In this document: one piece after another, positions 1 through 64,000 of the stretch
How the letters are laid out: every line of letters begins with the position of its first letter
How positions within the stretch are numbered: position 1 is the first letter of the stretch
Source: Acidobacteriota bacterium
GTDB lineage: Bacteria > Acidobacteriota > Vicinamibacteria > Vicinamibacterales > UBA2999
Reading direction: 5' to 3'
DNA length: 64,000 bases
Assembly: GCA_030650395.1 (NCBI GenBank)
Contig: JAUSDY010000063.1
Location: forward strand, 6,855 to 70,854
Notes under the pieces: model-generated
The model's database searches: none
What the model was told of the DNA's origin: nothing
What the model saw: only the letters and a program-made list of their open reading frames with translations
Program-made: the position numbers and the translations under genes

Positions 1-171
1 CGGCCCGGCCGCTCGGAACAATGGCAGCGTCGGCGCCGGTGTGCCGGCGTCGCTGGTGATCCGCGCCACCGCTTCGCGCATCAGCGCGGCCTCGCTGCAG
101 CCCCGTTGCCGCGCGGTCCTGCCCAGCGCCCGCTTCAGCTCACGCGGCAGATAGACGGTGGTCTTTGTCAT
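1..171 (-). CDS. Ribbon-helix-helix (CopG/VapB-type) antitoxin, 5' part; gene runs off the left edge
   Basis: Own translation of the minus strand from ATG at 171: MTKTTVYLPRELKRALGRTARQRGCSEAALMREAVARITSD..., the strand-helix-helix pattern of RHH antitoxins; no stop before position 1, hence absent from the ORF track. Confidence 0.5.
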   Translation of the reverse strand, partial: MTKTTVYLPRELKRALGRTARQRGCSEAALMREAVARITSDAGTPAPTLPLFRAAGP

Positions 172-194
172 GCCCTATCTATACCATACATATA

Positions 195-209
195 CCACCC
201 ATTGGGTGG
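195..209. promoter_or_regulatory. Inverted repeat CCACCC-att-GGGTGG, candidate operator of the RHH gene
   Basis: Read directly; 24-38 bp upstream of the RHH start in an AT-richer patch (ctatctataccatacatatacc). Confidence 0.25.
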
Positions 210-513
210 CACCATGGTGGACGGCGAACGGGCTGGTGGCGCTGTGCCGCGTGATTTACAAGCGCGCGGCATGCTGCCCGTTTCGGCGCGCGAGATGCTC
301 GACATCCTGTTCGATCAGGAGCCCGCCTGGCCGAAGCTCATGCGAAGCGTGAGCGGAGGCTGGCTGGGAGGCAGGGAGTCTCTACGCGAGATTCAAGAAA
401 CCCAGTAAACACGGGCGTTTTCTAGCAAGCGCCATAACGCCAGCGACTTGGCGTTTTCGGACCCTGTCGTCGGCTTTCGTCCGTTTGCGTCCTGTGTCGG
501 GTCTTGCCAGCGC

Positions 514-537
514 AATGACACTCGAAATGACACTCGA
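514..537. repeat. Perfect tandem direct repeat, 2 x AATGACACTCGA
   Basis: Read directly; about 115 bp upstream of the HTH-PIN pair; function unknown. Confidence 0.7.
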
Positions 538-651
538 CGACAACGAGACAGATCGCGAAGGTGGAGCTGAGCACCTTGGAGATCCTAGACTCGTCACGCG
601 GCAGGCCGGATGTCACATCTTCTGACCCACCTGTTGTAGTATGCTACTCCC

Positions 652-897
652 ATGCTGACCGTCCCCGAGGCCGCCCGCCGTGTGCGCTGCAACCCGGAGA
701 CCGTCCGGCGCTGGATTCGGTCCGGCCGTCTCCCGTCGCGCCGCGCCGGGACGCAGCACCTCATCGAGGAGTCGGATCTGCGAGCGCTCGTCCCACCGGG
801 CGAGATTCGCCTGCCCGCGACGTGGCGCAGGACCGCCACGGGTGAGCCGATGCCCGACGTCGTCCGCGCCGTCCGCCGTTCGCGCGAAGGGCGCTGA
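652..897 (+). CDS. Helix-turn-helix (excisionase/MerR-type) DNA-binding protein, likely antitoxin of the downstream PIN toxin
   Basis: 81-aa ORF; MLTVPEAARRVRCNPETVRRWIRSGRLP is an HTH_17-like motif; stop lies 3 nt before the PIN gene. Confidence 0.75.
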   Translation: MLTVPEAARRVRCNPETVRRWIRSGRLPSRRAGTQHLIEESDLRALVPPGEIRLPATWRRTATGEPMPDVVRAVRRSREGR

Positions 898-900
898 CCC

Positions 901-1293
901 GTGATCGTCCTCGACGCCAGCGCGGCCGTCCAGGCGTGTCTGGCGGCCGGCGGTTTCGACCTGTTCGGAAGCGAGCGCCTCATCGCGCCCGTGCTGTTCT
1001 GGTCCGAGGTGTCGTCGGCGTTGCACGAGATGCGTTGGCGTAAGGAGATCTCCGCAGAGCTGGCGGACATCGCGTTCGAACGATTACTCGGGGCTCCGGT
1101 GTCGCGGCGCAGCCCGAAGCGGTTGCGCCGCGAAGCGTGGCGAGTCGCCGAGGAGCTCGGCTGGATGAAGACGTACGACGCTGAGTACGTCGCGCTGGCA
1201 CGGATGGCGCGCTGCCGTCTCTTCACGGTGGACGCTCGCCTGCGCCGCGGCGCAGGCCACGTAGTGCAGATCATCGGGCCTGGAGATCTCTAG
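901..1293 (+). CDS. vapC: PIN-domain ribonuclease toxin (VapC-like)
   Basis: GTG start right after the upstream stop; PIN acidic residues recognisable (VLDAS, SEV, YDAEY, TVD); 130 aa. Confidence 0.85.
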   Translation: MIVLDASAAVQACLAAGGFDLFGSERLIAPVLFWSEVSSALHEMRWRKEISAELADIAFERLLGAPVSRRSPKRLRREAWRVAEELGWMKTYDAEYVALARMARCRLFTVDARLRRGAGHVVQIIGPGDL

Positions 1294-1405
1294 CCCGACG
1301 TGCTGCGGCTGATCGACACCTGGCGCAGGTGAACCCGACACCTGGGGACGCGGAGCAGATCGCGAATGAACTCTCCGCTGCTTCGAGCAGCATCTGAGGG
1401 GTGCC

Positions 1406-1900
1406 ATGTCGATGACAGTCAAAGGGGTGTACCGGAACGGCCGCATCGTGCTGCTTGAGACTCCCAAGGGAGTCGAAGAGGCGGAGGGAGTGGTCACGTT
1501 TCCGGACACGGCCATTTCGCCCGTAGACGCGACTGCCCGAGAGGCGCGGCCGCCGTCACACGGCCGAGATTATCTTGGGGGTTTTCAGGCGGGATCGCCA
1601 ACGACTTGGATGGTGTCCTCGACTCGCGCGTCGAGAGTGAACCCTTCGAACGTCATCAACATCCGACCGACCTGTTCCCACGTGAATGGCTTGCCGTCAA
1701 TGACGATGAGAGGCAGTGCGCCGTTCGTGTCAGAGTCCCACTCGATGCGTCCGACAAGACGCTGGTCGGACGTGAGCTGCCAGCCGAACTCGGTACGCTC
1801 GACGTGGCGCCGCGCCATCTCGCGACGCATGTCGGCGTACAAATGTCGAAAGAGTTCCCATGCGTCGGTCTCGATCTCTCCCAGCACACGGAAGCAGTAA
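1406..1900 (+). CDS. AF2212/DUF104-like antitoxin-family ORF, 3' end uncertain
   Basis: First ~45 aa (MSMTVKGVYRNGRIVLLETPKGVEEAEGVVTF) fit the DUF104 antitoxin pattern; the rest of the 164-aa ORF is low complexity and antisense to 1585..2169. Confidence 0.3.
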   Translation: MSMTVKGVYRNGRIVLLETPKGVEEAEGVVTFPDTAISPVDATAREARPPSHGRDYLGGFQAGSPTTWMVSSTRASRVNPSNVINIRPTCSHVNGLPSMTMRGSAPFVSESHSMRPTRRWSDVSCQPNSVRSTWRRAISRRMSAYKCRKSSHASVSISPSTRKQ

Positions 1901-2169
1901 CCGAGTTGCTGGTCGTTCGTGATCTCCAGCGCTTCCATCTCGTGGCCGGTCGCCACGAGCATTGACCGGATCTGGAAGGTGTGCGGAACTCCGTCTGCAT
2001 CGGTGATCACGATTGGCTGGAGCGGCGTGTGGTCGAAGGCGACGCCCAGCCGATCCGCCATTTCGCGATTGAAACATGGGTGGCAGCGGTCGCCCTCTCC
2101 GGCAACCGAGATCGAATCAAACGACCCCAGCGCCTTACCGCACGCGCCGCATTTGCTGTCCTGGCTCAT
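1585..2169 (-). CDS. Hypothetical protein with N-terminal zinc ribbon
   Basis: 194-aa ORF of balanced composition; CGAC...CHPC ribbon; no family recognised; starts directly after the stop of 2172..2399. Confidence 0.6.
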   Translation of the reverse strand: MSQDSKCGACGKALGSFDSISVAGEGDRCHPCFNREMADRLGVAFDHTPLQPIVITDADGVPHTFQIRSMLVATGHEMEALEITNDQQLGYCFRVLGEIETDAWELFRHLYADMRREMARRHVERTEFGWQLTSDQRLVGRIEWDSDTNGALPLIVIDGKPFTWEQVGRMLMTFEGFTLDARVEDTIQVVGDPA

Positions 2170-2171
2170 GT

Positions 2172-2399
2172 CTACATCCTCATCGAAGGCGGCGCAACGT
2201 CATGTGCGAGCGCGTCTGCTTGGGCACCGCATTGATCGCCGTCGAGGCCGAAGGCGAGCACCATCTTGCGGACGCGCGTTTTCGCCTTGCAGCGGGGGCA
2301 CCGGGTGAACGCCTCGTGCCTATGCGGATTCAGGAAAAAGGAAAATCGCGGCGTGAGCTGGCCCATTTTCTGGCGAGGTCTTTGTTGCGCCATGTTCAT
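2172..2399 (-). CDS. Small hypothetical protein (half zinc ribbon)
   Basis: Internal ATG at 2399 chosen because the upstream part of the 137-aa track ORF overlaps tRNA-Gln; FFLNPHRHEAFTRCPRCKAKTRVRK. Confidence 0.4.
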   Translation of the reverse strand: MNMAQQRPRQKMGQLTPRFSFFLNPHRHEAFTRCPRCKAKTRVRKMVLAFGLDGDQCGAQADALAHDVAPPSMRM

Positions 2400-2464
2400 G
2401 TGCCGCACGGGGTCGGTCTCGAAATGATTGACGTTCTGTCGGAGTGCGACCCGGGTTTCGAACT

Positions 2465-2538
2465 TGGCTGGGAGGCAGGGATTCGAACCCCGATAAGCAG
2501 AGTCAGAGTCTGCTGTCCTACCGTTGAACGACCTCCCA
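2465..2538 (-). tRNA. tRNA-Gln (anticodon CUG), CCA encoded
   Basis: Minus strand 74 nt folds by hand as a cloverleaf: TGGGAGG TC GTTC AACGGTA GGAC A GCAGA CTCTGAC TCTGC TTAT CGGGG TTCGAAT CCCTG CCTCCCA G CCA. Confidence 0.9.
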
Positions 2539-2555
2539 GTAGGTTGGAACCTCTG

Positions 2556-2585
2556 ATTATACGTAACGGGCCGAACAGCGGGCAA
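2556..2585 (-). promoter_or_regulatory. Sigma-70-type promoter of tRNA-Gln
   Basis: Minus strand TTGCCC (2585-2580), 18-nt spacer, perfect TATAAT (2561-2556), 17 nt before the tRNA 5' end. Confidence 0.45.
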
Positions 2586-2912
2586 ATCGCGTCCTTTTAG
2601 CTGGCTCGGCGAGAGAAACTCGGCCCGCCTGACCGTCTATGATTTCAGAGGCTGACGCTCATGGCCCTTTACGCCTTTGACGGAACGTGGAACACGCGTT
2701 CAGGGGCGCATCCCTCTGGTGACGGACGATCAGTCACTGAAGAAAGCGCGCGAGGGTACCGCGATGCTGATCGACCTGGTGATGCGGGCGGCCAGGGAGC
2801 GCGGCTGGAGCCAGCCGGCGGAAGTCTTCTTGCGTCTCGCGCTCGCAAATCGCCGGCACCTGTTCCCGTTTACCGATTAAGGCTGGCTCGATCTTTGAGT
2901 ACGTTATCCCCT

Positions 2913-3443
2913 ATGGCTGACCCGGTTCAAGATTCTAGCGAGGATATCCAAGGGGGACTTTCAGAGCAGGAGAAGCGCGACAACGTCGTTCGACTCGCGT
3001 TCGGCGGAGAATCCGAACGGTTCGACACGTTTTGCCGCACTCTCGACGAGTTCGTGCCGCCCGGCACCAACGTGATCTTGCGAGGCAGCGCCGTGACCGG
3101 CCTGCGCTGGCGCGACGGCGAGCCCTTCGACGCCGATGGCCCGGGCACGAGCGACCTCGACATTACGCTCGTCGGCGACGGCGGCATCCACTATTTCAAC
3201 CTGACGGGATTCTACGTTCCAGGCGTGCACTCACGGCCACTCAGCGACGACGATCCCGACATCGCGCCGGACCTCGTGCCGCTGAGACAGCAGCTGATGG
3301 ACATGGTCAAACGGCCCGTCAACCTCCAGGCATCACGCGACATCGTCACCCGGTTCCGCGGCGATCTGCTTGGGCAACCGTACTTGACGCTGTGCACCAA
3401 ACCAGAGGGGCTGTCGCTCAGCCGGCCCCCAATGCCTGAATGA
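2913..3443 (+). CDS. Minimal nucleotidyltransferase (Pol-beta superfamily)
   Basis: ATG at 2913 inside the 260-aa track ORF (the upstream part is Arg/Pro-rich filler); LRGSAVTG-x20-SDLDITLV is the G[GS]...DxD motif; 176 aa. Confidence 0.7.
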   Translation: MADPVQDSSEDIQGGLSEQEKRDNVVRLAFGGESERFDTFCRTLDEFVPPGTNVILRGSAVTGLRWRDGEPFDADGPGTSDLDITLVGDGGIHYFNLTGFYVPGVHSRPLSDDDPDIAPDLVPLRQQLMDMVKRPVNLQASRDIVTRFRGDLLGQPYLTLCTKPEGLSLSRPPMPE

Positions 3444-4186
3444 CCTTCCGGCTGCTGACCTACAACATCCTCAACGGCGGAGTGGGACGCACGGAAGCGA
3501 TCGCGAGGGTGATCAACGGATGCGCGCCAGACCTGGTGTTGCTGCAGGAGGCCACCGATCCGGCAAACGTCGAGCGACTTGCGCAAGCCACCGGGATGGC
3601 AGACTGGCGGGCGTTCCGGCGGCAGTCGCTGGGATTTCTGAGCCGGCGCCCGGTGTCGTTCTGCCAATGGGTCCGTCCGCGGATCTCGCGGCACGCGTTC
3701 GTTGAAGTGGTGCCCGCGGGCGACCACGTGCGCGTCTTCGGCGTGCACCTCAGCGCCGTCCACGCGGCGTGGACGGAACAGCGGCGGGTGTTCGAGCTGC
3801 GCGCCTTGCTGCGCAGCATCGCTCATCACAAGGACGGGTTTCACGTGCTGGCGGGTGACTTCAATACGGTCGCGCCTGGCGACCCGTTCGAAGTCAACCG
3901 CCTGCCCTGGCGGTTGCGCCCATTGATGTGGCTCAGCGGTGGCAGCGTGCGGTGGCGCACCATCCAAACCATCATCGACGAAGGTTACGTCGACGCCTTC
4001 AAGTCGCTGCATCCTGCGGATCCAGGAATGACCCTGCCGACGACCGATCCGCACATCCGGATCGACTACGTGTTCGTTCCCAAGCCTCATGCCGGACGCG
4101 TGCTGGCGTGCGACGTGGTGAGGGATCCGGCAGCGGTCGGCGCGTCAGATCATTTCCCGGTGGTGGCGGATTTCCAGATCGACTGA
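3440..4186 (+). CDS. Endonuclease/exonuclease/phosphatase (EEP) family protein
   Basis: 248 aa; TYNILNG, LLQEA, GDFN, SDHFPV motifs of the EEP fold all present; ATGA start/stop overlap with the nucleotidyltransferase gene. Confidence 0.85.
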   Translation: MTFRLLTYNILNGGVGRTEAIARVINGCAPDLVLLQEATDPANVERLAQATGMADWRAFRRQSLGFLSRRPVSFCQWVRPRISRHAFVEVVPAGDHVRVFGVHLSAVHAAWTEQRRVFELRALLRSIAHHKDGFHVLAGDFNTVAPGDPFEVNRLPWRLRPLMWLSGGSVRWRTIQTIIDEGYVDAFKSLHPADPGMTLPTTDPHIRIDYVFVPKPHAGRVLACDVVRDPAAVGASDHFPVVADFQID

Positions 4187-4213
4187 ACGAAGCGGCTGAT
4201 CGCGCGCGGCTTC

Positions 4214-6409
4214 TCAGAACCGCCGCAGGTAGGACGCCTTGAAGAACAGGCCGCGGTTCACCGCCAGATACTTCGCGCGGCCGTCGTCCGGTCGAAGCGC
4301 CCCGATCTGATCGCTGCCCTTCTCGTAGAGCGAACCGTAGCCGGCGTGAAACACCGTGCCGGGCACAAACTCGTACGAGGCCAGCAGGTCGGTCAGCACA
4401 CGCTCGGCCGAGCTGTCGTACTGCGCAAGGAACCGCACCAGGAAGTGCTTGTCGAATTGATAGGTCGTCTTGGCATTCACGATGTTGACGCTGTAGACAC
4501 GCTCGCCGGTTGACGCACGGTCGAAGCGCACCATGTTCACGAAGATTTCCTGATTGAGGTGCTGGTTGGGTTGAAGCCCGAACCCGAAGCCGCCGCTGTG
4601 AGAGTGTCCCTGGAACGGATCGACGCGATCGTAAAAAATCTCAGGGCCGGAGTTGACGTAGCTGAAGACGTTCAACCAGCGGAGGATCTGGGCGCCGATG
4701 AAGGCGTTGGCGCCGCCGGTCTCGAACCGCCGGCCGATCCACGGCTCGAACCCGCGGCCGTAGCTGACACTCATGTGGCCCTGGCGCGTGAAGCTGAAGT
4801 CGAGCGAGACGCGGGCGAAGCCTTCATCGCCGTCCTGCACGTCGTCGTGCCCCCGCTTGCCAAAAAACGACGGCGTCACACGGCGCAGCCAGAAATTGGT
4901 GCCCTGCTTCGGATAGAAATTGACCGCGCTGTACAGGTTTCCCACGGTAAAACCGGTGCGGTTATAGAACGCGGTATCCATTTGAAACTCGCGCCCGTAG
5001 CGCTCGACCTGGCTGCCAATGGAGAAGCGGCGGGTCTCGTAGTTGTACGAGACCTGCGCGGCGGTGCCCCGGATGTCGCCGCTCGATCCGATGCCCGTCT
5101 GCGATGCCAGAAACGTCGCCGACAGCTGCTGCGTCGCGGAGGGTTTAATCGACAGGTCCCCGCCGATCACGCGATTGTGTCGGCCCGCGTGCTCGGTATC
5201 GGTGACGATGGCGCCGACGTAGTCCGCACGACGCAGCGCAAAAGTGGCGCGGCCGATCGTGTACAGCTTGTCGCGTTCGAATACGGCGCCGCCGCGGTTG
5301 CCGATGTCCTCCGGGTTGTCATCCCACGCATTGAGCACGCCGAACGTTGTCTTGCCGGAGGTCCCGGTGAGCTTGGTTCCCCAGAACGGATTGGAAATCC
5401 GGCGGGTGTGCACCGCGGTCCGCATGTTCCCCGGCCCGCCGGTGCCGGCGATGTTGAACAGCCCCATGCCTTCCATAAAGAAGGGACGCTTCTCAGAATA
5501 GAAAATCGGGAAGCGCTGGTTGATTTCGACCTGGAACGCATCGCTTTCGACCTGGCTGAAGTCAGGGTTGATGGTGCCATCGAACGTGATGTTTGAGGTG
5601 ATGCCGAACTTGCCGCTGGCGCCGGCGTGGACGTCGCCATCGGCGGCATTCCATCGTTCGGCCGTCTCGCGATCCTGGCGGACGCCATAGGTGACGCTGG
5701 GCAACAGCTCGACCAGCCGCGGCTGCGTCAGGTTGGCGAACAACAGGTGCGCCGGCTGATCGAAGACCCATTGGCCTGGTGGCATCGGCGGCCACGAGTA
5801 CGCAACGCCCATACGGCTGATCTTGCGGAAGAACACCAGGCCCATCCGCACCTGATCGCCGCTGGAAAACCTGAGCGTCTGCAGAGGTAACCGGATCTCG
5901 ACGACGTAGCCGTCGTCCACGACCTTGCCGGCGCTGTACCACACGACGTCGGCGTCGAACTGCTCGCCGGAGGCCGAGGTGTTGAGCGCGTCCATCTGCA
6001 CGCCGCTCGGGTTGACAAACAAGTGATAGGCGGTCTGGCCGGTGCCGGCCGAGTCGAGGCTGATCGCGATCCAGTCGTCGTTGAACGCGCTGTCGCGTTT
6101 GCTGATCGTGGTGCGGATCTTCGCGGGCTCGTGATCGAAGCTGTGAATGGCGAGGTAGATGTTGCGATCGTCGTAGGCGATCTTCACCTCGGTGCGCAGA
6201 GCCGCCGGCATCTTGTCGCCGCGGTTCGGTTGGTACGAGAGCCACTCGCCCAGCGGCAGGGCCTCCCGCTGCCAGACTTCGTCGTTCAGCACGCCGTCGA
6301 TAATCGGCGGTTGTGCGGCGCGCGTGACGGAAAAGTCCGGCTGGGTCTGGGCGTGCAAGCCAGTAACCGAAGCGAGCACCAGAGCGATGACTGCGAACGC
6401 TCGCTTCAT
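4214..6409 (-). CDS. CBM9-like / DUF5916 family outer-membrane protein
   Basis: Signal peptide MKRAFAVIALVLASVTGLHAQ at internal ATG 6409; PPIIDGVLNDEVW...DDRNIYLAIH carbohydrate-binding-family-9-like module, then a long beta-rich region ending ..SYLRRF. Confidence 0.8.
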   Translation of the reverse strand: MKRAFAVIALVLASVTGLHAQTQPDFSVTRAAQPPIIDGVLNDEVWQREALPLGEWLSYQPNRGDKMPAALRTEVKIAYDDRNIYLAIHSFDHEPAKIRTTISKRDSAFNDDWIAISLDSAGTGQTAYHLFVNPSGVQMDALNTSASGEQFDADVVWYSAGKVVDDGYVVEIRLPLQTLRFSSGDQVRMGLVFFRKISRMGVAYSWPPMPPGQWVFDQPAHLLFANLTQPRLVELLPSVTYGVRQDRETAERWNAADGDVHAGASGKFGITSNITFDGTINPDFSQVESDAFQVEINQRFPIFYSEKRPFFMEGMGLFNIAGTGGPGNMRTAVHTRRISNPFWGTKLTGTSGKTTFGVLNAWDDNPEDIGNRGGAVFERDKLYTIGRATFALRRADYVGAIVTDTEHAGRHNRVIGGDLSIKPSATQQLSATFLASQTGIGSSGDIRGTAAQVSYNYETRRFSIGSQVERYGREFQMDTAFYNRTGFTVGNLYSAVNFYPKQGTNFWLRRVTPSFFGKRGHDDVQDGDEGFARVSLDFSFTRQGHMSVSYGRGFEPWIGRRFETGGANAFIGAQILRWLNVFSYVNSGPEIFYDRVDPFQGHSHSGGFGFGLQPNQHLNQEIFVNMVRFDRASTGERVYSVNIVNAKTTYQFDKHFLVRFLAQYDSSAERVLTDLLASYEFVPGTVFHAGYGSLYEKGSDQIGALRPDDGRAKYLAVNRGLFFKASYLRRF

Positions 6410-6428
6410 GGCCGACCCTGGCAGCTCC

Positions 6429-8075
6429 CTACTGCGAGGATGGTGTTCCGCTGGCGATCCTCCTGGCTTCCGACACTTCCGGCCGCTCGGTATCGGCCTT
6501 CGCGCACATGGCGAGGAGGTCGCGCGCGTAGCGCCCCGCCGCGGCGCCGTCGCCCGAACGCTCGGCGGCACGCATCGCGCCCGCGACGCTGTTGAAGCGC
6601 TTGGGCGAATGCGCCAGCGTCGCCTGGTAGGCCTTCAGCGCTTCGGCCGGCTGCTGCTGCGCGAGCAGCAGATCGCCGAGCAGCTCGCGCGCCGGCAGCA
6701 CCGCGCCGGGCGTGACGGGGTGCTTCTCGATCGATTCCTCGAGGTCGGCTGCCGAACGCAGCAGCGTGACCGCTTCGTCGGGGCGGCCCTCGGCCTGCGC
6801 GATCCACGCGGCGGCGGCACGGCGTTGCGCCTCGATCAAGCCGGCGTACTTGTCTTTTCCGTTCACCTCCCGGTGGCGCGCCTCGAGCGTCGCCACCTGC
6901 TGCTTCGCCCGCGGCAGGTCGCCCGTGCGCGCCGCGCCGAGCGCGGCGGCGAAGTAGATGTTGGTCTCCGACCAGCGGTACTGCTCCCACGCAATGTTGG
7001 TCGCCGGCAGCGCGAGGGCCGCGGCCGCGCGCCAGTCGCGCCGCTCGAGCGCGTAACGCGCCGGCCCCGCCGCCAGCGCGTAGGCGGCGGCAATCACCGG
7101 CGGCTCCGCTCGCGTGACGCCGCGCAGCCGTTCGAGCACCTCTGCGGCGCGACGATCCTGCGCGCCCTGCAGGTAGCCGTACATCAGGTAGTCGAGCGCG
7201 TGCAGCTCCTGATCCCAGACGCCGGCCATGCCGCTCCGCGTCGCAAAGGTCCGCGCCGACTCGGCCGACGCGATGTTCGAGAGGATCGCGTCCTCCCACA
7301 GCCCGAGGCGCGTGAAGATGTGCGACGGCATGTGGAGCGCGTGCGGCACGCCGGGCGCGATCTTGGCGTAGGAGCGGGCCGCGCCGAGCGCCAGGTGCGC
7401 CAGCTCCGGCGCGTCATAGGCGTGGATGAAGTAGTGGGCGATGCCCGGATGGCGCGGCTGTGCGGCAGCAACGGCGTCGAGCAGGCCGGCCGCCTTCTTC
7501 TGCCGCGCGAAGGTGCGATCCGATGGCAAGCCGGCCGCGCTCCCGAGCAGCGCCAGCGCATAGAACGCGGCCGCCTCGTCGTCTTTTGGATGCGCGGCAT
7601 GCACCTCCGCCATCGCAGCTTCGTACGCGGCCACGCGCGCGGGGTACGGGGTCGCATCTTGATAGAGAGCGGCGACCGCCCGGACGTAAGCCTGCTCGCG
7701 CGCATCGGCATGCTTCGCGGTCTTCGCCCGGGCAATGGCGGCCGACGCCCGCTGCATCTCCGCCGCGGACGGGGGCTGCCAGAGCGGTTTGTGCAGGCTC
7801 ATCGCCACGCCCCAGTGGGCGATCGCGCACTCGGGCTCGCGCCCGGCGATGGCGGCGAAGGCGGCTTCCGCCCGTTCGTACCAGAACGAGTGGAGCATGG
7901 CGACGGCGCGCTCCAGGTCCGGCTGAACGGCGGGGGCGCAGGTGGTGGAAAACGTGACGCGTCCGACGTCTTCACCCGCCTGGGCGCCGTGCTGGTGCTC
8001 CTGGGCGGCGACGGGCGCGGGGGAGAGAGCGAACAGCAACGCCGCGACTGCGAGAACCGATCCACGAATCATCAT
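6429..8075 (-). CDS. Secreted helical-repeat (TPR-like) protein, family not recognised
   Basis: 548 aa; signal peptide MMIRGSVLAVAALLFALSPAPVAAQ; Ala/Leu-rich helical repeats; + strand ORF 6192..8228 is its Arg-rich shadow. Confidence 0.7.
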   Translation of the reverse strand: MMIRGSVLAVAALLFALSPAPVAAQEHQHGAQAGEDVGRVTFSTTCAPAVQPDLERAVAMLHSFWYERAEAAFAAIAGREPECAIAHWGVAMSLHKPLWQPPSAAEMQRASAAIARAKTAKHADAREQAYVRAVAALYQDATPYPARVAAYEAAMAEVHAAHPKDDEAAAFYALALLGSAAGLPSDRTFARQKKAAGLLDAVAAAQPRHPGIAHYFIHAYDAPELAHLALGAARSYAKIAPGVPHALHMPSHIFTRLGLWEDAILSNIASAESARTFATRSGMAGVWDQELHALDYLMYGYLQGAQDRRAAEVLERLRGVTRAEPPVIAAAYALAAGPARYALERRDWRAAAALALPATNIAWEQYRWSETNIYFAAALGAARTGDLPRAKQQVATLEARHREVNGKDKYAGLIEAQRRAAAAWIAQAEGRPDEAVTLLRSAADLEESIEKHPVTPGAVLPARELLGDLLLAQQQPAEALKAYQATLAHSPKRFNSVAGAMRAAERSGDGAAAGRYARDLLAMCAKADTERPEVSEARRIASGTPSSQ

Positions 8076-8107
8076 GCCTGCCTCCTGCCGACCGCCGATT
8101 ATAGCGG

Positions 8108-8384
8108 CTATCGCCGTTTCTTCTTCGGCTTGGGCTTGGGCTTGGCTGTCGTTTTTGTCCTCGTCTTGGGCTCTGGCTTGGCGCCCTTGGATTGCGGCTT
8201 TGCCGCAAGCACATCCTGTAGCTCATAGGCCTTGTTGTGGGGACAAACCTTTAGGTTTGTCCTTGACCGGAGCGATGCGCGGCGGAACCGCTTTGAGGAT
8301 GTGTCTGCGCGCGGTGGTATACCGCTCGCCGGTCTTGGCGGCGCGATCGCGAATCAGTTGCTTGAGGGCTCGGGCGCGGGTCAT
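8108..8384 (-). pseudogene. Small basic protein gene split by a 22-nt hairpin element
   Basis: ATG 8384 gives MTRARALKQLIRDRAAKTGERYTTARRHILKAVPPRIAPVKDKPKGLSPQQGL* (stop 8223). Deleting GGACAAACCTAAAGGTTTGTCC joins it in frame to ...NHNKAYELQDVLAAKPQSKGAKPEPKTRTKTTAKPKPKPKKKRR* (stop 8108). Confidence 0.4.
8237..8262 (+). repeat. GTRG-hairpin micro-element A1 (GACAAACC subfamily)
   Basis: GTGG GGACAAACC TTTA GGTTTGTCC; interrupts the small ORF 8108..8384. Confidence 0.85.
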
Positions 8385-8550
8385 AACGGTCCTTCTCTGG
8401 CCACACCACCCCCAGCCCCCGCCTGCTGGCCGCGCGACCGTGAAGAACCCACGTTATTCAGCCCGAGGTGTGGACCCCTTTGCCTCGATCGCAGCCCCGC
8501 GGGGGGAGGCCATGTCGAGGTGAGGCGCCAGGCCAGCGCCAGTCCAAATA

Positions 8551-8586
8551 CTAACAGGAGGTCAGGAGACCAGGAGGAACTTCTTC
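8551..8586 (+). repeat. D-type element D1 (one arm only)
   Basis: CTAACAGGAGGTCAGGAGACCAGGAGGAACTTCTTC; matches the arm and tail of D3. Confidence 0.6.
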
Positions 8587-8589
8587 ATC

Positions 8590-8621
8590 CAAGCCCCCAA
8601 GCCCTCAAGCCCTCAAGCCCT
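8590..8621. repeat. Tandem octamer CAAGCCC(C/T), 4 copies
   Basis: Read directly; 20 nt upstream of the 2Fe-2S subunit start. Confidence 0.8.
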
Positions 8622-8640
8622 CGGGAGTATCATTCCCGGC

Positions 8641-9117
8641 ATGGCCACCATCAATCTGCGGGTGAACGGCAAGGCGCATACGGTTGACGTGGAGCCTTCC
8701 ACTCCCCTGCTCTATGTCCTGCGAAACGATCTGGATTTGTCGGGGCCGCGCTTCGGCTGTGGGCTGGGGCAGTGCGGTGCCTGCACCGTCTTGATCAGGG
8801 GCGAAGCGGTGCGGTCGTGCATCCGCCCGGTGTCGCAGGTGCAGGGCGCTGAAATCACCACGCTCGAAGGCCTCGCGCAAAACGGCAAGCTCCATCCGGT
8901 GCAGCAGGCATGGATCGACGAACAGGTCCCGCAGTGCGGCTTCTGCCAGAACGGGCAAATCCTCACCGCGAAGGTGCTGCTCGACAAGACCCCGAACCCG
9001 ACCGACGCGCAAATCCGCGAGGGCATGCAAGGCGCGTTGTGCCGCTGCATGACGTATTACCGCGTGCAGAAGGCCGTGCGGCTTGCGGCCGACACGATGA
9101 AGGGAGAACGCGCATGA
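8641..9117 (+). CDS. [2Fe-2S]-binding small subunit of a molybdenum hydroxylase (IorA/aldehyde oxidoreductase type)
   Basis: 158 aa; CGLGQCGAC and CGFCQNG...CRC cluster motifs. Confidence 0.9.
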   Translation: MATINLRVNGKAHTVDVEPSTPLLYVLRNDLDLSGPRFGCGLGQCGACTVLIRGEAVRSCIRPVSQVQGAEITTLEGLAQNGKLHPVQQAWIDEQVPQCGFCQNGQILTAKVLLDKTPNPTDAQIREGMQGALCRCMTYYRVQKAVRLAADTMKGERA

Positions 9118-11477
9118 GCTCCCGGCGCGACTTCATCAAATCGTCGGGCATGCTCGTCGTCGGGATTGCAGCGACGAACTCGCTTGCGGATGCATTCGTA
9201 GGGCCCCCCTTTATGGGGGGCCAAAATGCTGCGGGCCCGTATCCCGATCCCGATTTCCACCAGCTCGACTCCTGGATCGTCATCCGCCAGGACAACACCG
9301 CGACGTTCTTCGTCGGCAAGACCGATCTCGGCCAGGGCACCGGCACGGCGTTCCGCCAGATCATGTGCGACGAGCTCGACATCGCGTACGACAAGACCAG
9401 CTGCGTGATGGGCAGCACGCACAACACCGTCGATCAAGGCGGGTCCGGCGGATCCGATGCGTTGCAGACGGATGGCTATCCGATGCGCCGCGTCGCCGCC
9501 GAAGCCCGGCGTGTGTTGCTCGAGATGGGAGCGACCCATTTCGGCGTTCCCGTGTCTGCCCTCGCTGTGAGCGACGGTGTGATCTCCGTGCGTAGAGGCG
9601 GGTCTTTAGACCCGCCTACGCGTGGCGACAAACCTTTAGGTTTGTCGATCACCTACGGCGACCTGATCGGCGGCAGGAAGTTCAACGTCACGTTGACCGG
9701 CCGCAACACCGATGCGACCACGGGCGTTGCGCCGCTCAAGCCGGTGCAGGAGATGAAGAACGTCGGCAAGTCGCCGCAGCGCTACGACATTCCCGCCAAG
9801 GTTGAAGGCTCGCTGAAGTGGGCGGTGGACGTAAAGGCTCCGGGAATGGTCCACGCGCGCAACGTCAAGCCGCCGGTCGCCGGCGCCACGCTCGTCAGCA
9901 TCGACGAAGCGTCGGTGCGCGGGATTCCGGGGTTCATCACAGTGGTGAGCAAAGGCAACTACGTTGCGGTGGTGTGCGAGCGCGAGGAGCAGGCGATCCG
10001 CGCGGCGAGGCAGATCAAGGTCGACTGGAAGAAGCCGGCAACGGCGCCCTTCCCTGCTTCCGACGATCTGTTCACGTACATGCGCGCGGCGTCGCCCTCG
10101 TCTACTGGTAAACCAACTGAAATCGGCGCGACCGATGCCTCGTTCGCCAGTGCGGCCACGGTGATCGAAGCCGAGTACGACGTGCCGTTCCAGGGCCACA
10201 CCGCGATCGGCCCGGCGCATGCGATGGCCGATCCGTCGAACGATCAGCTCACCATCTACACCAACGACATGAAGTCGTACGGCATGCGCAACGGCGTCGC
10301 CGAGTTCCTCAAGATGCCGCGCGACCGCGTCCGCGTCGTCTGGATGGAAGGGCCGCAAGGCTACGGCCGCACCGCGGCGGACGATGCGGGGTTTGAGGCG
10401 GCGTATCTGGCAAAGGAGATCGGCCGTCCGGTGCGGGTGCAGTGGAGCCGGCAGGAAGAAACGGCGTGGGACACCAAGGGTCCGGCGTATGCGTTCAAGA
10501 TGCGCGGCGGCCTCGATGCCCAGGGCAACGTCGTCGCGCTCCACTACGACGCGTGCGCTGCAGATCACAATCATCTTGGCTACAACGAACACGAGACTGT
10601 TCTGATCTCGCAGCTGATGGGCATCCGGAAAGCGACGCCCTCGCCCGGACGTGCGTCGCTGCCGTCGGACATGTACGTGATTCCGAACCGCAAGCAGACG
10701 ACGAGGGTGGTGCCGCTGCCGATGCCGTTCGAGACGCCTCTTCGTACCGGCAACCTGCGCGACCCCGATGGTCCGCAGGTAACGTTTGCGGCGGAGAGCT
10801 TCATCGACGAGCTCGCCGTCGCGGCGAAGGCGGACCCGGTGGCGTTCCGCTTGAAGATGTTGCAGGCGAGCACGGGCGACGACAGCGGCTTCAAGCGCGC
10901 GCGCTCGATCGTGTGCATCAAGGCGGCGGCGGAGAAGTTCGGCTGGGACCCGCGCCCTTCACCGAAGGTGCCAGTTGGTGGAGACAAACCTTTAGGTTTG
11001 TCTGAAGATATTCTCACCGGCCGCGGCATCGCGTATGCGTACCGCAGTCAGACCGTGGTCGCCGAGATCGCCGAGGTCGAGGTCAATCGCAAGACCGGCC
11101 GCGTCTGGGTGAAGCGCCTGGTGATCGCGCACGACTGCGGGCTGGTGATCAACCCGGCCGCGCTCACGCGCGTGATCGAGTGCGGCGCGCTTTATGGTCT
11201 GAGCCGGGCGCTCCACGAGGAAGTGAAGTTCGACACCGAGAAGGTCACGAGCGTGGACTGGGTGACGCATCCGACGCTGACGCATGCGGATACGCCGGAG
11301 CGAATCGATGTGGTGCTGGTGAATGGGGACCCGAACCCGAACCGGCCCGACCTGCAGCACTACGGCGCCGGCGAGACGATGTGCAAGCCGATGCTGGCGG
11401 CGGTGGCGAACGCGGTATTTGATGCGACGGGAACCCGCTTGAGACGCATACCCCTTAGCCTCCCGCGTCCTGTTTGA
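9114..11477 (+). CDS. Molybdopterin-binding large subunit (IorB/aldehyde oxidoreductase type), Tat-exported
   Basis: ATGA overlap with the small subunit; twin-arginine signal SRRDFIKSSG; 787 aa; carries four hairpin inserts (see repeats). Confidence 0.9.
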   Translation: MSSRRDFIKSSGMLVVGIAATNSLADAFVGPPFMGGQNAAGPYPDPDFHQLDSWIVIRQDNTATFFVGKTDLGQGTGTAFRQIMCDELDIAYDKTSCVMGSTHNTVDQGGSGGSDALQTDGYPMRRVAAEARRVLLEMGATHFGVPVSALAVSDGVISVRRGGSLDPPTRGDKPLGLSITYGDLIGGRKFNVTLTGRNTDATTGVAPLKPVQEMKNVGKSPQRYDIPAKVEGSLKWAVDVKAPGMVHARNVKPPVAGATLVSIDEASVRGIPGFITVVSKGNYVAVVCEREEQAIRAARQIKVDWKKPATAPFPASDDLFTYMRAASPSSTGKPTEIGATDASFASAATVIEAEYDVPFQGHTAIGPAHAMADPSNDQLTIYTNDMKSYGMRNGVAEFLKMPRDRVRVVWMEGPQGYGRTAADDAGFEAAYLAKEIGRPVRVQWSRQEETAWDTKGPAYAFKMRGGLDAQGNVVALHYDACAADHNHLGYNEHETVLISQLMGIRKATPSPGRASLPSDMYVIPNRKQTTRVVPLPMPFETPLRTGNLRDPDGPQVTFAAESFIDELAVAAKADPVAFRLKMLQASTGDDSGFKRARSIVCIKAAAEKFGWDPRPSPKVPVGGDKPLGLSEDILTGRGIAYAYRSQTVVAEIAEVEVNRKTGRVWVKRLVIAHDCGLVINPAALTRVIECGALYGLSRALHEEVKFDTEKVTSVDWVTHPTLTHADTPERIDVVLVNGDPNPNRPDLQHYGAGETMCKPMLAAVANAVFDATGTRLRRIPLSLPRPV
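9198..9222 (+). repeat. GTAG-hairpin micro-element A2
   Basis: GTAG GGCCCCCC TTTAT GGGGGGCC; in frame in the Mo-oxidoreductase gene (encodes VGPPFMGG). Confidence 0.85.
9592..9619 (+). repeat. GTAG-hairpin micro-element A3
   Basis: GTAG AGGCGGGTC TTTA GACCCGCCT AC; a GTAG box on both strands; encodes RRGGSLDPPT. Confidence 0.85.
9622..9647 (+). repeat. GTRG-hairpin micro-element A4 (GACAAACC subfamily)
   Basis: GTGG CGACAAACC TTTA GGTTTGTCG, 2 nt after A3; encodes GDKPLGLS. Confidence 0.85.
10978..11003 (+). repeat. GTRG-hairpin micro-element A5 (GACAAACC subfamily)
   Basis: GTGG AGACAAACC TTTA GGTTTGTCT; same frame as A4, again encodes GDKPLGLS. Confidence 0.85.
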
Positions 11478-11478
11478 A

Positions 11479-11967
11479 TCACTGCTTCAACGGTCCCAGA
11501 GGGCTCGGGTCGCACTTGGCTTCGACCGTGTACGCGCCGCCCGCAATCTTCCAGCCCTCATCGGTCTTGATCAGATCGAACGCATCGACGCCGCAGTGGC
11601 TGAACTTGCCGTCGATCCAGAAATCGTACGGCGTCCACAGCGTGGCAATCACGCCGCGGATGCGCACGTCGGGGTTCCATATCCGCTCTCGGCGCGCCGG
11701 CTTGATGCCGGCGAGATCCTTCAGATACTCCTCGTTCGTGACGGTGCGTGTCACCGTCTTGCCGTCCTGCTGACGCACCGCAAAAAGGCGGCCCTCGGCC
11801 ATCAGAGTGCGGCGTGCGCCCGCCACATCCCTAGCGGCCATGGTGTCGAAAAACGCCTGGACCGTCTTGAGCACGGCGTCGCGCTCAGCCGCCGGCGCGG
11901 GCTGGCCCTGTGCGAGCGCAATTCCACCCATATGGACCACCAGCAGCAGAACAAGCACAGCGCGCAT
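11479..11967 (-). CDS. NTF2-fold (SnoaL/DUF4440-like) secreted protein
   Basis: Internal ATG 11967 gives signal peptide MRAVLVLLLVVHMGGIALAQG; VLKTVQAFFDTMAARD... pattern. Confidence 0.7.
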   Translation of the reverse strand: MRAVLVLLLVVHMGGIALAQGQPAPAAERDAVLKTVQAFFDTMAARDVAGARRTLMAEGRLFAVRQQDGKTVTRTVTNEEYLKDLAGIKPARRERIWNPDVRIRGVIATLWTPYDFWIDGKFSHCGVDAFDLIKTDEGWKIAGGAYTVEAKCDPSPLGPLKQ

Positions 11968-12051
11968 CGGCGATTCCTCCGGACGAGAGCTTAACCCGCC
12001 TTCACCCATTGTCGATTTCATCTGGCCTCGAGCGACGTGTAAGTACGTCAG

Positions 12052-12107
12052 AACAGGAACTCAGAAGATCAGGAGAAAGTTTTCTCCTGATCTCGTGGAC
12101 TCCTGTT
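12052..12107. terminator. D-type long hairpin D2 downstream of the PEGA gene
   Basis: AACAGGA actcagaa GATCAGGAGAAA gt TTTCTCCTGATC tcgtggac TCCTGTT; outer 7-bp and inner 12-bp stems; 13 nt after the PEGA stop. Confidence 0.6.
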
Positions 12108-12120
12108 ACTTATCTGGCCG

Positions 12121-13035
12121 TTATGGCGTGATCGTCGTCAGCCGCTTGAGATCGCAGCCGGAGGGCAGCTTGAGATCCTGTGGCGGCACGTTGCCCATGT
12201 AACAACCGGGAATCAGGTACATCGTCCGGCTGCCGCTCGGCGCGGGTGGCGGCGCAAGCGCGGGCGGAGCGGCCGGCGCGGCCGGGAAAACGGGTGGAGG
12301 AACGACGCGCGTCGGCGCGATGCGATCGAGCGTGGCACGATACACGATGGTCCGCTCGGACACGATCTGCGCATCGATCGTCAGCGTCTTGTAACCGGGG
12401 GCGCGAAACTCGATGCGCCTCGAGCCGGGCTGCAGCTCGAGCTCGCCGCCAAGATCGGCCGGCGTGCCGAGGTATGCGCCATCGACGAACACTTGCAGGA
12501 TGTCGGCAGGCTCAACCTCGAGGCGGAGCCGTCCCGTCATCGGTTCCGGCACGACCGTGATCACACCAGGAACGATGGTGCCCTGCGTGACCTGCGTCGA
12601 GGACCCGATGCTGCCCCAAGGGTACGGCTGCCCCACATAGATATACGAGGGGCCCGGCCATGGTCCGAATGGATTGCCAAACCCTCTCTGCTGGCCGTCT
12701 CTCCGCTGATCGTCTCTCTGGCGGCCGTCTCTCTGTTGGCCGTTCTGTTGCCAGCCTTGCTGCTGCCAATCTCTTTGCTGCCACTCTCTCTGTTGCCAGT
12801 CTCGCTGGTGCCCGTCGCGCTGTTGCGGGCCTCGCTGTTGTCCTGTGTTGCCGCGCCTGGATTCATCGGCGGCTCCGCGGGGGGGCAAGCCGATCGACGG
12901 AAGCGGCAAGCCGAGCGAGGGCAACGGCTGGGCAATCGGCGCGACGGCGGATCCCCGCTGAACGGGCGCTACGTACTGCGCCGCGGCAATCGCGGGCACA
13001 CCGAGCAAGGCGAGGACGAGGCAGATGCCGCGCAT
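12121..13035 (-). CDS. Secreted PEGA-domain protein with Q/R/D/W tandem repeats
   Basis: Signal peptide MRGICLVLALLGVPAIAAAQ; LRLEVEPADILQVFVDGAYLGT...IEFRAPGYKTL is a PEGA module; central QQRDWQQREWQQRDWQQQGWQQ repeats. Confidence 0.75.
   Translation of the reverse strand: MRGICLVLALLGVPAIAAAQYVAPVQRGSAVAPIAQPLPSLGLPLPSIGLPPRGAADESRRGNTGQQRGPQQRDGHQRDWQQREWQQRDWQQQGWQQNGQQRDGRQRDDQRRDGQQRGFGNPFGPWPGPSYIYVGQPYPWGSIGSSTQVTQGTIVPGVITVVPEPMTGRLRLEVEPADILQVFVDGAYLGTPADLGGELELQPGSRRIEFRAPGYKTLTIDAQIVSERTIVYRATLDRIAPTRVVPPPVFPAAPAAPPALAPPPAPSGSRTMYLIPGCYMGNVPPQDLKLPSGCDLKRLTTITP
12682..12846 (-). repeat. Imperfect tandem repeats (about 12-15 nt units) encoding the Q/R/D/W-rich segment of the PEGA protein
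   Basis: Read directly: ctgttgccagtctc / ctgctgccaatctc / ctgttggccgttct type units. Confidence 0.7.
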
Positions 13036-13105
13036 GGGTCTTCACCTATTGTGCACCTTTTACACCTGTTTGAACCTCGGCTGTTTGGCCGTGCCAGACT
13101 GGAGC

Positions 13106-13651
13106 ATGCCTCACCCCGGCACCCCTAAAAGGGGTGCCCTACCGCCGCTGCGCGATCGGATCCGGCCGGGCGTGCGCGTGCTCTTCGTCGGCATCAACCC
13201 CGGCATCCGGTCGTCGCAGACCGGCCATCACTTCGCCGGCCCGTCGAATCGGTTCTGGCTATTGCTGTATGCGTCGGGGCTCGTTCCCGAGCGGCTCACG
13301 TTGGAGCATGACGATCGGTTGCCTGAGTTCCGGTTCGGCATCACCAACATCGTTGCGCGGCCGACGCCCGGCATCGATACGCTGACGCCGGCCGAGTACG
13401 TCGAGGGCCGCCTCAAGCTGCGCCGGAAGATTCTGAAGAACAAGCCGAAGGTCGTGGCGATGGTCGGCGTGACGGTGTTCCGCGCGATGTTTCCCGGGCG
13501 GAAAGACGCGGTGACCCTCGGAATTCAATCCGAGCGAATCGGAGAAACGGCGGTCTTCGTGTTGCCCAATCCAAGCGGACGCAATGCCAACTTCACCTGC
13601 GCGGAAATGCTGGCGGCGTTTCGCGGGTTGCGACGCTACCTGGTCAGGTAG
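13106..13651 (+). CDS. mug: G/U mismatch-specific uracil-DNA glycosylase
   Basis: Colinear by eye with E. coli Mug as I remember it: VLFVGINPG, GHHFAGPSNRFW, NIVARPT, VLPNPSGRN; first 20 aa include a hairpin element. Confidence 0.85.
   Translation: MPHPGTPKRGALPPLRDRIRPGVRVLFVGINPGIRSSQTGHHFAGPSNRFWLLLYASGLVPERLTLEHDDRLPEFRFGITNIVARPTPGIDTLTPAEYVEGRLKLRRKILKNKPKVVAMVGVTVFRAMFPGRKDAVTLGIQSERIGETAVFVLPNPSGRNANFTCAEMLAAFRGLRRYLVR
13118..13142 (-). repeat. GTAG-hairpin micro-element A6
   Basis: + strand GGCACCCC TAAAA GGGGTGCC CTAC; in frame in the mug N-terminus (GTPKRGALP). Confidence 0.85.
13636..13651. repeat. 16-bp palindrome CTACCTG-gt-CAGGTAG forming the whole mug/gltD overlap
   Basis: Both convergent genes terminate in it (TAG on each strand); the proteins end ..YLVR* and ..YLTR*. 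Confidence 0.8.
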
Positions 13652-15084
13652 TGATCAATGGCAGCGGCCGCGCGCCGGCCGTCGTCAATCGCCCAGACGA
13701 TAAGCGACTGACCTCGCTGCATGTCGCCGGCAGCAAAGACACCGGGAACGCTCGTCATCCATTGCTCATCGCGCGCGACGGTGCCGCGGTCGTTGATGCG
13801 AACATCGAGCTCGGCCAGCAATCGGCTCTTCTCGGGGCCGACGAACCCCATCGCAAGCAGCACGAGATCGGCTTTCATTTCGAACGCGCTGTTTGCAACA
13901 GGCTCGAAACTGACGCGGCCACCAGAGACGGTGCGCTCGACGCGGTGGCCGTGGAGCATGCGGACGTGTCCGCTGTCATCGCCAGTGAGCTCTGTAGTGG
14001 CAACGGCGTAGACGCGATCGCCGCCTTCTTCGTGCGCCGGCGACGTGCGAAAGACGTTCGGCCATAACGGCCACGGATTGTCGGCCGCTCGTTCCTGCGG
14101 AGGCGTGGGCAACAATTCGAGCTGGCTCACCGATGCCGCGCCCTGGCGATGCACGGTGCCAAGGCAATCCGCGCCGGTGTCGCCGCCGCCGATGATGATG
14201 ACGTGTTTGCCTTCGGCCCAAAGGGCATTAGCGGAGCTAAAGCTCCGCTCTACGGCACCGTTGTCGAGGTCATCGCCCTGGCAGCGGCGGTTTTGCTGGG
14301 TCAGGTATGGCATCGCGAAGTGGACGCCGTCGAGACCGCGGCCGGGCACGTTGAGATCGCGCGGCTGGCCCGCGCCGCCGGCAAGAAGAACCGCGTCGAA
14401 GTCACGCTGCAGGTCCTGGGCCGTCACGTCCACGCCGACATCGACGCGCGTCCGGAACACCACGCCCTCGGCCGCCAGCAGATCGAGGCGGCGATCGAGC
14501 ACGCGCTTTTCCATCTTGAACTCGGGAATGCCGTAGCGCAGCAGCCCGCCAACGCGATCTGACTTCTCGAACACGGTCACGCTGTGGCCAGCGGCGTTGA
14601 GCTGCGCGGCCGCCGCGAGGCCGGCCGGTCCCGAGCCGACGATGGCCACTTTCTTCCAGGTGCGCGTCGGCGGCGGCTGCGGAACGATCCACTCTTCGTC
14701 GAACGCGCGATCGACAATGGCGAGCTCGATTGACTTGATGGTGACGGGATCCTTATTGATCCCCAGCACGCACGATCCTTCGCACGGCGCCGGACACAGC
14801 AGGCCCGTGAACTCAGGAAAGTTGTTGGTCTGGTGCAGGCGCTCGATCGCCGCTCGCCACGAATCGCGGTAGACCAGATCGTTCCAGTCGGGGATGAGGT
14901 TGCCGAGCGGGCAGCCTTGGTGACAGAACGGGATGCCGCAGTCCATGCAGCGCGCGGCCTGGCGCGTCAGGTCCTCGACCGGATAGGCCTTGTAGACGTG
15001 CCGATAGTCGCCAATACGTTCGGCAATGGGTCTGGAGGGCTGTTTCACCCTCGAGAACTCTATGAAACCTGTGGCTTTACCCAT
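13636..15084 (-). CDS. gltD: Glutamate synthase (NADPH) small subunit
   Basis: 482 aa; CMDCGIPFC...CPLGN Fe-S motifs; GSGPAGLAAA dinucleotide fold; directly downstream of gltB. Confidence 0.95.
   Translation of the reverse strand: MGKATGFIEFSRVKQPSRPIAERIGDYRHVYKAYPVEDLTRQAARCMDCGIPFCHQGCPLGNLIPDWNDLVYRDSWRAAIERLHQTNNFPEFTGLLCPAPCEGSCVLGINKDPVTIKSIELAIVDRAFDEEWIVPQPPPTRTWKKVAIVGSGPAGLAAAAQLNAAGHSVTVFEKSDRVGGLLRYGIPEFKMEKRVLDRRLDLLAAEGVVFRTRVDVGVDVTAQDLQRDFDAVLLAGGAGQPRDLNVPGRGLDGVHFAMPYLTQQNRRCQGDDLDNGAVERSFSSANALWAEGKHVIIIGGGDTGADCLGTVHRQGAASVSQLELLPTPPQERAADNPWPLWPNVFRTSPAHEEGGDRVYAVATTELTGDDSGHVRMLHGHRVERTVSGGRVSFEPVANSAFEMKADLVLLAMGFVGPEKSRLLAELDVRINDRGTVARDEQWMTSVPGVFAAGDMQRGQSLIVWAIDDGRRAAAAIDHYLTR
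14231..14253 (-). repeat. GTAG-hairpin micro-element A7
   Basis: + strand GCGGAGC TAAA GCTCCGC TCTAC; in frame in gltD (VERSFSSA). Confidence 0.85.
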
Positions 15085-15122
15085 TGCGTGACAGTTCAGA
15101 GTGCAGAGTTAACAGTTAAGAG
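15085..15122 (-). repeat. E-type intercistronic spacer E1 (gltB-gltD)
   Basis: Coding strand after the gltB stop: CTCTTAACTGTTAACTCTGCACTCTGAACTGTCACGCA then ATG of gltD; no purine-rich SD. Confidence 0.75.
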
Positions 15123-19763
<4,641 letters not shown>

Positions 19764-19768
19764 GGCGA

Positions 19769-19793
19769 TCTCTCTGGGGACCTATTAGAGAGA
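19769..19793 (-). promoter_or_regulatory. 5'-UTR hairpin immediately upstream of the gltB start
   Basis: mRNA sense UCUCUCU-aauaggucccc-AGAGAGA, 5 nt before AUG; the purine arm is the only SD-like sequence there. Confidence 0.25.
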
Positions 19794-19855
19794 AACGCGA
19801 TGTATAACAAAAGCGCAATCTATTTATAAGAATTGTGCGTAAAAGTGATGGGTCC

Positions 19856-19915
19856 CCCTTCGCCAAGGCTTCCACCTCCGCCAAGGCTACGGTGGACAAG
19901 ACGGCGGGACAAGTC
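19856..19915 (-). repeat. C-type GC-rich element C1, begins at the glnK stop codon
   Basis: Minus strand tGACTTGTCCCGCCGTCTTGTCCACCGTAGCCTTGGCGGAGGTGGAAGCCTTGGCGAAGGGGG; internal direct repeat AGCCTTGGCG x2 and TCCACC/GGTGGA stem. Confidence 0.6.
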
Positions 19916-20273
19916 ACGAGTCGCTGTGTACCGGCGTGACGGCGTCCTGATCCTGCTCACCGGTGCGAATCCGGTAAATCTTCTCGATCGGCAGCACCAG
20001 GATCTTGCCATCGCCGACCTCGCCCGTCCTGGCAGCGCTCAAGATGGCGTCGATGGTCGGCTGCACGAAATGGTTCGAGACGCCGATCTCGAGCCGCACC
20101 TTCTCGGCGAGCGCCATCTTGACGCTGGTGCCGCGGTAGTTCTCGACGTGCTCGATCTCGCCGCCGTGCCCCTGCACCCTGCTGATCGTGACCCCGCGCA
20201 CGTCGGCGTGAAACAGCGCCTCGAGCACGTCGCTCAGTTGTTCGGGCCGGATGATCGCGACTATCAGCTTCAC
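19914..20273 (-). CDS. glnK: P-II nitrogen regulatory protein (GlnK/NrgB-like)
   Basis: 119 aa; MKLIVAIIRPEQL start; T-loop with conserved Tyr (ENYRG); 4-nt overlap with amtB. Confidence 0.93.
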   Translation of the reverse strand: MKLIVAIIRPEQLSDVLEALFHADVRGVTISRVQGHGGEIEHVENYRGTSVKMALAEKVRLEIGVSNHFVQPTIDAILSAARTGEVGDGKILVLPIEKIYRIRTGEQDQDAVTPVHSDS

Positions 20274-21559
20274 AGCCCGCCTCCACTCTCTGAGACAACC
20301 ACGTCGGCGACGCCGTGAGCGATCGACGCTTCCTTGGGTTTGACCAGGATCGCTCCGTCGCCGGCAGTGTACGCCTCTTCGCCGTGCTGGGTCACGTCGA
20401 GGCCGACGCCCTCGACGCGTCCGGTGATCCTGAGCGGCATCATCAGCGCGAGGACCTTGAGAATCACGAAGGTCGCACCGCCGCTATAGGCCAGCACGAT
20501 CAGCACGCTGGCAGCCTGCGTCAGCACCTGCCCCGGGTTCCCGTCGATAAGGCCGCTCGGGCCGCCGCTCCACGCCGCATCGGCAAAGACACCGGTCAGG
20601 ATCGCGCCGGTCGCGCCTCCCAAACCGTGGGCGGCGACGACATCAAGTGAATCATCGAGCTTGGTCTTGGCCCGATAGATCAGCGCAAAGTAGCTCGGAA
20701 TGGCGCCCAGCGCGCCCATGGCGATAGCCGAAAGCGGGCTGATGTAGCCGGCCGCTGGCGTCACGACCACCAGGCCGACGACGATGGCGGTGGCCGCGCC
20801 GACGGCGGTCGCCGCTCCTCCACGGAAGAGATCGAACATCGTCCACACCGCCAGCGTGGTGGCGGGCGCCAGCAGCGTATTCGTGAACGCCAGCGCCGCG
20901 GTCGGTCCCGCTGATAGGGCGCTACCCGCGTTGAAGCCGAACCATCCAAACCACAACAGGCCGGCGCCGAGCATGGCAAACGGCACGTTGTGCGGCAGCA
21001 TCGCGTGGCGGCCGTAGTCTTTGCGGGGGCCCACCACCACCGCCGCGACCAGCGCCGCCGTCGCCGCATTCACGTGCACGACCGCACCACCCGCAAAATC
21101 CAGCGCCCCCATCGTCGCCAGAAAACCACCGCCCCATACCCAATGGGCGACCGGCGCGTAGACGCCGACGACCCACAACAGGATGAAAGCCAGGTAGGCG
21201 TTGAATCGCATGCGCTCGACGACGGCGCCCGAAATGAGCGCGGGCGTGATGATCGCGAACGTGCCCTGGAAGGCCATGAACAGCAAGTGCGGAATCGCGC
21301 CGTGCGCCTCCATCCCGACTCCGCGCAGGCCGGCGAAGGCGAGCGATCCGATCGCTCCGTTGCCGGGCGCAAACGCGAGGGAGTAGCCGAGCAGCGCCCA
21401 GATGACGGCGACAGGGCCGAGCGCCACGAAGCTCATCATCATGGTGTTGAGCACGTTCTTCGAGCGCACGAGGCCGCCGTAGAAGAACGCGAGGGCGGGC
21501 GTCATCAGCAGCACCAGCGCCGTGGCCACCAACATCCACGCAATGTCCGCGTTATTCAT
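20270..21559 (-). CDS. amtB: Ammonium transporter
   Basis: 429 aa; Amt/MEP motifs AFFYGGLVR, DFAGGAVVH, GWFGFNAGS. Confidence 0.95.
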   Translation of the reverse strand: MNNADIAWMLVATALVLLMTPALAFFYGGLVRSKNVLNTMMMSFVALGPVAVIWALLGYSLAFAPGNGAIGSLAFAGLRGVGMEAHGAIPHLLFMAFQGTFAIITPALISGAVVERMRFNAYLAFILLWVVGVYAPVAHWVWGGGFLATMGALDFAGGAVVHVNAATAALVAAVVVGPRKDYGRHAMLPHNVPFAMLGAGLLWFGWFGFNAGSALSAGPTAALAFTNTLLAPATTLAVWTMFDLFRGGAATAVGAATAIVVGLVVVTPAAGYISPLSAIAMGALGAIPSYFALIYRAKTKLDDSLDVVAAHGLGGATGAILTGVFADAAWSGGPSGLIDGNPGQVLTQAASVLIVLAYSGGATFVILKVLALMMPLRITGRVEGVGLDVTQHGEEAYTAGDGAILVKPKEASIAHGVADVVVSESGGGL

Positions 21560-21602
21560 GACGATATTGAATAGGTAGAGGTGGTCTCATGTCCAATAGG
21601 TT

Positions 21603-22424
21603 TTACTTCTGACAAACAGGACAAAAGAAGGTCGAACGGCCGATCTGCGTGATGCGCTTGATGCTGCCGCGGCACCCTTTAGTAAGACAGTGATTTCCCT
21701 CGCGTTCGTAGACGCGGAACCGGCCGCCGTCCGCGGCATACGAGCCACCGCAATCGATGGCATCGATCAGGACGGCCTTGATTGCAGCCGTCAGACGGAC
21801 GGCGCTGTCAAGCGGGGCCCCGCCGCGCGTGGCAATGGTCGATGCCTTTCGCCGCGGCGACAATCCGGCGCGGTGCAGTGCCTCGCTTGCGTAGATGTTG
21901 CCGATGCCGGCGACGACGCGCTGATCGAGCAGCGCGACCTTGAGCGAGGTCTTCTTGCCCTTGCAGGCGCGAGCGAGTACGGCGGCATCGAAGTCCGGGG
22001 ACAGGGGCTCGGGTCCGAGCTTGCTGAGCGTGGCATGACCCGCCATCGCCTTGCGCGTCACCAGGTCCATGAAACCGAAGCGCCGTGGATCGTTGAAGGT
22101 AATGGTCGCACTCGGCGACATCTCGAACACGACGTGATCGTGTTTATCGGCCTCTGCGCGGGCGGATGATCCGGCTTCGACGTTGAAGGAGCCCGACATG
22201 CCGAGATGCATCACCAGCGTGTCGCCCGATGACAACTCGATGAGCAGGTACTTGCCGCGGCGATCGACGCGGACCACCGTCTGGGTGCGAAGCCGCGCGG
22301 CGAACTTTCGGGGAAAGGACGTGCGCAGGTCCGGCCGGCGCAGCAGCACGCGCTCGAAGCGCGCGTCCTGCATGGCCGGCTCGAGCTCTCGCCGCGTCCG
22401 TTCGACTTCGGGCAGCTCAGGCAC
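21603..22424 (-). CDS. mutM: Formamidopyrimidine-DNA glycosylase
   Basis: MPELPEVE N-terminus; C-terminal CLTKGC...CPVC zinc finger; 273 aa. Confidence 0.9.
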   Translation of the reverse strand: MPELPEVERTRRELEPAMQDARFERVLLRRPDLRTSFPRKFAARLRTQTVVRVDRRGKYLLIELSSGDTLVMHLGMSGSFNVEAGSSARAEADKHDHVVFEMSPSATITFNDPRRFGFMDLVTRKAMAGHATLSKLGPEPLSPDFDAAVLARACKGKKTSLKVALLDQRVVAGIGNIYASEALHRAGLSPRRKASTIATRGGAPLDSAVRLTAAIKAVLIDAIDCGGSYAADGGRFRVYEREGNHCLTKGCRGSIKRITQIGRSTFFCPVCQK

Positions 22425-22442
22425 GCGACAGCAATGTTACGC

Positions 22443-23261
22443 TCACCGAACGAATTGCAGCACGTCTGCGATGATCCGCGTCTTGTGCGAGGCGAGCAAG
22501 CCGTGAGGCCCGCCTTCGTATTCGATCAACTTGCTGTTGGCGATGCCGGCTGCGGCCGCGCGCGCCGAGGCATCGATCGGCACCGTCTTGTCTTCGGTGC
22601 CGTGAATGATCAACGTCGGCACCGTGAAGGCCTTGAGGTCGGGACGAAAGTCGGTGGTGGCGAACGCGCCCGCACAGGCCAGCGTGGCCTTGAGGCCGGC
22701 GTGCATTGACAGGTCGCGCGACCATTCGAGCACTTCATCGCTGACCAGCTGCTTGCCGGAGCCGACGCCGTAGAAGTCCTTGAAGAATCCGGCCCAGAAC
22801 TTCGCGCGGTCGGCCTTGATGGCCGCGCCCGCTTGATCGAAAACCGCCTGGTCGGTCCCCTTGGGATTGTCAGCCGTTTTCAACATATAGGGAACGATCG
22901 ACGCAACGAGGATCGCCTGCTTCACATTCGCGGCGCCGTGGCGCGACAGGTAGCGGGCCACTTCGCCGCCACCCATCGAGAAGCCAAGCAGGGTGGCATC
23001 ACGAGCGCCGGTCTCGGCCAGCACGGCTGCGAGGTCGTCGGCCAGCGTGTCGTAGTCGTAGCCGTCCCAGGTCTGCTGCGATCGGCCGAACCCGCGGCGA
23101 TCGTAGGAGATAGCGCGAAGGCCGGCGTCGGCCAGCGCCATCGAAAGGTCGTCGAACGTCGCCGACGACAACGGCCAGCCGTGCATCATCACGACGGGGC
23201 GGCCCTTGCCCCAGTCCTTGAAGTACAGCTTCACGTTGTCGCGCGTGGTGATGTAACTCAT
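22443..23261 (-). CDS. Alpha/beta hydrolase (non-haem haloperoxidase/arylesterase-like)
   Basis: 272 aa; GFSMGGGE nucleophile elbow; HGWPLS start region typical of the subgroup. Confidence 0.85.
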   Translation of the reverse strand: MSYITTRDNVKLYFKDWGKGRPVVMMHGWPLSSATFDDLSMALADAGLRAISYDRRGFGRSQQTWDGYDYDTLADDLAAVLAETGARDATLLGFSMGGGEVARYLSRHGAANVKQAILVASIVPYMLKTADNPKGTDQAVFDQAGAAIKADRAKFWAGFFKDFYGVGSGKQLVSDEVLEWSRDLSMHAGLKATLACAGAFATTDFRPDLKAFTVPTLIIHGTEDKTVPIDASARAAAAGIANSKLIEYEGGPHGLLASHKTRIIADVLQFVR

Positions 23262-23328
23262 GTGCGGGTCCTCTCGTAACTGGCGGTTATGGCTGTGGAA
23301 CCTGCAGGAAGGGTGCCACGCTCACGGA

Positions 23329-24645
23329 TCAGGTCACGGCCGCGCGCACGCTGAAGCGCGGGTCGCCCCATTCGCCGTCCTTCAGGACCTCGTGCAAGCG
23401 ATCGACCGCGTCCCACACATCGACGAACCGCGTGTAAAGCGGGGTGAAACCAAACCTGAGGATGTCTGGCGCGCGGAAGTCGCCGATCACCCCTCGCGCG
23501 ATCAGCGCCTGCACGATCGCGTAGGCGCCGCCGGCATGCGCAAACGACACCTGGCTGCCCCGCGCGCCGGCGTCGCGCGGGGTGACCAGCTCGAGACCCA
23601 GCCCCGCGCAGCGCGACTCGACCAGCTCGATGAACAGATCGGTGAGCGCGACCGACTTCTGCCGGATCGCCGCGAGCCCGCCGCGGGCCTCGGCTGCCAG
23701 CACGGTATCGACGCCGCACTCGAGCGCCGCCAGCGACAACACCGGCGGGGTGCCGCAGACGAACCGCGCCATTCCGGCGGCAGGCCGGTAGTTGGGGGTG
23801 AAATCGAACGGCGCGGCGTGGCCGAGCCAGCCAGACAGCGGCTGCCGCCAGCCGGTGCGATCCATCCACGCGATGTGACGCGGATGCGCCCACGCAAACG
23901 CGGGAGCACCCGGACCGCCGTTCAGATACTTGTAGCCGCAGCCAACAGCGAAGTCGGCATCTTCGTTGGTGTCGCCGGTCACGAGACGAATCGGCATCGC
24001 TCCCGCAGAGTGGGCAAGATCCCAAATCACGATCGCGCCGGCGTCGTGCGCGGCGCGCGTGACATCAGCCATGTCGTGCATGCGGCCGGTGCGGTAATTG
24101 ACGTGCGTCAACATCAGGATGGCGAGCTGATCGTTGAGGTGCTCGGGGAGCTCGCTGTGATCGACGAGCACCAGCTCGAAGCCGTGGTCGCGTGCGAGCG
24201 TCTCGGCAATGTACAAGTCAGTGGGAAAGTTGGTGCGCTCCGAGACAATTCGCTTGCGGGTACTGATCGCCATCGCCGCGCTCAGGACCTTGTAGAGATT
24301 GATCGACGTCGAATCGGCAACGACGACTTCGCCCGCACCTGCACCGATCAGCCGCGCGATTTTGGCGGCGATGCGCTGCGATAGGTCAATCCATCCCCTC
24401 GACTCGGAAGACCTCGCTCGGGACAAGCCCGCCGTCGAGTTCCAGCTGCGAATCAATCCGACGCCCCACTCATCTTCCACGACCGTGCGCACCCGGACAG
24501 CGGTTGCCCTCGGCACGACGCCGAGCGAGTTGCCGTCGAGATAGATGACGGCCGCTTCGTCAACCCGCTCCAGCGCGAATAGGCTCCGCAACGGTGCCAA
24601 TGGGTCGGCGGCGTCGCGAGCGGCAGAGTCGCTTCTTGAAAACAT
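23329..24645 (-). CDS. kynU: Kynureninase
   Basis: Near full-length colinearity with Pseudomonas KynU as I remember it: YLDGNSLG, IRSWNS, DSTSINLYKVL, CGYKYLNGGPG; carries one GC-rich insert. Confidence 0.9.
   Translation of the reverse strand: MFSRSDSAARDAADPLAPLRSLFALERVDEAAVIYLDGNSLGVVPRATAVRVRTVVEDEWGVGLIRSWNSTAGLSRARSSESRGWIDLSQRIAAKIARLIGAGAGEVVVADSTSINLYKVLSAAMAISTRKRIVSERTNFPTDLYIAETLARDHGFELVLVDHSELPEHLNDQLAILMLTHVNYRTGRMHDMADVTRAAHDAGAIVIWDLAHSAGAMPIRLVTGDTNEDADFAVGCGYKYLNGGPGAPAFAWAHPRHIAWMDRTGWRQPLSGWLGHAAPFDFTPNYRPAAGMARFVCGTPPVLSLAALECGVDTVLAAEARGGLAAIRQKSVALTDLFIELVESRCAGLGLELVTPRDAGARGSQVSFAHAGGAYAIVQALIARGVIGDFRAPDILRFGFTPLYTRFVDVWDAVDRLHEVLKDGEWGDPRFSVRAAVT
24395..24435 (+). 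repeat. Hairpin-less B-type element B3 inside kynU
   Basis: CCCCTCGACTCGG aag ACCTCGCTCGGGACAAGC...; encodes TAGLSRARSSESR between the conserved SWNS and GW.DLS. Confidence 0.6.
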
Positions 24646-24682
24646 CAGTGCAGAGTTCAGAGTTAAGAGTTCAGAGTCAACG
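24646..24682 (-). repeat. E-type intercistronic spacer E2 (kynB-kynU)
   Basis: Coding strand TTGACTCTGAACTCTTAACTCTGAACTCTGCACTG then ATG of kynU; the kynB stop TAA and last 5 codons lie inside the repeat. Confidence 0.75.
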
Positions 24683-25298
24683 ATCGCAACACGGCCCGCA
24701 CCGGCGAGGCGTCTGCGTCGATCAGCTTTAGCGGCAACGCGATCAGCTCGTAGTCGCCGGCCTCGACTTCATCGAGGACCAGGTTTTCCAGCACGCGCAT
24801 GTCGTGCTTCAACAGCCGTTGATGGCTATCGAGCGTTTTACTGCTGGCCGGGTCGACGGATTGGGAGTCGATTCCGACCAGCCGCACGCCAAGGCCGGCG
24901 AGCCAGTCGATGGTATCGGGCGCGAATGCCGAGAACTGGTCCGACCATTTCGCCGGCGCGTTCACGCACGTCCGCACCAGCACGCGGGGCGGAAGGGCGG
25001 CGACCGCGTGCTCGAGATGCGCTCGCGTGACGAGCGCGCCACGGTTGATGGCGTGGATCACGCGGCACGCGCCGAGATAGGGATCGAGATCGACCTGGCC
25101 GATCGCGCTGGCGCCGGCTGCGTAATGCAGCGGCGCATCGGCATGCGCGCCCAGATGCGGCGACATCGTGATTGCGCTGACGTTGACGGGACAGCCGGGG
25201 CCGATCTGCGCGTTCCACCGTTGCGAGTAGACGGTGTCGCCGGGAAAGGCGGGTGTCGCCGGGAAGATCGGCGGTGAGATGTCCCAAAGGCGCGGCAT
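24663..25298 (-). CDS. kynB: Kynurenine formamidase (arylformamidase, cyclase family)
   Basis: HLGAHADAPLH is the HxGxHxDxPxH metal motif; 17 nt upstream of kynU. Confidence 0.85.
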   Translation of the reverse strand: MPRLWDISPPIFPATPAFPGDTVYSQRWNAQIGPGCPVNVSAITMSPHLGAHADAPLHYAAGASAIGQVDLDPYLGACRVIHAINRGALVTRAHLEHAVAALPPRVLVRTCVNAPAKWSDQFSAFAPDTIDWLAGLGVRLVGIDSQSVDPASSKTLDSHQRLLKHDMRVLENLVLDEVEAGDYELIALPLKLIDADASPVRAVLRSLTLNS

Positions 25299-25313
25299 GT
25301 TGAAAACACGATA

Positions 25314-25346
25314 AAGGCAAAAGGCAAAAGGCAGAAGGCAAAAGGG
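25314..25346. repeat. Tandem heptamer AAGGCA(A/G), about 4.7 copies
   Basis: Read directly; divergent region between kynB (-) and the permease (+). Confidence 0.8.
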
Positions 25347-25369
25347 CGTATGCGTGTACCCTACGCGGC

Positions 25370-26731
25370 ATGTCTTCCGCCAGCTCGGCGCCGCCGAGTG
25401 AATCGCTGGTCCGCGCGATCGGCACGTTCGGGCTCGCCGCCGGGATCATCAACATCACGATCGGCGGCGGCATCTTCCGCCTGCCTGCGAACGTGGCTGA
25501 ATCGCTCGGCGCCGCGGCGCCGATCGCCTATCTCGTCTGCGCCGTTGCGATGGGTTTGATCGTGCTGTGCATCGCCGACGCGGGCAGCCGGGTCTCGCTC
25601 ACCGGCGGGCCGTACGCCTACGTCGGCACGGCGTTCGGGCCGTATGCCGGCTTCATCTCGGGCGTGCTGTTATGGATGCTCGGCACATTCGCGACTGCCG
25701 CGGTGTCAACGGTGCTGGCCTCGAGCCTTGGGCTGCTGATGCCGGCCCTGGCCGGCCGCACGATGGAGATCGCGATCCTGGTGGTCGCCTACGGTTTCTG
25801 GTCGCTCATCAACCTGCGCGGGGTCACACTCGGCGTGCGGCTCAATTCGATCGCGACGGTGGCGAAGCTGCTGCCGCTGTTGCTGGTGGCAATCGGCGGA
25901 GCGTTCTTCGTGCAGAGCGAGAACCTGCGCATCGTGTCGATGCCCGCGGCGGCGGACGTCGCTCGCACCTCACTGCTGTTGATCTTCGCCTTCGCGGGGA
26001 TCGAATGCGCGCTCGTGCCGAGCGGCGAAGTGCGCGACACCGCGCGCACGGTTCCGCGCGCGATCGCGCTTGCCATGCTCGGCATCACCGCGCTCTACGT
26101 GGCGCTGCAAGTGGTGGCGCAGGGCATTCTTGGCAGCGGCCTCGCGCACGCCACCGTGTCGCCGCTCGCCGACGCCGCCGGCGCTTCACTCGGCGGCTGG
26201 GCACGCTCACTCTTGCTCGCCGGTGCGACCGTCTCGATGTTCGGCTACCTGGGCGGCATGACGCTCTCGATGCCGCGAATGCTGTTCGCACTCGCCCGCG
26301 ACGGCTTCCTGCCGCGCGCGCTGGCGTCGGTGCACCCGGTGCATCGCTCACCCCAGGCCGCCATCATCGCGCAGTCGCTTCTCGCGCTCGTGTTGGCCAT
26401 CTCCGGCACGTTCGAGAAACTCGCCATCCTCGCCAACGTCTCGGCGCTGGCGCTGTATTTCGGCTGCGCGCTGGCGTCGTGGCGGCTTCGTCAGCTCGGC
26501 GTGAGCGGCCCTTCGACTCGTTCCCGCCCCTTTCGGGGCGGGACCTCGCTCAGGGCAGGCGACGTGGTGCCATGGCTGGCGTGCGCCGTGATCGTGTGGC
26601 TGCTTACCGGCCTGACGCGCGACGAGTGGCTCGGCTTCGGCGTGTGCCTTGCGGCCGGAACGCTGGTGTATTTCTTGGCACGTTCGCGGAAGTTTAGTTC
26701 CGCGATCGACAGCAATAGAATGCAGGGATGA
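25370..26731 (+). CDS. APC-superfamily amino acid permease
   Basis: 453 aa, about 12 hydrophobic segments; C-terminal tail carries two repeat inserts. Confidence 0.85.
   Translation: MSSASSAPPSESLVRAIGTFGLAAGIINITIGGGIFRLPANVAESLGAAAPIAYLVCAVAMGLIVLCIADAGSRVSLTGGPYAYVGTAFGPYAGFISGVLLWMLGTFATAAVSTVLASSLGLLMPALAGRTMEIAILVVAYGFWSLINLRGVTLGVRLNSIATVAKLLPLLLVAIGGAFFVQSENLRIVSMPAAADVARTSLLLIFAFAGIECALVPSGEVRDTARTVPRAIALAMLGITALYVALQVVAQGILGSGLAHATVSPLADAAGASLGGWARSLLLAGATVSMFGYLGGMTLSMPRMLFALARDGFLPRALASVHPVHRSPQAAIIAQSLLALVLAISGTFEKLAILANVSALALYFGCALASWRLRQLGVSGPSTRSRPFRGGTSLRAGDVVPWLACAVIVWLLTGLTRDEWLGFGVCLAAGTLVYFLARSRKFSSAIDSNRMQG
26509..26561 (+). repeat. 53-nt composite GC-rich element B1
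   Basis: CCCTTCGACTCG tt CCCGCCCC tttc GGGGCGGG ACCTCGCTCAGGGCAGGCG; in frame in the permease (GPSTRSRPFRGGTSLRAG). Confidence 0.8.
26685..26704. repeat. Hairpin micro-element A10 (CGCGGAA subfamily, degenerate GTAG box)
   Basis: CGCGGAA GTTTAG TTCCGCG; in frame in the permease tail (SRKFSSA). Confidence 0.7.
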
Positions 26732-27717
26732 CTTCAACGCTCCCGATCCTGAAGACCGAGGATGTGCTGGAGGCCCTGCGCGGCCTCAGGACACGCCAGC
26801 CGGTCAAATACTGGGCTTTTTACTCCAGCCAGCTCGGTGGCATCGTCACCGACCCGGCGCTGATGGTGTTGCCGTTCGACGACCACATGGTCCATCGCGG
26901 GCACGGCATCTTCGACACCGCGGCGATCGTCGGCGGCAAGCTTTACGACCTCGACGCTCACCTCGACCGCTTCATCGCATCGGCCGAGCGTTCCAAGCTT
27001 CGCTTGCCGGGCACGCGCCAGCAAATGCGCGACATCATCATGGCCACCGCCGCTGCCAGCGGCAAACCCGACGGCGGCATCCGCTACTGGCTTTCATCCG
27101 GGCCCGGCAGTCTCGATCTCACCCCGGCCGCCGGCGCGGATCCCGGGTTCTTCGTCATGATCTTCGCCGGCCTCTCGTACCCCGAACGTTGGTACAACGA
27201 GGGGCTCAAGGTGATGACGACGACGTACCCGATCAAGCCGGCGCTCTACGCGATCACCAAAAGCACGAACTATCTGCCCAACGTGCTGATGCAGATGGAA
27301 GCGAAAGAAGTCGGTCTCGATAACGGCGTCTTCATCGACAAGGACGGCTTCATCGGCGAGAGCTCGAACATGAACGTGGCGTTCGTCACGCAGGACGGCG
27401 TGTTCCGCCATCCGAAGTTCGATCAGATCCTGTCGGGCTGCACGTCCAAGCGGCTGCTCGAGCTCGCGCCCCGATTGGTGGAGCGCGGTCTCATCAAAGG
27501 CGTTGAGGTCTGCGACATCCCGGTCGCCGACGCGCGCGCCGCGCGGGAGATGATGCTGTTCGGCAGCTCGATCAAGGTGGCGCCGATCGTCGAGTGGGAC
27601 AAGAAGCCGATCCACGACGGCAAGCCCGGACCGGTATCGAAGGCGCTACTCGAGCTGCTCGAGGAAGACATGCGGACGACGAGTCAGGGCCGGCTGGTCG
27701 ATCTGGGCACCCCATAA
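26728..27717 (+). CDS. Class IV (fold-type IV) aminotransferase
   Basis: 329 aa; HRGHGIFDT, NYLPNVLMQMEAKEVG, ESSNMNVAFV motifs; ATGA overlap with the permease; stop codon lies in a hairpin loop. Confidence 0.85.
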   Translation: MTSTLPILKTEDVLEALRGLRTRQPVKYWAFYSSQLGGIVTDPALMVLPFDDHMVHRGHGIFDTAAIVGGKLYDLDAHLDRFIASAERSKLRLPGTRQQMRDIIMATAAASGKPDGGIRYWLSSGPGSLDLTPAAGADPGFFVMIFAGLSYPERWYNEGLKVMTTTYPIKPALYAITKSTNYLPNVLMQMEAKEVGLDNGVFIDKDGFIGESSNMNVAFVTQDGVFRHPKFDQILSGCTSKRLLELAPRLVERGLIKGVEVCDIPVADARAAREMMLFGSSIKVAPIVEWDKKPIHDGKPGPVSKALLELLEEDMRTTSQGRLVDLGTP

Positions 27718-27730
27718 AGGGGTGCCCTAC
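27706..27730 (-). repeat. GTAG-hairpin micro-element A12
   Basis: + strand GGCACCCC ATAAA GGGGTGCC CTAC; the loop TAA (27715-27717) is the aminotransferase stop codon. Confidence 0.85.
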
Positions 27731-27734
27731 ATCG

Positions 27735-28040
27735 TTATTTCCCCAGCTCGACGATCGTGATGGCGTTCCAGTCGTTCATCGGAATCACCAGGCGATTGCG
27801 CTTCGAGTCGTAGGTCATCGACGCCGCGCTTGGAATGCCGGAAGCAATAATCTCCGCCTTCTGCCCCGGGCGGATGCGCGACACGGTGCCCTGCCGCACG
27901 CTGCTGACGTACTTGGTGCCGTCGGGAACGATGACGAGGCCATCGTTACCGGCGTCGACTGCCTGCTCGGTCGCCAGCAGCTTGCCGTCGGGCGAAAACG
28001 TCAGGACGTCGTTGGATCCTTGGATGACGACCGATCGATC
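27735..28040 (-). pseudogene. C-terminal fragment of a beta-propeller protein (SMP-30/NHL-like)
   Basis: Only the last ~100 codons of track ORF 27735..28232 look protein-like (VVIQGSNDVLTFSPDGKLLATE...NRLVIPMNDWNAITIVELGK); upstream part is a shadow of the neighbouring frame. Confidence 0.4.
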
Positions 28041-28759
28041 GGTTCCATCCGGTAGACCGGCGTCGGCTTGCCGTCGCGATCGTCGGTGACCAGGTAGATC
28101 AACCCATCGAGTCCCTGGCGGATGTCGCGGATGCGGCCCATCTGCGGCACCAGCGTTTCGCGCGGGCTCGTCGGCGTCAGCCGCACCAATTGCTGGCCGA
28201 CCATGCCACCGACAAAGAGATGGTTCCGCCACTGCGGAAACTTGTCGCCGGTGTAGAACATCATCCCGGAGATGCCGATCGACGGGACCCAGACCTGCAC
28301 CGGTTGTTCCATGCCCTCGCGGTGCGTGCCCGAATGAATCGCCAGCCCCGTCGTGTAGTTAACGCCGAACCCAACCACCGGCCAGCCGTAGTTGCGGCCC
28401 GGAAGAATGCGATTGAGCTCGTCACCGCCCTGCGGCCCGTGTTCGTTCGCCCACACCTCGCCGGTTTCCGGATGAATGGCGAGTCCCTGGACGTTGCGAT
28501 GCCCGTAACTCCAGATCTCGGGCCGCGCGTCCGCGCGGTTCACAAACGGATTGTCGGCCGGCACCCGGCCATCGTCATGCAGCCGGATAGTCTTGCCGTG
28601 GTGGTTCGACAGATCCTGCGCCGGGTGCGCTTCGAGCTTGCCTTCCGGCGGCACCTGGCGATCGCCGAGCGTGAGAAAGAGGAAGCCGTTCTTGTCGAAC
28701 GCAATCTTGCCGCCGAAGTGCCCGCGGCCGGTGGAGACTGATTCGAACAACTGCGTCAC
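28001..28759 (-). pseudogene. PQQ-dependent sugar dehydrogenase (YliI-like), N-terminal third missing
   Basis: HFGGKIAFDKNGFLFLTLGD, GHRNVQGLAIHP, GGDELN, NYGWP ... PVYRMEP motifs; homology starts at about residue 130 of a typical ~370-aa enzyme; no signal peptide. Confidence 0.65.
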
Positions 28760-28776
28760 GCCGGTGAGCCGATCGA

Positions 28777-28788
28777 GGGGTGCCCTAC
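28777..28788 (-). repeat. Half element A13 (right arm plus GTAG box only)
   Basis: + strand GGGGTGCC CTAC with no left arm; CTA (28785-28787) is the complement of the truncated pilT stop TAG. Confidence 0.6.
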
Positions 28789-29597
28789 CTCATGATCAGC
28801 GAGTCTTCATCGGGCACATCCGCCAGCTGCACGCGCAGGTTGCCGGCGTTGGTGGCGTAAAGGTACGCGGTCAACGCGATCTCGATGGTCTCGCGGTCGC
28901 GCATCTCGCCGACTAGAATCACCTTCGGCGCCTGCCGCAGCGCGGCGCGCAGCGCCAGCGCGAACGTCGGCGTGTCGTTGTGCAGCTCGCGCTGGTGGAC
29001 GGTGCCCATCTTGTGGACGTGCAGGAACTCGATCGGGTCCTCGATGGTGAGGATGTGCTCGGCGCGGCTTTCGTTGATCAAATCGATGATCGCGGCCAGC
29101 GTGGACGACTTGCCGGAGCCGGTCGGGCCGGTCACCAGCACGATGCCGTTCTTGAGCGTGGCCGTGTCGGCAATCGCGGGCGGCAGGTTCAGCTCCTCGA
29201 TGCTGGGAATCTTCGACGCGATCATCCGCATCACGATCGCGAACGTGTTGCGCTGCTTGAAGACGTTGACGCGAAACCGGCACCGGTCGGGCAGCGAATA
29301 CGACAGATCGGTCGCGCCCTGTTCTTTCAGCGTCTTCAACACGTGCTCGTTGCCGTTGATCAGGTCGCAGGCGATGCCGGCCGTATCTTCCGGCCGCAGC
29401 ACCGGCAGCTCGGGCACCGAGACGGGCATCAAGTTGCCGTGCCGCTCGACCTGCGGCGGGCGCCAGGGTGAGAACACCAGGTCGCTGATGCCGTCGCCCG
29501 AGTCAATCAACGCCAGGATGACTGCCGGCGTCGGCAAGGCGCGGGTCTTGTCGGTGCCAAACAGTGCGTCGTTCAGGGTAGAAGCCGGGGTCGTCAT
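28785..29597 (-). pseudogene. pilT: PilT-like type IV pilus retraction ATPase, C-terminally truncated
   Basis: Walker A GPTGSGKSST, Asp box, Walker B ILVGEMRD present, but the sequence diverges after ETIEIALTA; the His box (TGHLV..TLHT) is absent; 270 aa versus about 345-370 typical. Confidence 0.65.
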
Positions 29598-29615
29598 AGT
29601 CGGAGCGTTAGCTTA

Positions 29616-29668
29616 CCCTTCGACTCGATCCCGCCGCTATAGCGGCGGGATCTCGCTCAGGGCAGGCG
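29616..29668 (+). repeat. 53-nt composite GC-rich element B2
   Basis: CCCTTCGACTCG at CCCGCCGC tata GCGGCGGG ATCTCGCTCAGGGCAGGCG; intergenic; 47/53 identical to B1 with a compensated stem change. Confidence 0.8.
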
Positions 29669-29774
29669 CTCCCCTCAGAGCAGGCCGATCGCAAAAAACA
29701 GGCCGAAAAGCACGACGAGATTCGGCGGATGTTCGAGGCGGAGCTGGCGGGATTGCGGAAGACGGGAGGACACG

Positions 29775-30674
29775 GTGAGTGATCCGTTCATCATCGAGAC
29801 GGCCGGACTCCACAAGAACTACGACGGTATCGAAGCGCTGCGCGGCCTGACCCTCCAGGTGCCGGCTGGCTCGATCTTCGGGTTCCTGGGCAGAAACGGC
29901 GCCGGCAAGACGACGACGATCAAGATCCTGCTCGGCCTGGCAAAGCCGACCAGCGGCAAGGCGCACGTCTTCGGGCTCGATGCCGACGATCAGGCGGCGA
30001 GCGTCGCGATCCGACGCCGCACGGCGTTTGTCAGCGACGAAAAGGATCTCTACGACTACATGACCGTGGGCGAGATGATTCGGTTCACCGCCTCCTTCTT
30101 CCCGAAATGGCGCGCCGACATGGAGGAGCGGCAACTGCGCCGCTTCGACTTGCGACGCGAGCGGCCGATCAAAGGACTGTCGCGCGGCATGCGCACCAAG
30201 CTTTCGCTGCTGCTCGCGCTGTGCCGCGGCGCCGAGCTGCTGATCCTCGATGAGCCGACCTCGGGCCTCGACCCCGTCGTGACCGAAGAGGTGCTGCAGG
30301 CGCTCGTCTCCGGCGTGGCCGGCGAAGCGATGACAGTGTTCTTCTCGTCGCACCAGATTAGCGAGGTCGATCAAATCGCCGATCACGTCGCGATCATCGA
30401 TCGCGGGCAGTTGGCGATCTCGGGTGCGCTCGACGACCTGCGCCAGAATTATCGGCGCATCCAACTGGTCTTCGAGGGCGACGCGCCGAACGTCAAGTTC
30501 CACCCCGCCGGCGTCAGGCGCGTGCAGCGCAAGGGCCGCGTCCTCACGATTCTCTCCAGTGCCGGGACCGAGCAAATCCTGGACGAAGCCAAACGCTACC
30601 GTCCCGTCTCGATCGACGTCGTCCCCGTCACGCTGAAAGACATTTTTCTCGAAACCGTTGCCGCGGAGGACTGA
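29775..30674 (+). CDS. ABC transporter ATP-binding protein
   Basis: GTG start 4 nt after GGGAGGA; Walker A GRNGAGKTT, signature LSRGMRTKLSL, Walker B LLILDEPTSGLD. Confidence 0.9.
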   Translation: MSDPFIIETAGLHKNYDGIEALRGLTLQVPAGSIFGFLGRNGAGKTTTIKILLGLAKPTSGKAHVFGLDADDQAASVAIRRRTAFVSDEKDLYDYMTVGEMIRFTASFFPKWRADMEERQLRRFDLRRERPIKGLSRGMRTKLSLLLALCRGAELLILDEPTSGLDPVVTEEVLQALVSGVAGEAMTVFFSSHQISEVDQIADHVAIIDRGQLAISGALDDLRQNYRRIQLVFEGDAPNVKFHPAGVRRVQRKGRVLTILSSAGTEQILDEAKRYRPVSIDVVPVTLKDIFLETVAAED

Positions 30675-30675
30675 C

Positions 30676-31368
30676 ATGGTCTGGTACAAATCGTGGCTCG
30701 AAACCCGGTGGCGGTTCCTGATCGGCCTGGGAGTGCTGACGCTGCTCGCCTGCGGCGCCGTCTTCGGTTACCCGGCCGTGCAGGAGCTGATGCCCATCGC
30801 GGAGCAAGTGGAGGCGAAGGGTCCAATCGCACAGATTATCAAGGACGCGATTGAGGTGCAGCGCCAGTATCGCGGCTACGTCTGGTATCAATGGGTCCGG
30901 CAGAACCTAACGCAGACGTGGACGATCTTCGCGATCCTGCTCGGCAGCGGAGGGCTGCTGGCGCACGCGTCCGGAGGAGCGCCGCTCTTCACGCTCGCGC
31001 TGCCCGTTTCGCGTCAACAGGTGTTGTGGGTCCGGGCCGCAACAGGTCTCGCGGAGCTGTTGGTGCTCGCGATCGTCCCCTACCTGATCTTTCCTGTGTT
31101 GTCGCCGGCGATCGCTCAGCACTACAGCCTCCGCGATGTCGCTGTGCATGCCACGTGCATCTTCGTCGGCGGCTCGGTGTTCTTCAGCGTCGCGTTGTTT
31201 CTTTCGACGATGTTCAGTGATATCTGGCGGCCGTTGCTGATCACGTGCGCAGTGGCTGTGATGTTGATGCTGATCGAACGGATCCCCGGGGAGTTCTACG
31301 GCATCTTCGGGATCATGAGCGGCGATTCCTATTTCGCGGTGGCGCGGTGCCGTGGGCCGGTCTGCTGA
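30676..31368 (+). CDS. ABC-2-type permease, apparent frameshift near its 3' end
   Basis: MVWYKSWLETRWRFLIGLG... with about 6 hydrophobic segments; after ...GIMSGDSYF the plausible continuation (RGGAVPWAGLLTSATVSAGILYGAATNFARQDF*) is in another frame up to 31436. Confidence 0.65.
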   Translation: MVWYKSWLETRWRFLIGLGVLTLLACGAVFGYPAVQELMPIAEQVEAKGPIAQIIKDAIEVQRQYRGYVWYQWVRQNLTQTWTIFAILLGSGGLLAHASGGAPLFTLALPVSRQQVLWVRAATGLAELLVLAIVPYLIFPVLSPAIAQHYSLRDVAVHATCIFVGGSVFFSVALFLSTMFSDIWRPLLITCAVAVMLMLIERIPGEFYGIFGIMSGDSYFAVARCRGPVC

Positions 31369-31451
31369 CGAGTGCCACGGTGTCGGCGGGGATTTTATAC
31401 GGCGCCGCCACTAATTTCGCCCGGCAGGATTTCTAACGCGCACAGGACAGC

Positions 31452-31475
31452 GTAGCGCGGAACTTTAGTTCCGCG
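31452..31475 (+). repeat. GTAG-hairpin micro-element A11
   Basis: GTAG CGCGGAAC TTTA GTTCCGCG; the complement of loop positions 31465-31467 is the ArsR stop TAA. Confidence 0.85.
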
Positions 31476-31854
31476 GTTTGCAGAAACTCGCGTCAGTCCT
31501 GTTGCCCTTCTCGACAAACCCCTTCAAGCGGCCGAGTGCCTCGTCCCACTGGCACGACATCTGCTCGAGAAAACGACGCGCTTCGTCCAGCCGGTCGGCC
31601 TCGACGTTCCAGATGCGCTCCCGTCCCAGCCTGGCGCTGCGGACGAGTCCGGCGGCGCCGAGAACCTGCAGATGCTTCGTAATGGCCTGCCGGGTCACTG
31701 CGGCCCCCGCGGCCAGCTGGGCGATCGAATGGGGGCCCGCCGAACCAAGACGCAGGACCAGCGCGAGCCGCGTTTCGTCGCCAAGGGCGGCGAAGAGGGG
31801 CGCGGCATGCGCGAAGCCGGCAGGCTTGACAGCCCGGCGCGGCTTGCGGCTCAA
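31465..31854 (-). CDS. ArsR/SmtB-family transcriptional regulator
   Basis: LFAALGDETRLALVLRL...HSIAQLAAGAAVTRQAITKHLQVLGAAGLV winged HTH; TTG start overlapping the upstream stop (cgTTGAgc); stop codon lies in a hairpin loop. Confidence 0.8.
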   Translation of the reverse strand: MSRKPRRAVKPAGFAHAAPLFAALGDETRLALVLRLGSAGPHSIAQLAAGAAVTRQAITKHLQVLGAAGLVRSARLGRERIWNVEADRLDEARRFLEQMSCQWDEALGRLKGFVEKGNRTDASFCKPRN

Positions 31855-32315
31855 CGGGCGCCCGCCCGACTGGTGACGTAACGATCGATGTTCTTGAGCT
31901 GCTCGGTCCATCCTCCCTCGTTCATGCGGAAGGCCGTGTCCCGGCGAGCGGCCGGAATCTGATCGAAACCCGACTCCACCACCGTGAGGCGTGTGCCCTC
32001 GGCGACTTCGTCCAGGCGGAACTCGACGAGCGTTGTGGGCTCGCTCGAGTAATCCACGCCAGGTTCGATGGCATAGGGATGCCAGCGGTACGCGAACACG
32101 CGCTCCGGCTCGACCCGTTCGATCTGCATCGTGAGCGTAAAGTGCTCGTAGCCGGGTGTCGTGATCGGGCCGGAGATCTGCGCGCCCGGAACGAACGCTC
32201 CCGTAACCTTGGCGCCGAACCAGGCTCCGAAATCCTCGGCAGTGGTAATCGCGCGCCAGACCTGCGATCGGGGCGCGCGGATCACCGTGGTTTTCTGGAT
32301 GCGGTCTGAGCTCAT
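31851..32315 (-). CDS. SRPBCC (Aha1-domain) protein
   Basis: MSSDRIQKTTVIRAPRSQVWRAIT...FGAWFG pattern; ATG at 32315 preferred over the TTG at 32321. Confidence 0.8.
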   Translation of the reverse strand: MSSDRIQKTTVIRAPRSQVWRAITTAEDFGAWFGAKVTGAFVPGAQISGPITTPGYEHFTLTMQIERVEPERVFAYRWHPYAIEPGVDYSSEPTTLVEFRLDEVAEGTRLTVVESGFDQIPAARRDTAFRMNEGGWTEQLKNIDRYVTSRAGAR

Positions 32316-32316
32316 A

Positions 32317-32334
32317 TGCAACCTCTTGGTTGCA
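32317..32334. promoter_or_regulatory. Operator-like palindrome TGCAACC-tctt-GGTTGCA
   Basis: Perfect 7-4-7 palindrome abutting the SRPBCC start codon. Confidence 0.55.
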
Positions 32335-32358
32335 CTTTACCGCCGCGCGACCGTCTAA

Positions 32359-32376
32359 TGCAACCATTTGGTTGCA
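32359..32376. promoter_or_regulatory. Operator-like palindrome TGCAACC-attt-GGTTGCA
   Basis: Second identical-arm palindrome 42 bp from the first, same intergenic region. Confidence 0.55.
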
Positions 32377-32384
32377 CGATAACT

Positions 32385-33716
32385 TCAGCGGATCCGCCAG
32401 CCGTTGACCGGCCCGCCGTGGAAGAACGCCGCCGGCGTCATCACGCCGTCTTTCTTGAACACCATCCCGTCCTTCATCACGAACTGGACGTTCTTCAACG
32501 CATTCAGGTCATCGAGCGGGTTGCCGGGAAGGGCGATGATGTCGGCAAAGAATCCCGCCTTGATCGGTCCCCGTGTAGTCTCCGTCTCGCTAAGCTTGTA
32601 GCCGTTGATCGTCATCGCGCGCAGCGTGTCGGCATTGGGGATCGCGGCATCGATCCACGTCTTGAGGAATTCCATGCACAACTCGCCGCGGGTCTTGCCG
32701 GGCACCCAGTAGTCGGCATCGGTGGAAAAGGTCAGCGGCACCTTGTTGGCAAACGCGTTCTTCAGGCCGGCGACCGTGCGCTCGTAGGCTTGCGCCGAAA
32801 CCGGATGGCCTTCGAGGCCCGGCGGCGTTTCGGTGCCGGCGCGGAAGATACCTTTCTGCGCCATCAGCTTGTGGAACTCGTCGGTGAGCGCGCCCGAGTG
32901 CGCGATCGACCAGATGCCGGCCTCAATCGCATTGCGGGCGCCGTTCTGCGTCTGGACGTGCCCTTCGACCTTCATCCCCGACTTGGCCGCCTCGCGGATC
33001 ACCAGCCGGATCTCATCCGCGGTGTACCCGTACGGCTTGCAATCGACGCAGATCTTGATCACCTTCGCCCCGAACAGGACGTTCTGGCGGATCGCCTTCA
33101 CGATCTCATCCGCCGTGTCGGCGTCGAGGTACTCCGGATAGACGATGTTGTGATCGGTGACCATTTCGGGCGTCGGAAAGAACTGCCCGCCCATGCCGCC
33201 GATGATGATGCCGGAGTTGATGATCGTCGGCCCGGGGATCCAGCCCTGCTCGATCGCCTGCCGCAGCGCGGTGTCGGCGTAGAGGGCGTTGTTGCCCATG
33301 TCGCGGACGATCGTGAATCCGGACGCCAGCATCTGGATGCCGTTCGACGCCGCCTGGATGGCGCGCAGCGCCGTCGATTCCTGCACGTAGGTGTAGTAGT
33401 AAACGTTGTTCTCGGGCACCGGCTTGTAGGTGAGCGCGAGGTGGTTGTGCGCCTCGACGAGCCCGGGCATCACGGTCATCGCCGACAGGTCGATCACTTG
33501 CGCGCCCGGCGGAATCGCCAGGTTTGGTCCGACGTCGCGGATGCGCGTGCCCTCGACGAGGATGATCTGATTGGTGAGGATTCGTCCCGCTTCGGGATCG
33601 AGCAAGCGGCCGGCGCGAATGGCGGTGACGGGCGCGGGCGCCTGTGCACGGACGCCATCGCCGAAGAGTAAACAGGCACAAATAACCAATAACGAATTGC
33701 GAATAACCAAGTTCAT
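32385..33716 (-). CDS. Secreted amidohydrolase-family metallohydrolase
   Basis: Internal ATG 33716 gives signal peptide MNLVIRNSLLVICACLLFGDGVRAQA; MPGLVEAHNHL HxH motif. Confidence 0.85.
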   Translation of the reverse strand: MNLVIRNSLLVICACLLFGDGVRAQAPAPVTAIRAGRLLDPEAGRILTNQIILVEGTRIRDVGPNLAIPPGAQVIDLSAMTVMPGLVEAHNHLALTYKPVPENNVYYYTYVQESTALRAIQAASNGIQMLASGFTIVRDMGNNALYADTALRQAIEQGWIPGPTIINSGIIIGGMGGQFFPTPEMVTDHNIVYPEYLDADTADEIVKAIRQNVLFGAKVIKICVDCKPYGYTADEIRLVIREAAKSGMKVEGHVQTQNGARNAIEAGIWSIAHSGALTDEFHKLMAQKGIFRAGTETPPGLEGHPVSAQAYERTVAGLKNAFANKVPLTFSTDADYWVPGKTRGELCMEFLKTWIDAAIPNADTLRAMTINGYKLSETETTRGPIKAGFFADIIALPGNPLDDLNALKNVQFVMKDGMVFKKDGVMTPAAFFHGGPVNGWRIR

Positions 33717-33767
33717 CTCCCTTCCAGAGGTCGCCATTATGAGGCTTCATCAAGTATTGTGCGCGGT

Positions 33768-35546
33768 ATGAAGAACCTCAGCCTTCGGACAAACCTAAAG
33801 GTTTGTCCCCACATCGTGACGCTCGTCCTGATGGGGGGCGCCCTGCTGTCGGCGCGCCAACTGCAACCGCCGCCCCCGCCGGTAGCGGCACCGATGCCTG
33901 CGCTGCTGAAGAGCTACACGGCAGTCACGGCCGAACGGTTGAAGAGTCCAGCAGACGCGGACTGGCTGATGATTCGGCGCAGCTACGACGGGTGGGGCTA
34001 CAGCCCGCTCGATCAGATCACGCCGGCCAACATCTCCCGGCTGCAGCCGGCGTGGGTGTTTTCAACCGGCGTGAACAGCGGGCACGAGGCGCCGCCGATC
34101 GTCAACAACGGCGTGATGTTCGTCTCGACGCCGGGTCACCGCGTCACCGCCCTCGATGCCAGGACCGGTGTGATGCTGTGGCGCTACATCAAGGAAGTCG
34201 CCGATCCGATCGTCGCACCGCATCCCACGACGCGCGGCATCGCGCTCTACGGCGACAAGGTGTTCTTCGCCGCCAACGATGCGGTGCTGGTCGCGCTCGA
34301 CGCCAGGACCGGCACGCAGCTGTGGACCGCCACCGTCGCCGACAACAAGAGCGGCTACTACATGACGCTGGCGCCGCTCGTCGCCGACGGCAAGGTGATG
34401 GTCGGCGTGTCGGGAGGCGAGCTCGGGGTGCGCGGCTTCATCGCCGCCTACGATCCCGACAGCGGCAAGCAAGTGTGGAAGACCTACACCGTGCCCGCGC
34501 CCGGTGAGCCAGGCAGCGAGACGTGGCCGAACGGCAACCAGTGGAGAACCGGCGGCGCACCGGTGTGGGTCACCGGCAATTACGATCCGCAAACCAATCT
34601 CGCCTTCTGGGGCACCGGCAACGGTGGACCGTGGATGGGCGATCAGCGGCCCGGCGACAATCTCTATACCGCGTCGGTCGTCGCCGTCGATGCCGCCACC
34701 GGGCGCATCAAAGGCCACCATCAATATCATCCGAACGATTCGTGGGATTGGGACGAGGTCTCGCCGCCGATCCTGGTCGATTACCAGCGTAACGGCCGCA
34801 CCATCAAGGGCCTGATCGACGTCGCGCGTAACGGCTATCTGTGGTTCCTGGAGCGCACCGACGGCGCGATCAACTTCGTCGAAGGCACGCCGTTCGTCAG
34901 GCAGAACGTGTTCAGGAGCCTTGACCCGAAGACCGGACGGCCCGACGTGGATCCGGCGCGCAAGCCCGGCACCGGCAAGACCGCGGATTTCTGCCCGTCA
35001 CATTGGGGCGGCAAGAACTGGCCGCCGATTGCGTACAGCCCGAAGACGCGGCTGATCTACATCCCCGCCAACGAGAACCTGTGCGGCACGCTGGTCGGCC
35101 GTGACGTCGCGTACACGCCAGGCAGCGGCTATACCGGCGCGACGAGCACATTGGTCATCACCCCCGGCGCCGACCATATCGGCGAAGTGCAAGCGTGGAA
35201 CGTCGACACCGGCAAGCGAGTGTGGACGCACAATTATCCGAAGTCGGCGAACTGGGGACCGATGCTCGCCACCGGCGGCGGGCTCGCATTTACCGGCGGT
35301 ACCAACGATCGGATGTTTCACGCGTTCGACGCGTCGACCGGCAAGCTGTTGTGGGAGTTTCCAACCAACTCCGGCATCACCGGCCAGCCTTCGTCGTTCA
35401 TGGTCGACGGCAAGCAGTACATCGCCGTGATGTCGGGCTGGGGCGTCGACGCCAGGGCGGTGCAGCTCCGGCTCAACCGGTTGATGCCGGGTGATTACCC
35501 GGAGGTGCCCGAGGGCGGGGCGATCTGGGTCTTCGCGATCAAATAA
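33768..35546 (+). CDS. PQQ-dependent alcohol dehydrogenase (methanol/ethanol family)
   Basis: Eight-bladed quinoprotein pattern (repeated ALDARTG..LW / A.D..TGK..W motifs); NDSWDWDE active-site segment; signal-peptide region contains a hairpin element; ATG 33768 preferred to GTG 33759. Confidence 0.88.
   Translation: MKNLSLRTNLKVCPHIVTLVLMGGALLSARQLQPPPPPVAAPMPALLKSYTAVTAERLKSPADADWLMIRRSYDGWGYSPLDQITPANISRLQPAWVFSTGVNSGHEAPPIVNNGVMFVSTPGHRVTALDARTGVMLWRYIKEVADPIVAPHPTTRGIALYGDKVFFAANDAVLVALDARTGTQLWTATVADNKSGYYMTLAPLVADGKVMVGVSGGELGVRGFIAAYDPDSGKQVWKTYTVPAPGEPGSETWPNGNQWRTGGAPVWVTGNYDPQTNLAFWGTGNGGPWMGDQRPGDNLYTASVVAVDAATGRIKGHHQYHPNDSWDWDEVSPPILVDYQRNGRTIKGLIDVARNGYLWFLERTDGAINFVEGTPFVRQNVFRSLDPKTGRPDVDPARKPGTGKTADFCPSHWGGKNWPPIAYSPKTRLIYIPANENLCGTLVGRDVAYTPGSGYTGATSTLVITPGADHIGEVQAWNVDTGKRVWTHNYPKSANWGPMLATGGGLAFTGGTNDRMFHAFDASTGKLLWEFPTNSGITGQPSSFMVDGKQYIAVMSGWGVDARAVQLRLNRLMPGDYPEVPEGGAIWVFAIK
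33787..33812 (-). repeat. GTRG-hairpin micro-element A14 (GACAAACC subfamily)
   Basis: + strand GGACAAACC TAAA GGTTTGTCC CCAC; in frame in the n-region of the PQQ-ADH signal peptide (RTNLKVCPH). Confidence 0.85.
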
Positions 35547-35626
35547 CAGGAGGCCAGGAGGTCAGGAGAAAATATTTCTCCTGACCTCCTGAACTCCTGT
35601 TTGGTTTTCTTCTGGTCTCCTGTTAG
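35545..35626. terminator. D-type long hairpin D3 plus tail, between convergent genes
   Basis: 27-nt arms, 25/27 paired: AACAGGAGGCCAGGAGGTCAGGAGAAA ata TTTCTCCTGACCTCCTGAACTCCTGTT, then GGTTTTCTTCTGGTCTCCTGTTAG; both flanking stop codons lie in TAACAGGAG motifs. Confidence 0.7.
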
Positions 35627-36699
35627 GGTGCCTTGCCGACGACGCCCACACTGGCGATCGGGTCGCCCTTCGAGATCGACGGCACCGCCCGCACGTACAA
35701 CAACACGCCGCCCTCTTTCGCGCGCGCCTCGAAGATCGTCTTGCCGAAATAGTCGGTGACGTATCCGAGCTTCATGCCGGCGGCGACGTACGCGCCGCGC
35801 TTCACCAGGGGATAGAAGATCCCGCCCTGCTCGCTGGCGACATCGGCAAGGTGATCGATCCACACCGGATTCTCGACCGGCACGGCCGCACCCGGCAGCA
35901 TTTTCAGGTGACGCATCACGCTGAGGCTGCCGTTCACCATCAGCGCCACATCGTCCGCCTCCACCGTCCCGGCATGACCGGCCTCGACGATGATCGACGG
36001 TTTGCCGCGCGTGGTGGCAGTGTTCTCGAAATACACGGAGGCGGCGGGGTCGGAAGGGCGACCCGTCGAGATCACGATGTGATCGAGGCCAAACGCGAGC
36101 ACCATGCCGCGCGAAATGGCGTCCTGCGCGGCGCGGCCGGTCTTGTTCCAGTACGCATACGGCCGAAGGCTCTCGTCGATGTCGCCGCCATGGAAATCGA
36201 TGACGTGGTCGGCGGGCTCGACGACCTGCCTGGTGATCAGGTGTGAGGCGCGATCGGTTTGCGTGCCGTTGGCGCTGCCCGGGTACATACGGTTCATGTT
36301 CTTGCCGTCCACGGGATTGAGGTGCGGCACGATTCTCACGAACGATGGCACGTTGAGGAGCGGCACGATGATCACCGTGCCGGAGAGCTGGTTCGGGTCG
36401 ATGGCGGAGATCAGCTTCTCGAGGGCGATGATCGAGGCGTATTCGGTGCCGTGCGCGCCGGCCAGCAGTGCGAGTACCGGGCCGGCCTTGGCGCCGTGGG
36501 CCACCGCGACGGGAATCGACAGCGCCGCATCGCTGCCGGCGGGGACCTCGATGCCTCCGGTAGCCGTCTGACCACGTGACGCCTTCGCCGTCCCGACCGT
36601 GAACACGGCTTGATCGCCGGGCTTGGCTTGCCCTGAGGCGCGGACGCCCGCCCACGGGGACAAGGCCAACAGCAGGAGGCCGACAACGCGCGTCTTCAT
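35623..36699 (-). CDS. Succinylglutamate desuccinylase/aspartoacylase-family (M14-like) deacylase, secreted
   Basis: Signal peptide MKTRVVGLLLLALSPWAGVRASG; AGAHGTEYAS HxxE zinc motif. Confidence 0.8.
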   Translation of the reverse strand: MKTRVVGLLLLALSPWAGVRASGQAKPGDQAVFTVGTAKASRGQTATGGIEVPAGSDAALSIPVAVAHGAKAGPVLALLAGAHGTEYASIIALEKLISAIDPNQLSGTVIIVPLLNVPSFVRIVPHLNPVDGKNMNRMYPGSANGTQTDRASHLITRQVVEPADHVIDFHGGDIDESLRPYAYWNKTGRAAQDAISRGMVLAFGLDHIVISTGRPSDPAASVYFENTATTRGKPSIIVEAGHAGTVEADDVALMVNGSLSVMRHLKMLPGAAVPVENPVWIDHLADVASEQGGIFYPLVKRGAYVAAGMKLGYVTDYFGKTIFEARAKEGGVLLYVRAVPSISKGDPIASVGVVGKAP

Positions 36700-36763
36700 G
36701 ACGATGTCCTCTCTTCAAGGCTTGTTGTATCATGCGGCGCAATCCGACACAGGAGGGTGCTTG

Positions 36764-37759
36764 ATGCGCAAAGCGTTCTTTTTCACCGCGTGCCTTCTTT
36801 TCTTCGCGCCGGCCGCGGCGGTGGCCCAACCGCACACGATTGTCGCGCTCAGCCACAGCGACCACACCGCCTACGAAATCGACCCGGTCTCAGGGACGAT
36901 CCTGAACAAGTTCACCGCGGTGAATCAGCCGCACGAGGGCGTCGCGTCGGCGGACGGCAAGACCTTTTATGCCGCGATCCCGAACGGGCCCCACGTCGTG
37001 ATCCTGGATGCGGCGACGTTCAAGGAGAAAGGGAAGATCGAGTCGCCGTTTTTCGAGTCGTCACGAGAGAACGGATCCGCGTCTCCGCACGGCATCGCCC
37101 TCACGAACGACGGAGGCAAGCTGTATGTCGGGCTCGAGAACGCCGACATCCCCGGAATCGTCGTCTACGACACCAAGGCCAGCAAGGTCCTCCGCAAGAT
37201 CGACGTCGTCTTGCGCGGCGGCCATTTTCTGGCGATCCAGCCGAAGACCGACAAGCTCTATTACCCGATGCGGGAAGACAACCGCGTGCTGGTGATCGAC
37301 ACCAGGACCGACCAGATCGTGAAGATCATCGTGATCGAAGGCGGACCGGTCGGCGTCGGGTTCGCACCGAACGGTGAGGTCTGGATTCACAACGACCGTG
37401 ACGGCGCCGTGCACGTAATCGACGGCAAGAAGGACGAAGTCGTGAAGGTGATCAAGGGCCTGGGAACGGGCGCGGGCCGCATGGCCGTGTCGCCGGACGG
37501 CAAGTGGGCGGCGTCGACCCACGGGGGCTCCCAGGATGTGGCGATTATCGACGCGGTCACGAAAGAGGTTGCGGCGACGATCACCATCGGGCGCGGCCCG
37601 GGCTTCCCGGTGTTCTCTCCCGACGGGGCGAAGCTTTACGTCATGAATTCCGGCGCGGGCGACGTGTGCGTGATCGACCTGAAAGAGATGAAGGTCGCGG
37701 CACGGCACAAGGTTGGCGTGAATCCATTTGGCGGCGGTCTGCGCCTCACTGCCAAATAG
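36764..37759 (+). CDS. YVTN-type beta-propeller repeat protein, secreted
   Basis: AGGAGGG 7 nt upstream of ATG 36764; signal peptide MRKAFFFTACLLFFAPAAAVAQ; repeated DG(K)xLYV blades. Confidence 0.8.
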   Translation: MRKAFFFTACLLFFAPAAAVAQPHTIVALSHSDHTAYEIDPVSGTILNKFTAVNQPHEGVASADGKTFYAAIPNGPHVVILDAATFKEKGKIESPFFESSRENGSASPHGIALTNDGGKLYVGLENADIPGIVVYDTKASKVLRKIDVVLRGGHFLAIQPKTDKLYYPMREDNRVLVIDTRTDQIVKIIVIEGGPVGVGFAPNGEVWIHNDRDGAVHVIDGKKDEVVKVIKGLGTGAGRMAVSPDGKWAASTHGGSQDVAIIDAVTKEVAATITIGRGPGFPVFSPDGAKLYVMNSGAGDVCVIDLKEMKVAARHKVGVNPFGGGLRLTAK

Positions 37760-37868
37760 TCCTCACTGCCAGATCGATCGTGATGGAGGCCCGGTTGCGT
37801 TTGCGGGTATCACGTAAGATTCTCAGTCTCATCGCGGGCCGGTCGCTCCGCGAAGGATTCGGAAACGA

Positions 37869-38804
37869 ATGCTGCTGAAAACTGTTACCCGCACGCAAGG
37901 CAACAACCAGGCTCTCAAGGACGGAAGCGTCAAACCGAAGACCTTCGATTTCGACTTCGAGGAAATCCCCGTCCTCGTCGATGCGTTCCGGCGGATGGTC
38001 CGCGAGCGGGAGTTCGACATCTGTGAGATGGCGATTACCACCTACCTCTGCGCCAGGGAGCACGGCAAGCGTTTCACCGCCCTGCCCATCTTTCTGGTGC
38101 GGGCCTTCCACCACGGCGCCATCGTCTACAACGTGAAGGCGGGCATTGGCGTACCCAAAGATCTGGAAGGCCGGAAGGTCGGCGTGAACCGCGGCTACAC
38201 CGTGACGACAGGCTTGTGGGCGCGGAGCATCCTTCAGGATGAGCACGGAGTCGACCTGAGCAAGATCACCTGGGTGCTCTCGGGCGATGAACATGTCGCG
38301 GAGTACCGGCCTCCCGCCAACGTGGTGTCGATGGCGCAGGGAAAGACGCTCGCCAACATGGTGGCGACGGGGGAGCTGGCCGCCGCCATCGGCGTGGAGG
38401 TTGACCACGCCGACGTGATGCCGTTGATCCCCAATGGCGAGGACGCGGGCCTCGCTGCCCTGCGTCACCGCGGCCACTACCCGATCAATCACCTCATCGT
38501 GGTCAAGGACGACCGGCTCGAGAGCGCGCCCGATCTCGCACAGGATGTCTTCAACACCTTCACGGAGGCCAAGCGCCGCTATCTTCAGCGGCTCACGGCC
38601 GGTGCGATCGACGCGCCGACCGAGGTCGACCGAATGCACCAGCGGGTGATGGAGATCACAGGCGACCCGCTGCCGTACGGCATCGGGCCAAATCGCCGGG
38701 TCCTCGAGGACCTCATCGATCACGCGCGAACGCAGGGCATCATTACCCGGACGATCGCTCCGGAAGACATGTTCCCCGCCACGACGCACGGGTTGGTGGG
38801 GTGA
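37869..38804 (+). CDS. 4,5-dihydroxyphthalate decarboxylase-like (PhtD/OphC-type, periplasmic-binding-protein fold)
   Basis: ALKDGSVKP, FRRMVREREFDICEMAITTY, FTALPIFLVRAFHHGAIVYN match the PhtD pattern as I remember it. Confidence 0.7.
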   Translation: MLLKTVTRTQGNNQALKDGSVKPKTFDFDFEEIPVLVDAFRRMVREREFDICEMAITTYLCAREHGKRFTALPIFLVRAFHHGAIVYNVKAGIGVPKDLEGRKVGVNRGYTVTTGLWARSILQDEHGVDLSKITWVLSGDEHVAEYRPPANVVSMAQGKTLANMVATGELAAAIGVEVDHADVMPLIPNGEDAGLAALRHRGHYPINHLIVVKDDRLESAPDLAQDVFNTFTEAKRRYLQRLTAGAIDAPTEVDRMHQRVMEITGDPLPYGIGPNRRVLEDLIDHARTQGIITRTIAPEDMFPATTHGLVG

Positions 38805-39818
38805 ATGGCGTTTACCATTACCCTGGCCGGCTCGATGACGGCATTTCCGTGCGCGGCCCACGACACGATCACGCGCGCGGCGCTGCGGGCGGGCGTGGCA
38901 TTGCCGTACGAATGCAATACCGGCGCATGCGGCAGCTGCAAAGTGGAGTTGATGTCCGGCGACATCGAGTCGCTGCGTCCCGACTCCACGGCATTGTCGG
39001 ACCGCGACCGCGCCAAGAGCCGCGTGCTCGGCTGCCAGGCCCAGCCCAGGAGCGACTGCGTGATCAAGGTCCGGGTTGATCCGGCCGCGCCCGCGATGCC
39101 ACGCCCTGCGGAGCAGGCGGCCACGCTGGTCAGTACCCGAGATCTGACACATGACATCCGCGAGTTCGATTTCGCACTGGCGGCGCCGGCCGGATTTCTT
39201 CCGGGCCAGTACGCGCTGCTACGCCTACCTGGTGTACCGACGGTGCGAGCCTACTCGATGTCGAATATCGCCGGCGGCCGGCTCTGGCAGTTCCAGGTCA
39301 AGCGGGTGCCGGGCGGGCGGGCAACCGGCGTATTGTTCGATCGGCTCACGGTCGGTGACGAGATTACGCTCGATGGGCCATTCGGCCACGGGTATCTGCG
39401 TGCGGACGCCGCGCGTGACATCGTCTGCATCGCGGGGGGATCCGGCATCGCGCCGATGTTGTCGATCGCGCGGGGTTTGGCAGAGTGCGCGTCGCTGAAG
39501 GGTCGGCACCTCCATTTCTTTTACGGCGGGCGGGCGCCCTCGGACATCTGCGGCGAAGACGTCTTGCGGACGCTGCCGCAATTGCATAGCCGATGGACCT
39601 ATGTACCGGTTGTGTCAGACATGGAAACGGTGGCGCCCGCTGCCTGGAGCGGACGCACCGGATTGGTGCACGATGCCGTGGCGGAGACCATGGGCGCCGG
39701 GCTGGCTGATTTCGAGTTCTATTTCGCCGGCCCGCCGCCAATGACCTTGGCTGTGCAACGGATGTTGATGCAGGCTAAAGTTCCTATGAGCCAGGCGCAC
39801 TTCGACCAGTTTTTTTAA
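38805..39818 (+). CDS. Oxygenase reductase: plant-type [2Fe-2S] ferredoxin fused to an FNR-like FAD/NAD(P) module
   Basis: CNTGACGSCKV (Cx4Cx2C), RAYSMS flavin motif, GGSGIAP dinucleotide motif. Confidence 0.85.
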   Translation: MAFTITLAGSMTAFPCAAHDTITRAALRAGVALPYECNTGACGSCKVELMSGDIESLRPDSTALSDRDRAKSRVLGCQAQPRSDCVIKVRVDPAAPAMPRPAEQAATLVSTRDLTHDIREFDFALAAPAGFLPGQYALLRLPGVPTVRAYSMSNIAGGRLWQFQVKRVPGGRATGVLFDRLTVGDEITLDGPFGHGYLRADAARDIVCIAGGSGIAPMLSIARGLAECASLKGRHLHFFYGGRAPSDICGEDVLRTLPQLHSRWTYVPVVSDMETVAPAAWSGRTGLVHDAVAETMGAGLADFEFYFAGPPPMTLAVQRMLMQAKVPMSQAHFDQFF

Positions 39819-39856
39819 TTCGACGCACGACGCCTGACCCGATAGGGAGTCCTCGT

Positions 39857-41143
39857 ATGCTCAAAAAAGAACAGAATGACCTTCTGGTTCAGTGCGGGCC
39901 AGGCACCCCGATGGGCCAGATGTTCCGGCGCTATTGGCTGCCGGCCCTGCTGGCCGACGAGCTGCCGGAAAACGAATGCCCGCCGGTCCGGGTCAAGATC
40001 TTGTCTGAACGCCTGATCGCCTGGCGCGACACGCAAGGCCGCCTCGCACTGACGGACGAGTTCTGCGCGCATCGTGGCGTCTCGCTGTGGTTTGGCCGGA
40101 ACGAGGAGAACGGGCTGCGCTGTCCGTACCACGGCTGGAAGTACGACCACACCGGCCAATGTATCGAGGTGCCCTCGGAGCCCGTCGAGAGTGGCTTCTG
40201 TCAGCAAATCAAGCTGGCGTCCTATCCCCTGGTTGAGCGCGGCGGCGTCCTCTGGGCGTACCTGGGCCCACCCGAGGCGCAACCACCCTTGCCGGAATGG
40301 GAATTCGCCATGATGCCGCCGGACCGCCGCTTCATGTCGAAGCGGATCCAGGAGTCCAATTGGCTGCAAGCGATGGAGGGTGGCATCGATTCAAGCCACG
40401 TCTCATTCCTGCATCGCGGCGACCTGAGTCAGGATCCGCTGTTCAAGGGCGCGAAGGGCAATCAATACAACCTTCAGGATGCGCGGCCGGTGTTCGAAGT
40501 GGTCGAAAGCCCGGGCGGCTTGCACATCGGCGCCCGCCGCAACGCGGAGGCCGATCACTACTACTGGCGGATCACCCAGTGGGTGATGCCGTCGTTCACG
40601 ATGATTCCGCCGCGCGGCGATCATCCGGTGCACGGGCATTTCTGGGTGCCGATCGATGACGAGAACTGCTGGGCGTGGAGCTTCGACTACAAAGTCACGC
40701 GGCCGCTGGCGCCGAGCGAATTGGAGGCGATGCGGGCGGGCAAGGGCATTCACGTCGATTACGAACCAGGCAGCTTCCGTCCGCTGGCGAACAAGGACAA
40801 CGACTATCTGATGGATCGCGCAGCCCAGAAGCGCGGTGACACGTTCTCGGGTATCAAGGGCATCGGCATGCAGGACGCGTCGCTGCAGGAAAGCATGGGG
40901 CCGATCGTGGATCGCACCAAGGAAAACCTGGTCTCGACCGACAATGGCATCATCATGGCCCGCCACCGCCTGCTGCGGGCCGTCAAGGCCCTGGTGGAGA
41001 AGGGCGCGACGCCGCCGGGCGTCGATACCGCCCATCAACGCTGCCGCTCGGCCTCGATCGTTCTGCCGGCGGACCAGCATTTCAAGGACGCCGCCAGGGA
41101 CGCCCTTGCGATCCAGCCGGACGCCGAACACGTGACGGTCTGA
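39857..41143 (+). CDS. Rieske non-haem iron oxygenase, phthalate-family alpha subunit
   Basis: CAHRGVSLWFGRNEENGLRCPYHGW Rieske motif; GGIDSSHVSFLH mononuclear iron motif; no beta subunit adjacent. Confidence 0.9.
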   Translation: MLKKEQNDLLVQCGPGTPMGQMFRRYWLPALLADELPENECPPVRVKILSERLIAWRDTQGRLALTDEFCAHRGVSLWFGRNEENGLRCPYHGWKYDHTGQCIEVPSEPVESGFCQQIKLASYPLVERGGVLWAYLGPPEAQPPLPEWEFAMMPPDRRFMSKRIQESNWLQAMEGGIDSSHVSFLHRGDLSQDPLFKGAKGNQYNLQDARPVFEVVESPGGLHIGARRNAEADHYYWRITQWVMPSFTMIPPRGDHPVHGHFWVPIDDENCWAWSFDYKVTRPLAPSELEAMRAGKGIHVDYEPGSFRPLANKDNDYLMDRAAQKRGDTFSGIKGIGMQDASLQESMGPIVDRTKENLVSTDNGIIMARHRLLRAVKALVEKGATPPGVDTAHQRCRSASIVLPADQHFKDAARDALAIQPDAEHVTV

Positions 41144-41144
41144 C

Positions 41145-41594
41145 GTGGTTACCGAAAGCGCCCGGATGACGAGCGCCGCTGAGGCGCGGTTCCGCATCGA
41201 CCGGCCGAACTCGCGGCCGCGCGCGATCACGGTCATCGCGCTCGATCAGCCGAGCGAGCGGGTCGTCATGGATCTGGCGGGGAGGCAATGGAATCGTGCG
41301 GCCTTCTTCGCGTTGCGTGCCCTGACCAGGGCGCAGCTGGATGATCAGATCGACAGCGCGGACCTTGTGGTCGTCGTGGCCACGGCGGGCGAGGACGCTC
41401 GCGACGCAGCCCTGATCGGCGAAGCGTGCAGTGCCAGGCGCGTGCAGACGACGGGCCTCATTCTCGGCGGGATCGAGAGCGCGGACGAGGCGCTCTCGAC
41501 GACGCTGGCGGAGTTACGTCCGTGGATGCTGATGCTCGTGATCGCCAGCTCCGCGGAGTACGTCGAGGACATGCTGCGCGCCCTGCGCGCGTAA
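41145..41594 (+). CDS. Hypothetical protein, remote FtsZ/tubulin-N-domain-like pattern without a GTP motif
   Basis: 149-aa ORF 2 nt after the oxygenase stop; ITVIALDQ...ADLVVVVATAGEDARDAALIGEACSARRVQTTGLIL...MLMLVIASS. Confidence 0.5.
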   Translation: MVTESARMTSAAEARFRIDRPNSRPRAITVIALDQPSERVVMDLAGRQWNRAAFFALRALTRAQLDDQIDSADLVVVVATAGEDARDAALIGEACSARRVQTTGLILGGIESADEALSTTLAELRPWMLMLVIASSAEYVEDMLRALRA

Positions 41595-41601
41595 TTGTCG
41601 G

Positions 41602-41644
41602 GGTTCGGAACAACAAGAACCTTGAAACCTCGGAACTTCGGAAC
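41602..41644. repeat. Low-complexity spacer built from (T)TCGGAAC / GAACC units
   Basis: GGTTCGGAACAACAAGAACCTTGAAACCTCGGAACTTCGGAAC between convergent genes. Confidence 0.7.
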
Positions 41645-44600
41645 TAGAAGTTGAACTTCACGCCCAACTGGATCTGCCGCGCGGCGGTCGAGGTGTTGTT
41701 GATCTCGCCGGCCGTTGGATTGCGTACACCACCCGCGTTGAAGATGGTGTTGTTGGGCAGCCCGAGGTTCACCCAGTTGAACGCGTTGAAGGCTTCGATA
41801 CGGAACTGCGCGACCGTTCTGCCGATCGCGAAGTTCTTGAACACCGAAATGTCCGCGACCTTCAAGCCTGGCCCCCGGATCGAATTGCGCGTCGCGTTCC
41901 CGAACACGCCCGCAGCCGGCACGGTGTACACCGACGGATCGAACCACTGGAGCGCCGTGCGCGGGTACGTCACTTCGCCGTTCACATTGGGTTTCTGCAG
42001 GCCGGTGTCGCTCTGACGATCGCCCACCTGGTCGTACGACAGGTATGGCGTGGTGGGAAGGCCGGTCGACGCCTGAAACACGCCGCCGATATTCCAGCCT
42101 TTCAGGAGCGCCCCAACCAGCCCGGTGCTATCGCGGCCAAACGGCAGCTGGTAGACCGCATTGAACACGAAGTTGTGCCGGACATCGTAGCTGGACGGTC
42201 CGTACTCGTACTCCGGATCGAACCAGTCGGTGGCGCTGCCGGCGCCGCTGTCGAAGTCGCTGCCGCCAATCAGGCCGCCCGACCACGTGTCCTTGGAGTT
42301 ACCGAGCGTGTAGGACGCCTGGAACTGCCAGCCGTCTGAATAGCGCTTGTTGAGTGCGAGCGTCATGCCCTGGTAGTTCGACCGCGCCACGTTGGTGCGC
42401 GTCCGGATGCGGCCCCAGCTCGGATACCGCAGCGCCGCGCCTGTCACGAGGCGCTTGACGCCATCGGACCCATACGCCGACGGCGTCGTATTGGGGTCGC
42501 CGTAGAACGGCAGATGGTGGCCGCGCGACCCGATGTACCCGGCCTCGGCCACGAGGTTGTGCCCGAGGTCCCGCTCGAAGTTCACGTGCCATTGCTGTGA
42601 GAAGGGCTGATCGATGTCGTACTCGATGAACTCCGAGCGCTTCTGCACGGTCGCGGGGTTCACGCCCGCCGCAAGGACAGTGATCATGCCCGGACCGAAC
42701 ACGGTCGGCTGCCGGATGTCGACGCCGGCGAAGTACGGGTAGATGCGGAACGTAGTGCCGCGATAAAACGAGGTGGTCAGCGGCTGATAGAAGACCCCGT
42801 AGCCGCCCTTGATCGTCTGCTTCTTGTTGCCCAACGGGTTCCACGCGACGCCAAGCCTCGGCGCCAGGCTCCTCTTTGACGGGTTCTTGAACATCGGCGT
42901 GCCGGGGGTGATCCCTTTCGGACCGTTCTCGAGGTCGTTGAGGCTCAGGAGTCCCGCCACTTTTCCGTTGAGCTCCTTGGGGTCGGTCACAAATTCGTAG
43001 CGCAACCCGTAATTGACGCTCAACGAGTCGCCCGCCCGCCAGTCGTCCTGCACGAAAAACGCCGCATAGTGCTGCCGCATTTTCCGGAACGTGTCCGTGC
43101 CGGGCAAGTTGCCGGTGAACCGGTCGGCCTGCGCGCCCCCGCCGCGATTGAGCGTCAGGAATTCCGTGAGATTGCGGAAGCGGAACTCGCCGCCGTAACG
43201 GGAGAACGAGAAGCCGTCGAAGTGCGTCTTCTGCCAGTCGAAGCCGGCCTTGATCACGTGGCCGCCCCGGCTCCACGTGAGCGTGTCGCTCAGCTGAAAC
43301 AGATCCTGGCGGTAGTCAACGGGAATGGTGGCGATCGAGCCGGCGGTCGAGACATTCAGGATGTTGATGGCGCCCCAGTGCGGATCTTCGCTGAAGTAGA
43401 GCGACCTCGGAATGTCGATTGTCGACAACAGATCGTTGTCACGTCCGGTGCGGTTGGCGGCGAACTTGAGCGTGTTCAGCAGCCTCGAGTTGAAGATGTG
43501 CTGGTACTGCGTCGTGAAGTAGCGCGTGTCGGTGCCGACCGTCTCGTAGAACAGTGGATGCGTCTGGGCGATCTTCGTGTCGGACACGTCGCGCGACCAG
43601 CGCACCATGTAGGTGCCCTTCCTTCCCACGTTGTAGTCGAATTTCACAACACCGAAATTCTCGTCGGTCGGGTCCTGGCTCGAGTGGGCCTGCTCGGCGG
43701 TGCCGTCACCAAAGTCACGGCCCGTCGGAATCGGGAAGAGCAGGTCAAGATAGGGGCGCACCGCCGGATGCACGCCGACATTGACCAGCTGCCCCTGGGC
43801 GTTCGGCACCAGCCCCTGCCGTGACTGCGCATTCGGAAGTCGTGCGAAGCGCGTCACCGCGAGCCGCTCTCTGAGGCCCTCGTAGCTGCCGAAGTAAAAC
43901 AGCTTGTTCTTGAAAATCGGCCCACCCAATGTCAGGCCGAACTGATTGCGCTTGAAATCGGGTAGCTCGCCCTCGTCGAAGAAGTTGCGGGAGTCGAACG
44001 CCGCGTCGCGGTTAAACTCGAACACCGTGCCATGGATCCGATTGGTCCCCGACTTGGTGACCGCGCTCATGATGCCGCCGGCGGCGCGGCCGAACTCGGC
44101 GCTGTAGCCGTGCGTCTGGACGCTGAACTCCTGCACGGTGTCGACGCCCAACAGCACGCCGGAGAGGCTCGAGGGCGCCTTGTCTGAAATGTCGGCGATG
44201 TTGGTGCCGTCCATGAGGTATCCGGTCTGCTCCGGCCGCGCACCACCGATGGAGAGCTGTGTGCTGCCAAAGCCCCCGGTGAAGTCGCGCGAGGTGGCCC
44301 GGCTGACCACCACGCCAGGCTGGAGTGTCGCCAGCTGCATGAAGCTGCGGCCGTTGAGCGGCAATTCCGCAATCTGCCTGGTGGTGACCACGCCGCCGGC
44401 CGTCGTGGCCCCGAGCGACACGGTGCTCGTTTCGCCCGCGACGGTGACCTGCTGGCTGAAATTTCCGATCTTGAGCTGGACGTCCGCGAGCACGTCCTTG
44501 CTGATGGCGACGGTCAAACCCGTGCGCTTCACCTGGGTAAATCCCTGGAGTTCCGCGACAAGTTCGTAGGACCCTGGACTCAGGCTGAGCACGCGATAGC

Positions 44601-44793
44601 GGCCGTTGCTGTCGCTGACCTGCGTGCGTTCGAGGCCGGTGTCGATATTCTTCACAGTGATCGTGACCCCGGGCATCACGGCGCCGCTCTCGTCGGCCAC
44701 AGTGCCCGAAATACTCCCCGTGGTGGCCTGCGCGAACAGGGCGTCCGGCGCACACAGCAGAGCCGCCAGCAATACAGCAGAAGTCATGCGCAT
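41644..44793 (-). CDS. TonB-dependent receptor with N-terminal carboxypeptidase-regulatory-like domain
   Basis: Signal peptide, then SISGTVADESGAVMPGVTITVKNIDTGLERTQVSDSNGRYRVLSLSPGSYEL; plug (LNGRSFMQLATLQPGV); barrel terminus LGVKFNF. Confidence 0.85.
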   Translation of the reverse strand: MRMTSAVLLAALLCAPDALFAQATTGSISGTVADESGAVMPGVTITVKNIDTGLERTQVSDSNGRYRVLSLSPGSYELVAELQGFTQVKRTGLTVAISKDVLADVQLKIGNFSQQVTVAGETSTVSLGATTAGGVVTTRQIAELPLNGRSFMQLATLQPGVVVSRATSRDFTGGFGSTQLSIGGARPEQTGYLMDGTNIADISDKAPSSLSGVLLGVDTVQEFSVQTHGYSAEFGRAAGGIMSAVTKSGTNRIHGTVFEFNRDAAFDSRNFFDEGELPDFKRNQFGLTLGGPIFKNKLFYFGSYEGLRERLAVTRFARLPNAQSRQGLVPNAQGQLVNVGVHPAVRPYLDLLFPIPTGRDFGDGTAEQAHSSQDPTDENFGVVKFDYNVGRKGTYMVRWSRDVSDTKIAQTHPLFYETVGTDTRYFTTQYQHIFNSRLLNTLKFAANRTGRDNDLLSTIDIPRSLYFSEDPHWGAINILNVSTAGSIATIPVDYRQDLFQLSDTLTWSRGGHVIKAGFDWQKTHFDGFSFSRYGGEFRFRNLTEFLTLNRGGGAQADRFTGNLPGTDTFRKMRQHYAAFFVQDDWRAGDSLSVNYGLRYEFVTDPKELNGKVAGLLSLNDLENGPKGITPGTPMFKNPSKRSLAPRLGVAWNPLGNKKQTIKGGYGVFYQPLTTSFYRGTTFRIYPYFAGVDIRQPTVFGPGMITVLAAGVNPATVQKRSEFIEYDIDQPFSQQWHVNFERDLGHNLVAEAGYIGSRGHHLPFYGDPNTTPSAYGSDGVKRLVTGAALRYPSWGRIRTRTNVARSNYQGMTLALNKRYSDGWQFQASYTLGNSKDTWSGGLIGGSDFDSGAGSATDWFDPEYEYGPSSYDVRHNFVFNAVYQLPFGRDSTGLVGALLKGWNIGGVFQASTGLPTTPYLSYDQVGDRQSDTGLQKPNVNGEVTYPRTALQWFDPSVYTVPAAGVFGNATRNSIRGPGLKVADISVFKNFAIGRTVAQFRIEAFNAFNWVNLGLPNNTIFNAGGVRNPTAGEINNTSTAARQIQLGVKFNF

Positions 44794-44875
44794 GTCGAAA
44801 TCTCCCTTACAAATGTCCTGGCCCGAGCGGGACATTGCGAACCTTGGTCGAGGTGTTTGGCCCTGTCAACAACAA

Positions 44876-45724
44876 TCAGCGGGCCCCGAGGAACGACAGC
44901 AGACGGGGTGCGACGGTCTCTTCTGTCTGGCCGTCCACGGGCATATCCCAGTATTCGGCGCGGGGGAGGCATTCTTCGAGATACCGCGCGGCGGACGTCG
45001 CGTGCGAGGCATCCCGTCCTGGAACGACCAGCGCCGGAATATCGAGGCGCATCAAGTCTTCCGGATCGGCGCCGGGCGCCGTGTCACGGTCGAAGAGCGC
45101 GCGCCCCAGGCCGGCGACCAGCAGCTTGTACTGATCGACGTCCTGCCCCGCAAACGCGTCGGCAAACGCGCGGTCGTGCCGGATCACCGCGGCCCACGGC
45201 CCGCCGCGCGGATCGGCGCCGAACGACTTGCCTTCCGTGGCGACGAGCGAGACGACCGCCTCGAGACCATGCTGATTGACAAAGGCCAGGTGTTCCGCAA
45301 ATCGCTGCTGGCTGTTGATGCGGTACCTTGCGCCGCCAACCGGCCAATACAGAATCATGCTGAGCGTCGCGCTGGGATGCATGACGCCGAACGCCGCGGC
45401 CGGGCAGCAGCCCATGCAGCCGCCCATGAGGTGTGCGCGCTCGATTTTCAGGTGGTCCAGTAATCCCCTGCCCTGCGCGACGTAGTGGGCCCACGTGACG
45501 GGCTCCAGTTTGCCGCCCGACTGGCCGGTTTCGCGGCGGTCGAAGATGATGCAGCGATAGTGCTTCGACAGGTAGTCCAGCATCTTCGTCTTCGCGTACA
45601 CGCCGAGCGTGGACCACTTCTCCAGCGTGGCGTCGAAGCCACCGGGCGAGAACATCAGGAGCGGCGGCCCCGAGCCCACGACTTCATAGCGTGTCGTGAT
45701 GCCGTCGATGATGGCGGTGGGCAT
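44876..45724 (-). CDS. Alpha/beta hydrolase with Cys at the nucleophile elbow
   Basis: Internal ATG 45724 (MPTAIIDGITTRYEVVGSGPPLLMFSPGG); elbow reads LMGGCMGCC instead of GxSxG. Confidence 0.8.
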   Translation of the reverse strand: MPTAIIDGITTRYEVVGSGPPLLMFSPGGFDATLEKWSTLGVYAKTKMLDYLSKHYRCIIFDRRETGQSGGKLEPVTWAHYVAQGRGLLDHLKIERAHLMGGCMGCCPAAAFGVMHPSATLSMILYWPVGGARYRINSQQRFAEHLAFVNQHGLEAVVSLVATEGKSFGADPRGGPWAAVIRHDRAFADAFAGQDVDQYKLLVAGLGRALFDRDTAPGADPEDLMRLDIPALVVPGRDASHATSAARYLEECLPRAEYWDMPVDGQTEETVAPRLLSFLGAR

Positions 45725-45746
45725 ATTGGGGAACGTGGATCGGGAA

Positions 45747-46580
45747 TCAGGGCTTCGGACGCGCGCCTTTGATGTGGCGGGCGCCGCGCACATCATTGGC
45801 GAACTCCGTAATCGCATCGAAGGCGACCTTCGCCACGTTGGCGTAGGTCTCCGCCGGGGCATCAAGGTTGCTGGCGGCATAGCCCATGGCGGCGTGCGCC
45901 ATTCGCATTCGGCCATCCAGCCACGGCCCTCCGCCGAACCCCCCGATCACTGGAATGGACACCGCACTCACGACCGCGGCGCCCGCCACCGGGCCCGAGT
46001 TGGTGAAGTCGAGCAGCGACGCGCCCGCGTCTTCGAGCCGCTTCGCCTCGTCCACGAGCCGTGCGGTCATCTCCGGCGTCGCCTGGGCGGCGGGCGTCGA
46101 CGCGGCGCTGTACGGGATGCCGTATTGCAGCGCCGTCTGCGGAGTGATGCCGAACTGCGCAAAAACCGGAATGCCCGCTCGCGCGATGGCTCGCACGGCA
46201 TCGGGGAAAGCGGCCGCGCCATCCAACTTGACCATGTCCGCGCCCCCTTCTTTGACCAGTCGGATCGCCGCACCGAGCGCCCCGTCCGTGCCGGACTGAA
46301 GGGGCCCGAAAGGAAAATCGCAACTCACGAGCGCCCGCTTGACGCCACGGCGCACCGCCCTGCACACCACGAGCATCTCCTCGATCGTCACTTCCAATGG
46401 ACTGGACTGGCCCCACAAGTTGACGCCCACCGTGTCTCCGACCGAGACGATCTCCACGCCCGCCCGGTCGACGATCTGCGCGATCTGGTAGTCCCACGCC
46501 ACGACGCCCACGATTTTTCGCGCGTCGCGTTTCATCTGCCCGAGCGAGGGAATCGTGACGGGGGTTTGATTCGACTCCAT
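45747..46580 (-). CDS. PanB-family (3-methyl-2-oxobutanoate hydroxymethyltransferase-like, ICL/PEPM superfamily) enzyme
   Basis: Internal ATG 46580; VGVVAWDYQIAQIVDRAGVEIVSVGDTVGVNLWG...VSCDFPFG...VKLDG pattern. Confidence 0.75.
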   Translation of the reverse strand: MESNQTPVTIPSLGQMKRDARKIVGVVAWDYQIAQIVDRAGVEIVSVGDTVGVNLWGQSSPLEVTIEEMLVVCRAVRRGVKRALVSCDFPFGPLQSGTDGALGAAIRLVKEGGADMVKLDGAAAFPDAVRAIARAGIPVFAQFGITPQTALQYGIPYSAASTPAAQATPEMTARLVDEAKRLEDAGASLLDFTNSGPVAGAAVVSAVSIPVIGGFGGGPWLDGRMRMAHAAMGYAASNLDAPAETYANVAKVAFDAITEFANDVRGARHIKGARPKP

Positions 46581-46600
46581 GGGTCCTTGTCCTGCCCCCC

Positions 46601-47305
46601 TCACAACGTCTCGCCGTCGCGCAGCACGCCGGCGGCACGCAGCGCTCCGTCGAGCCACTTCGGACGCACGTTGGTGCCCGAGACGATCTCGGCGAGGCGC
46701 GTCCGCTCGTCTTCGACTTTCTGCGCCGCCAACGCCAGCAGCGACGCGGCTCTCTCCCGCTCGACGACCACGACCCCGTCGGCGTCACCGACGATGAGAT
46801 CGCCGGGATTGATGGCGACGCCGCCGCACGAGATCGGCCAGTTGATGCGTCCGGGAATACTCTTCGTCGGGCCGTTGGGATTGGCCCCCACGGAATACAC
46901 CGGAAACCCGAGGGCAAGAAGTTCCTCGGTGTCGCGGTGCGCCCCATCGAGGACCACTCCGCCCAAGCCCAGCGCCTTGCAGGCGCTGATCATGATCGCG
47001 CCCATCAAGGCGCAGCTGGTGTCGGCCTTGCCGTCGACGACCAGGATGTCTCCTGGCTTGGCCATCGCCATGGCGGCATGAATCATCAGGTTGTCGCCCG
47101 GGCGAACTTCGATCGTGAACGCGGGGCCGCCCAATCTCGTGGCGGGCGTGAGTGGAGAGATGCGGCCGTCCAGTGTGCCGCGGCGTCCGGCGACATCGGC
47201 GAGGATGGACGCGGCAAACCTGGACGCGCGCTCCACGATCGCGGGCGACACACGCTCGAAGTCGCGCCGGATGGCCGATAACGACGCGGCGAGTGTGTCG
47301 TCCAT
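46601..47305 (-). CDS. RraA-family aldolase (4-hydroxy-4-methyl-2-oxoglutarate / 4-carboxy-4-hydroxy-2-oxoadipate aldolase-like)
   Basis: 234 aa; GPAFTIEVRPGDNLMIHAAMAMAKPGDILVVDG...GGVVLDGAHRD pattern. Confidence 0.8.
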   Translation of the reverse strand: MDDTLAASLSAIRRDFERVSPAIVERASRFAASILADVAGRRGTLDGRISPLTPATRLGGPAFTIEVRPGDNLMIHAAMAMAKPGDILVVDGKADTSCALMGAIMISACKALGLGGVVLDGAHRDTEELLALGFPVYSVGANPNGPTKSIPGRINWPISCGGVAINPGDLIVGDADGVVVVERERAASLLALAAQKVEDERTRLAEIVSGTNVRPKWLDGALRAAGVLRDGETL

Positions 47306-47347
47306 GTGAAGTGTTCCCGTCTCCTCGATGGGCCCCAGGCGGGTGCG

Positions 47348-48391
47348 TTAGTGGCTCGTCTGGCCGGCGTGACCGCGCTTGGTCAACAGCGCGTCGAGTC
47401 GAGGATATACCCGGCGGGCATTGCCCTCAAAGATCTTGTAGCGGTCTTCGTCACTGAGAGTGCTCACCTGATCGATGTAGCGCTTGGTGTCGTCGAAATG
47501 GTGACCCGTTTCCGGGTCGACGCCCGGCACCGCGCCCATCAGCTCTGAAGCGAAGAGGATGTTGTCGACCGGGACCACCTTGGTGAGCAGCTCGATGCCG
47601 GGCAGGTGATACACGCACGTATCGAAGAAGACGTTCTGCATTACATGTTCGACCAACGGGAGTTTTTTGATGCTCAGGCACAAGCCGCGGTAGCGGCCCC
47701 AATGGAACGGTGCGGCGCCACCGCCGTGCGGGATGATGAGCTTGAGGGCCGGAAAGTCCTTGAAGAGATCGCCTTGAATGAGCTGCATGAACGCCGTGGT
47801 GTCGGCGTTGATGTAGTGCGCGCCCGTATGGTGAAAATTGCGGTTGCAGGACGACGACACGTGGATGGTCGCCGGGACGTTCAGCTCGCAGAGCTTTTCG
47901 TAGATGGGGTACCAGTACCTATCGGTCAGGGGCGGCTCTGTCCAATGCCCACCCGACGGGTCCGGGTTCAGGTTGACGCCGACAAACCCCAGCTCCTTCA
48001 CGACGCGCTCGAGCTCGGCCAGGCAGTTCGCCGGGGGGACGCCGGGGAACTGCGGGAGCTGGGCGACGCCGACGAAATTGTCGGGGAGCAGCGTGCAGAT
48101 CCGATGAATGAGGTTGTTGGAGACCGTCGTCCACTGCCGGCTGACGGCCTCGCTGCCGACGTGATGGGCCATGCCGGCGGCACGTGGCGAGAAGATCGTG
48201 AGGTCGCTGCCGCGGTCCTTCTGGAGCTTGAGCTGCGGCGCCACGCTGGCGACGAGGACCTCGTCGGTGATGCCCAGATCCGTCGACGCTGGCTTCCGGG
48301 CGGGATCGGCCAGTCCGGCGAGCTGCTTGTCGCGGAACACCTGGAGCGCTGGCGGCTCGGTCGTGTAGTGGCAGTGGGTATCGATGATCAT
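47348..48391 (-). CDS. Amidohydrolase-2 family hydratase/decarboxylase (LigJ-like 4-oxalomesaconate hydratase)
   Basis: MIIDTHCHYTTEP start and overall length (347 aa) as in LigJ-type enzymes. Confidence 0.75.
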   Translation of the reverse strand: MIIDTHCHYTTEPPALQVFRDKQLAGLADPARKPASTDLGITDEVLVASVAPQLKLQKDRGSDLTIFSPRAAGMAHHVGSEAVSRQWTTVSNNLIHRICTLLPDNFVGVAQLPQFPGVPPANCLAELERVVKELGFVGVNLNPDPSGGHWTEPPLTDRYWYPIYEKLCELNVPATIHVSSSCNRNFHHTGAHYINADTTAFMQLIQGDLFKDFPALKLIIPHGGGAAPFHWGRYRGLCLSIKKLPLVEHVMQNVFFDTCVYHLPGIELLTKVVPVDNILFASELMGAVPGVDPETGHHFDDTKRYIDQVSTLSDEDRYKIFEGNARRVYPRLDALLTKRGHAGQTSH

Positions 48392-48404
48392 GCGATCGCA
48401 GCCC

Positions 48405-49511
48405 CTACCTCCACGGCATGAGGGAGACGTGGATCACGTCGGGGGCACCTTCGCCGCCCACGGACTTGATGGCATGCGCCGTGTCGGCAAGGCCAAAGGT
48501 GTGCGTGGTCACCACCTCCAAAGGGAAGCGGTGCGAGGCCAGTTGCCGCAGGGCAAGCTCGCAGGCCTTGTAGCTATGTCCACGGGCGCTCTTGATGGTG
48601 ATGAACTTGAGGGTGACCTTGGCGATCGGGAAGTTTGGGAACTCGTTCATCTCGCCCTGAACGACCATCGTGCCACCCTTCCGCTTGAGGGCGTCCACGC
48701 CGAGCAGCACGGGCGTGGTGCCGGCCCCGGCCGTGCAATCGAGCACCACGTCCACGCCCTTCCCGCCGGTGATCGCCATGATCCGCGTGAGCGCATCCTC
48801 CTGCTGGACGTCGATGACGTGGTCCGCTCCCAGCTTCTTGGCCACGGCCAGACGGGCGCCATCCTTGGAGGTGCCGGTGACAATAATGAGAGACGCCCCC
48901 GCCTGCTTGCAAATCACGGTCTGCGACAGCCCCTGCTGGCCTGGCCCCTGGATGAGTACGGTGGAGTCGTAGCCGACACCGCCATCGAACAGCGACCATT
49001 CGACGCCGTTGGCCATCGGCGTCGCCAGACCGGCCAGTTCAGGCGTCAGGCCATCCGGCACCTTGTGAATGACCGAATTCCACGGCAGGTAAACGTATTG
49101 GGCAAAGCCACCCCACAAATGGGGAGGCCGTTCTGATGACGTGTAGCCATACCGAATGCCGTCGGGGTTGTCGCGCCAGTCGGTATTGGCGCAGTGCCGG
49201 TACTGGCCCGAGTGGCACCATTCACACTTGCCGCACATTACATAGTGTTCCAAAAACACCAGGTCCCCTTCCTTGAGGCCCTTGCGTTCGGTGAAAGCGC
49301 GGCCCGCCTTGGCGATGTAGCCGATGTTCTCGTGACCCATGATCACCGGAGCGCCCTTGAGGGGCTGCTTGAACATCTTGACGTCGGTGCCACAGATACC
49401 GGCGACCTCCATTTTCAGCAGGGCGCTGTCGTCAGACATCTCGGGCATCGGGAACTCGCGTAACTCGATCTTGCTCGGGCCCACCTTCGCTGCTGCAAGC
49501 ACTTTTTCCAC
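48405..49511 (-). CDS. Zinc-dependent medium-chain dehydrogenase/reductase
   Basis: GTG 49511 preceded by GGAGAG (9-nt spacing); GICGTDV, GHENIGY, CGKCEWC zinc motifs; upstream part of the 467-aa track ORF is not protein-like. Confidence 0.8.
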   Translation of the reverse strand: MEKVLAAAKVGPSKIELREFPMPEMSDDSALLKMEVAGICGTDVKMFKQPLKGAPVIMGHENIGYIAKAGRAFTERKGLKEGDLVFLEHYVMCGKCEWCHSGQYRHCANTDWRDNPDGIRYGYTSSERPPHLWGGFAQYVYLPWNSVIHKVPDGLTPELAGLATPMANGVEWSLFDGGVGYDSTVLIQGPGQQGLSQTVICKQAGASLIIVTGTSKDGARLAVAKKLGADHVIDVQQEDALTRIMAITGGKGVDVVLDCTAGAGTTPVLLGVDALKRKGGTMVVQGEMNEFPNFPIAKVTLKFITIKSARGHSYKACELALRQLASHRFPLEVVTTHTFGLADTAHAIKSVGGEGAPDVIHVSLMPWR

Positions 49512-49623
49512 GGTCGGTTTCTCTCCAAATATCGGCGATGTGTGATGTAGTCTACCGCCAGCGTCCGGCCAAGAAATCTGCCGTTGGCGGCCGCCGGGCA
49601 GTCGGGTGCGCCCAAGGTTCAAT

Positions 49624-52600
49624 ATGACCAACAGATCCCTGACGGTGACTGTCGGAATCCTCGTGATGATACTCGCCCTGGCGCCGGTCGGGTACGCGCA
49701 AGGCACGGGCTCGATTTCCGGAACGATCAAAGACACGACCGACGCAGTGCTGCCAGGTGCCGCCGTGATCATCAAGCAGACCGACACCGGTCTGACGCGC
49801 GAAGTCATCTCGGACGTCCGCGGCCGTTACACCGCGCCCAATCTGCCGCCCGGGCCGTACGAGGTGACGGCTACGCTGACGGGGTTCGGCGCCATGACAC
49901 GAAGCGGCGTGCGCCTGACCGTCGGCCGTGACGCGATCGTTGACCTCGCCCTGACGATTGGCACCCTGCAGGACCAGGTGACGGTGGTCGGCGAAGCGCC
50001 GACGGTCGACACCCGGTCGGCGTCAACCGGCGCCCTGATCAGCCAGGAACAAATTGCTAGCCTCCCGCTCAATGGCCGGAGCTTTATCGAACTCGCGAAC
50101 CTGACACCGGGCGTGCAGCTCACCGATAACGGCGGCCGGAGCACGAGCACGGGATTCGGCGCGAAGCTCAGCGTCAACGGGTCTCGCTATACGGCAAATC
50201 TGTTTACGATCGACGGGACGGCGCTCAACGACCAGTTCAACCAGGCGGGCAGCGCGTCGGGCAACGTGCTCGGCGTCGAAGCGATCGCCGAGTTTCAAGT
50301 GCTGACCAACTCGTTCAGCGCGGAGTTCGGCCGGCACACCGGCGCGGTGGTCAATGCGGTCACCAAGTCTGGAACCAACGCCTTCCGCGGGTCGCTCTTC
50401 GAGTTCCATCGGGGCGACCGGCTCAACTCGCGGGGCTACTTCGATCCGACGGATCGGGCCAAGCCGGACTTCAAACGCAACCAACTCGGCTTCTCGGCGG
50501 GCGGCCCGGTACGCAAGGATCGGCTGTTCGTGTTCGCCACTTACGAAGGCCTGCGCGAGACGCTCGGCACCTCCCGGACCTTCAACGTCTTCTCGGAGGC
50601 GATCCGCGACCGCGCCAGGGCGCAGAACTCGCCCACGCTGCCGTTCATGCTCTCGTATCCCCTGCCGAACGGCCGCGCCATCGACGCCAACCGTGGCCAG
50701 TTCATCCGCCAGGCGAACCGGGAGACGGCGGAGGACTACGCCGTGCTTCGCGCCGACGCCCAGTTGTCGGTAAACCAGTCGGCGTTTGTTCGGTATACGT
50801 ATGACGTCGGTGAGGTCACCAACCCTGTCCGCGTCACCACCGGCGAAAAAGTACGGACGGAAGTCCAGTTCATGACGGCGTCACACCAGTGGATCAAAGG
50901 CAATTCGTTCGTCAATCGCGCGCAGCTCGGGGTGACCCGAAGCAAGCTCGACGGGTTCGACTACGCTTACGACGGCATCGCGCTGCCCCGAACGACATTC
51001 ACCGACATCAACCGCGGCATCGCGGCCATCTCGATCAGCGGCGGCATCGCGCCCTGGGGCGGCAGCACGACGAACCCGAAGATTCACCAGTTCGCGAACT
51101 ACCAGTTCAGCGATGTGGTGACCCTGTCCAAGGGGCTCCACAGCATCCGGGCCGGCGCCCACATGGAGCTGCTGCAGTTCAACCTCACCTCCGACTTCAC
51201 GTCGATGGGGAATTACACGTTCAACTCCGTCACTGACTTCCTGAACGGCGTGCCCCGTACCTTTGACGCCGTCATGCCCGGGTCCGACGCCACGCGCAAC
51301 CTGCGGCAGAAGGTGTTCGGGTTCTTCGTGCAGGACGACATGCAGTTGTCGTCGCGCCTCTCGGTGAACGCCGGCGTCCGCTACGAGCCCACCACCGACA
51401 CGACCGACACGGGCAACCGGCTCGCGCAGCTCATCGACTTCACGGCGCCGACCGCCACGCTGAACGACACCACGAAGGTCAACACCCTGTTCACGAATCC
51501 CTCGCGCAAGACCTTCGCGCCGCGGGCGGGATTCGCCTGGGATGTCACCGGCGGCAGCAAGATGGTGCTGCGCGGGGGCGCGGGCGTTTTCTACGACTTG
51601 ATCACGCTCAATGTGCCCTTCGTGCAGAATACCGCCGTCCGCGTCCCGCCGTTTTTCAATCGCGGCGGGCTGGTCGCGAGCGCCACGGCGCCGATCAACT
51701 TCCCCGAAGCCTACGCCACCCAGTCGGCGCAGCTGGCGGGACAAGCCCAGCTCGAAGGGATCGTCTCCGAACCCGACCAGCCCGTCATGTACAAGTGGAA
51801 TCTCAATGTGCAGCGCGAGCTGACCGGCCGGACGACACTCGAGGTCGGCTACACCGGGACCCGCGGGAAGAACCTCTTCCGGCAGATTTTCACCAATGGC
51901 CGCAACGCCGTGGACGTCAACGGCCGTCTGACGGTGCTACCGAACACGCCGCTCATTCAGCCGGCGTTCGGCCGCATGCGTTACCGCGTCAGCGACGCCG
52001 ATTCCTGGTACAAAGGACTCACCGCCAGCCTCTCCAAGCGGGCCTCCAACCTGTCAACGCAAGTCTCCTACACGTGGTCGAAGTCCGAGGACACCGGCGC
52101 GTCGGCGCTCGGCGGCAACGACTTCGACGGCGAAGGGGCCGGCTCTCGCTACCTCTTCACCCCGGACCGTGGACTGTCTCCGTACGACATCCGCCAGTCT
52201 CTTGTCGCCAGTGTGTCTTATCTCTTGCCGTTCGGACAGGGGGGTACGACCCTGCTCTCGCGGGTGATCCGCGATTGGGAGGTCAGTAGCCTCGTTCGCG
52301 TGCGGAGCGGACAGCCGTTCTCGGTGTTTGTCGGCTACGACCAGAGCCTGCAGGTGTGGTCGCCGGTCTACCCGGACCTCGTTCCGGGCGCCAAGCCCAA
52401 TCCGGTCCTTGGCGGTCCGGAGAAGTACTTCGACCCATTGGCGTTCAGTTTGCCCGCACCCGGAGTCATCGGTAACGCGCCGCGCAACTCGCTCATTGGC
52501 CCGGGTCTGATCACCTGGGATTTGATGACTTCGCGGAACGTGCCCTTCGGTGGGGGCCGCAAGAGCCTGCAACTGCGATTCGAGGTGTTCAACCTGCTCA

Positions 52601-52734
52601 ACCGCGCGAACTTCGGCATTCCGTCGCAGTCACTGTTTGCGGCCAACGGTAGCCGTCTCGCCGACGCCGGCCGCATCACCACGCTCGCATCGGCACCGCG
52701 TCAGGCACAGCTCGGCGTCAAGTTTCAGTGGTAA
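49624..52734 (+). CDS. TonB-dependent receptor with carboxypeptidase-regulatory-like domain (paralogue of 41644..44793)
   Basis: Signal peptide, then SISGTIKDTTDAVLPGAAVIIKQTDTGLTREVISDVRGRYTAPNLPPGPYEV; plug LNGRSFIELANLTPGV; terminus LGVKFQW. Confidence 0.85.
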   Translation: MTNRSLTVTVGILVMILALAPVGYAQGTGSISGTIKDTTDAVLPGAAVIIKQTDTGLTREVISDVRGRYTAPNLPPGPYEVTATLTGFGAMTRSGVRLTVGRDAIVDLALTIGTLQDQVTVVGEAPTVDTRSASTGALISQEQIASLPLNGRSFIELANLTPGVQLTDNGGRSTSTGFGAKLSVNGSRYTANLFTIDGTALNDQFNQAGSASGNVLGVEAIAEFQVLTNSFSAEFGRHTGAVVNAVTKSGTNAFRGSLFEFHRGDRLNSRGYFDPTDRAKPDFKRNQLGFSAGGPVRKDRLFVFATYEGLRETLGTSRTFNVFSEAIRDRARAQNSPTLPFMLSYPLPNGRAIDANRGQFIRQANRETAEDYAVLRADAQLSVNQSAFVRYTYDVGEVTNPVRVTTGEKVRTEVQFMTASHQWIKGNSFVNRAQLGVTRSKLDGFDYAYDGIALPRTTFTDINRGIAAISISGGIAPWGGSTTNPKIHQFANYQFSDVVTLSKGLHSIRAGAHMELLQFNLTSDFTSMGNYTFNSVTDFLNGVPRTFDAVMPGSDATRNLRQKVFGFFVQDDMQLSSRLSVNAGVRYEPTTDTTDTGNRLAQLIDFTAPTATLNDTTKVNTLFTNPSRKTFAPRAGFAWDVTGGSKMVLRGGAGVFYDLITLNVPFVQNTAVRVPPFFNRGGLVASATAPINFPEAYATQSAQLAGQAQLEGIVSEPDQPVMYKWNLNVQRELTGRTTLEVGYTGTRGKNLFRQIFTNGRNAVDVNGRLTVLPNTPLIQPAFGRMRYRVSDADSWYKGLTASLSKRASNLSTQVSYTWSKSEDTGASALGGNDFDGEGAGSRYLFTPDRGLSPYDIRQSLVASVSYLLPFGQGGTTLLSRVIRDWEVSSLVRVRSGQPFSVFVGYDQSLQVWSPVYPDLVPGAKPNPVLGGPEKYFDPLAFSLPAPGVIGNAPRNSLIGPGLITWDLMTSRNVPFGGGRKSLQLRFEVFNLLNRANFGIPSQSLFAANGSRLADAGRITTLASAPRQAQLGVKFQW

Positions 52735-54146
52735 CGGCGCACACCCACGAGACTGCCGGGGGCCCGCGCCCGCGGCAGCTCGCAGGCTTCGTGCTGGCAC
52801 CCCTCGTGTGCCTGGTCCTGTGGTTCCTCCCGACACATGACTCGCCAATCGCCCAGCATGCGCTGGCGATTGCCGGGTTGACGATCGTGCTGTGGATCAC
52901 GGAGGCCGTCGACCACGCCACGGCCGGCTTGATCGGGCTGTTCCTGTTCTGGGCCACGGGACTGGGCAACATCAACCAGGTCTTCTCCGGATTTGCCGGC
53001 GAGACGCCATGGTTCCTGTTGGGCGCGATGCTGATCGGCACCATGGCCGGCAAGTCCGGACTGGCGCAACGCATCGCCTTCGCGGTGATGGCACGGACGG
53101 GCGGTTCCTACTCGCGCCTGCTCTTCGGCTTTATCATCGTCGACTTCCTGCTGACGTTTATCGTCCCGTCGGGCATCGCCCGCGTCACCATTCTCGGCGC
53201 GATTGCCATTGGCGTGGTCGAGGCGTTCAAGGTGGGGCCCCGCAGCAACATTGGCCGCGGCCTCTTCATCATCATCACCTATGCCGCCACCATCTTCGAC
53301 AAGATGCTGATCGCCGGCGCCGCCTCGATTCTTGCGCGCGGCATCATCCAGGATGCCGGCGGCGTGACGGTGCTTTACAGCCTGTGGTTTCTCGCCTACC
53401 TGCCCTGCGACATCATCACCATCGTGAGCTGCTGGCGAATCATCCTCTGGCTCTACCCGCCGGAAAAGCCGGCCATCGACGACAGCCAGCACCTGCAGAA
53501 ACAGTACGACGCGCTCGGCCCCTGGTCGGTGGCCGAAAAAAAATGCGCGGTGTATTTGCTGATTGCCGTCACGTTGTGGATGAGCGACTTTCTGCACCAC
53601 ATCAGCCCGGCGCTGATCGGCATGTCGGTGGGCCTGTTGGGCGTGCTGCCTCGCGTCGGCCTGCTCGATGTGACCGACCTGAAGAAGCTCAACTACTCGG
53701 CCATCTGGTTCACGGCCGCGGCTCTGAGCCTGGCTCGCCTCCTGACCTCGACCAAGGGCCTCGAGGTGCTCACCAACATCGTCACGGCCGTTATCGATCC
53801 GCTCGTGACCGGGCCACTTTCGAGCGCCATCGTGCTCTACTGGACGGCGTTCGCGTATCACTTCTTCCTCGGCAACGAGACGGCGATGCTGAGCACGTCG
53901 TTGCCGGTAATCATGGAATTTGCAAAGGCGCGAAGTCTCGATCCGCTGGCCATTGGCATGATCTGGACCTTTGCGGCCGGCGGCAAGATCTTCATCTACC
54001 AAGGAGCTGTGCTGATTGTTGGATACTCGTTCGGCTACTTTGAAGCCCGCGACATGCTCAAGGTCGGTCTCGCGCTGACCATCGTCGAGTCGCTTATTCT
54101 CCTGCTGCTGGTGCCGTTCTACTGGCCGCTGCTCGGCATTGGTTAG
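52728..54146 (+). CDS. DASS/SLC13-type anion:cation symporter (di/tricarboxylate permease-like)
   Basis: 472 aa, many hydrophobic segments, two-fold internal repeat look; GTG start overlapping the receptor stop. Confidence 0.75.
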   Translation: MVTAHTHETAGGPRPRQLAGFVLAPLVCLVLWFLPTHDSPIAQHALAIAGLTIVLWITEAVDHATAGLIGLFLFWATGLGNINQVFSGFAGETPWFLLGAMLIGTMAGKSGLAQRIAFAVMARTGGSYSRLLFGFIIVDFLLTFIVPSGIARVTILGAIAIGVVEAFKVGPRSNIGRGLFIIITYAATIFDKMLIAGAASILARGIIQDAGGVTVLYSLWFLAYLPCDIITIVSCWRIILWLYPPEKPAIDDSQHLQKQYDALGPWSVAEKKCAVYLLIAVTLWMSDFLHHISPALIGMSVGLLGVLPRVGLLDVTDLKKLNYSAIWFTAAALSLARLLTSTKGLEVLTNIVTAVIDPLVTGPLSSAIVLYWTAFAYHFFLGNETAMLSTSLPVIMEFAKARSLDPLAIGMIWTFAAGGKIFIYQGAVLIVGYSFGYFEARDMLKVGLALTIVESLILLLLVPFYWPLLGIG

Positions 54147-54152
54147 GGTGCG

Positions 54153-55394
54153 ATGGTGACGACATCGAGTGATGTTGGCCGGGCGTTGGTGCCCGTTGTG
54201 GGTGCAGCCGCCGTGCTGCTTGCGCCCATCGAGATGGACGGCCACGCGCGTAGCGCGCTGGCCATCGCCGTGGCGATGGTGTTGTGTTGGGTCGCCGATG
54301 TCCTGCACCCGGCGATTGTCGGATTCGTCGGATGTTTTCTGTTTCGGGCCACGGGGGACGTTGAGTTCGGCACGGCCTTCGGCGGCTTCGGCACCACGAC
54401 GCCCTGGTTTCTGTACGGCACGTTGCTGCTGTTCAGCGCGGCCGATCGATCGGGCCTGATTGGTTGGCTGGGCGCGCACACGCCTCGCCCGCTCCTGCGA
54501 TCGCCGCTGACGGCGGGCCTCGCCCTGATCGCGCTGTCGTACCTGCTGGCCCTCGTCGTCCCGTCGAGCCTCGCGCGGGCAACTCTCGTCTCGATGCTGG
54601 CGGTGGCGTGGGGCCGCCAATCGCTCAACCGGGGAGCCGCCGCAACCGGTGGGCTCGTGTTGACGGCGACCTACAGCGCCGCCATGTTTGGCCACGCGGA
54701 CATGCCGGGCGGTCCGGGCGCCATCATGGGATGGGACGTCGCGGCCGCAGTGGCGTTGCTCGTGGGCCTCGTCTGGTTGTCGACACCGTCGAGCGCCGCC
54801 GCAAGCGCCACGGTCGCGCCGGACGGACTCGCGCCGGTCGCTCTCGACCTGAGGGTGGCGGCACCGGTCGCGATTGCGGCGGGCCTCTGGGCCACCACAC
54901 CCTTCCACGGCATCCCGCCGGCGCTCGTGGGTCTGGGCGCCGGGCTGGTCTGCTGTCTGCCGGGTTTTGCCACGCAAACGGGACAAGGGGCCAACAATCC
55001 GGATCCGCTCGCCATCATCCTTGCGGGCGCCGCGATTTCGATTCCCATGGTGCTCATCGAGACCAAGGCCGTGGACGCCTTGACGCACCTGTGGGTGATG
55101 GGCAATCAGTGGGCGGGCGTGCTGCCGGACAGCCTGGTCGCGTACTGGACTACCACGGCATATCGGCTATTCTCTCCCGATGGCGCTCAGCCGGGGCTTC
55201 CGGCGTTGACCGGACCGGCCGGCGTCCAGGGGTCGGCCGCGACGTGGGCGTACGCAGGTAGCACGATGCTCGCGCTCCATCAATCGCCCGCGCTAATCTT
55301 CGGGCTATCGGTGGCGGGATTTCGCGCGTGGCAGGTTTTGGTCGCCGGGTTGGCAGTGCTGGCCGCAGGTTCAGTCGTCGTGCTGCTGTTCTGA
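54153..55394 (+). CDS. Divergent DASS/SLC13-like permease paralogue
   Basis: 413 aa; same N-terminal pattern (ALAIAVAMVLCWVADVLHPAIVGFVGCFLF...TPWFLYGTLLL) as the upstream permease. Confidence 0.65.
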   Translation: MVTTSSDVGRALVPVVGAAAVLLAPIEMDGHARSALAIAVAMVLCWVADVLHPAIVGFVGCFLFRATGDVEFGTAFGGFGTTTPWFLYGTLLLFSAADRSGLIGWLGAHTPRPLLRSPLTAGLALIALSYLLALVVPSSLARATLVSMLAVAWGRQSLNRGAAATGGLVLTATYSAAMFGHADMPGGPGAIMGWDVAAAVALLVGLVWLSTPSSAAASATVAPDGLAPVALDLRVAAPVAIAAGLWATTPFHGIPPALVGLGAGLVCCLPGFATQTGQGANNPDPLAIILAGAAISIPMVLIETKAVDALTHLWVMGNQWAGVLPDSLVAYWTTTAYRLFSPDGAQPGLPALTGPAGVQGSAATWAYAGSTMLALHQSPALIFGLSVAGFRAWQVLVAGLAVLAAGSVVVLLF

Positions 55395-55420
55395 GTTCAT
55401 TGCTCTGGGGGAAGTCATCC

Positions 55421-56458
55421 ATGAATCCGACTCGAGTGCTCGTCACCGTCCTTGCTTTCTTGGCCTTGCCAGGTGTCCTCAATGGACAGCGCTACGTCAG
55501 ACAGACGGAGTCGATCGACTATGTCCTCACCGTCGAAAATGATTCTGAGGCGGCCGTCAACGCATGGTGGAAACCCTTTCAGCAGACCGCCGCGCGCACG
55601 GGGTACTGCTTCGATCTGCCGACGCTGCCGCTGGTCGACCGGCCTCAGCTTGGCGACAAGGCAGTGATCCTCAAGGCGGGAGGCGTGGGCCAGCTGGTGC
55701 AGCTCATCGAAATTCCGCCCGGAGGTCAAACCAAGTGGCACGGCTACGGGTGGGAAGGCGAAGCGTTGTTCTACGTGCTGTCGGGACGCGGCGAGACCGA
55801 GTTTCGCTCTCCCGGTGGATTGCCGACGAATAAGTACACCTGGAAGAAGAACTCGCTCTTCGCGATTCCGGTCGATCACCAGATGCAGCACCGCAACCTT
55901 GACAAGGCGCAGCCATTGCGCCTGTTGGCGACGACCGGCTACGCCGTCAACATGTATCCCTATGTCGCCGAAGAATTGCGATCCGGCCGGCAGAATCCCG
56001 CGGAGGGTCCCGCGGAGCGTGCAGCGACTCTGTCCCGCACTACCTACCCGGGACACTACGTCGACGATTTGCGCGAACACCCGGTTGCCATGCGTGAGGC
56101 GCGCGGCAACAAGACCGCGTTCTTCAACACCATGGCAACGGCGGGCCATCGCACGCACCCCAACGTCCACATCAGTGAGTTGACGGGGCCGGAGGCGTTC
56201 GCGCACAAGCACGGCAATCAGCCGATGTTCGTGATCCTCAAGGGCAAGGGCTACGACGTCTGGTCCGAGGCCTCAGATCTCAAGGCCTACGAGGCCGCGG
56301 TGAAGGCCAAGCAGGCACAAAGCGCGCCGTACGACGTCGGCACCCTGTGCGGCGTACCGGCGGGCCCGCATTGGCACCAGCACTTCAGTACGGGCACCGA
56401 TCCGCTTCGGTATCTGGCTATCGTGCCGCGCGGCGCCTACGAGGAAAAGCCCCGCTAG
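55421..56458 (+). CDS. Secreted bicupin protein
   Basis: ATG 55421 gives signal peptide MNPTRVLVTVLAFLALPGVLNGQ; two cupin modules, the second with HKH...PAGPHWHQHF metal ligands. Confidence 0.7.
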   Translation: MNPTRVLVTVLAFLALPGVLNGQRYVRQTESIDYVLTVENDSEAAVNAWWKPFQQTAARTGYCFDLPTLPLVDRPQLGDKAVILKAGGVGQLVQLIEIPPGGQTKWHGYGWEGEALFYVLSGRGETEFRSPGGLPTNKYTWKKNSLFAIPVDHQMQHRNLDKAQPLRLLATTGYAVNMYPYVAEELRSGRQNPAEGPAERAATLSRTTYPGHYVDDLREHPVAMREARGNKTAFFNTMATAGHRTHPNVHISELTGPEAFAHKHGNQPMFVILKGKGYDVWSEASDLKAYEAAVKAKQAQSAPYDVGTLCGVPAGPHWHQHFSTGTDPLRYLAIVPRGAYEEKPR

Positions 56459-58662
56459 AAGTCGAGCGAGTACGTCATCTTGATGAGGACGGTGTACTCG
56501 GCCGGCCGGCCGGTGCCGCGATCAGCCGCCCGGTTGACGACGACGAAGACGTCGTCTCCGGGGCGATAGATGTAATTGAGGCGCGCGAAGACGACCTGGC
56601 GTTGCGATGCACTGTCGTATTGCAGGAGCGCGGTCGTGAGCCAGCGGTTCGACAGGTTGATGTTGGCGCGCGTGTTGAGGACGTGAGTGGTGAACGCTCC
56701 CTGGGGCAGCGTGACATCGTTCAACTCGTAGCTGGCTTCGATTGACAGAACGTCGGCGGGCTTGAACGTGGGCGTCACGCGCACGAATTGACGCCGGCCC
56801 GAATAGAACGTGCCGCCGCCGTAGCGGACGCGGCCCGACAGGACGCGTTTGCCTCCGCCTTCGGCCTCGACGAAGTGCTCGCGGTAGTTGTAGTCTCCGC
56901 GCGGCAGCGTGACACCGGTCGCGATCTCGAAAGGACGATCGAGCCGGTCGAAGATGGCCGTCGTATTGACCCGCACGGCATCGTCCGACTGCCAGCGCGA
57001 CGTGGCCTGGACCACTTGATCGCGAGTCTGCAGCCTGCCCCGGGTGTCGGTCAGATAGACCACCTCCGTCCGGACCACGAAGTTGCGGATATCGAGAATG
57101 CCGGGCCGCGGCTGCCAGATGGCCGCCGCGTTGGATCGCTGCATATCGGCGCGGCGTACGAAGCCCAAGTCGTGCTGAAAGTCGGGCCCCACGTAGAGGT
57201 GTTCGACAAACAGCTCGTACTTGTCGGTGAACCAGTTGTACTTGGCCCGGCCGGCGAAGGCATCGCCGCTACGGCCGGGCGTCCAGGCGCGCGCCAGAAA
57301 ACCCTGCAGGTCCGTGTTCTTGAACAGCGTCAACGTGGCGTCCGCGCCGGCGACTCGGTTGTATTCGTCCGGGCTTGATTGCCGGTTCGACAGAAACGCA
57401 CCGATGTTCGAACGGGCCAGCACGTTGCGCTTGACCCTGACGACGGCAGCGTTGCTGCCGCGCGTCCGGCCGACGGCGCCCGTCTGGACCGACAACACGC
57501 CGAGATCGAGGCCTGCGACCCGGCCGACGAGTTTGGCTCCGCCGAGGATCGGTACCGGCCGGCGATCATCGGTGAGACCGATGCGTCGCGAGAAGAACAT
57601 CTGCACATTGCGCTCGAATTGGCCGCCGCGGCGCCCGCCAAGCCCGAACTCGAAGATGCCGGCGCGTTCGAGGAAGAACTCGCGTTTCTCCGGAAAGAAC
57701 AGGGGGAAACGTGTGAGGTTGACCACGGCCTCGTCCACTTCGGTTTGGGCGAAATCCGTGTTGGCCGTGATCTCGGCCGTCAGCGCTGGCGTGAGGCTGA
57801 ACTTCGCCACTTCGAGGCCGACATCCGCAACGCGGGCGCTCGCGCCGCCGGGGTCTCGCCGCATCCCTCCGAGCACGTAGGGCTTGATGCGCAGCTTGAG
57901 ACCGGTCTGAACGCCGTCCACGCCGGTCAGGTGCCCAGCCTGTGACACCTGGAGGAACTGGAAGTCACGATCCCAGGCCGTCCACAGCACTTTTTCGTTC
58001 GTGCGGCGCGTAAATCGCAGGAAGTTCACGCCAAAGGTGTCGAGGTTCTGGTCGGAGCGAAGGGTCGTGAACGGGATCTTGATTTCGGCGGTCCATCCCT
58101 GCGCGGTGACGCGTGTCTCCGACCACCAGCGTTCGTCCCACTCGACGTTGACATCGCGCCCCTCGTCCGTTGTCAGCGCATCGTACTGCGTGCCGAGGGG
58201 ATTGATGGCGAAGTGGTAGCCGTTGCGATGATCGTGAAACGTGTCGAGCACGATCTCGAACCGGTCGTCGTCAATCAACGGATTATCGCGGCGCCGTTCC
58301 CGGGCGGTGACGGGCTTCGCGTCCGCGCAGGTGATGCCGAAGTAGAACGCATCCTCGCCGACCACAACGCGCACCTCGGTGCGCTGGGTAGCCGGGTCAT
58401 TGACGTGCGGCTCCTGCTGAACAAAATCCGTTATCATCTCGGCCTGGTTCCAGACCGCCTCGTCCAGAACGCCATCGACGGTCAGCGCCGCGTTTGTCCG
58501 CGTCGCGCGGGCGGTCTTGGTGAGCGCAGCGGGCGCCTGCGCCTGCGCCGAGACACCGACCAACACGCAGAAGGCCACGAGGGCGGCCGCAAGGGTCGTG
58601 CGACCTCGTTGCTGCTGGCGGCGCTCTGTCTGTCGCTGGCGGGCGTGTGCCTGACGGCCCAC
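56455..58662 (-). CDS. CBM9-like / DUF5916 family outer-membrane protein (paralogue of 4214..6409)
   Basis: TVDGVLDEAVWNQAE...GEDAFYFGITC CBM9-like module; ends ...KMTYSLDF; no ATG near the signal peptide, in-frame GTG at 58662 proposed. Confidence 0.75.
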   Translation of the reverse strand: MGRQAHARQRQTERRQQQRGRTTLAAALVAFCVLVGVSAQAQAPAALTKTARATRTNAALTVDGVLDEAVWNQAEMITDFVQQEPHVNDPATQRTEVRVVVGEDAFYFGITCADAKPVTARERRRDNPLIDDDRFEIVLDTFHDHRNGYHFAINPLGTQYDALTTDEGRDVNVEWDERWWSETRVTAQGWTAEIKIPFTTLRSDQNLDTFGVNFLRFTRRTNEKVLWTAWDRDFQFLQVSQAGHLTGVDGVQTGLKLRIKPYVLGGMRRDPGGASARVADVGLEVAKFSLTPALTAEITANTDFAQTEVDEAVVNLTRFPLFFPEKREFFLERAGIFEFGLGGRRGGQFERNVQMFFSRRIGLTDDRRPVPILGGAKLVGRVAGLDLGVLSVQTGAVGRTRGSNAAVVRVKRNVLARSNIGAFLSNRQSSPDEYNRVAGADATLTLFKNTDLQGFLARAWTPGRSGDAFAGRAKYNWFTDKYELFVEHLYVGPDFQHDLGFVRRADMQRSNAAAIWQPRPGILDIRNFVVRTEVVYLTDTRGRLQTRDQVVQATSRWQSDDAVRVNTTAIFDRLDRPFEIATGVTLPRGDYNYREHFVEAEGGGKRVLSGRVRYGGGTFYSGRRQFVRVTPTFKPADVLSIEASYELNDVTLPQGAFTTHVLNTRANINLSNRWLTTALLQYDSASQRQVVFARLNYIYRPGDDVFVVVNRAADRGTGRPAEYTVLIKMTYSLDF

Positions 58663-59655
58663 CCCTTGAGCGTCAGTTACGCGCACATCGTAATCGGTGA
58701 TGTTGACGTCGTCGTGACGATGCGGCTGCCGCTCGATGACATGGACCTGTTGCTTCGCCTCGATCGGGACCTCGACGGCTCGGTGTCCGACGGGGAAATT
58801 TCGGCGGCGGCGCCCGCGCTCCATGCGTATCTCGGCGCGCACATCGTGCTGCGCGCCGATGGCGTCGCCGGCGCAGGCGCGCTCGAAAAGACCGCACGCT
58901 GGCCGGACAGCACCGGGTTCCCGTATGTCGAGGCGACCCTCCGCTACCCGGTCGTTCGACCGCCTGCTGCGGTCGCGATTCAGGTGCGGGTCTTGAGCGA
59001 CCTGTATGCCGGCCATCGCACGCTGGGCGACATCGAATGGGGGCCGCGCCGAGAGGAGTTCGTGTTCCAGAACGGCAACACGTTCGAGGGGACCGCCGTC
59101 TCGACCGGCTGGTGGCGTGCGGCTCGCACGTTTCTGGCGCTCGGCGTCGAGCACATCCTGACCGGCTACGATCATCTACTGTTCCTCGTCGGATTGCTGG
59201 TGGCGGGCCGGGGGATTCCGCAGTTGGTCGCCATCGTCTCGTCGTTCACGGTCGCGCACAGCCTCACGCTCGCGGCCGCGACGTTAGGGTTCATTTCACC
59301 CCCGCCACGGCTGGTCGAAGCCGTCATTGCGCTGAGCATCGCATACGTGGGAATCGAGAATCTGCTCGCCAGGGAGGTGCGCGGCCGATGGAAGCTCGCG
59401 TTTGCCTTCGGTCTGGTCCACGGCTTCGGCTTCGCGAACGTGCTGCGCGAGATGGAGCTGCCGCGGCAAGCGCTCGCGTCGAGCTTGTTCACCTTCAATC
59501 TCGGTGTCGAAATCGGGCAGCTCGGCGTTGTCGTGCTGTTATGGCCCCTCTTGCGATGGGTGCAAGGGTCGTCGTACGCTGCCCCGGTGACGCGATGGAC
59601 GTCGGCAGTGATCACGGTCTGCGGCCTGGGCTGGTTCGTCCAGCGGATGATGTGA
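58609..59655 (+). CDS. HupE/UreJ-family membrane protein with a ~170-aa periplasmic N-terminal domain
   Basis: EHILTGYDHLLFLVGLL and following TM helices are the HupE/UreJ core; proposed TTG start at 58609 gives signal peptide LLLAALCLSLAGVCLTA. Confidence 0.7.
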   Translation: MLLAALCLSLAGVCLTAHPLSVSYAHIVIGDVDVVVTMRLPLDDMDLLLRLDRDLDGSVSDGEISAAAPALHAYLGAHIVLRADGVAGAGALEKTARWPDSTGFPYVEATLRYPVVRPPAAVAIQVRVLSDLYAGHRTLGDIEWGPRREEFVFQNGNTFEGTAVSTGWWRAARTFLALGVEHILTGYDHLLFLVGLLVAGRGIPQLVAIVSSFTVAHSLTLAAATLGFISPPPRLVEAVIALSIAYVGIENLLAREVRGRWKLAFAFGLVHGFGFANVLREMELPRQALASSLFTFNLGVEIGQLGVVVLLWPLLRWVQGSSYAAPVTRWTSAVITVCGLGWFVQRMM

Positions 59656-59656
59656 G

Positions 59657-60400
59657 ATGCGAATTCCCTGCCTTCGCGTGAGGTCCGCGGTGGTGCCGGT
59701 AGTGCTGGCTCTGCTCGCGATGGCGACGCCGGTCATGGCGGATGTCATCCTGTCCGCCACCGTCGTCAACGACACGTTGAAGAAGATGCAGCGCCTGCAG
59801 CAAGCCCTCGGCTCCCAGACCGGCGCCGCTCGCGCGGAGGCCCTGTTCCAGCTCGGTATCGAAGCCGACGGACTGACCTCTCGCATCAACGATGAAGTCG
59901 CGGCCCACGGCTCTCAGGAAAAGCCGCTGATCGACCTGGCTGTGGACCGGACCCGTGAGCTCGGCGTCGTGATTAGCTACGACGCGGGCAAGAAAAAGTT
60001 CTTCTACGACAACGCCGCCTTTCGACAATACCTCGTGGTGGCTTCCCGCAGTGCGCACGCGGCGGAGGCGGCGTTCAAATTGATCGAGGGCGACTTCTTC
60101 CAATCGTCGGCCACAGACACGGCCGCGATCCTCTCGGCGGCGGAGCGGAAGCGCGGGTTCCTGCGGCAGCATCGCGCGTTCGCGGCCGCCGTGGAAGTGC
60201 ACATGATGCTGAGCGTCGATTATCGGGATTTGTACCACCACTATCACTCAGCCGGCGATGCGGCGAACCGCGATCGATACCGTGATCTGACGAGACAGCA
60301 ACTCCGACTGTTGATGAAGAGTTTTCCAGACTCCGAGCAGGCTGAAATCGCGCGGCGCATGCTCGAGCGTTTCGACCAGCAACTGCGCGGGTCGCCGTAA
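59657..60400 (+). CDS. Secreted alpha-helical hypothetical protein
   Basis: 247 aa; signal peptide ...VVPVVLALLAMATPVMA; starts 1 nt after the HupE stop. Confidence 0.6.
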   Translation: MRIPCLRVRSAVVPVVLALLAMATPVMADVILSATVVNDTLKKMQRLQQALGSQTGAARAEALFQLGIEADGLTSRINDEVAAHGSQEKPLIDLAVDRTRELGVVISYDAGKKKFFYDNAAFRQYLVVASRSAHAAEAAFKLIEGDFFQSSATDTAAILSAAERKRGFLRQHRAFAAAVEVHMMLSVDYRDLYHHYHSAGDAANRDRYRDLTRQQLRLLMKSFPDSEQAEIARRMLERFDQQLRGSP

Positions 60401-60425
60401 AGCGCCTTGTGCGGCGCGAAGGAAG

Positions 60426-61079
60426 ATGGCAGAATCTGCCCGCACAGGTCACAGCATTATAGAGAACATCGACTTCACCCGTAACGGCCGCACAGCGCGT
60501 GGGGCTTCGGTCCTCGCCTGGGCTACCGCGATCGTCGCGCTGTTGTCGGGCGCGGCCCTGATCTGGTTCTCAGCGTGGCGGCAACCCCTGCTGGACGCCG
60601 AGGCCGCCGCGACGACGGGCGACTGGCCCCGCGCGCTCGAGCGCTACGCGGCGGCCGAGGCGCGCTTCAATGACTGGCCGCTCTCGCAGCGGGTGTTTCC
60701 GGCGGTGTACCGCGCGACGCTCGCCAATCAACTGGCCGCCCACTACCGCCTCGGCGCGCTTGACGCCGTGCTCGAAAAAGCCGAGACCGTGCCTGCGACC
60801 GCGGCGAGCCATTTCTGGACGGGTTCGGCGTTGTTCGATAAGAGCCGGGCGGAGCAAAACGCCGACGCGCGTCTCGGTTGGCTCGGACGCGCGACCGATG
60901 AGTTCAAGGCCGTACTCGAAATCGAGCCGGAGAACTGGGACGCGATTTATAACTACGAGCTGACCAAGCGCCTCTTCGAGGAGCTGCGCAAGAAGCCCAA
61001 GACCCCACCCAAGCAGCTGTTGGAATTGCTCAGGCCGCAGCCCAAGGAAGGCAACAAGCCGGTCAAGAGGATCGGCTGA
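60426..61079 (+). CDS. Membrane-anchored TPR protein (BatC-like)
   Basis: One TM segment then TPR-like helices; C-terminal ...WDAIYNYELTKRLFEELRKK resembles the BatC end pattern. Confidence 0.65.
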   Translation: MAESARTGHSIIENIDFTRNGRTARGASVLAWATAIVALLSGAALIWFSAWRQPLLDAEAAATTGDWPRALERYAAAEARFNDWPLSQRVFPAVYRATLANQLAAHYRLGALDAVLEKAETVPATAASHFWTGSALFDKSRAEQNADARLGWLGRATDEFKAVLEIEPENWDAIYNYELTKRLFEELRKKPKTPPKQLLELLRPQPKEGNKPVKRIG

Positions 61080-61103
61080 CGCCGCGCCCGCCCCGGTAGG
61101 TAG

Positions 61104-62086
61104 ATGCGATTCTTGCACCCGGAAATCGCCGCGTGGCTTCTCGCGCTTCCCGTTGTCTTCGGGGCCTGGGCGTTGCATACGCGTGCGCGTACCAATTTTC
61201 GGAACAGGGTGATGCCACCGGCGCTCAGAACACGGTCCCGGCTCACGACGTGGCGGCGTGATGCGGCCGTGCTCGTCTGCGCCGCGACGGCGTGGACGGC
61301 GGTGGTGATCGCGCTCATGCGCCCGCAGGTTTTGGTCGAGTCGCAGACACCTGATTACGCGCGCGAGGATCTGGTCATCGTGCTCGACCACTCCGCCTCG
61401 ATGGCGGCGCGTGACGTGCCGCCGTCACGTTTCGGTCGAGCCGCGCAGGAGATCAAAACCTTTCTTGCACACAAGCCGGACATCATCGATCGCGTCGGCC
61501 TGGTGGAGTTTTCCGGCACGTCGCTCGTCCTGTCGCATCTGACGCGGGACACCGACAGCCTGTCGTTTTATCTCGACTGGATCCGCGAGAGTCCTGAGGT
61601 GCGCTTCGGGACCGATCTCGGCGGGGCCCTGGCGACCGCCCGCGAACTGGTCCGCAAGGACGATCGCTCGACCACCAAAGTGTTTCTCGTCATTTCGGAC
61701 GGCGCCGATCAGGGCACGCAACTGGCGAAGGAATTGGCGGCGGTTCGCGACGAGCGAACCCGGGTCTACGCGATCGGTATCGGCGCGGACCGCGAGGCGG
61801 TGATTCCGGTCGTGAACGAGATGGGCGTCGAAACGCTGCTCGAGGACGAGGACGGCCGTCTCTTGACGGCGGGCTTCGACGAATCGACGCTCAGGGACAT
61901 TGCGTCGCAGACCGGCGGGCGTTACGTGCGATCGGTCACGGGGGCGGACCTCTCGCTCGCCCTGCGGGATCTGGTTCTGCGCGAACGGCCGCTGTTGGCC
62001 ATGAAGACCACGACCGAGTACAAGGATTTCTACCGGGAAAGCCTCATGGTGGCCGCGGTCGCCGTGGGCCTCCTGCTCTGTTTGTT

Positions 62087-62090
<4 letters not shown>
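61104..62090 (+). CDS. VWA-domain membrane protein (BatA-like)
   Basis: Two N-terminal TM helices, MIDAS motif DHSASM, C-terminal TM anchor. Confidence 0.85.
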
Positions 62091-63127
<1,037 letters not shown>

Positions 63128-63140
63128 GAGAGCTGCCCCG

Positions 63141-64000
63141 ATGCTGCCCGATGAGGTCAGACGCGAGCTCCGGTACATCGAGATGTACACGGCCAAGCGG
63201 ATTCGCAACCTTCGGGTGGGCGCGTATACGAGTCGTGTCGCCGGCAGCGGCTTCGACTTCAAGGAACACCGGCCCTACCGGGCGGGAGACGATGTCCGCA
63301 GGATTGACTGGAACGTCACGGCACGGTTGCGCGCGCCGTTCGTGCGGGTGACTGACGCGGAGCGCGAGCTCAACCTGATCGTCGCGCTCGATCTGTCGCC
63401 GAGCATGGGGTTCGGCACCGTCCGCCGATCCAAGAAGGACGCCATGCTCTTCATCGCCGGATGCCTGGTGTTTTCGGCCCTCGCGGATCGTATCAATATC
63501 GGGTTCGTCGCGTTCGCCGATCGAGTGCTGGCCTACTTCCCGCCGCGCCACAATCGGGCGCACGCCTGGGAGGCGCTGGAGCAACTGTGGTCGCTCGACG
63601 CGCCGGCGACACGGACATCGGTTGCACCAGTAGCCCGGCTGCTCGCCGGACGGCTCAAGCGCACGAGCCTGGTGTGCGTGGTGTCGGACTTCATCACCTC
63701 GGACGTCTTCGGTGCTGCGCGCGAGCTCAAGATGGTCGCGGCACGACACGACCTGGTCGGTGTGGTGGTCGAAGATCCCGCCGAAGCGTCGCTGCCAGAC
63801 GGACACGGTGTGGTGCGGGTGCGAGACATGGAGTCGGGCCGATCGCTCAGTGTCGGCCTTGGCGACGGGGTTCGGCGCCGCTATCGCGAGACGGCGGTGG
63901 CGCAGCGCCTGGCGTTGACCGAGGCGTTTTACAAGATCCCGATGGATCCGGTCTTCGTGCGCTCTGACGAGAACGCCGTCGAGCCGCTGTTACGACTGTT
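63141..64000 (+). CDS. DUF58-domain protein, 3' end beyond the window
   Basis: Own translation from ATG 63141: MLPDEVRRELRYIEMYTAKRIRN...HRPYRAGDDVRRIDWNVTARL...; open to the right edge so not in the ORF track. Confidence 0.85.
   Translation, partial: MLPDEVRRELRYIEMYTAKRIRNLRVGAYTSRVAGSGFDFKEHRPYRAGDDVRRIDWNVTARLRAPFVRVTDAERELNLIVALDLSPSMGFGTVRRSKKDAMLFIAGCLVFSALADRINIGFVAFADRVLAYFPPRHNRAHAWEALEQLWSLDAPATRTSVAPVARLLAGRLKRTSLVCVVSDFITSDVFGAARELKMVAARHDLVGVVVEDPAEASLPDGHGVVRVRDMESGRSLSVGLGDGVRRRYRETAVAQRLALTEAFYKIPMDPVFVRSDENAVEPLLRL

Follow-up and report, generated by a model that had tools for sequence, protein, structure and literature searches.

Within the 64-kb window, the whole stretch of DNA analysed here, which belongs to the MAG of a soil-type, Vicinamibacterales-like member of the Acidobacteriota, thirteen copies of a short hairpin repeat lie in or beside genes for the large subunit of a Mo-oxidoreductase, Mug, GltD, GltB, an amino-acid permease, a class-IV aminotransferase, an ArsR-type regulator and a PQQ-dependent dehydrogenase, and in a gene remnant (Table 1). 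The copies, 24-26 nt long, share one architecture, in which a GT(A/G)G tag precedes two complementary stem arms of 8-9 bp separated by a TTTA(T) loop, with folding energies as single-stranded DNA of -6 to -11 kcal/mol. An exhaustive hairpin scan, together with a covariance model trained on 20 real copies and applied unfiltered, returned 12 strong copies, all at E<0.06 in the covariance model, and one degenerate copy without the GTAG tag. The next candidate, at 19245-19275, was rejected as a chance match that overlaps the conserved gltB codons 'RRLYIIRK'.

Table 1. Copies of the hairpin repeat in the window, with covariance-model (CM) scores.
Element	Position	Strand	Location	CM score
GTGG-GGACAAACC-TTTA-GGTTTGTCC	8237..8262	+	Remnant of truncated - strand gene (8226-8384); antisense reading DKPKGLSP	43.1 bits, E 2.4e-10
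GTAG-GGCCCCCC-TTTAT-GGGGGGCC	9198..9222	+	Mo-oxidoreductase large subunit, aa 97-105 VGPPFMGGQ	E 0.053
GTAG-AGGCGGGTC-TTTA-GACCCGCCT	9592..9617	+	Mo-oxidoreductase, aa 228-236 RRGGSLDPP	36.6 bits
GTGG-CGACAAACC-TTTA-GGTTTGTCG	9622..9647	+	Mo-oxidoreductase, aa 238-246, GDKPLGLS	41.7 bits
GTGG-AGACAAACC-TTTA-GGTTTGTCT	10978..11003	+	Mo-oxidoreductase, aa 690-698, GDKPLGLS	42.4 bits
GTAG-GGCACCCC-TTTTA-GGGGTGCC	13118..13142	-	5' end of mug (UDG family); N-terminal tail or leader	23 bits
GTAG-AGCGGAGC-TTTA-GCTCCGCT	14230..14253	-	gltD, aa 278-285 VERSFSSA, sense	29.5 bits
GTAG-GGCGCCCC-TTTAT-GGGGCGCC	16009..16033	-	gltB, aa 1244-1252 SRAPLYGAP, sense	21.1 bits
GTAG-CGTGGAAC-TTTA-GTTCCGCG	17322..17345	-	gltB, aa 807-817 together with the adjoining 9-nt duplicate (17313-17321); one stem mismatch	20.1 bits
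ACGT-TCGCGGAAG-TTTA-GTTCCGCGA (degenerate, CGCGGAAC subfamily, tag lost, 8-bp stem)	26680..26705	+	C-terminal tail of amino-acid permease, aa 437-446 of 453	12.7 bits, E 0.27
GTAG-GGCACCCC-TTTAT-GGGGTGCC(C)	27705..27730	-	Spacer between convergent genes	25.1 bits
GTAG-CGCGGAAC-TTTA-GTTCCGCG	31452..31475	+	Between convergent genes	29 bits
GTGG-GGACAAACC-TTTA-GGTTTGTCC	33787..33812	-	5' end of PQQ-dependent dehydrogenase gene; aa 10-18 RTNLKVCPH with upstream start, otherwise in leader	43.1 bits

The hairpin repeats of the window are a real family. Comparison with shuffled controls, a check put forward in the preliminary description of this DNA and run here on the window, set 11 perfect hairpins with a TTTA-type loop and GTRG tag against a mean of 0.01 hairpins, none of them tagged, in 100 dinucleotide shuffles. 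The REP-like GTAG hairpins reported there are supported and the family stands, with 13 copies rather than 14, a fourteenth being found by neither the hairpin scan nor the covariance model. The copies occur singly or as direct neighbours and form no inverted doublets here, and all fall within 25.6 kb of the 64 kb (p about 1e-4), a clustering that simple random transposition does not explain. Compensated stems had also been taken to mean that the hairpin is conserved; both arms do change (8 of 9 pairs, 100% of cells paired), but only between subfamilies, that is, between paralogous masters. The covariation test compares paralogous copies and is circular because only perfect hairpins had been selected, and compensated stem differences alone do not show in-place selection on the hairpin.

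Seven of the 13 copies lie deep in conserved coding sequence (four in the Mo-oxidoreductase gene, two in gltB and one in gltD), where they add 8-10 residues absent from close or distant orthologues. Three are at gene 3' ends, where the loop TAA serves two of the genes as stop codon; two are at the uncertain N-termini of Mug and the PQQ-dependent dehydrogenase, and one is in the remnant of a truncated gene. Every ORF-internal copy is free of stop codons and keeps the frame. The earlier observation that the copies mostly sit in ORFs without breaking the frame is supported; those in mug and the dehydrogenase gene depend on the start codon. The statement that none is cleanly intergenic was too strong: three to six of the 13 occupy gene ends, leaders or the gene remnant, the copies at 27705 and 31452 lie in spacers and merely supply a stop codon, and related genomes commonly carry this family between genes.

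A low-confidence AF2 model places all four Mo-oxidoreductase inserts in predicted coil. The first, at 9198, sits just after the twin-arginine signal and has a 5-nt loop, which the covariance model penalises; it is identical in L001, which at 94% aa identity is the closest relative, and missing in L091 and L092 (net +24 nt). The copies at 9592 and 9622 adjoin each other, 4 nt apart. The former is missing in L001 and in most of 120 homologues and forms a gap relative to the aldehyde-dehydrogenase (ALDH) structure PDB 8gy3_C; the latter is common to L001 (26/26) and missing in L088-L092. The window and L091 have an element at the 10978 site, which L001 and L092 lack (net +30 nt), and the loop there is a hot spot in which other homologues hold different REP subfamilies and arrays. 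Across the alignment of the 120 homologues, three loops carry variable, independent REP-encoded peptides and arrays.

Similar comparisons apply to the glt genes. Among the 120 best gltD homologues the window gene is the sole carrier of its insert, which the three closest (89-90% identity) lack and which corresponds to a net +30 nt relative to L174 and to a gap relative to PDB 7mfm_I. The gltB insert at 16009 matches 9-10-residue gaps in the B. subtilis and Azospirillum GltB structures and is also found in L174, with the hairpin 21/21 identical and the tag reading GAAG. At the other gltB site a 9-nt duplicate of the right arm (17313-17321) adjoins the copy, and the whole feature (17313..17345) corresponds to a 19-residue gap relative to B. 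subtilis GltA; L174 has there an intact element with a TTCA loop and no duplication.

At the gene ends, homology to E. coli Mug begins at ORF residue 43, just past the element; L173 holds two copies at the mug site and L174 none, and L091 keeps a shortened remnant there. The Pfam PQQ match of the dehydrogenase starts at aa 69. The Pfam AA_permease match ends near aa 375, before the permease copy. The aminotransferase gene (26728-27717) takes its stop codon from the loop of the 27705 copy, its translation ending ...DLGTP* within the element, and 27735 is the last position of the convergent ORF; likewise, the loop of the 31452 copy, read on the - strand, supplies the TAA of the ArsR-type regulator gene (Pfam HTH_20), which ends ...CKPRN* at 31465. 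The L091 orthologue of the 8226-8384 remnant is 255 aa long and has the same element in frame; homology between the window and L091 stops at 8230, and the window ORF ends right after the element.

Beyond these sites, identical 26-mers recur at unrelated positions of the window, and a genome scan placed such 26-mers in at least 86 loci. The same 26-nt element is present between and inside genes in many Vicinamibacterales MAGs, and copies are ORF-internal for 7-10 of 13 in the window and for one third or more in related loci. Low-GC MAGs of Nitrospirae, Ignavibacteria and Dehalococcoidia carry the element as intergenic inverted doublets of the REPIN layout, whose tags face outward within a repeated unit of about 105 nt, and these classical doublets therefore identify it as a GTAG-type REP family. 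REPs are short non-autonomous hairpin elements. Filled and empty sites differ by a net +24 to +30 nt, and the orthologue comparison that had been proposed earlier, carried out here, recovered orthologues without the inserted residues; these residues are thus insertions rather than ancestral. That the repeats arose from faulty assembly or sequencing, or reflect protein-level selection on a conserved peptide motif, GDKPLGLS, and not a DNA element, is exceedingly improbable: the source is a short-read MAG and GDKPLGLS does recur, but independent assemblies (JGI, ENA and NCBI) show the same elements at orthologous positions, and copies lie in non-coding DNA and in unrelated proteins, in both orientations and in several frames that give different peptides.

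With two stop-free frames available, 27 of 29 intragenic copies use the one rich in Gly, Asp, Lys and Pro (17:1 for sense and 10:1 for antisense copies), a preference which argues that the copies are translated and filtered by selection. Judged from sequence, the intragenic copies would be translated as extra loops of 8-10 residues, and the inserts are presumably near-neutral for the host protein. Removal of the hairpins from the mRNA, or their bypass by the ribosome as in T4 gene 60 and mitochondrial 'byp', is very improbable. It would suit stable hairpins that lie within coding sequence, mostly in sense orientation, but the deep intragenic copies are in frame and stop-free, antisense ones included, one of the two stop-free frames is strongly preferred, and homologues contain in-frame decay variants and arrays, all of which would be needless if the segment were skipped.

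We consider it probable that these repeats are a GTAG/GTGG-tagged REP family that spread by copy-and-paste and whose in-frame copies are translated as extra loops. The elements would multiply from a few master sequences, which correspond to the subfamilies. Other GTAG REPs suggest by analogy that the probable mobiliser is a RAYT-type HUH/Y1 transposase that recognises the tag and the single-stranded DNA hairpin and whose gene lies elsewhere in the genome. Many insertions would have landed in coding DNA in this Vicinamibacterales-like lineage, and those that persist would add a multiple of three bases, have a stop-free frame encoding a small Gly/Pro/Asp/Lys/Ser-rich peptide (for example GDKPLGLS in sense, DKPKGLSP in antisense, VGPPFMGG or RRGGSLDPP) and be located in surface loops, linkers or termini; copies with such a frame, peptide and site would therefore be translated as the extra loops. 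Copies at gene ends would act as ordinary REPs, sometimes donating a stop codon.

A related reading, which overlaps this explanation and adds a function, is that the elements are mobile in origin but, instead of being tolerated as junk, are kept in place by selection for a DNA or RNA stem-loop, acting in mRNA stabilisation or decay control, in transcription or translation pausing, or as a protein-binding or topological site. At roughly nine orthologous filled sites the element is 0.81-1.00 identical (0.96-1.00 at all but one, L065 2849 versus L044, at 0.81), against 0.54-0.91 for the flanking 200 nt; in L046, L049 and L052 it is 26/26 identical with flanks at about 0.55-0.60, the window behaves likewise against L001 and L091, and the fully matching gltB hairpin at 16009 (site 2) is shared with L174 at 85.6% overall DNA identity. 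In addition, sense copies outnumber antisense copies in ORFs (23:12), a bias that is not significant alone. Such identity could also come from gene conversion between copies or from repeated re-insertion, however, presence is patchy among close relatives, and copies decay, as seen in GDKPSGSS in about 30 homologues, the stem mismatch at 17322, the shortened remnant in L091 and the tags lost at 26680 and in L174. We regard selection on the stem-loop as rather unlikely.

As for the enzyme, RAYTs reportedly recognise GTAG plus a hairpin. No RAYT or Y1 transposase was found by tblastn and HMM searches in the window or 92 related loci (~0.77 Mb), which agrees with the earlier statement that the window has no RAYT/IS200-type gene, and the mobilising enzyme is thus one that we infer. 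Acidobacterial Y1 transposase genes flanked by other GTGG/GTAG hairpins do occur (L094, L096, L101, L136, L152 and L169). It is unlikely, in our view, that something other than RAYT spread the repeats, such as another HUH/IS200-like enzyme from a broad-host-range mobile element, hairpin-mediated template switching or replication slippage, or recombination between copies. This would accommodate the identical 26-mer in at least five phyla of 40-69% GC; REPIN-RAYT systems are usually vertically inherited and lineage-specific (bioRxiv 10.1101/2022.05.22.493013; PMC5581495). It would also fit the junctions, which are irregular and show no fixed unit length: net gains of +24, +30 and +30 nt differ from element lengths of 25, 26 and 24 nt, flanks are remodelled, and no target-site consensus or duplication was found at the compared filled and empty sites, an irregularity not predicted for a Y1 enzyme that precisely cuts and pastes a fixed unit. 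Tandem arrays of half-elements, (GTGGCGACAAACCTTYA)n, and the 9-nt arm duplication suggest slippage, and synteny breaks at the edge of the 8237 copy. Slippage, however, cannot carry an identical 26-mer to unrelated loci; the GTAG tag, the 8-9 bp hairpin and, in low-GC hosts, the inverted doublets are the signature of a RAYT substrate, and since RAYT is single-copy, its absence from 0.77 Mb over more than 15 genomes is expected.

Several known repeat systems resemble the family. The REP/REPIN-RAYT systems of Enterobacteria and Pseudomonas (Nunvar 2010; Bertels & Rainey 2011; Messing 2012; Ton-Hoang 2012) likewise have a 5' GTAG and a hairpin, 20-40 nt long, with many dispersed copies and subfamilies with compensated stems, and they share inverted doublets with the present family in its low-GC hosts. 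Their REPs lie almost wholly outside genes, usually on the 3' side, and are lineage-specific, with a known, REP-flanked RAYT gene, whereas the searches here located no RAYT and the copies of the window are singlets, mostly in ORFs. SMAG of Stenotrophomonas maltophilia (Rocco 2010; GTAG-6 to -9) are also GTAG-tagged hairpins of 22-25 nt in a high-GC genome, with several stem subfamilies and a few copies inside ORFs; unlike the present elements, they are overwhelmingly intergenic and accompanied by RAYT genes, and their stems and loops differ in sequence.

The preliminary description had treated REPs as extragenic by definition, which is contradicted by published intragenic GTAG REPs (PMC3733652), and had named the Rickettsia palindromic element (RPE) as precedent, which is not the only one. 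RPEs (Ogata et al. 2000) also lie in frame in functional protein genes and are tolerated in surface regions. RPE-1 is roughly 100-150 nt long, against 24-26 nt here, the short RPE-4 and RPE-6 belong to a CGTC-tagged and not a GTAG-tagged superfamily, and RPE hosts are AT-rich obligate intracellular alphaproteobacteria, whereas the present hosts are free-living high-GC bacteria. In Opitutus terrae, in-frame GTAG REPs were described in about 70 ORFs, and in several other species (Di Nocera, De Gregorio, Rocco 2013, BMC Genomics 14:522; PMC3733652). There, as here, a GTAG tag joins a palindrome with 6-9 bp stems, a GTGG variant exists (the predominant tag of one family), single or grouped copies lie in frame in housekeeping ORFs as inserts of 7-10 Gly/Pro/Ala/Val-rich residues, and there are genes with two insertions and copies that furnish a stop codon. 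We note that an Opitutaceae MAG (L072) carries the present 26-mer. In-frame intragenic REPs are thus on record for other bacteria, but the earlier reports concern neither the present repeat family nor this phylum: the sequence family differs, matching none of the REP-encoded peptides listed in that paper, the host belongs to the Acidobacteriota (Vicinamibacterales), the ORF-internal share is high where that paper places most REPs between genes, and the exact element spans several phyla.

A perfect-hairpin scan, a looser scan for TTTA loops and a covariance model trained on 20 real copies and run with filters off all returned the same set of copies in the 64-kb window, namely 12 clear elements and one degenerate copy. 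The elements run from a GT(A/G)G tag through an 8-9 bp stem and a TTTA, TTTAT or TTTTA loop of 4-5 nt to the complementary stem, 24-26 nt in total, and fold as ssDNA at -6 to -11 kcal/mol. The tag stands directly before the stem in 12 of the 13 copies (GTAG in eight, GTGG in four) and is missing at 26680. The repeated GTAG-type hairpins reported in the preliminary description were confirmed, as 11 perfect tagged hairpins were observed in this 64.8% G+C sequence, whereas 100 dinucleotide-shuffled versions contained on average 0.01 untagged hairpins and no tagged ones. Its count of 14 copies came down to 13, the filters-off covariance model having found no fourteenth; candidates at 19245-19275 and 57252-57272 were rejected as chance matches, one of which overlaps conserved gltB codons. 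Between subfamilies, both-sided changes were found in 8 of 9 stem pairs, a test made circular by the prior selection of perfect hairpins. The hairpins in the window match no Rfam family, and the window's only Rfam match is a tRNA gene (RF00005, 58.9 bits).

All 13 copies fall within 25.6 kb of the 64 kb (8237-33812; range test p ~1e-4), and the filters-off covariance model found none in the other 38 kb (1-8236 and 33813-64000). A chimeric contig was considered as the cause of this clustering and rejected as unlikely, because neither GC content nor tetranucleotide composition changes along the window; local hopping and regional tolerance are both possible causes. Two other kinds of palindrome were seen. 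A second family, with the core CAGGAGAAA-N3-TTTCTCCTG, 12-17 bp stems, similar flanks (ACAGGAA...TCCTGTT) and no GTAG tag, lies past gene 3' ends, one copy being between convergent genes, and probably represents terminators or another repeat family. Closely upstream of an ArsR-type regulator gene, the sequence TGCAACC-N4-GGTTGCA occurs twice at a spacing of 42 nt, and the pair look like putative paired operator sites.

Locations of the hairpin elements and of other features in the window and in related loci (L-numbers denote loci from other genomes; a single number is a start position)
Feature	Location	Strand	Detail
Clear element	8237	+	gene remnant 8226-8384 (- strand), codons 1-52 of a gene that encodes 255 aa in L091 (769-1536)
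Clear element	9198	+	
Clear element	9592	+	
Clear element	9622	+	
Clear element	10978	+	
Clear element	13118-13142	-	
Clear element	14230-14253	-	
Clear element	16009-16033	-	
Clear element	17322-17345	-	
Degenerate copy	26680-26705		tag lost; C-terminal tail of amino-acid permease
Clear element	27705-27730	-	convergent-gene spacer; loop TAA serves as stop codon for a class-IV aminotransferase gene
Clear element	31452	+	convergent-gene spacer; loop read on the other strand supplies the TAA stop codon for the ArsR-type regulator gene
Clear element	33787-33812	-	
Second palindromic family	12066-12093		
Second palindromic family	35555-35591		
TGCAACC-N4-GGTTGCA	32317-32334		
TGCAACC-N4-GGTTGCA	32359-32376		pair adjoins - strand gene 32385-33737
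tRNA gene	2468-2538	-	
Variable gltB region	19274-19288		
Copy in gltBD relative	L174, 4894-4917		gltB stop codon, gltB-gltD spacer
Two adjacent copies	L173, 3880-3947		5' end of mug
Tandem array	L068, ~2490-2700		(GTGGCGACAAACCTTYA)n, 17-18 nt units
Tandem array	L017, 1904-2128		(GTGGCGACAAACCTTYA)n, 17-18 nt units
Tandem arrays	L022, 2510-2575 and 3910-3969		(GTGGCGACAAACCTTYA)n, 17-18 nt units
Y1 (IS200-like) locus with tagged hairpins	L094, 2014-2766		
Y1 (IS200-like) locus with tagged hairpins	L096, 2685-2840		
Y1 (IS200-like) locus with tagged hairpins	L101, 1041-1167		
Y1 (IS200-like) loci with tagged hairpins	L136/L152/L169, near 3754-3781 or 672-691		
Low-GC carriers (~40-44% GC)	L008, L011, L020, L021, L056, L058, L071, L073, L082, L084		Nitrospirae MAGs or unlabelled loci
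Other-phylum carriers	L067; L002; L072		Ignavibacteria; Dehalococcoidia; Opitutaceae

Gene models based on third-position G+C content (GC3) and on Pfam and PDB matches place seven copies deep within conserved coding sequences, four in the large subunit of the Mo-oxidoreductase, two in gltB and one in gltD, and every one of these is read in sense orientation without a stop codon or a shift of frame, so that the claim that most copies lie inside ORFs and keep the frame was borne out. The statement that none is cleanly intergenic proved too strong, because copies also exist at gene 3' ends, at uncertain N-termini and in a gene remnant. Three are at 3' ends, one in the tail of the permease and two in convergent-gene spacers, an ordinary position for REPs, where the loop donates a stop codon. 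The N-terminal pair belong to mug, in which homology to E. coli Mug starts immediately past the element, and to ADH, in which the element falls within a putative signal peptide unless translation begins at a downstream start, which would place it in the leader. In the remnant, a stop follows directly after the REP copy, and a rearrangement or deletion breakpoint coincides with the element, since homology between the window and L091 ends at 8230. Extragenic 3' or convergent positions thus account for only two or three window copies (27705 and 31452, with 26680 near a 3' end), against the seven deep in conserved genes.

Comparison with homologues indicates that the copies in the Mo-oxidoreductase, gltD and gltB are insertions. 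Orthologues lacking the extra residues, as the preliminary description had anticipated, were found for all three proteins in homologue alignments, DNA comparisons and structural gaps; the Mo-oxidoreductase and gltD products match proteins encoded on an 82.6-kb contig of an Acidobacteriota MAG at 100% identity, and their relatives are labelled Vicinamibacterales. Among the best 120 homologues of the Mo-oxidoreductase (78-100% identity), three loops vary by the presence or absence of REP-encoded peptides (VGPPFMGGQ, RRGG(S/L)DPP, GDKPLGLS, GGNPLGLP and RRAGALAPA), and a given loop can hold different REP subfamilies in different lineages. The closest relative (L001, 94% amino acid identity) has no insert at site 9592, and site 10978 is filled in the window and in L091, with a net gain of 30 nt, and empty in L001 and L092; DNA comparison gives a net gain of 24 nt at site 9198. 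The window's own gltD is the sole carrier of its insert among the best 120 homologues, the three closest (89-90% identity) being without it, and its DNA shows a net gain of 30 nt over that of L174, the relative used for gltBD. Both gltB elements are older, as they are common to the window and L174 at 85.6% overall DNA identity. At the second gltB site the hairpin is identical in L174 (21/21), where the tag reads GAAG; at the first, the TTTA loop of the window corresponds to TTCA in L174, and in the window copy one stem pair is mismatched and a 9-nt duplicate of the right arm is present.

Insert positions in the Mo-oxidoreductase, gltB and gltD products coincide with alignment gaps relative to solved GltB, GltD and aldehyde-dehydrogenase structures. 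For the Mo-oxidoreductase, a poor AlphaFold model (mean pLDDT 55.5) was used for secondary-structure placement only; in it, all four inserts are predicted to lie in coil between confidently predicted secondary-structure elements. Element presence and absence between the window and its relatives differ in both directions, since L174 carries a copy at the gltB stop codon that the window lacks, and mug has two adjacent copies at its 5' end in L173, one in the window and none in L174. Synteny from the Mo-oxidoreductase neighbourhood to gltBD is not conserved in three of the related loci (L088-L090). The N-terminal domain of gltB has another variable loop, unrelated to the GTAG family: L174 carries a (GGGCTCC)x4 run opposite window 19274-19288, and the window sequence there is different and longer by 15 nt.

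The reading frames used by the copies bear on their translation. A 26-nt copy offers two stop-free frames per orientation. Among copies in ORFs, the xGDKPLGLS frame was used by 17 sense copies and the WRQTFRFV frame by one, and antisense copies encode DKPKGLSP in ten cases and TNLKVCRH in one, the favoured peptides being nearly alike in both orientations because the element is palindromic. In addition, about 30 of the best 120 Mo-oxidoreductase homologues carry an in-frame decay variant, GDKPSGSS, and no frame-breaking copies were seen in intact genes. The frame bias, the in-frame decay variants and the lack of frame-breaking copies argue for translation of the copies and for their filtering towards sequences that loops can accommodate. 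Removal from the mRNA or programmed ribosomal bypass, by which the inserts would be kept out of the protein, is disfavoured, given that intragenic copies are in frame, stop-free and strongly biased to one frame. Overall, we consider it likely that these elements form a GTAG REP family and that, where a copy is in frame, it is translated into a short loop.

We then examined the family beyond the window. A one-genome-per-species scan with GTRGNGACAAACCTTTAGGTTTGTC identified at least 86 loci of this subfamily, including, among the matches listed, 22 loci on 14 contigs of one MAG; the listed loci come mostly from MAGs with 61-70% G+C labelled as Vicinamibacterales or Acidobacteriota. Loci with ~40-51% G+C, from two Nitrospirae, one Ignavibacteria and one Dehalococcoidia MAG, carry exactly the same element, as do high-GC Opitutaceae and Sulfopaludibacter MAGs, so that an identical 26-nt element is present in MAGs of at least five phyla spanning 40-69% GC. 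The alternatives are transfer of the element or of its mobiliser between phyla and contamination of some bins; contamination by Acidobacteria is disfavoured because the flanks of the low-GC copies are themselves ~40% GC. The predominantly extragenic location usual for GTAG-type REPs, which is not seen in the window, is found for the same element in these low-GC hosts. There it is arranged in inverted doublets with the tags outward, an arm of GACAAACC being paired with one of GACAGACC over a spacer of 11-17 nt, and each doublet is part of a repeat unit ~105 nt long. This is the layout of REPINs (inverted REP doublets), which was found in the Nitrospirae, Ignavibacteria and Dehalococcoidia loci; the window contains no such doublets, and its copies at 9592 and 9622 are direct neighbours. 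As many relatives carry copies and the low-GC hosts have the REPIN layout, the family is a GTAG-type REP that is not private to the window.

High-GC loci present three settings: intergenic sequence, tandem arrays of whole and half elements, and long high-GC3 ORFs, the last holding 35 of 106 copies under a deliberately strict test. In relatives fetched by gene homology, a sample biased to genes that host elements in the window, 8 of 13 copies are in called genes. Density in relatives is 0 to 2 copies per 7-22 kb locus (0-3 per 10 kb). In one homologue of the Mo-oxidoreductase (P0110), loop 3 contains an in-frame array read as GGGNPSGTGGGNPAGIGGGNPQGIGGGNPLGLP, and it seems that slippage at the hairpins gives rise to short coding repeats.

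REP-associated tyrosine (HUH/Y1) transposases (RAYTs) reportedly recognise tag and hairpin together. Mobilisation of the present elements would then proceed through such an enzyme acting on both, a combination described as the RAYT substrate (PMC3733652), and the inverted doublets of the low-GC hosts fit this model. In agreement with the earlier statement that the window has no RAYT or tnpA gene, neither tblastn with 11 published RAYT/TIRYT sequences nor an HMM built from them identified a RAYT or Y1/HUH gene in the window or in 92 related loci, as expected for a single-copy gene under thin sampling. An acidobacterial Y1-transposase alignment searched against metagenomes yielded 80 Terriglobia-type loci, and in some of these loci, which come from soil and peat metagenomes, other GTGG/GTAG-tagged hairpins border the transposase gene, for example GTGG-CCCAGGTCTC-GCGTTT-GAGACCTGGG and GT(A/G)G-AGCGGACA-CTCA-TGTCCGCT. 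Such tagged-hairpin systems therefore exist in Acidobacteriota, although the present family is absent from all 80 loci.

Simple, precise transposition does not account for the whole pattern. Net insert sizes differ from the element length, flanks are remodelled, filled and empty junctions are irregular, and the clustering of window copies does not fit; neither a flank consensus nor a target-site duplication was seen in 123 copies. Half-element arrays and the arm duplication suggest slippage. At shared orthologous sites, elements are 0.81-1.00 identical (0.96-1.00 bar one pair) against 0.54-0.91 for their flanks, a contrast that might be explained by selection acting on the hairpin, by gene conversion among copies or by re-insertion. 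Retention is not universal, since presence is patchy and decayed copies exist, and a function of the hairpin is a live but unproven addition to the main explanation of a translated REP family. A broader synthesis, which we regard as rather unlikely as a whole, would combine these threads: a REP family adapted to coding sequence, whose palindrome gives a near-identical flexible Gly/Asp/Lys/Pro peptide either way, would be a major recurrent source of loop insertions and short repeat arrays in highly conserved Vicinamibacterales enzymes, with the hairpin held by selection, given its identity at orthologous sites while flanks diverge by 10-45%, and with the element or its mobiliser moving between phyla.

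By common definition REPs are taken to be extragenic, and the tools used for annotation and repeat finding search intergenic DNA alone for them. In this case one GTAG family encodes 8-10 extra residues in glutamate synthase, a molybdoenzyme and other proteins, and the same loops have been filled repeatedly and independently across a widespread, little-cultured soil and freshwater clade. The elements are a measurable source of indel variation in protein loops, and they interfere with the alignment of orthologues and with gene calling in MAGs, for instance by creating spurious N-termini, donating stop codons or truncating genes. They could also serve as a system for asking whether REP hairpins are selected or merely tolerated, and the identical 26-mer in five phyla bears on the question of whether the inheritance of REP-RAYT systems is strictly vertical.

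The preliminary interpretation of a REP-like GTAG family inserted in frame stands, without its claims that REPs are extragenic by definition and that no copy is intergenic. The survey of Di Nocera et al. (2013; PMC3733652), which defined the GTAG and CGTC REP superfamilies, lists REPs wholly inside ORFs, the largest set being ~70 O. terrae ORFs, together with genes hit twice, REP-donated stop codons and the GTGG tag variant; extragenic location is thus a descriptive rather than a mechanistic feature with published exceptions. None of the REP-encoded peptides reported there, from O. terrae or elsewhere, matches the present family. Acidobacteria enter that survey solely through Y1 transposase genes of Koribacter versatilis, with no GTAG REP families; for this Terriglobia-type enzyme group it describes unrelated terminal inverted repeats rather than REPs, whereas we find some members near GTGG/GTAG hairpins. 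Nor is the present family described in the later REP surveys and Vicinamibacteria papers that were searched. The Rickettsia palindromic element, previously proposed as the nearest precedent, shares the behaviour of in-frame insertion but differs in family, tag and size, RPE-1 being ~100-150 nt long and RPE-4/6 CGTC-tagged, whereas the elements described here are 24-26 nt long, GTAG-tagged and hosted by Acidobacteriota. The category is therefore already published and the present family is new to it, with some quantitative peculiarity in its high ORF-internal share, its recurrent insertion into the same loops of core enzymes and the occurrence of an identical element in several phyla.

Follow-up and report, generated by a model that had tools for sequence, protein, structure and literature searches.

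Four in-frame GTAG/GTGG REP elements in a molybdenum hydroxylase gene of Vicinamibacterales, probably tolerated as loop extensions

Introduction

How can the gene of a conserved catalytic subunit carry four palindromic inserts and still keep an open reading frame? The question is raised by a molybdenum hydroxylase operon in a 64-kb stretch of DNA, analyzed here as a whole and referred to as the window. It comes from the Vicinamibacterales, which are abundant soil and freshwater Acidobacteriota with few cultured representatives. The original prediction placed four hairpins (A2 to A5) at three sites of this gene, considered them independent insertions, and proposed either relaxed selection on the gene or location of the inserts in dispensable loops. 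Here, these proposals are examined against orthologous and metagenomic loci, which are designated by L and a number.

Results

The host gene encodes an IorB-like large subunit (Table 1), and its translation verified that the ORF is intact, with 787 codons and no interruption. Its start is overlapped by the end of the 2Fe-2S small-subunit gene, the protein has the Pfam domains MoCoBD_1 and MoCoBD_2, and an N-terminal twin-arginine motif, SRRDF, suggests a putative Tat signal. Both domains, an adjoining 2Fe-2S gene, and a twin-arginine motif are the features expected of a molybdenum hydroxylase large subunit, and all of them are present. The protein is 100% identical to one from an Acidobacteriota MAG and has 5138 homologues; 532 orthologues were identified. 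The closest solved structure is 8GY3_C, the large subunit of an aldehyde dehydrogenase, which matches residues 49-781 (2e-45).

The four hairpins were recovered at the three predicted sites, all of them perfect, and as single-stranded DNA they fold with -7.7 to -12.4 kcal/mol (z-scores of -2.8 to -5.8). A2 (site 1) encodes VGPPFMGG in the variable segment that links the RRDF motif of the N terminus to the conserved GPYPDPDF block; A3 and A4 (site 2) encode RRGGSLDPP and RGDKPLGLS, respectively; and A5 encodes GGDKPLGLS in the linker before the TGRGIAY strand (site 3). Compared with the empty site, the net length effect is +24 nt for A2 and +24 nt for A5. An assembly artefact is excluded by the presence of the same inserts in independent assemblies from JGI, ENA, and NCBI.

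Table 1. Coordinates in the window of the two subunit genes and of the GTAG/GTGG hairpins.
Feature	Position	Strand	Head and hairpin	Product, support or location
2Fe-2S small subunit (IorA-like)	8641..9117	+		Pfam Fer2_2 (4.7e-28), Fer2
IorB-like molybdenum-hydroxylase large subunit	9114-11477	+		787 aa, from translation
REP A1	8237..8262	+	GTGG + GGACAAACC/TTTA	upstream of operon, outside main coding ORFs
REP A2	9198..9222	+	GTAG 9198-9201, stem GGCCCCCC 9202-9209, loop TTTAT, stem GGGGGGCC 9215-9222	large-subunit gene, site 1
REP A3	9592..9617	+	GTAG 9592-9595, stem AGGCGGGTC 9596-9604, loop TTTA, stem GACCCGCCT 9609-9617	large-subunit gene, site 2
REP A4	9622..9647	+	GTGG 9622-9625, stem CGACAAACC 9626-9634, loop TTTA, stem GGTTTGTCG 9639-9647	large-subunit gene, site 2
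REP A5	10978..11003	+	GTGG 10978-10981, stem AGACAAACC 10982-10990, loop TTTA, stem GGTTTGTCT 10995-11003	large-subunit gene, site 3
REP	13118..13142	-	GTAG + GGCACCCC/TTTTA	N-terminal region of UDG-like ORF or just upstream
REP	14230..14253	-	GTAG + AGCGGAGC/TTTA	in frame, gltD-like gene
REP, A2-like	16009..16033	-	GTAG + GGCGCCCC/TTTAT	in frame, gltB-like gene
REP	17322..17345	-	GTAG + CGTGGAAC/TTTA	in frame, gltB-like gene
REP	27705..27730	-	GTAG + GGCACCCC/TTTAT	loop gives stop codon of ORF 26719-27717
REP	31452..31477	+	GTAG + CGCGGAAC/TTTA	intergenic
REP	33787..33812	-	GTGG + GGACAAACC/TTTA	5' end of PQQ-dehydrogenase-like ORF

The window holds 12 GTAG/GTGG hairpins in total, in all of which (12/12) the head immediately precedes a stem of 8-9 bp closed by a T-rich loop, a density that would extrapolate to roughly 1000 copies per 5-Mb genome. 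If perfect pairing over 8 bp or more and a TTTA, TTTAT or TTTTA loop are required, 11 hairpins remain, and every one (11/11) has the GT[AG]G head; chance is excluded because no such hairpin appeared in 200 dinucleotide-preserving shuffles of the window. The major stem families are GACAAACC, GGCGGGTC, GGCCCCCC/GGCRCCCC, and CGCGGAAC. Rfam at gathering thresholds returned one tRNA only for the window, with no match at the hairpins.

The observed combination of head and hairpin agrees with the published definition of REPs (PMC6006769, PMC3733652). The definition allows stems of 7-20 bp and loops of 2-5 nt; in the window copies, the stems are perfect with 8-9 bp and the loops have 4-5 nt, and GTAG or GTGG is placed 0-2 nt 5' of the hairpin in 12 of 12. 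An extragenic location, also a criterion for REPs, is not the rule here: about half of the window REPs lie within coding sequence, A2 to A5 and at least three further copies being in frame inside ORFs, and the positions taken by those of the gltB-like and gltD-like genes correspond, in solved GOGAT structures, to gaps or variable linkers. Moreover, when metagenomes were probed with the 20-nt A4/A5 hairpin, free of its head, which gave at least 120 matches, GTGG or GTAG was found exactly one base upstream at 91 of the 100 distinct sites among the matches listed. In 107 high-GC copies, the head positions are 94-98% conserved, and conservation drops sharply at -6 and +2. The REP unit is of about 26 nt. 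Its GT[AG]G head is followed by a single base and by a hairpin core of 20-21 nt, whose stem has 7-8 bp and whose loop is TTTA or TTTAT, and the last base is complementary to the one after the head. A2 to A5 are REP elements of the GTAG/GTGG-tagged class, and the original view of them as REP-like mobile hairpins holds. A MITE was rejected, as neither terminal repeats nor a target duplication is seen in any filled-versus-empty comparison and the element is a single 26-nt hairpin.

The tandem A3 and A4 had also been compared with the paired arrangement of REPIN or BIME elements, a likeness that is not borne out. Their heads lie on the same strand, head to tail, 30 nt apart with a 4-nt gap, and the two copies belong to different REP families. 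In 2.3 Mb of related DNA, their junction was seen a single time, with no further A3+A4 doublet, and each is solo in an orthologue, A4 in L001 and an A3-type copy in L004. REPIN/BIME elements (Bertels and Rainey 2011) are made of the same kind of REP unit but are inverted doublets that replicate as one unit, whereas A3 and A4 stand head to tail and come from two families. Inverted REP doublets are present in intergenic DNA of the more distant Vicinamibacterales loci L037, L050, and L065.

The orthologues do not support four clean independent insertions, because the copies are partly common to them and all junctions replace neighbouring host codons; a clean 26-nt insertion was found in none of the empty-versus-filled comparisons. 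For example, the 94% identical orthologue in L001 has A2 and A4 in common with the window gene and lacks A3, an A5-type copy of the same variant and with the same flanks is also in L003, and the A3-type copy of L004 is at the same site (site 2). The A2 family recurs at 16009 in the window and in the loci L006 and L012. When the window is compared with L001, an identity of 0.94-0.99 drops to 0.80-0.89 near A5, a region in which L002 and L003 are the closer ones. Also, four REP-derived units of 24 nt stand in tandem in L006, and a partial duplication is present in L004.

Length varies among orthologues at 70-94% identity only at the three sites and the termini, sites 1-3 being the only internal indel-bearing segments of the orthologues examined. 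In the alignment, 8GY3_C is gapped at site 2 and its site 3 linker is shorter, and in the AlphaFold model the sites fall in confidence dips between better-predicted elements. These observations bear out the proposal that the inserts occupy dispensable segments. The AlphaFold2 model, obtained from a 35-sequence alignment, has a mean pLDDT of 47 and is too poor for a fold search, so the loop placement rests mainly on the indel patterns and the 8GY3 sequence alignment; the insert loops would probably be exposed at the surface. The ancestral state is a 9-aa linker at site 3, where L001 and L002 retain KPRGSGxVL, and 10-13 aa at site 2. Different REP families use the same sites in different lineages, with at least four stem families at site 3. 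The copies are polymorphic in presence and absence and restricted to particular sites and frames.

The large-subunit gene is under purifying selection. Its dN/dS against six orthologues is 0.12-0.17, compared with 0.09-0.20 in pairs without the window gene, and being no higher than in insert-free orthologues, these values run against the relaxed selection proposed originally.

With respect to the reading frames, A4 and A5 were verified to share one frame and to encode GDKPLGLS both, although the common frame reflects a selection filter and is no evidence that they landed in the same way. Among the matches listed from metagenomes, 16 internal coding copies belong to the A4/A5 family, eight with GDKPLGLS (sense) and eight with DKPKGLSP (antisense), and the other two open frames (WRQTFRFV and TNLKVCRH) are used by none of these 16. 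Two of the four stop-free frames of the family are then in use, both Gly/Pro/Lys-rich, and GDKPLGLS is common to A4 and A5 because coding copies are restricted to these two. Low-GC hosts among the metagenome matches (e.g., L098) defeat the GC3 criterion, and the counts were redone with loci of GC >=0.6; the sense to antisense ratio of coding copies is 8:8 or 10:10 among the matches listed. In the window, the internal coding REPs (6-7) are all in sense orientation, which chance and the frame filter do not obviously predict.

No RAYT gene is present in the 64-kb window, the cognate transposase being seen in relatives only, and the E. coli RayT query gave no match in the window and 86 orthologous loci (1.47 Mb). 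RAYT genes surfaced once metagenome loci joined the searched set. L151 encodes a 165-aa Y1_Tnp protein (E. coli RayT match of 1e-8, Pfam PF01797) with the motifs HVH, WQ, and YVVLNP, whose homologues in Vicinamibacterales MAGs carry the name REP-associated tyrosine transposase, and its gene is flanked by GACAAACC REPs in inverted orientation. The arrangement is repeated in L208, a Vicinamibacterales MAG, and in L209, and diverged RAYTs with flanking stem families of their own are found in L210 (GGCAAGCC), L211 (GGCAACCC), and L212 (GTAG-AGGCGGACC). Accordingly, in these six relatives the RAYT gene lies between its own REPs, as in a REPtron. Moreover, A4 is an exact match to the REP upstream of the L208 RAYT gene, including the GTGG head, the hairpin, and the next ATC, and a family related to A3 (GTAG-AGGCGGACC-TTCA) flanks the RAYT gene of L212. 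By analogy with these relatives, REPs of the source genome would have been mobilized by a RAYT.

Discussion

We consider it highly probable that A2 to A5 are RAYT-associated GTAG/GTGG REPs tolerated as translated loop extensions in three length-tolerant segments. In Vicinamibacterales, REPs would presumably be moved as single-stranded DNA by RAYTs (HUH/Y1), each RAYT gene having its own REP family, and copies landing in coding DNA would normally be lost. In the large subunit, the tolerant segments would be the variable N-terminal stretch at residues 28-36, ahead of the GPYPDPDF block; a hairpin loop of the protein around residue 160-178; and, around residue 618-632, the linker that leads to the TGRGIAY strand. 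A few flanking bases gained or lost would have brought each net change to a multiple of three, and the retained stop-free frames would encode loop-compatible peptides rich in Gly, Pro, Asp, Lys, and Ser. A2 to A5 would then persist because these segments tolerate length change, the net changes are multiples of three, and the frames are free of stops; therefore the enzyme would stay functional, with the REPs presumably translated as part of it. The patchy distribution among close relatives would reflect repeated insertion at the same permissive sites together with homologous recombination between strains.

A more far-reaching reading, which we think unlikely, is that REP insertion in coding DNA is a regular, RAYT-driven source of loop variation in this freshwater and soil Vicinamibacterales lineage, in sense orientation and with a possible role in the mRNA. 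REPs could home to, or be preferentially kept at, a few permissive loops of highly conserved enzymes (IorB-like, GltB, and GltD), and a second role in the mRNA might be, for example, local translational pausing or transcript stabilization. If true, intragenic REPs would be a lineage-specific mechanism of protein and expression evolution and not tolerated junk.

It is still less likely that selection keeps the hairpins at these positions as functional cis-elements, in the mRNA or in the DNA, such as a translational pause (for Tat or cofactor assembly), an RNase or stability determinant, or a gyrase or IHF site, and not passively tolerated mobile DNA. The refilling of the same three sites by different stem families across lineages would agree with this, as would stems that vary by paired substitutions while loop and head are constant, and the sense orientation of all internal coding copies of the window. 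Nonetheless, many close orthologues have no insert and the same dN/dS, and these elements are also found in intergenic DNA, in either orientation, as well as in unrelated genes and around RAYT genes, their orientation being unbiased in the metagenome sample (8:8 among the matches listed). Because the recurrent sites are the only indel-tolerant segments, a selection filter would suffice to explain the recurrence.

Spread without a dedicated transposase is very improbable. It could have proceeded through gene conversion or recombination among copies, through slippage, or through replication that switched templates at hairpins, and the association with RAYTs would be incidental. The junctions are untidy, with flanking codons replaced and no target duplication, the tandem units of L006 and the partial duplication of L004 are typical of slippage, and the mosaic identity indicates that recombination carries REP-bearing segments between strains. 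However, five independent RAYT genes each lie between inverted copies of the matching stem family, and the strict GT[AG]G head with its sharp element boundary is a signature of recognition by a protein; in the E. coli RayT structure work quoted in PMC6006769, this head is contacted by the protein. Finally, that the gene is a decaying pseudogene or under relaxed selection and gathers junk insertions is scarcely credible. In its favour, four inserts in one 2.4-kb gene are unusual and the C-terminal tail is unlike that of orthologues. Against it, the ORF of 787 codons is uninterrupted, the alignment has several hundred invariant columns (among them conserved blocks of the Mo-cofactor domains), in-frame REPs occur likewise in the gltB-like and gltD-like genes, and the dN/dS rules it out.

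Tolerated, RAYT-associated REPs as the preferred explanation extend the REP/RAYT system to Vicinamibacterales and do not alter the knowledge of REP biology itself. They offer a natural example of how a 26-nt element survives in conserved enzymes, its survival being confined to loops that tolerate indels and to frames that give loop-friendly peptides, and the paired RAYT and REP families with co-varying stems would be useful for studying hairpin recognition by transposases. Also, many short Gly/Pro-rich length differences among orthologues in these MAGs (GDKPLGLS, GGNPLGLP, RRGGSLDPP, and GPPFMGG) would be explained, and annotators should take such segments as scars of mobile elements, not as functional motifs.

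With regard to known systems, the host gene shares MoCoBD_1 and MoCoBD_2 with chain C of 8GY3 (membrane-bound aldehyde dehydrogenase) and with IorB/PaoC types, but chain C is devoid of the segments encoded by A3 and A4 and has a far shorter linker at the A5 site than the host protein. The Rickettsia palindromic elements (RPE; Ogata et al. 2000) are palindromic, mobile, in frame in conserved genes, and translated as extra surface segments of proteins that remain functional, the presumed likeness being in behaviour only. According to the literature, RPE-1 is set apart by its size, about 100-150 bp compared with 26 nt, and RPE-4 and RPE-6 are shorter and CGTC-tagged, in contrast to the GTAG/GTGG tags here. 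We know of no documented link between RPE and RAYTs.

The closest known system is that of the GTAG REP/RAYT REPtrons (PMC3733652; Quentin 2018, PMC6006769; Nunvar 2010; Ton-Hoang/Messing 2012). In both, GT[AG]G lies 0-1 nt ahead of a hairpin with a stem of 7-9 bp and a loop of 4-5 nt, several stem families coexist, and RAYT genes (here, those of relatives) lie between inverted copies of their REPs; the many dispersed copies of the known system are probable here as well. GTAG REPs inside genes are known from Di Nocera, De Gregorio and Rocco 2013 (PMC3733652), who reported in-frame copies, two insertions per ORF, REP-supplied stop codons, and orthologous genes in which different REPs occupy nearly the same position. 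In a literature search, no paper dedicated to REPs of Vicinamibacteria was found, and intragenic REPs, known from other bacteria, had not been reported for the Vicinamibacterales lineage. In comparison with the known GTAG REPs, the host lineage (Vicinamibacterales, Acidobacteriota) and the TT[TC]A-loop stem families are new, about half of the window copies lie inside coding sequence, four REPs per gene are at the upper end of the reported range, and at least four stem families have, in different lineages, made use of the same three protein segments.

REP identity of the hairpins

The four hairpins A2 to A5 of the molybdenum-hydroxylase large-subunit gene are real, stand where the original prediction placed them, have perfect stems (Table) and fold as single-stranded DNA with energies of -7.7 to -12.4 kcal/mol. 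Together with eight more of the same type they make 12 in the window, GTAG or GTGG being immediately 5' of the stem in 12 of 12. Counting hairpins whose perfect stem has 8 bp or more gives 11 for the window and none for 200 dinucleotide-preserving shuffles, which is more than chance. A GT[AG]G head is followed after 0-1 nt by a stem of 8-9 bp closing a 4-5 nt loop, an architecture that fits the published definition of REPs (PMC6006769; PMC3733652).

Table. Hairpins and genes of the window, with peptides that the REPs encode
Feature	Position	Strand	Description
tRNA gene	2468-2538	-	sole Rfam match within the window
REP	8241
CAGGAG-like palindromes	8540-8580, 12066-12093, 35547-35612		second family, unrelated to REPs
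Tandem heptamer	8590-8622 (approx.)		(CAAGCCC)x4, directly upstream of the small-subunit gene
2Fe-2S (small) subunit gene	8641-9117
Large-subunit gene	9114-11477	+	787 residues; MoCoBD_1 and MoCoBD_2; N-terminal twin-arginine motif
A2	9198-9222		GTAG-GGCCCCCC-TTTAT-GGGGGGCC; VGPPFMGG
A3	9592-9617		GTAG-AGGCGGGTC-TTTA-GACCCGCCT; RRGGSLDPP
A4	9622-9647		GTGG-CGACAAACC-TTTA-GGTTTGTCG; RGDKPLGLS
A5	10978-11003		GTGG-AGACAAACC-TTTA-GGTTTGTCT; GGDKPLGLS
REP	13118-13142	-	antisense, first ~40 codons of UDG/MUG-like ORF
gltD-like gene	13636-15084	-	in-frame sense REP, 14230-14253
gltB-like gene	15123-19781	-	in-frame sense REPs, 16009-16033 and 17322-17345
Hairpin in permease-like ORF	26520-26545		GTTCCCGCCCC/TTTC/GGGGCGGGACC
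Hairpin in permease-like ORF	26684-26705		TCGCGGAA/GTTTAG/TTCCGCGA
Aminotransferase class IV-like ORF	26719-27717
REP	27705-27730	-	GTAG head; loop supplies TAA stop of ORF 26719-27717
REP	31454
REP	33787-33812	-	antisense, first ~40 codons of PQQ-dehydrogenase-like ORF; RTNLKVCPH

Metagenome contigs were scanned with the 20-nt A4/A5 hairpin, head left out, giving at least 120 matches; among the matches listed, GTGG stands exactly one base upstream of the hairpin at 75 of 100 distinct sites and GTAG at 16. In 107 high-GC copies the head is 94-98% conserved and conservation ends sharply at -6 and +2, so the REP unit is 26 nt.

A 165-aa protein encoded on one scanned contig (L151) matches both E. 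coli RayT (1e-8) and Pfam Y1_Tnp, carries the motifs HVH, WQ and YVVLNP, and has among its homologues proteins from Vicinamibacterales MAGs named by NCBI as REP-associated tyrosine transposase (RAYT); GACAAACC REPs lie on either side of its gene in inverted orientation. L208 comes from a Vicinamibacterales MAG; the REP on the upstream side of its RAYT gene is an exact A4 (GTGG head, hairpin and the ATC that follows) and the downstream one is its inverted copy. Around the RAYT gene of L209 lie ten REPs, four on the upstream and six on the downstream side. Each of the more diverged RAYTs has a different stem family around it, GGCAAGCC in L210, GGCAACCC in L211 and, close to the A3 family, GTAG-AGGCGGACC-TTCA in L212. 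Based on this architecture and on the RAYT flanking in relatives, the window hairpins are REPs of RAYT-associated families, in line with the REP-like nature first proposed; no RAYT gene was found within the 64-kb window.

The RAYTs of these six loci are paralogues or orthologues (42-85% identity), and the stems around them differ by paired substitutions with the GT[AG]G head and TT[TC]A loop retained, a naturally occurring series in which the co-evolution of RAYTs and REPs could be studied. Also, a RAYT of an unrelated low-GC organism (L098:6700-7520) is flanked by GTAG-GGACAGACC-TTTA REPs, one base pair apart from the GACAAACC stem; such organisms are the source of many GTAG-headed metagenome matches among those listed.

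Permissive sites in a gene under purifying selection

The large-subunit protein is 100% identical to one Acidobacteriota MAG protein, its closest named relatives being Vicinamibacterales. In 34 aligned homologues (81-94% identity) and 86 orthologous DNA loci, internal length variation is confined, termini aside, to three sites, holding A2 (site 1), A3 and A4 (site 2) and A5 (site 3, the linker before the TGRGIAY strand), and no REP was found elsewhere in the large-subunit gene at any of the 86 loci. The base state is 10-13 residues at site 2 and a 9-residue, KPRGSGDVL-like linker at site 3; all inserts are absent from L002 (protein P0004) and from the similar proteins P0005 and P0006. Other REP families occupy the sites in other lineages: the GGCAACCC family (GGNPLGLP) sites 1 and 3 of L006, an A3-type copy sites 1 and 2 of L004, and, at site 3, the AGCCGGGTC family in L011, the GCCGGGC family in L068 and two GACAAACC copies in L005. 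Moreover, site 3 of L006 (11860-11960) contains four tandem 24-nt REP-derived units (GGGNPxGx), the last one only with a good hairpin. A RAG/TAG-type tandem repeat was observed inside the coding loop at site 3 of L061.

In the closest solved structure (8GY3 chain C), A3 and A4 fall opposite gaps and the A5 linker is much shorter. The AlphaFold model, of low quality as a whole (pLDDT 47), loses predicted confidence at 163-175 and 615-630, two stretches that lie between strands and helices predicted better. Of the two explanations in the original prediction, dispensable loops thus agrees with the alignments and the solved homologue, and relaxed selection does not hold: dN/dS is 0.12-0.17 between the window gene and six orthologues versus 0.09-0.20 for orthologue pairs without it, which is normal purifying selection.

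Reading frame and history of the inserts

A lone 26-nt unit is incapable of in-frame insertion. A2 and A5 each give a net change of +24 nt; A3 gives +18 nt when compared with L001, and A4 +9 nt when compared with the 13-residue state. Adjoining codons are replaced at every insert, and comparisons of filled and empty orthologues reveal no target duplication. Where the loop region of a GTAG family is CTTTAG, two frames contain TAG and a single sense frame is open. Over both orientations, four frames of the GTGG family are free of stops; among the matches listed, its clearly internal coding copies use two of them in 16 of 16 cases (GDKPLGLS 8, DKPKGLSP 8; probability ~1.5e-5 if the four were equally likely), and the frames containing Trp, Phe or Cys occur at ORF ends only. 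This use of two frames fits selection for loop-suited peptides.

A2 and A4 are common to the window and L001 (94% identical), A3 is missing in L001 with an A3-type copy in L004, and A5, which has an unusual A-T closing pair, recurs with unchanged flanks in L003, not in L001 or L002. Sliding-window identity to L001 is 0.94-0.99 over 9150-10500 and 0.80-0.89 over 10578-11000, a stretch in which the window is nearer to L002 and L003. The drop around A5 suggests that homologous recombination between strains has moved REP-bearing segments. The inserts number four as noted, yet "four independent insertions" is too simple, because they are shared patchily and a recombination signal is present. Nucleotide identity is mosaic at 10550-11050, L001 being nearest over most of the gene, not around A5.

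The proposal that A3 and A4 form a REPIN/BIME-like pair was rejected. REPINs are inverted doublets, whereas the two heads here share the coding strand at a distance of 30 nt, the two elements are of different families, and their junction was seen a single time in 2.3 Mb of related sequence. Where REPs of a single family are neighbours, they mostly form direct arrays next to RAYT genes, spaced 30-40 nt; inverted doublets are present in more distant relatives (e.g. L037, L050 and L065).

Intragenic REPs beyond the large-subunit gene

At least six of the 12 window REPs (seven with A2 counted) are inside coding sequence, all in sense orientation. The gltD-like and gltB-like genes encode the two glutamate synthase subunits; the peptides of their REPs include VAWNFSSA, and three of three align where solved GOGAT structures (7MFM, 2VDC and 1EA0) have gaps or variable linkers. 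Gene-internal REPs are 2 of 48 in more distant orthologous loci (1.12 Mb) and 20 of 102, both orientations equal, among the high-GC metagenome matches listed. Compared with these fractions, the source lineage appears, from one 64-kb window, to carry many REPs and to tolerate intragenic copies unusually well.

The REP at the end of the aminotransferase-like ORF supplies its stop, and therefore the last residues, LGTP, are REP-encoded. Translation of the two antisense REPs depends on the true start of their ORFs. An amino-acid-permease-like ORF holds two further hairpins in its C-terminal part; both lack a clear GT[AG]G head and may represent decayed REPs. A CAGGAG-like palindrome between convergent genes (35555-35591, perfect 17-bp arms, CAGGAGGTCAGGAGAAA/ATA/...) may act as a bidirectional terminator or belong to a further family of repeats.

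Comparison with known REP systems

The observation, the REP-like inserts and the dispensable loops of the original prediction are retained; its relaxed-selection and REPIN readings find no support. A literature search found no paper describing REPs in Vicinamibacteria, and what is new here is Vicinamibacterales as a REP host lineage, intragenic insertion itself being already known. Di Nocera et al. 2013 (PMC3733652) reported intragenic GTAG and CGTC REPs, variants headed by GTGG, one ORF with two REP insertions, orthologous recB genes with different REPs at about the same site, and stop codons supplied by REPs. The REPs described here share with that system intragenic copies, GTGG heads, several copies per ORF, site reuse and stop supply; given these precedents, the intragenic REPs of Vicinamibacterales are a known type of event, well documented here.

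Follow-up and report, generated by a model that had tools for sequence, protein, structure and literature searches.

Genes and repeat copies in the window

The window, which is the whole 64-kb stretch of DNA that was analysed, was found to contain two composite elements, B1 and B2, and a hairpin-less copy in kynU. The features concerned were as follows.

23329-24645, minus strand: kynU (kynureninase), host of the hairpin-less copy, intact except for a 36-nt insert (E = 1e-136 to 1QZ9)
24395-24430, plus strand: hairpin-less copy CCCCTCGACTCG-GAAGAC-CTCGCTCGGGACAAGCCC, antisense to kynU, a 36-nt insertion of 12 residues read as (T)AGLSRARSSESR
25370-26731, plus strand: APC-family amino-acid permease gene, host of B1
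26509-26561, plus strand: B1, composite element within the APC permease gene, read as PSTRSRPFRGGTSLRAG; left flank 26509-26520, centre 26521-26544, right flank 26545-26561
26523-26542, plus strand: hairpin of B1, 8-bp stem CCCGCCCC/GGGGCGGG with loop TTTC
29616-29668, plus strand: B2, composite element between a pilT-like remnant and an ABC ATPase gene
29628-29651: central palindrome of B2, perfect, 24 nt, ATCCCGCCGCTATAGCGGCGGGAT, read directly from the sequence
29669-29778, plus strand: 3'-end remnant of a GntR-family regulator gene, with no start codon upstream of an ATG near 29729

B1 and B2 were identical at 47 of 53 positions, as the first-pass annotation had reported, and neither the left 12-mer CCCTTCGACTCG nor the right 17-mer CTCGCTCAGGGCAGGCG had an exact match in the 64-kb window outside these two elements. 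Four of the six differences between them were paired, and preserved or lengthened the stem. The compensated stem change described earlier was confirmed (CCCGCCCC/GGGGCGGG in B1 against CCCGCCGC/GCGGCGGG in B2), followed by a second double change from T..C in B1 to A..T in B2, which gives one extra pair in B2, and by two loop changes from TTTC to TATA, which make the centre of B2 perfectly palindromic. The folding of B2 reached z = -5.2 relative to shuffled sequence. The relative L121 was found to contain the same B2 copy with the pair C29630-G29649 changed from C-G to G-C in a compensatory manner, and the two differences within the 34 visible nucleotides were both partners of this one base pair. 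No promoter-like or terminator-like site was found at B2, and a promoter or terminator role was rejected on that ground.

In the kynU copy, the left flank was matched at 11 of 12 and the right flank at 9 of 12 positions (24395-24428), with 6 nt in the position of the hairpin. A match as relaxed as this is expected 0.5 times by chance per 64-kb window; the copy was taken as real because it coincides exactly with the 36-nt, 12-residue insertion. The hairpin-less version with both flanks that had been proposed for kynU was thus upheld and narrowed to 24395-24430. The G nucleotide (not A) in CTCGGG of this copy avoids an in-frame TGA (frame -2 of the consensus).

Anatomy and boundaries of the repeat family

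Two scans of public collections each returned at least 120 loci, and the family was found to be dispersed and abundant; B1 and B2 are far from being its only copies, a situation that would have counted against the first-pass reading. The ends of the element were constant and non-identical, with CCC(T/C)TCGACTCG on the left and CTCGCTC(A/G)GGGCAGGC on the right, and the closing pairs were formed by CCC(T/C) with (A/G)GGG. The variable centre was empty or consisted of CTNCG, an unrelated hairpin or a nested copy. In the 249 copies that the two scans listed, these flanks enclosed 0, 1, about 5 or up to 30 nt, in agreement with the modular arrangement (flanks with or without the hairpin) that had been proposed. 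The element was 24-55 nt long, GC-rich and imperfectly palindromic, with an optional hairpin of unconstrained sequence. At left position 4 and its partner in the right flank, the bystander copies contained T-A in 36 cases, C-G in 15, T.G in 4 and C.A in none. Nested or stacked half-copies were found in L125, L131, L159 and L173, and inverted doublets in L036, L061 and L089. The CCCCTCGACTCG...CTCGCTCGGGGCA variant was found to be a dispersed subfamily of at least 120 loci, none of which was kynU among the matches listed.

The boundaries were sharp, with C at position -1 in 114 of 123 copies and C at position +1 in 106 of 123, and the flanking DNA was unrelated. No target-site duplication beyond chance was found in the 123 copies except within tandem arrays; direct repeats of at least 5 nt were present at the ends of 9 of 123 copies against 2.3 expected, most of them inside tandem heptamer arrays. 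The flanks, whose possible relation to target sites the first-pass annotation had raised, belong to the element and are not target-site duplications. Terminal inverted repeats were not found, as the left flank and the reverse-complemented right flank share only CCCY/RGGG and a 3-bp CGA/TCG. The consensus starts with CCC(T/C)TCGAC and ends with GGCAGGC, and contains no GTAG/GTGG or CGTC tag. Other hairpins of the window, e.g. 27706-27730, were classical-looking with GTAG. Among upstream positions -5 to -2, purines were weakly preferred at -2, and no word was fixed. A long autonomous element bounded by both flanks was rejected, since the right flank lay within 60 nt of the left flank in 141 of 154 cases and the other cases had degenerate left flanks.

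Insertion in kynU

KynU of Pseudomonas fluorescens (1QZ9) was found to contain SWNS------------AGWRDLS without the insert, and the Pseudomonas sequence given in the first-pass annotation, in which SWNS and GW.DLS are joined by a single residue, was correct. Ninety-nine of the 120 KynU orthologues contained no insert at all, so the 12 residues are not a general property of KynU, a possibility that had been raised at first. The site was empty in the closest empty orthologues L251, L123 and L122. It was filled in the antisense orientation in the window, L121 and L129 and in the sense orientation in L127, followed by the presence of sense copies with two different hairpins in L128 and L252. On a neighbour-joining tree of the 120 orthologues the gains or losses numbered at least 2 in the antisense and about 11 in the sense orientation, and the SWNx/AGW site was found to be a recurrent insertion point in both orientations. 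The reuse of one codon position in both orientations may reflect real target specificity and not just selection. A protein identical to the KynU of the window was present in NCBI (P0121).

In an AF2 model of KynU, which was of moderate quality (mean pLDDT 78) and poor also in regions unrelated to the insert, residues 62-82 including the insert had pLDDT below 50; this gives a hint that the insert could be a disordered loop.

Insertion in the permease gene

The site of B1 was the loop that joins the final two hydrophobic segments of the APC permease. B1 was identical in the 96%-identical relative L121, and diverged copies occupied this position in L123 and L130, the lineages nearest to the window. 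The copy of L123 was decayed, its hairpin most of all, and the centre was entirely different among the 90%-identical permease genes of the window, L123 and L130. The more distant orthologues L122 and L127 contained the native loop with no copy at the B1 position, and in L127 a separate hairpin-less copy lay upstream by a few codons. In the permease lineage of the window the native loop is missing (it does not contain the loop plus an insert), so B1 is not a clean simple insertion. The native loop reads GTAFRVP, and in L127 it contained a 6-bp hairpin GGCACC...GGTGCC; the native loop might itself be an ancient decayed copy. Among 120 permease orthologues the TM11-12 loop was found to be a recurrent insertion point, with PSTALRAG-type inserts at two positions of the loop and two such inserts in P0051.

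In-frame copies and their probable translation

The kynU and permease copies were in frame within otherwise intact genes, and genic copies were found to lie in frame in variable loops. The inserts checked at the DNA level (kynU and permease) were all multiples of 3 without a stop codon, in a sample of called full-length proteins from which out-of-frame copies would escape. Such inserts fit ordinary translation, and the intact frames suggest that those in kynU and the permease are probably translated. The proposal that the elements are read as protein was therefore supported, as far as reading frames can tell, by the in-frame copies and by the lack of the kynU copy in orthologues. In the adjacent class IV aminotransferase, used as a control, element-derived peptides were found in 0 of 120 orthologues, and the orthologue lengths were far more uniform, mostly 326-330 aa.

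B2 and the lost GntR gene

The left edge of B2 was the exact point where homology to the relative L123 ends. At this scar, with B2 at its left edge, 558 nt of the 85%-identical relative were replaced by 101 nt, and the missing DNA comprised the spacer and most of the GntR regulator gene. Nucleotide homology to the GntR gene of L123 resumed at 29717, and a second right-flank-like CTCAGAGCAGGC was present at 29674-29685 within the GntR remnant, just after B2. The description of B2 as intergenic stands in that B2 lies outside genes, but the place is a deletion scar and not an undisturbed spacer.

Distribution, vectors and machinery

The phyla among the matches listed were mostly Acidobacteriota, followed by Patescibacteria, Planctomycetota, Nitrospirota and others. 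Exact matches to the 22 specified flank bases were found in MAGs of these same four phyla and others, the phylum labels being those of MAG bins. The IleRS of a Saccharibacteria genome of 34% GC contained an in-frame copy, with an 11-residue insert NPSTRSARSGQ relative to 1ILE. The CCCGCC(C/G)C-hairpin subtype had no match in the metagenome collection; that collection evidently lacks the lineage of the window, since the known L121 copy was not returned either.

Viral contigs contained two loci only, no records of cultured phages contained the element, and plasmids gave chance-level matches only. A phage or plasmid vector was rejected on these counts, and the near absence from viral contigs and the absence from plasmids and phages leave no visible vector. 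No transposase-like family recurred within 2.5 kb of about 240 copies, a search which a single-copy gene elsewhere would escape. The genes recurring near the 240 copies were of ordinary large families (histidine kinases, MacB/FtsX permeases and Ser/Thr kinases), and an associated transposase was rejected after all-against-all clustering of 4005 nearby ORFs gave common housekeeping and signalling families only.

No transcription-strand bias was found, as 34 genic copies were sense and 34 antisense, and intergenic copies occurred in all four gene arrangements, many of them between divergent genes. Rfam 15 at the gathering threshold gave only a tRNA in the whole window, and around B1 and B2 the best permissive E-values were 0.8-9 without a match; a known RNA family was rejected. 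G.U pair counts were similar on both strands, so wobble pairing favours no RNA strand, and the reverse-complement strand folded better by a mean of 1.3 kcal/mol (89 of 118 copies against 26). This difference is slight, and strand-specific folding or wobble excess was set aside as uninformative. A literature search with the DNA words and six-frame peptides of the element found no description of the repeat.

Comparison with known repeats

Like REP/REPIN-RAYT sequences (Bertels and Rainey 2011, PMC3116915; Di Nocera et al. 2013, PMC3733652), the elements are short (20-40 nt in that class), GC-rich imperfect palindromes with an unpaired tail and many copies per genome, and they share the subfamilies by stem and loop, the inverted doublets and the occasional genic copies. 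They differ in containing no GTAG/GTGG tag, the terminal tetranucleotide conserved next to the stem in REPs, and, within the 2.5 kb searched around the copies, no RAYT gene (in RAYT systems a single-copy Y1 transposase gene with the repeats on its flanks), in a centre that ranges from nothing to a nested copy, in the many copies between divergent genes and in near-identity across phyla. REPINs have been described as lineage-bound and vertically inherited (PMC3116915, PMC3733652), and near-identical 31-33-nt copies in Acidobacteriota and Patescibacteria are hard to explain by a lineage-bound REP-type element.

The elements resemble CGTC-tagged REPs and Rickettsia palindromic elements (RPEs) in being palindromic and in lying in frame in unrelated housekeeping genes, where they would be read as extra peptide (PMC3733652, PMC10969869); the in-frame insertion of RPEs into unrelated protein genes is matched in kynU, the APC permease and IleRS. 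CGTC-class REPs occur in several phyla with no dedicated transposase known, end in CGTC and have stems of 8-9 bp that begin with AT (Di Nocera et al. 2013, PMC3733652), and RPEs occur in Rickettsia only, with lengths of about 100-150 bp (PMC10969869); the present element differs from both in its length of 24-55 nt, its ends and its taxonomic range. With bacterial MITEs (Correia, ERIC, RUP, Nezha; PMC10969869) it shares a non-autonomous and dispersed nature, in-frame fusion to host genes and the capacity to mark rearrangements. The defining features of MITEs are target-site duplications and terminal inverted repeats (PMC10969869), and as neither was found the MITE model was rejected.

Palindrome-associated elements derived from IS200/IS605 make no duplication and insert 3' of a fixed tetra- or pentanucleotide; here too no duplication was found, and positions -5 to -2 upstream gave the weak purine preference noted above and no constant word. 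Work by Lang et al. in PNAS in 2014 reportedly described GC clusters or 'byp' of yeast mitochondria as palindromic, GC-rich mobile inserts of 27-55 nt inside protein-coding genes. The ribosome skips byps, and a byp may lie out of frame. The kynU and permease inserts are unlike byps in being multiples of 3 and free of stops.

Interpretation

B1, B2 and the kynU insert are best explained, with a probability of about 60%, as one family of REP/RPE/MITE-like non-autonomous palindromic repeats which multiplies within genomes and is passively translated. The family is apparently unnamed, and the element behaves like small selfish DNA and not like a designed feature of genes. New copies would land widely, and within genes only the in-frame, stop-free ones in tolerant surface loops would survive; this would account for the repeated use of the kynU SWNx/AGW site and the permease TM11-12 loop and for the lack of copies in a neighbouring gene. 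The peptides PSTxLRAG, PRLGGPRSGQA and GLSRARSSESR would result passively from the reading frame. The palindromic centre would be maintained or renewed at the DNA level, by hairpin-templated correction or by conversion from other copies, and would offer a route to local instability, as may have happened at B2 with the loss of the adjacent GntR gene. For copying, a single-strand hairpin-recognising (HUH/Y1-type) activity and microhomology-primed template switching would be the two likeliest candidates. Copies were present or absent at orthologous sites, and, judged by sequence comparison, gain or precise loss would fit the filled and empty sites equally.

The absence of target-site duplications, terminal inverted repeats and a nearby transposase would also suit an element with no transposase of its own, copied by microhomology-primed template switching or short-patch conversion, which seeds where native DNA resembles an end and perfects or replaces its own palindromic centre. 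Native DNA near the insertion points does resemble the 3' end of the element, with GCAGGC in the empty kynU site of L251, CTGGCAGG and CTCGCAGCC in the native permease loops of L122 and L127, and the CTCAGAGCAGGC just after B2. The nested half-copies, the wholly different centres of the 90%-identical permease genes and the six B1/B2 differences, all of which turn B2 into a perfect palindrome, point the same way. However, the likeness of target and element is a post hoc observation, the antisense kynU copies overlap native sequence by 2-3 nt only, and identical sequence across phyla is left unaccounted for, and this route alone is rather unlikely. Coincidence, in which an unrelated lineage-specific loop of KynU resembles the B flanks, draws only on the chance expectation of about 0.5 such matches per 64 kb. 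The match and the 36-nt insertion coincide exactly, other orthologues contain unmistakable sense copies with hairpins at the same site, and the CCCCTCGACTCG...CTCGCTCGGGGCA variant is a dispersed subfamily; coincidence is effectively refuted and is extremely improbable.

Retention of the element for a host function at the DNA or RNA level, as a protein-binding or recombination site or as a structured RNA for stability or processing with genic copies as by-products, would accord with the near-identical flanks across phyla, the covarying closing stem, the compensatory central-stem changes between orthologous copies and the B2 fold far above shuffled sequence. Yet covariation among repeat copies can arise from subfamily descent alone, the hairpin is optional and unconstrained and the L123 permease copy is decayed. 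The lack of an Rfam match, of orientation bias relative to genes and of a promoter-like or terminator-like site at B2, the many copies between divergent genes and the similar G.U counts also speak against such a function, which is very doubtful; the reverse complement does fold slightly better.

Beyond the repeat-family reading itself, a wider proposal is offered tentatively, with the odds against it. The family would be a micro-element of 24-33 nt with fixed asymmetric ends, kept near letter-for-letter from soil Acidobacteriota to Patescibacteria, which targets its own centre (giving nested, stacked and hairpin-bearing forms) and re-enters the same few housekeeping codon positions in both orientations. 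Its copying mechanism would be new among bacterial repeats and would depend either on a host activity that many bacteria share or on an enzyme that is transferred broadly and has no gene beside its substrates. Across bacteria the element would then supply proteins with small loop insertions and metagenomic protein catalogues with PFDSLRAG/SGQA-type strings.

If the repeat-family reading is true, one short repeat would lie behind a large part of the low-complexity, repeat-derived peptides in predicted proteins of soil and groundwater metagenomes, which would matter for annotation and for filtering spurious protein families. The identical 31-33-nt copies in distant phyla, for which neither a vector nor an enzyme is visible, would not be explained by known REP/RAYT systems. 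The element would mark a site of local genome change, with a regulator gene lost at B2, and its genic copies would amount to an experiment repeated by nature, with 8-18 residues added each time to a defined loop of an enzyme or transporter.

Copies of the element in the window

The element was found as two composite copies, B1 and B2, each containing a left flank, a hairpin centre and a right flank, and as a hairpin-less copy in kynU.

23329-24645, minus strand: kynU, a clear kynureninase (Pfam KYNU_C; E = 1e-136 to Pseudomonas fluorescens KynU, 1QZ9)
24395-24430, plus-strand reading CCCCTCGACTCG-GAAGAC-CTCGCTCGGGACAAGCCC: hairpin-less copy, the kynU insert
26509-26561: B1, in the permease gene, 47/53 identical to B2
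29616-29668: B2, 47/53 identical to B1

B1 and B2 were present as described by the first-pass annotation, their identity was reproduced, and the stem difference that it regarded as compensated was found to be a C-G pair in B1 and a G-C pair in B2. The six differences were not scattered. Two were both partners of one stem pair, two converted a T.C mismatch at the stem foot of B1 to an A-T pair in B2 and two were in the loop (TTTC against TATA), so that the centre of B2 (29628-29651) is a perfect 24-nt palindrome. The folding of B2 was much better than that of shuffled sequence (z = -5.2), whereas that of B1 was less clear (z = -1.4 on the plus and -2.4 on the minus strand). Beyond B1 and B2, the 64-kb window contained no further exact copy of the 12-mer CCCTTCGACTCG or the 17-mer CTCGCTCAGGGCAGGCG. 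The peptide encoded by B1 in the permease was PSTRSRPFRGGTSLR. The permease and KynU were both 100% identical to Acidobacteriota MAG proteins at NCBI, with Vicinamibacterales as their nearest named relatives.

In the alignment of KynU with 1QZ9, SWNSTAGLSRARSSESRGW was placed against SWNS------------AGW, and the Pseudomonas sequence given in the first-pass annotation was correct. The insertion site corresponds to kynU codon 69/70. The flanks of the kynU insert matched at 11/12 (left) and 9/12 (right) positions; since about 0.5 matches as loose as this would arise per window by chance, the flank match alone proves nothing. The kynU match was, however, exactly the 36 nt found to be extra relative to the closest empty orthologues, so the previously described copy with both flanks and no hairpin coincides with the insertion. 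The empty site contained TGGAAC ACA GCA GGC TGG in the locus L251, and the kynU sites of the relatives L122 and L123 were empty too. The kynU copy is real because of this exact insertion and the presence of unmistakable family copies at the same site in other orthologues. The insert encoded GLSRARSSESR. The A of the consensus CTCAGGG would create an in-frame TGA in the kynU frame (antisense frame 2), and the kynU copy contained G at this position.

Occupied and empty orthologous sites

Gain or loss of the element was observed at orthologous sites and in both orientations. The relative L121, 94-97% identical to the window DNA, was found to share B1, the kynU insert and B2. Only two differences were seen in the 34 nt of its B2 visible at the end of the locus, a C-to-G and a G-to-C change that hit both partners of the pair C29630-G29649; two random changes would fall on pair partners about 1% of the time. 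The central stem is kept by paired changes. In L123 and L124, about 85% identical to the window, the kynU insert and B2 were absent and a diverged B1 with a largely decayed hairpin was present. At the B1 position, L130 contained a different, longer centre between conserved flanks.

The 12-residue insert was not general among the KynU orthologues, 99 of the 120 being without any insert. An antisense insert was found in five, comprising the lineage of the window and a separate clade at 72% identity (GLPRAKSAESR), and a sense insert in 14 (PRLGGPRSGQA, encoded by CCCCTCGACTCGGCGGACCTCGCTCGGGGCAAG in L127), two of which, L128 and L252, contained different hairpins. Other inserts were found in the remaining two. 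The neighbour-joining tree of the 120 sequences required at least two changes for the antisense state and about 11 for the sense state.

Among the 120 permease orthologues, PSTALRAG, PSTALGAG or PSTAIGAG occurred at two positions of the loop that joins the final two hydrophobic segments, with two copies of the element in orthologue P0051 and a composite in P0027. As a control, six-frame peptides of the element were sought in the adjacent class IV aminotransferase and were found in 0/120 orthologues, the lengths of which were much more uniform (mostly 326-330 aa). From these counts and the control, the kynU site and the permease loop are hot spots, either by tolerating inserts or by attracting them. 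The element survives in frame within variable loops.

The native permease loop G-TAFRV-P was encoded by the hairpin GGCACC-GCATTCCG-GGTGCC followed by GCTCGCAG (L127, about 214-245, minus strand), and in some orthologues the loop was shorter by about 12 residues. A similar element, inserted long ago and since decayed, may be the origin of the whole native loop.

Deletion at B2

The element was associated with one deletion. L123 contained a full pilT-like gene followed by a 243-nt spacer, a gene for a 132-residue GntR regulator and the ABC ATPase gene, which overlaps the GntR stop. The homology of the window to L123 broke off at 29615, immediately ahead of B2, and restarted at 29717, 558 nt of L123 being replaced by 101 nt with B2 at their start. 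In the frame of the GntR tail, a stop codon occupies 29609-29611 and the first start codon after it is the ATG near 29729; the regulator is therefore lost. A second right-flank-like word, CTCAGAGCAGGC, was present at 29674-29685, five bases past B2. No promoter-like or terminator-like site was found at B2.

Four further deletions relative to L121 were found within 1.2 kb, at 27733, 28019, 28775-28785 and 28866-28876, with sizes of 3.2 kb, 690 nt, 409 nt and 346 nt. The 3.2-kb deletion contained genes for a histidine kinase, a response regulator and one more; truncated pilT-like (28785-29597) and glucose/sorbosone dehydrogenase (28001-28759) genes were left. A GTAG hairpin adjoins the first deletion, the third contained a 15-nt fill (AGGGGTGCCCTACCT) equal to half of that hairpin, and the fourth showed 7 nt of microhomology. 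These four may reflect either true decay of the genes or an artefact of the assembly.

Anatomy and distribution of the family

One scan covered one genome per GTDB species with the two flanks 0-30 nt apart, and another covered JGI metagenome contigs with the CCCC/GGGG variant as in kynU; each gave at least 120 loci, and kynU was absent among the matches listed for the variant. The element is a dispersed repeat in which the ends are fixed and the centre is free to vary, and the window contains a well-behaved example of it. The 249 extracted copies shared the plan C-CC(T/C)TCGACTCG, centre, CTCGCTC(A/G)GGGCA(G/A)G-C. In some copies the centre was absent, giving 24 nt that read PFDSLRAG, PSTRSGQ or LRLAQGR by frame, or was a single base; the commonest centre was CTNCG, giving 33 nt. 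Other centres were hairpins of almost any sequence (e.g. GAGCCC-TGAC-GGGCTC, CGACGGCGACAATGCCGTCG) or nested copies in either orientation (L131, L159, L173), and in L125 the element was stacked three deep. The full lengths found most often, 24 and 33 nt, are each divisible by three, though most copies are extragenic.

The boundaries were sharp, with C at position -1 in 114/123 copies and at +1 in 106/123, and the DNA beyond them was unrelated. No target-site duplication was found at the copies, tandem heptamer arrays excepted. As the right flank almost always lay less than 60 nt from a left flank, no long element bounded by the two flanks was seen. Among the copies not selected by the scan patterns, left-flank base 4 covaried with its predicted partner in the right flank (T-A 36, C-G 15, T.G 4, C.A 0), which is consistent with a predicted closing stem CCCY/RGGG, and subfamily descent alone could give the same pattern. 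Tandem hexamer or heptamer arrays (GGCTGGC, GGCTCAC, GGGAAC, CGACAAA, GCGAAGG) often enclosed or flanked copies, as in L018, L043, L047, L049, L060, L078 and L109, and in L044 a variant element formed a tandem array of 40 nt.

About two-thirds of the genome matches listed were from Acidobacteriota (Vicinamibacterales, Holophagae, Thermoanaerobaculia, Terriglobia), with others from Patescibacteria (Parcubacteria, Peribacteria/Peregrinibacteria, Kaiser-, Zambryski- and Nomurabacteria, Saccharibacteria), Planctomycetota, Nitrospirota, Eremiobacterota, Chloroflexota, one cyanobacterium and several proteobacteria; nearly all are metagenome-assembled, and the taxon labels hinge on binning. Several copies, however, were found in AT-rich DNA on long contigs. 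In a Saccharibacteria isoleucyl-tRNA synthetase (locus of 34% GC), the 11-residue in-frame insert NPSTRSARSGQ was present just upstream of the HIGH-motif region and was missing from the Thermus thermophilus enzyme (1ILE). The element was almost absent from IMG/VR viral contigs (two loci), and no real match was found in PLSDB plasmids or GenBank phages.

In a Peribacteria locus (L066, 118-260), the initial 21 nt of a lepA-like gene (ATGGAAATCAGGAACTTCTGC) lay upstream of a copy of 33 nt, and an intact second lepA-like start (ATGGAAATTAGAAATTTTTGCATCATAGCGCAT...) lay 17 nt past that copy, a partial duplication of the 5′ end of the gene around the insert.

Comparison with known repeats

By a crude gene call at high-GC loci, genic copies were 34 sense and 34 antisense; of the copies between co-directional genes, 16 had the same sense as those genes and 10 the opposite sense, and other intergenic copies lay between divergent (16) or convergent (8) genes. 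By a stricter test, only 7/167 copies were deep inside genes. Most copies are therefore extragenic, with unbiased orientation to transcription. No Rfam family matched the element, G.U pairs were not enriched on one strand over the other, and no transposase-like family recurred near the copies.

GTAG and CGTC tags define the two REP superfamilies, and inverted repeats and duplications define MITEs (PMC3733652, PMC10969869); the element is without these tags and without these repeats and duplications. REPs and RPEs that sit in frame within genes have been described (PMC3733652, PMC10969869). In the way it works, the element resembles REP, CGTC-REP or RPE repeats. It does not show the sequence features by which each of these families is defined, and the range of taxa in which it occurs differs from theirs. 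The literature search on its DNA words and peptides found no description, which is not proof that none exists.

Other repeats were also present in the window.

13118-13142, 16009-16033, 27706-27730, 9198-9227, partial 28769-28796: REP-like GTAG hairpins
8237-8268, 9622-9653, 10978-11009, 33783-33814, also 17322-17350, 31447-31475: GTGGGGACAAACCTTTAGGTTTGTCC and GTAGCGTGGAACTTTAGTTCCGCG hairpin families
12687-12833: six overlapping copies of a 45-nt unit at 15-nt spacing (TCTGYTGCCAGYCTC-like)
35545-35601: 27-nt inverted repeat, 93% complementary, 3-nt spacer (AACAGGAGGCCAGGAGGTCAGGAGAAA / TTTCTCCTGACCTCCTGAACTCCTGTT), with a related arm 23 kb away at 12080-12111

The REP-like hairpins contained GGCRCCCC-(A/T)TAAA-GGGGYGCC followed by CTAC, which on the other strand is GTAG and a palindrome, the classical REP signature; the host genome thus holds both kinds of repeat. 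The GTGGGGACAAACCTTTAGGTTTGTCC and GTAGCGTGGAACTTTAGTTCCGCG families each contained a GT(A/G)G-type tag and a TTTA/TAAA loop.

Mechanism

Copying by a single-strand, hairpin-recognising enzyme would fit the lack of duplications and inverted ends, and microhomology-primed template switching would fit it too. Template switching is favoured by a resemblance to the 3′ end of the element in native DNA that lies within or beside the three window sites: GCAGGC where L251 has its empty kynU site, CTGGCAGG (L122) and CTCGCAGCC (L127) in the native loop of the permease, and CTCAGAGCAGGC adjoining B2. This resemblance is, however, a post hoc lead and not a test.

The element probably proliferates as non-autonomous DNA, its palindromic centre being upheld at the DNA level. 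Selection would leave genic copies only as in-frame, stop-free inserts in tolerant loops, and the encoded peptides would be by-products.
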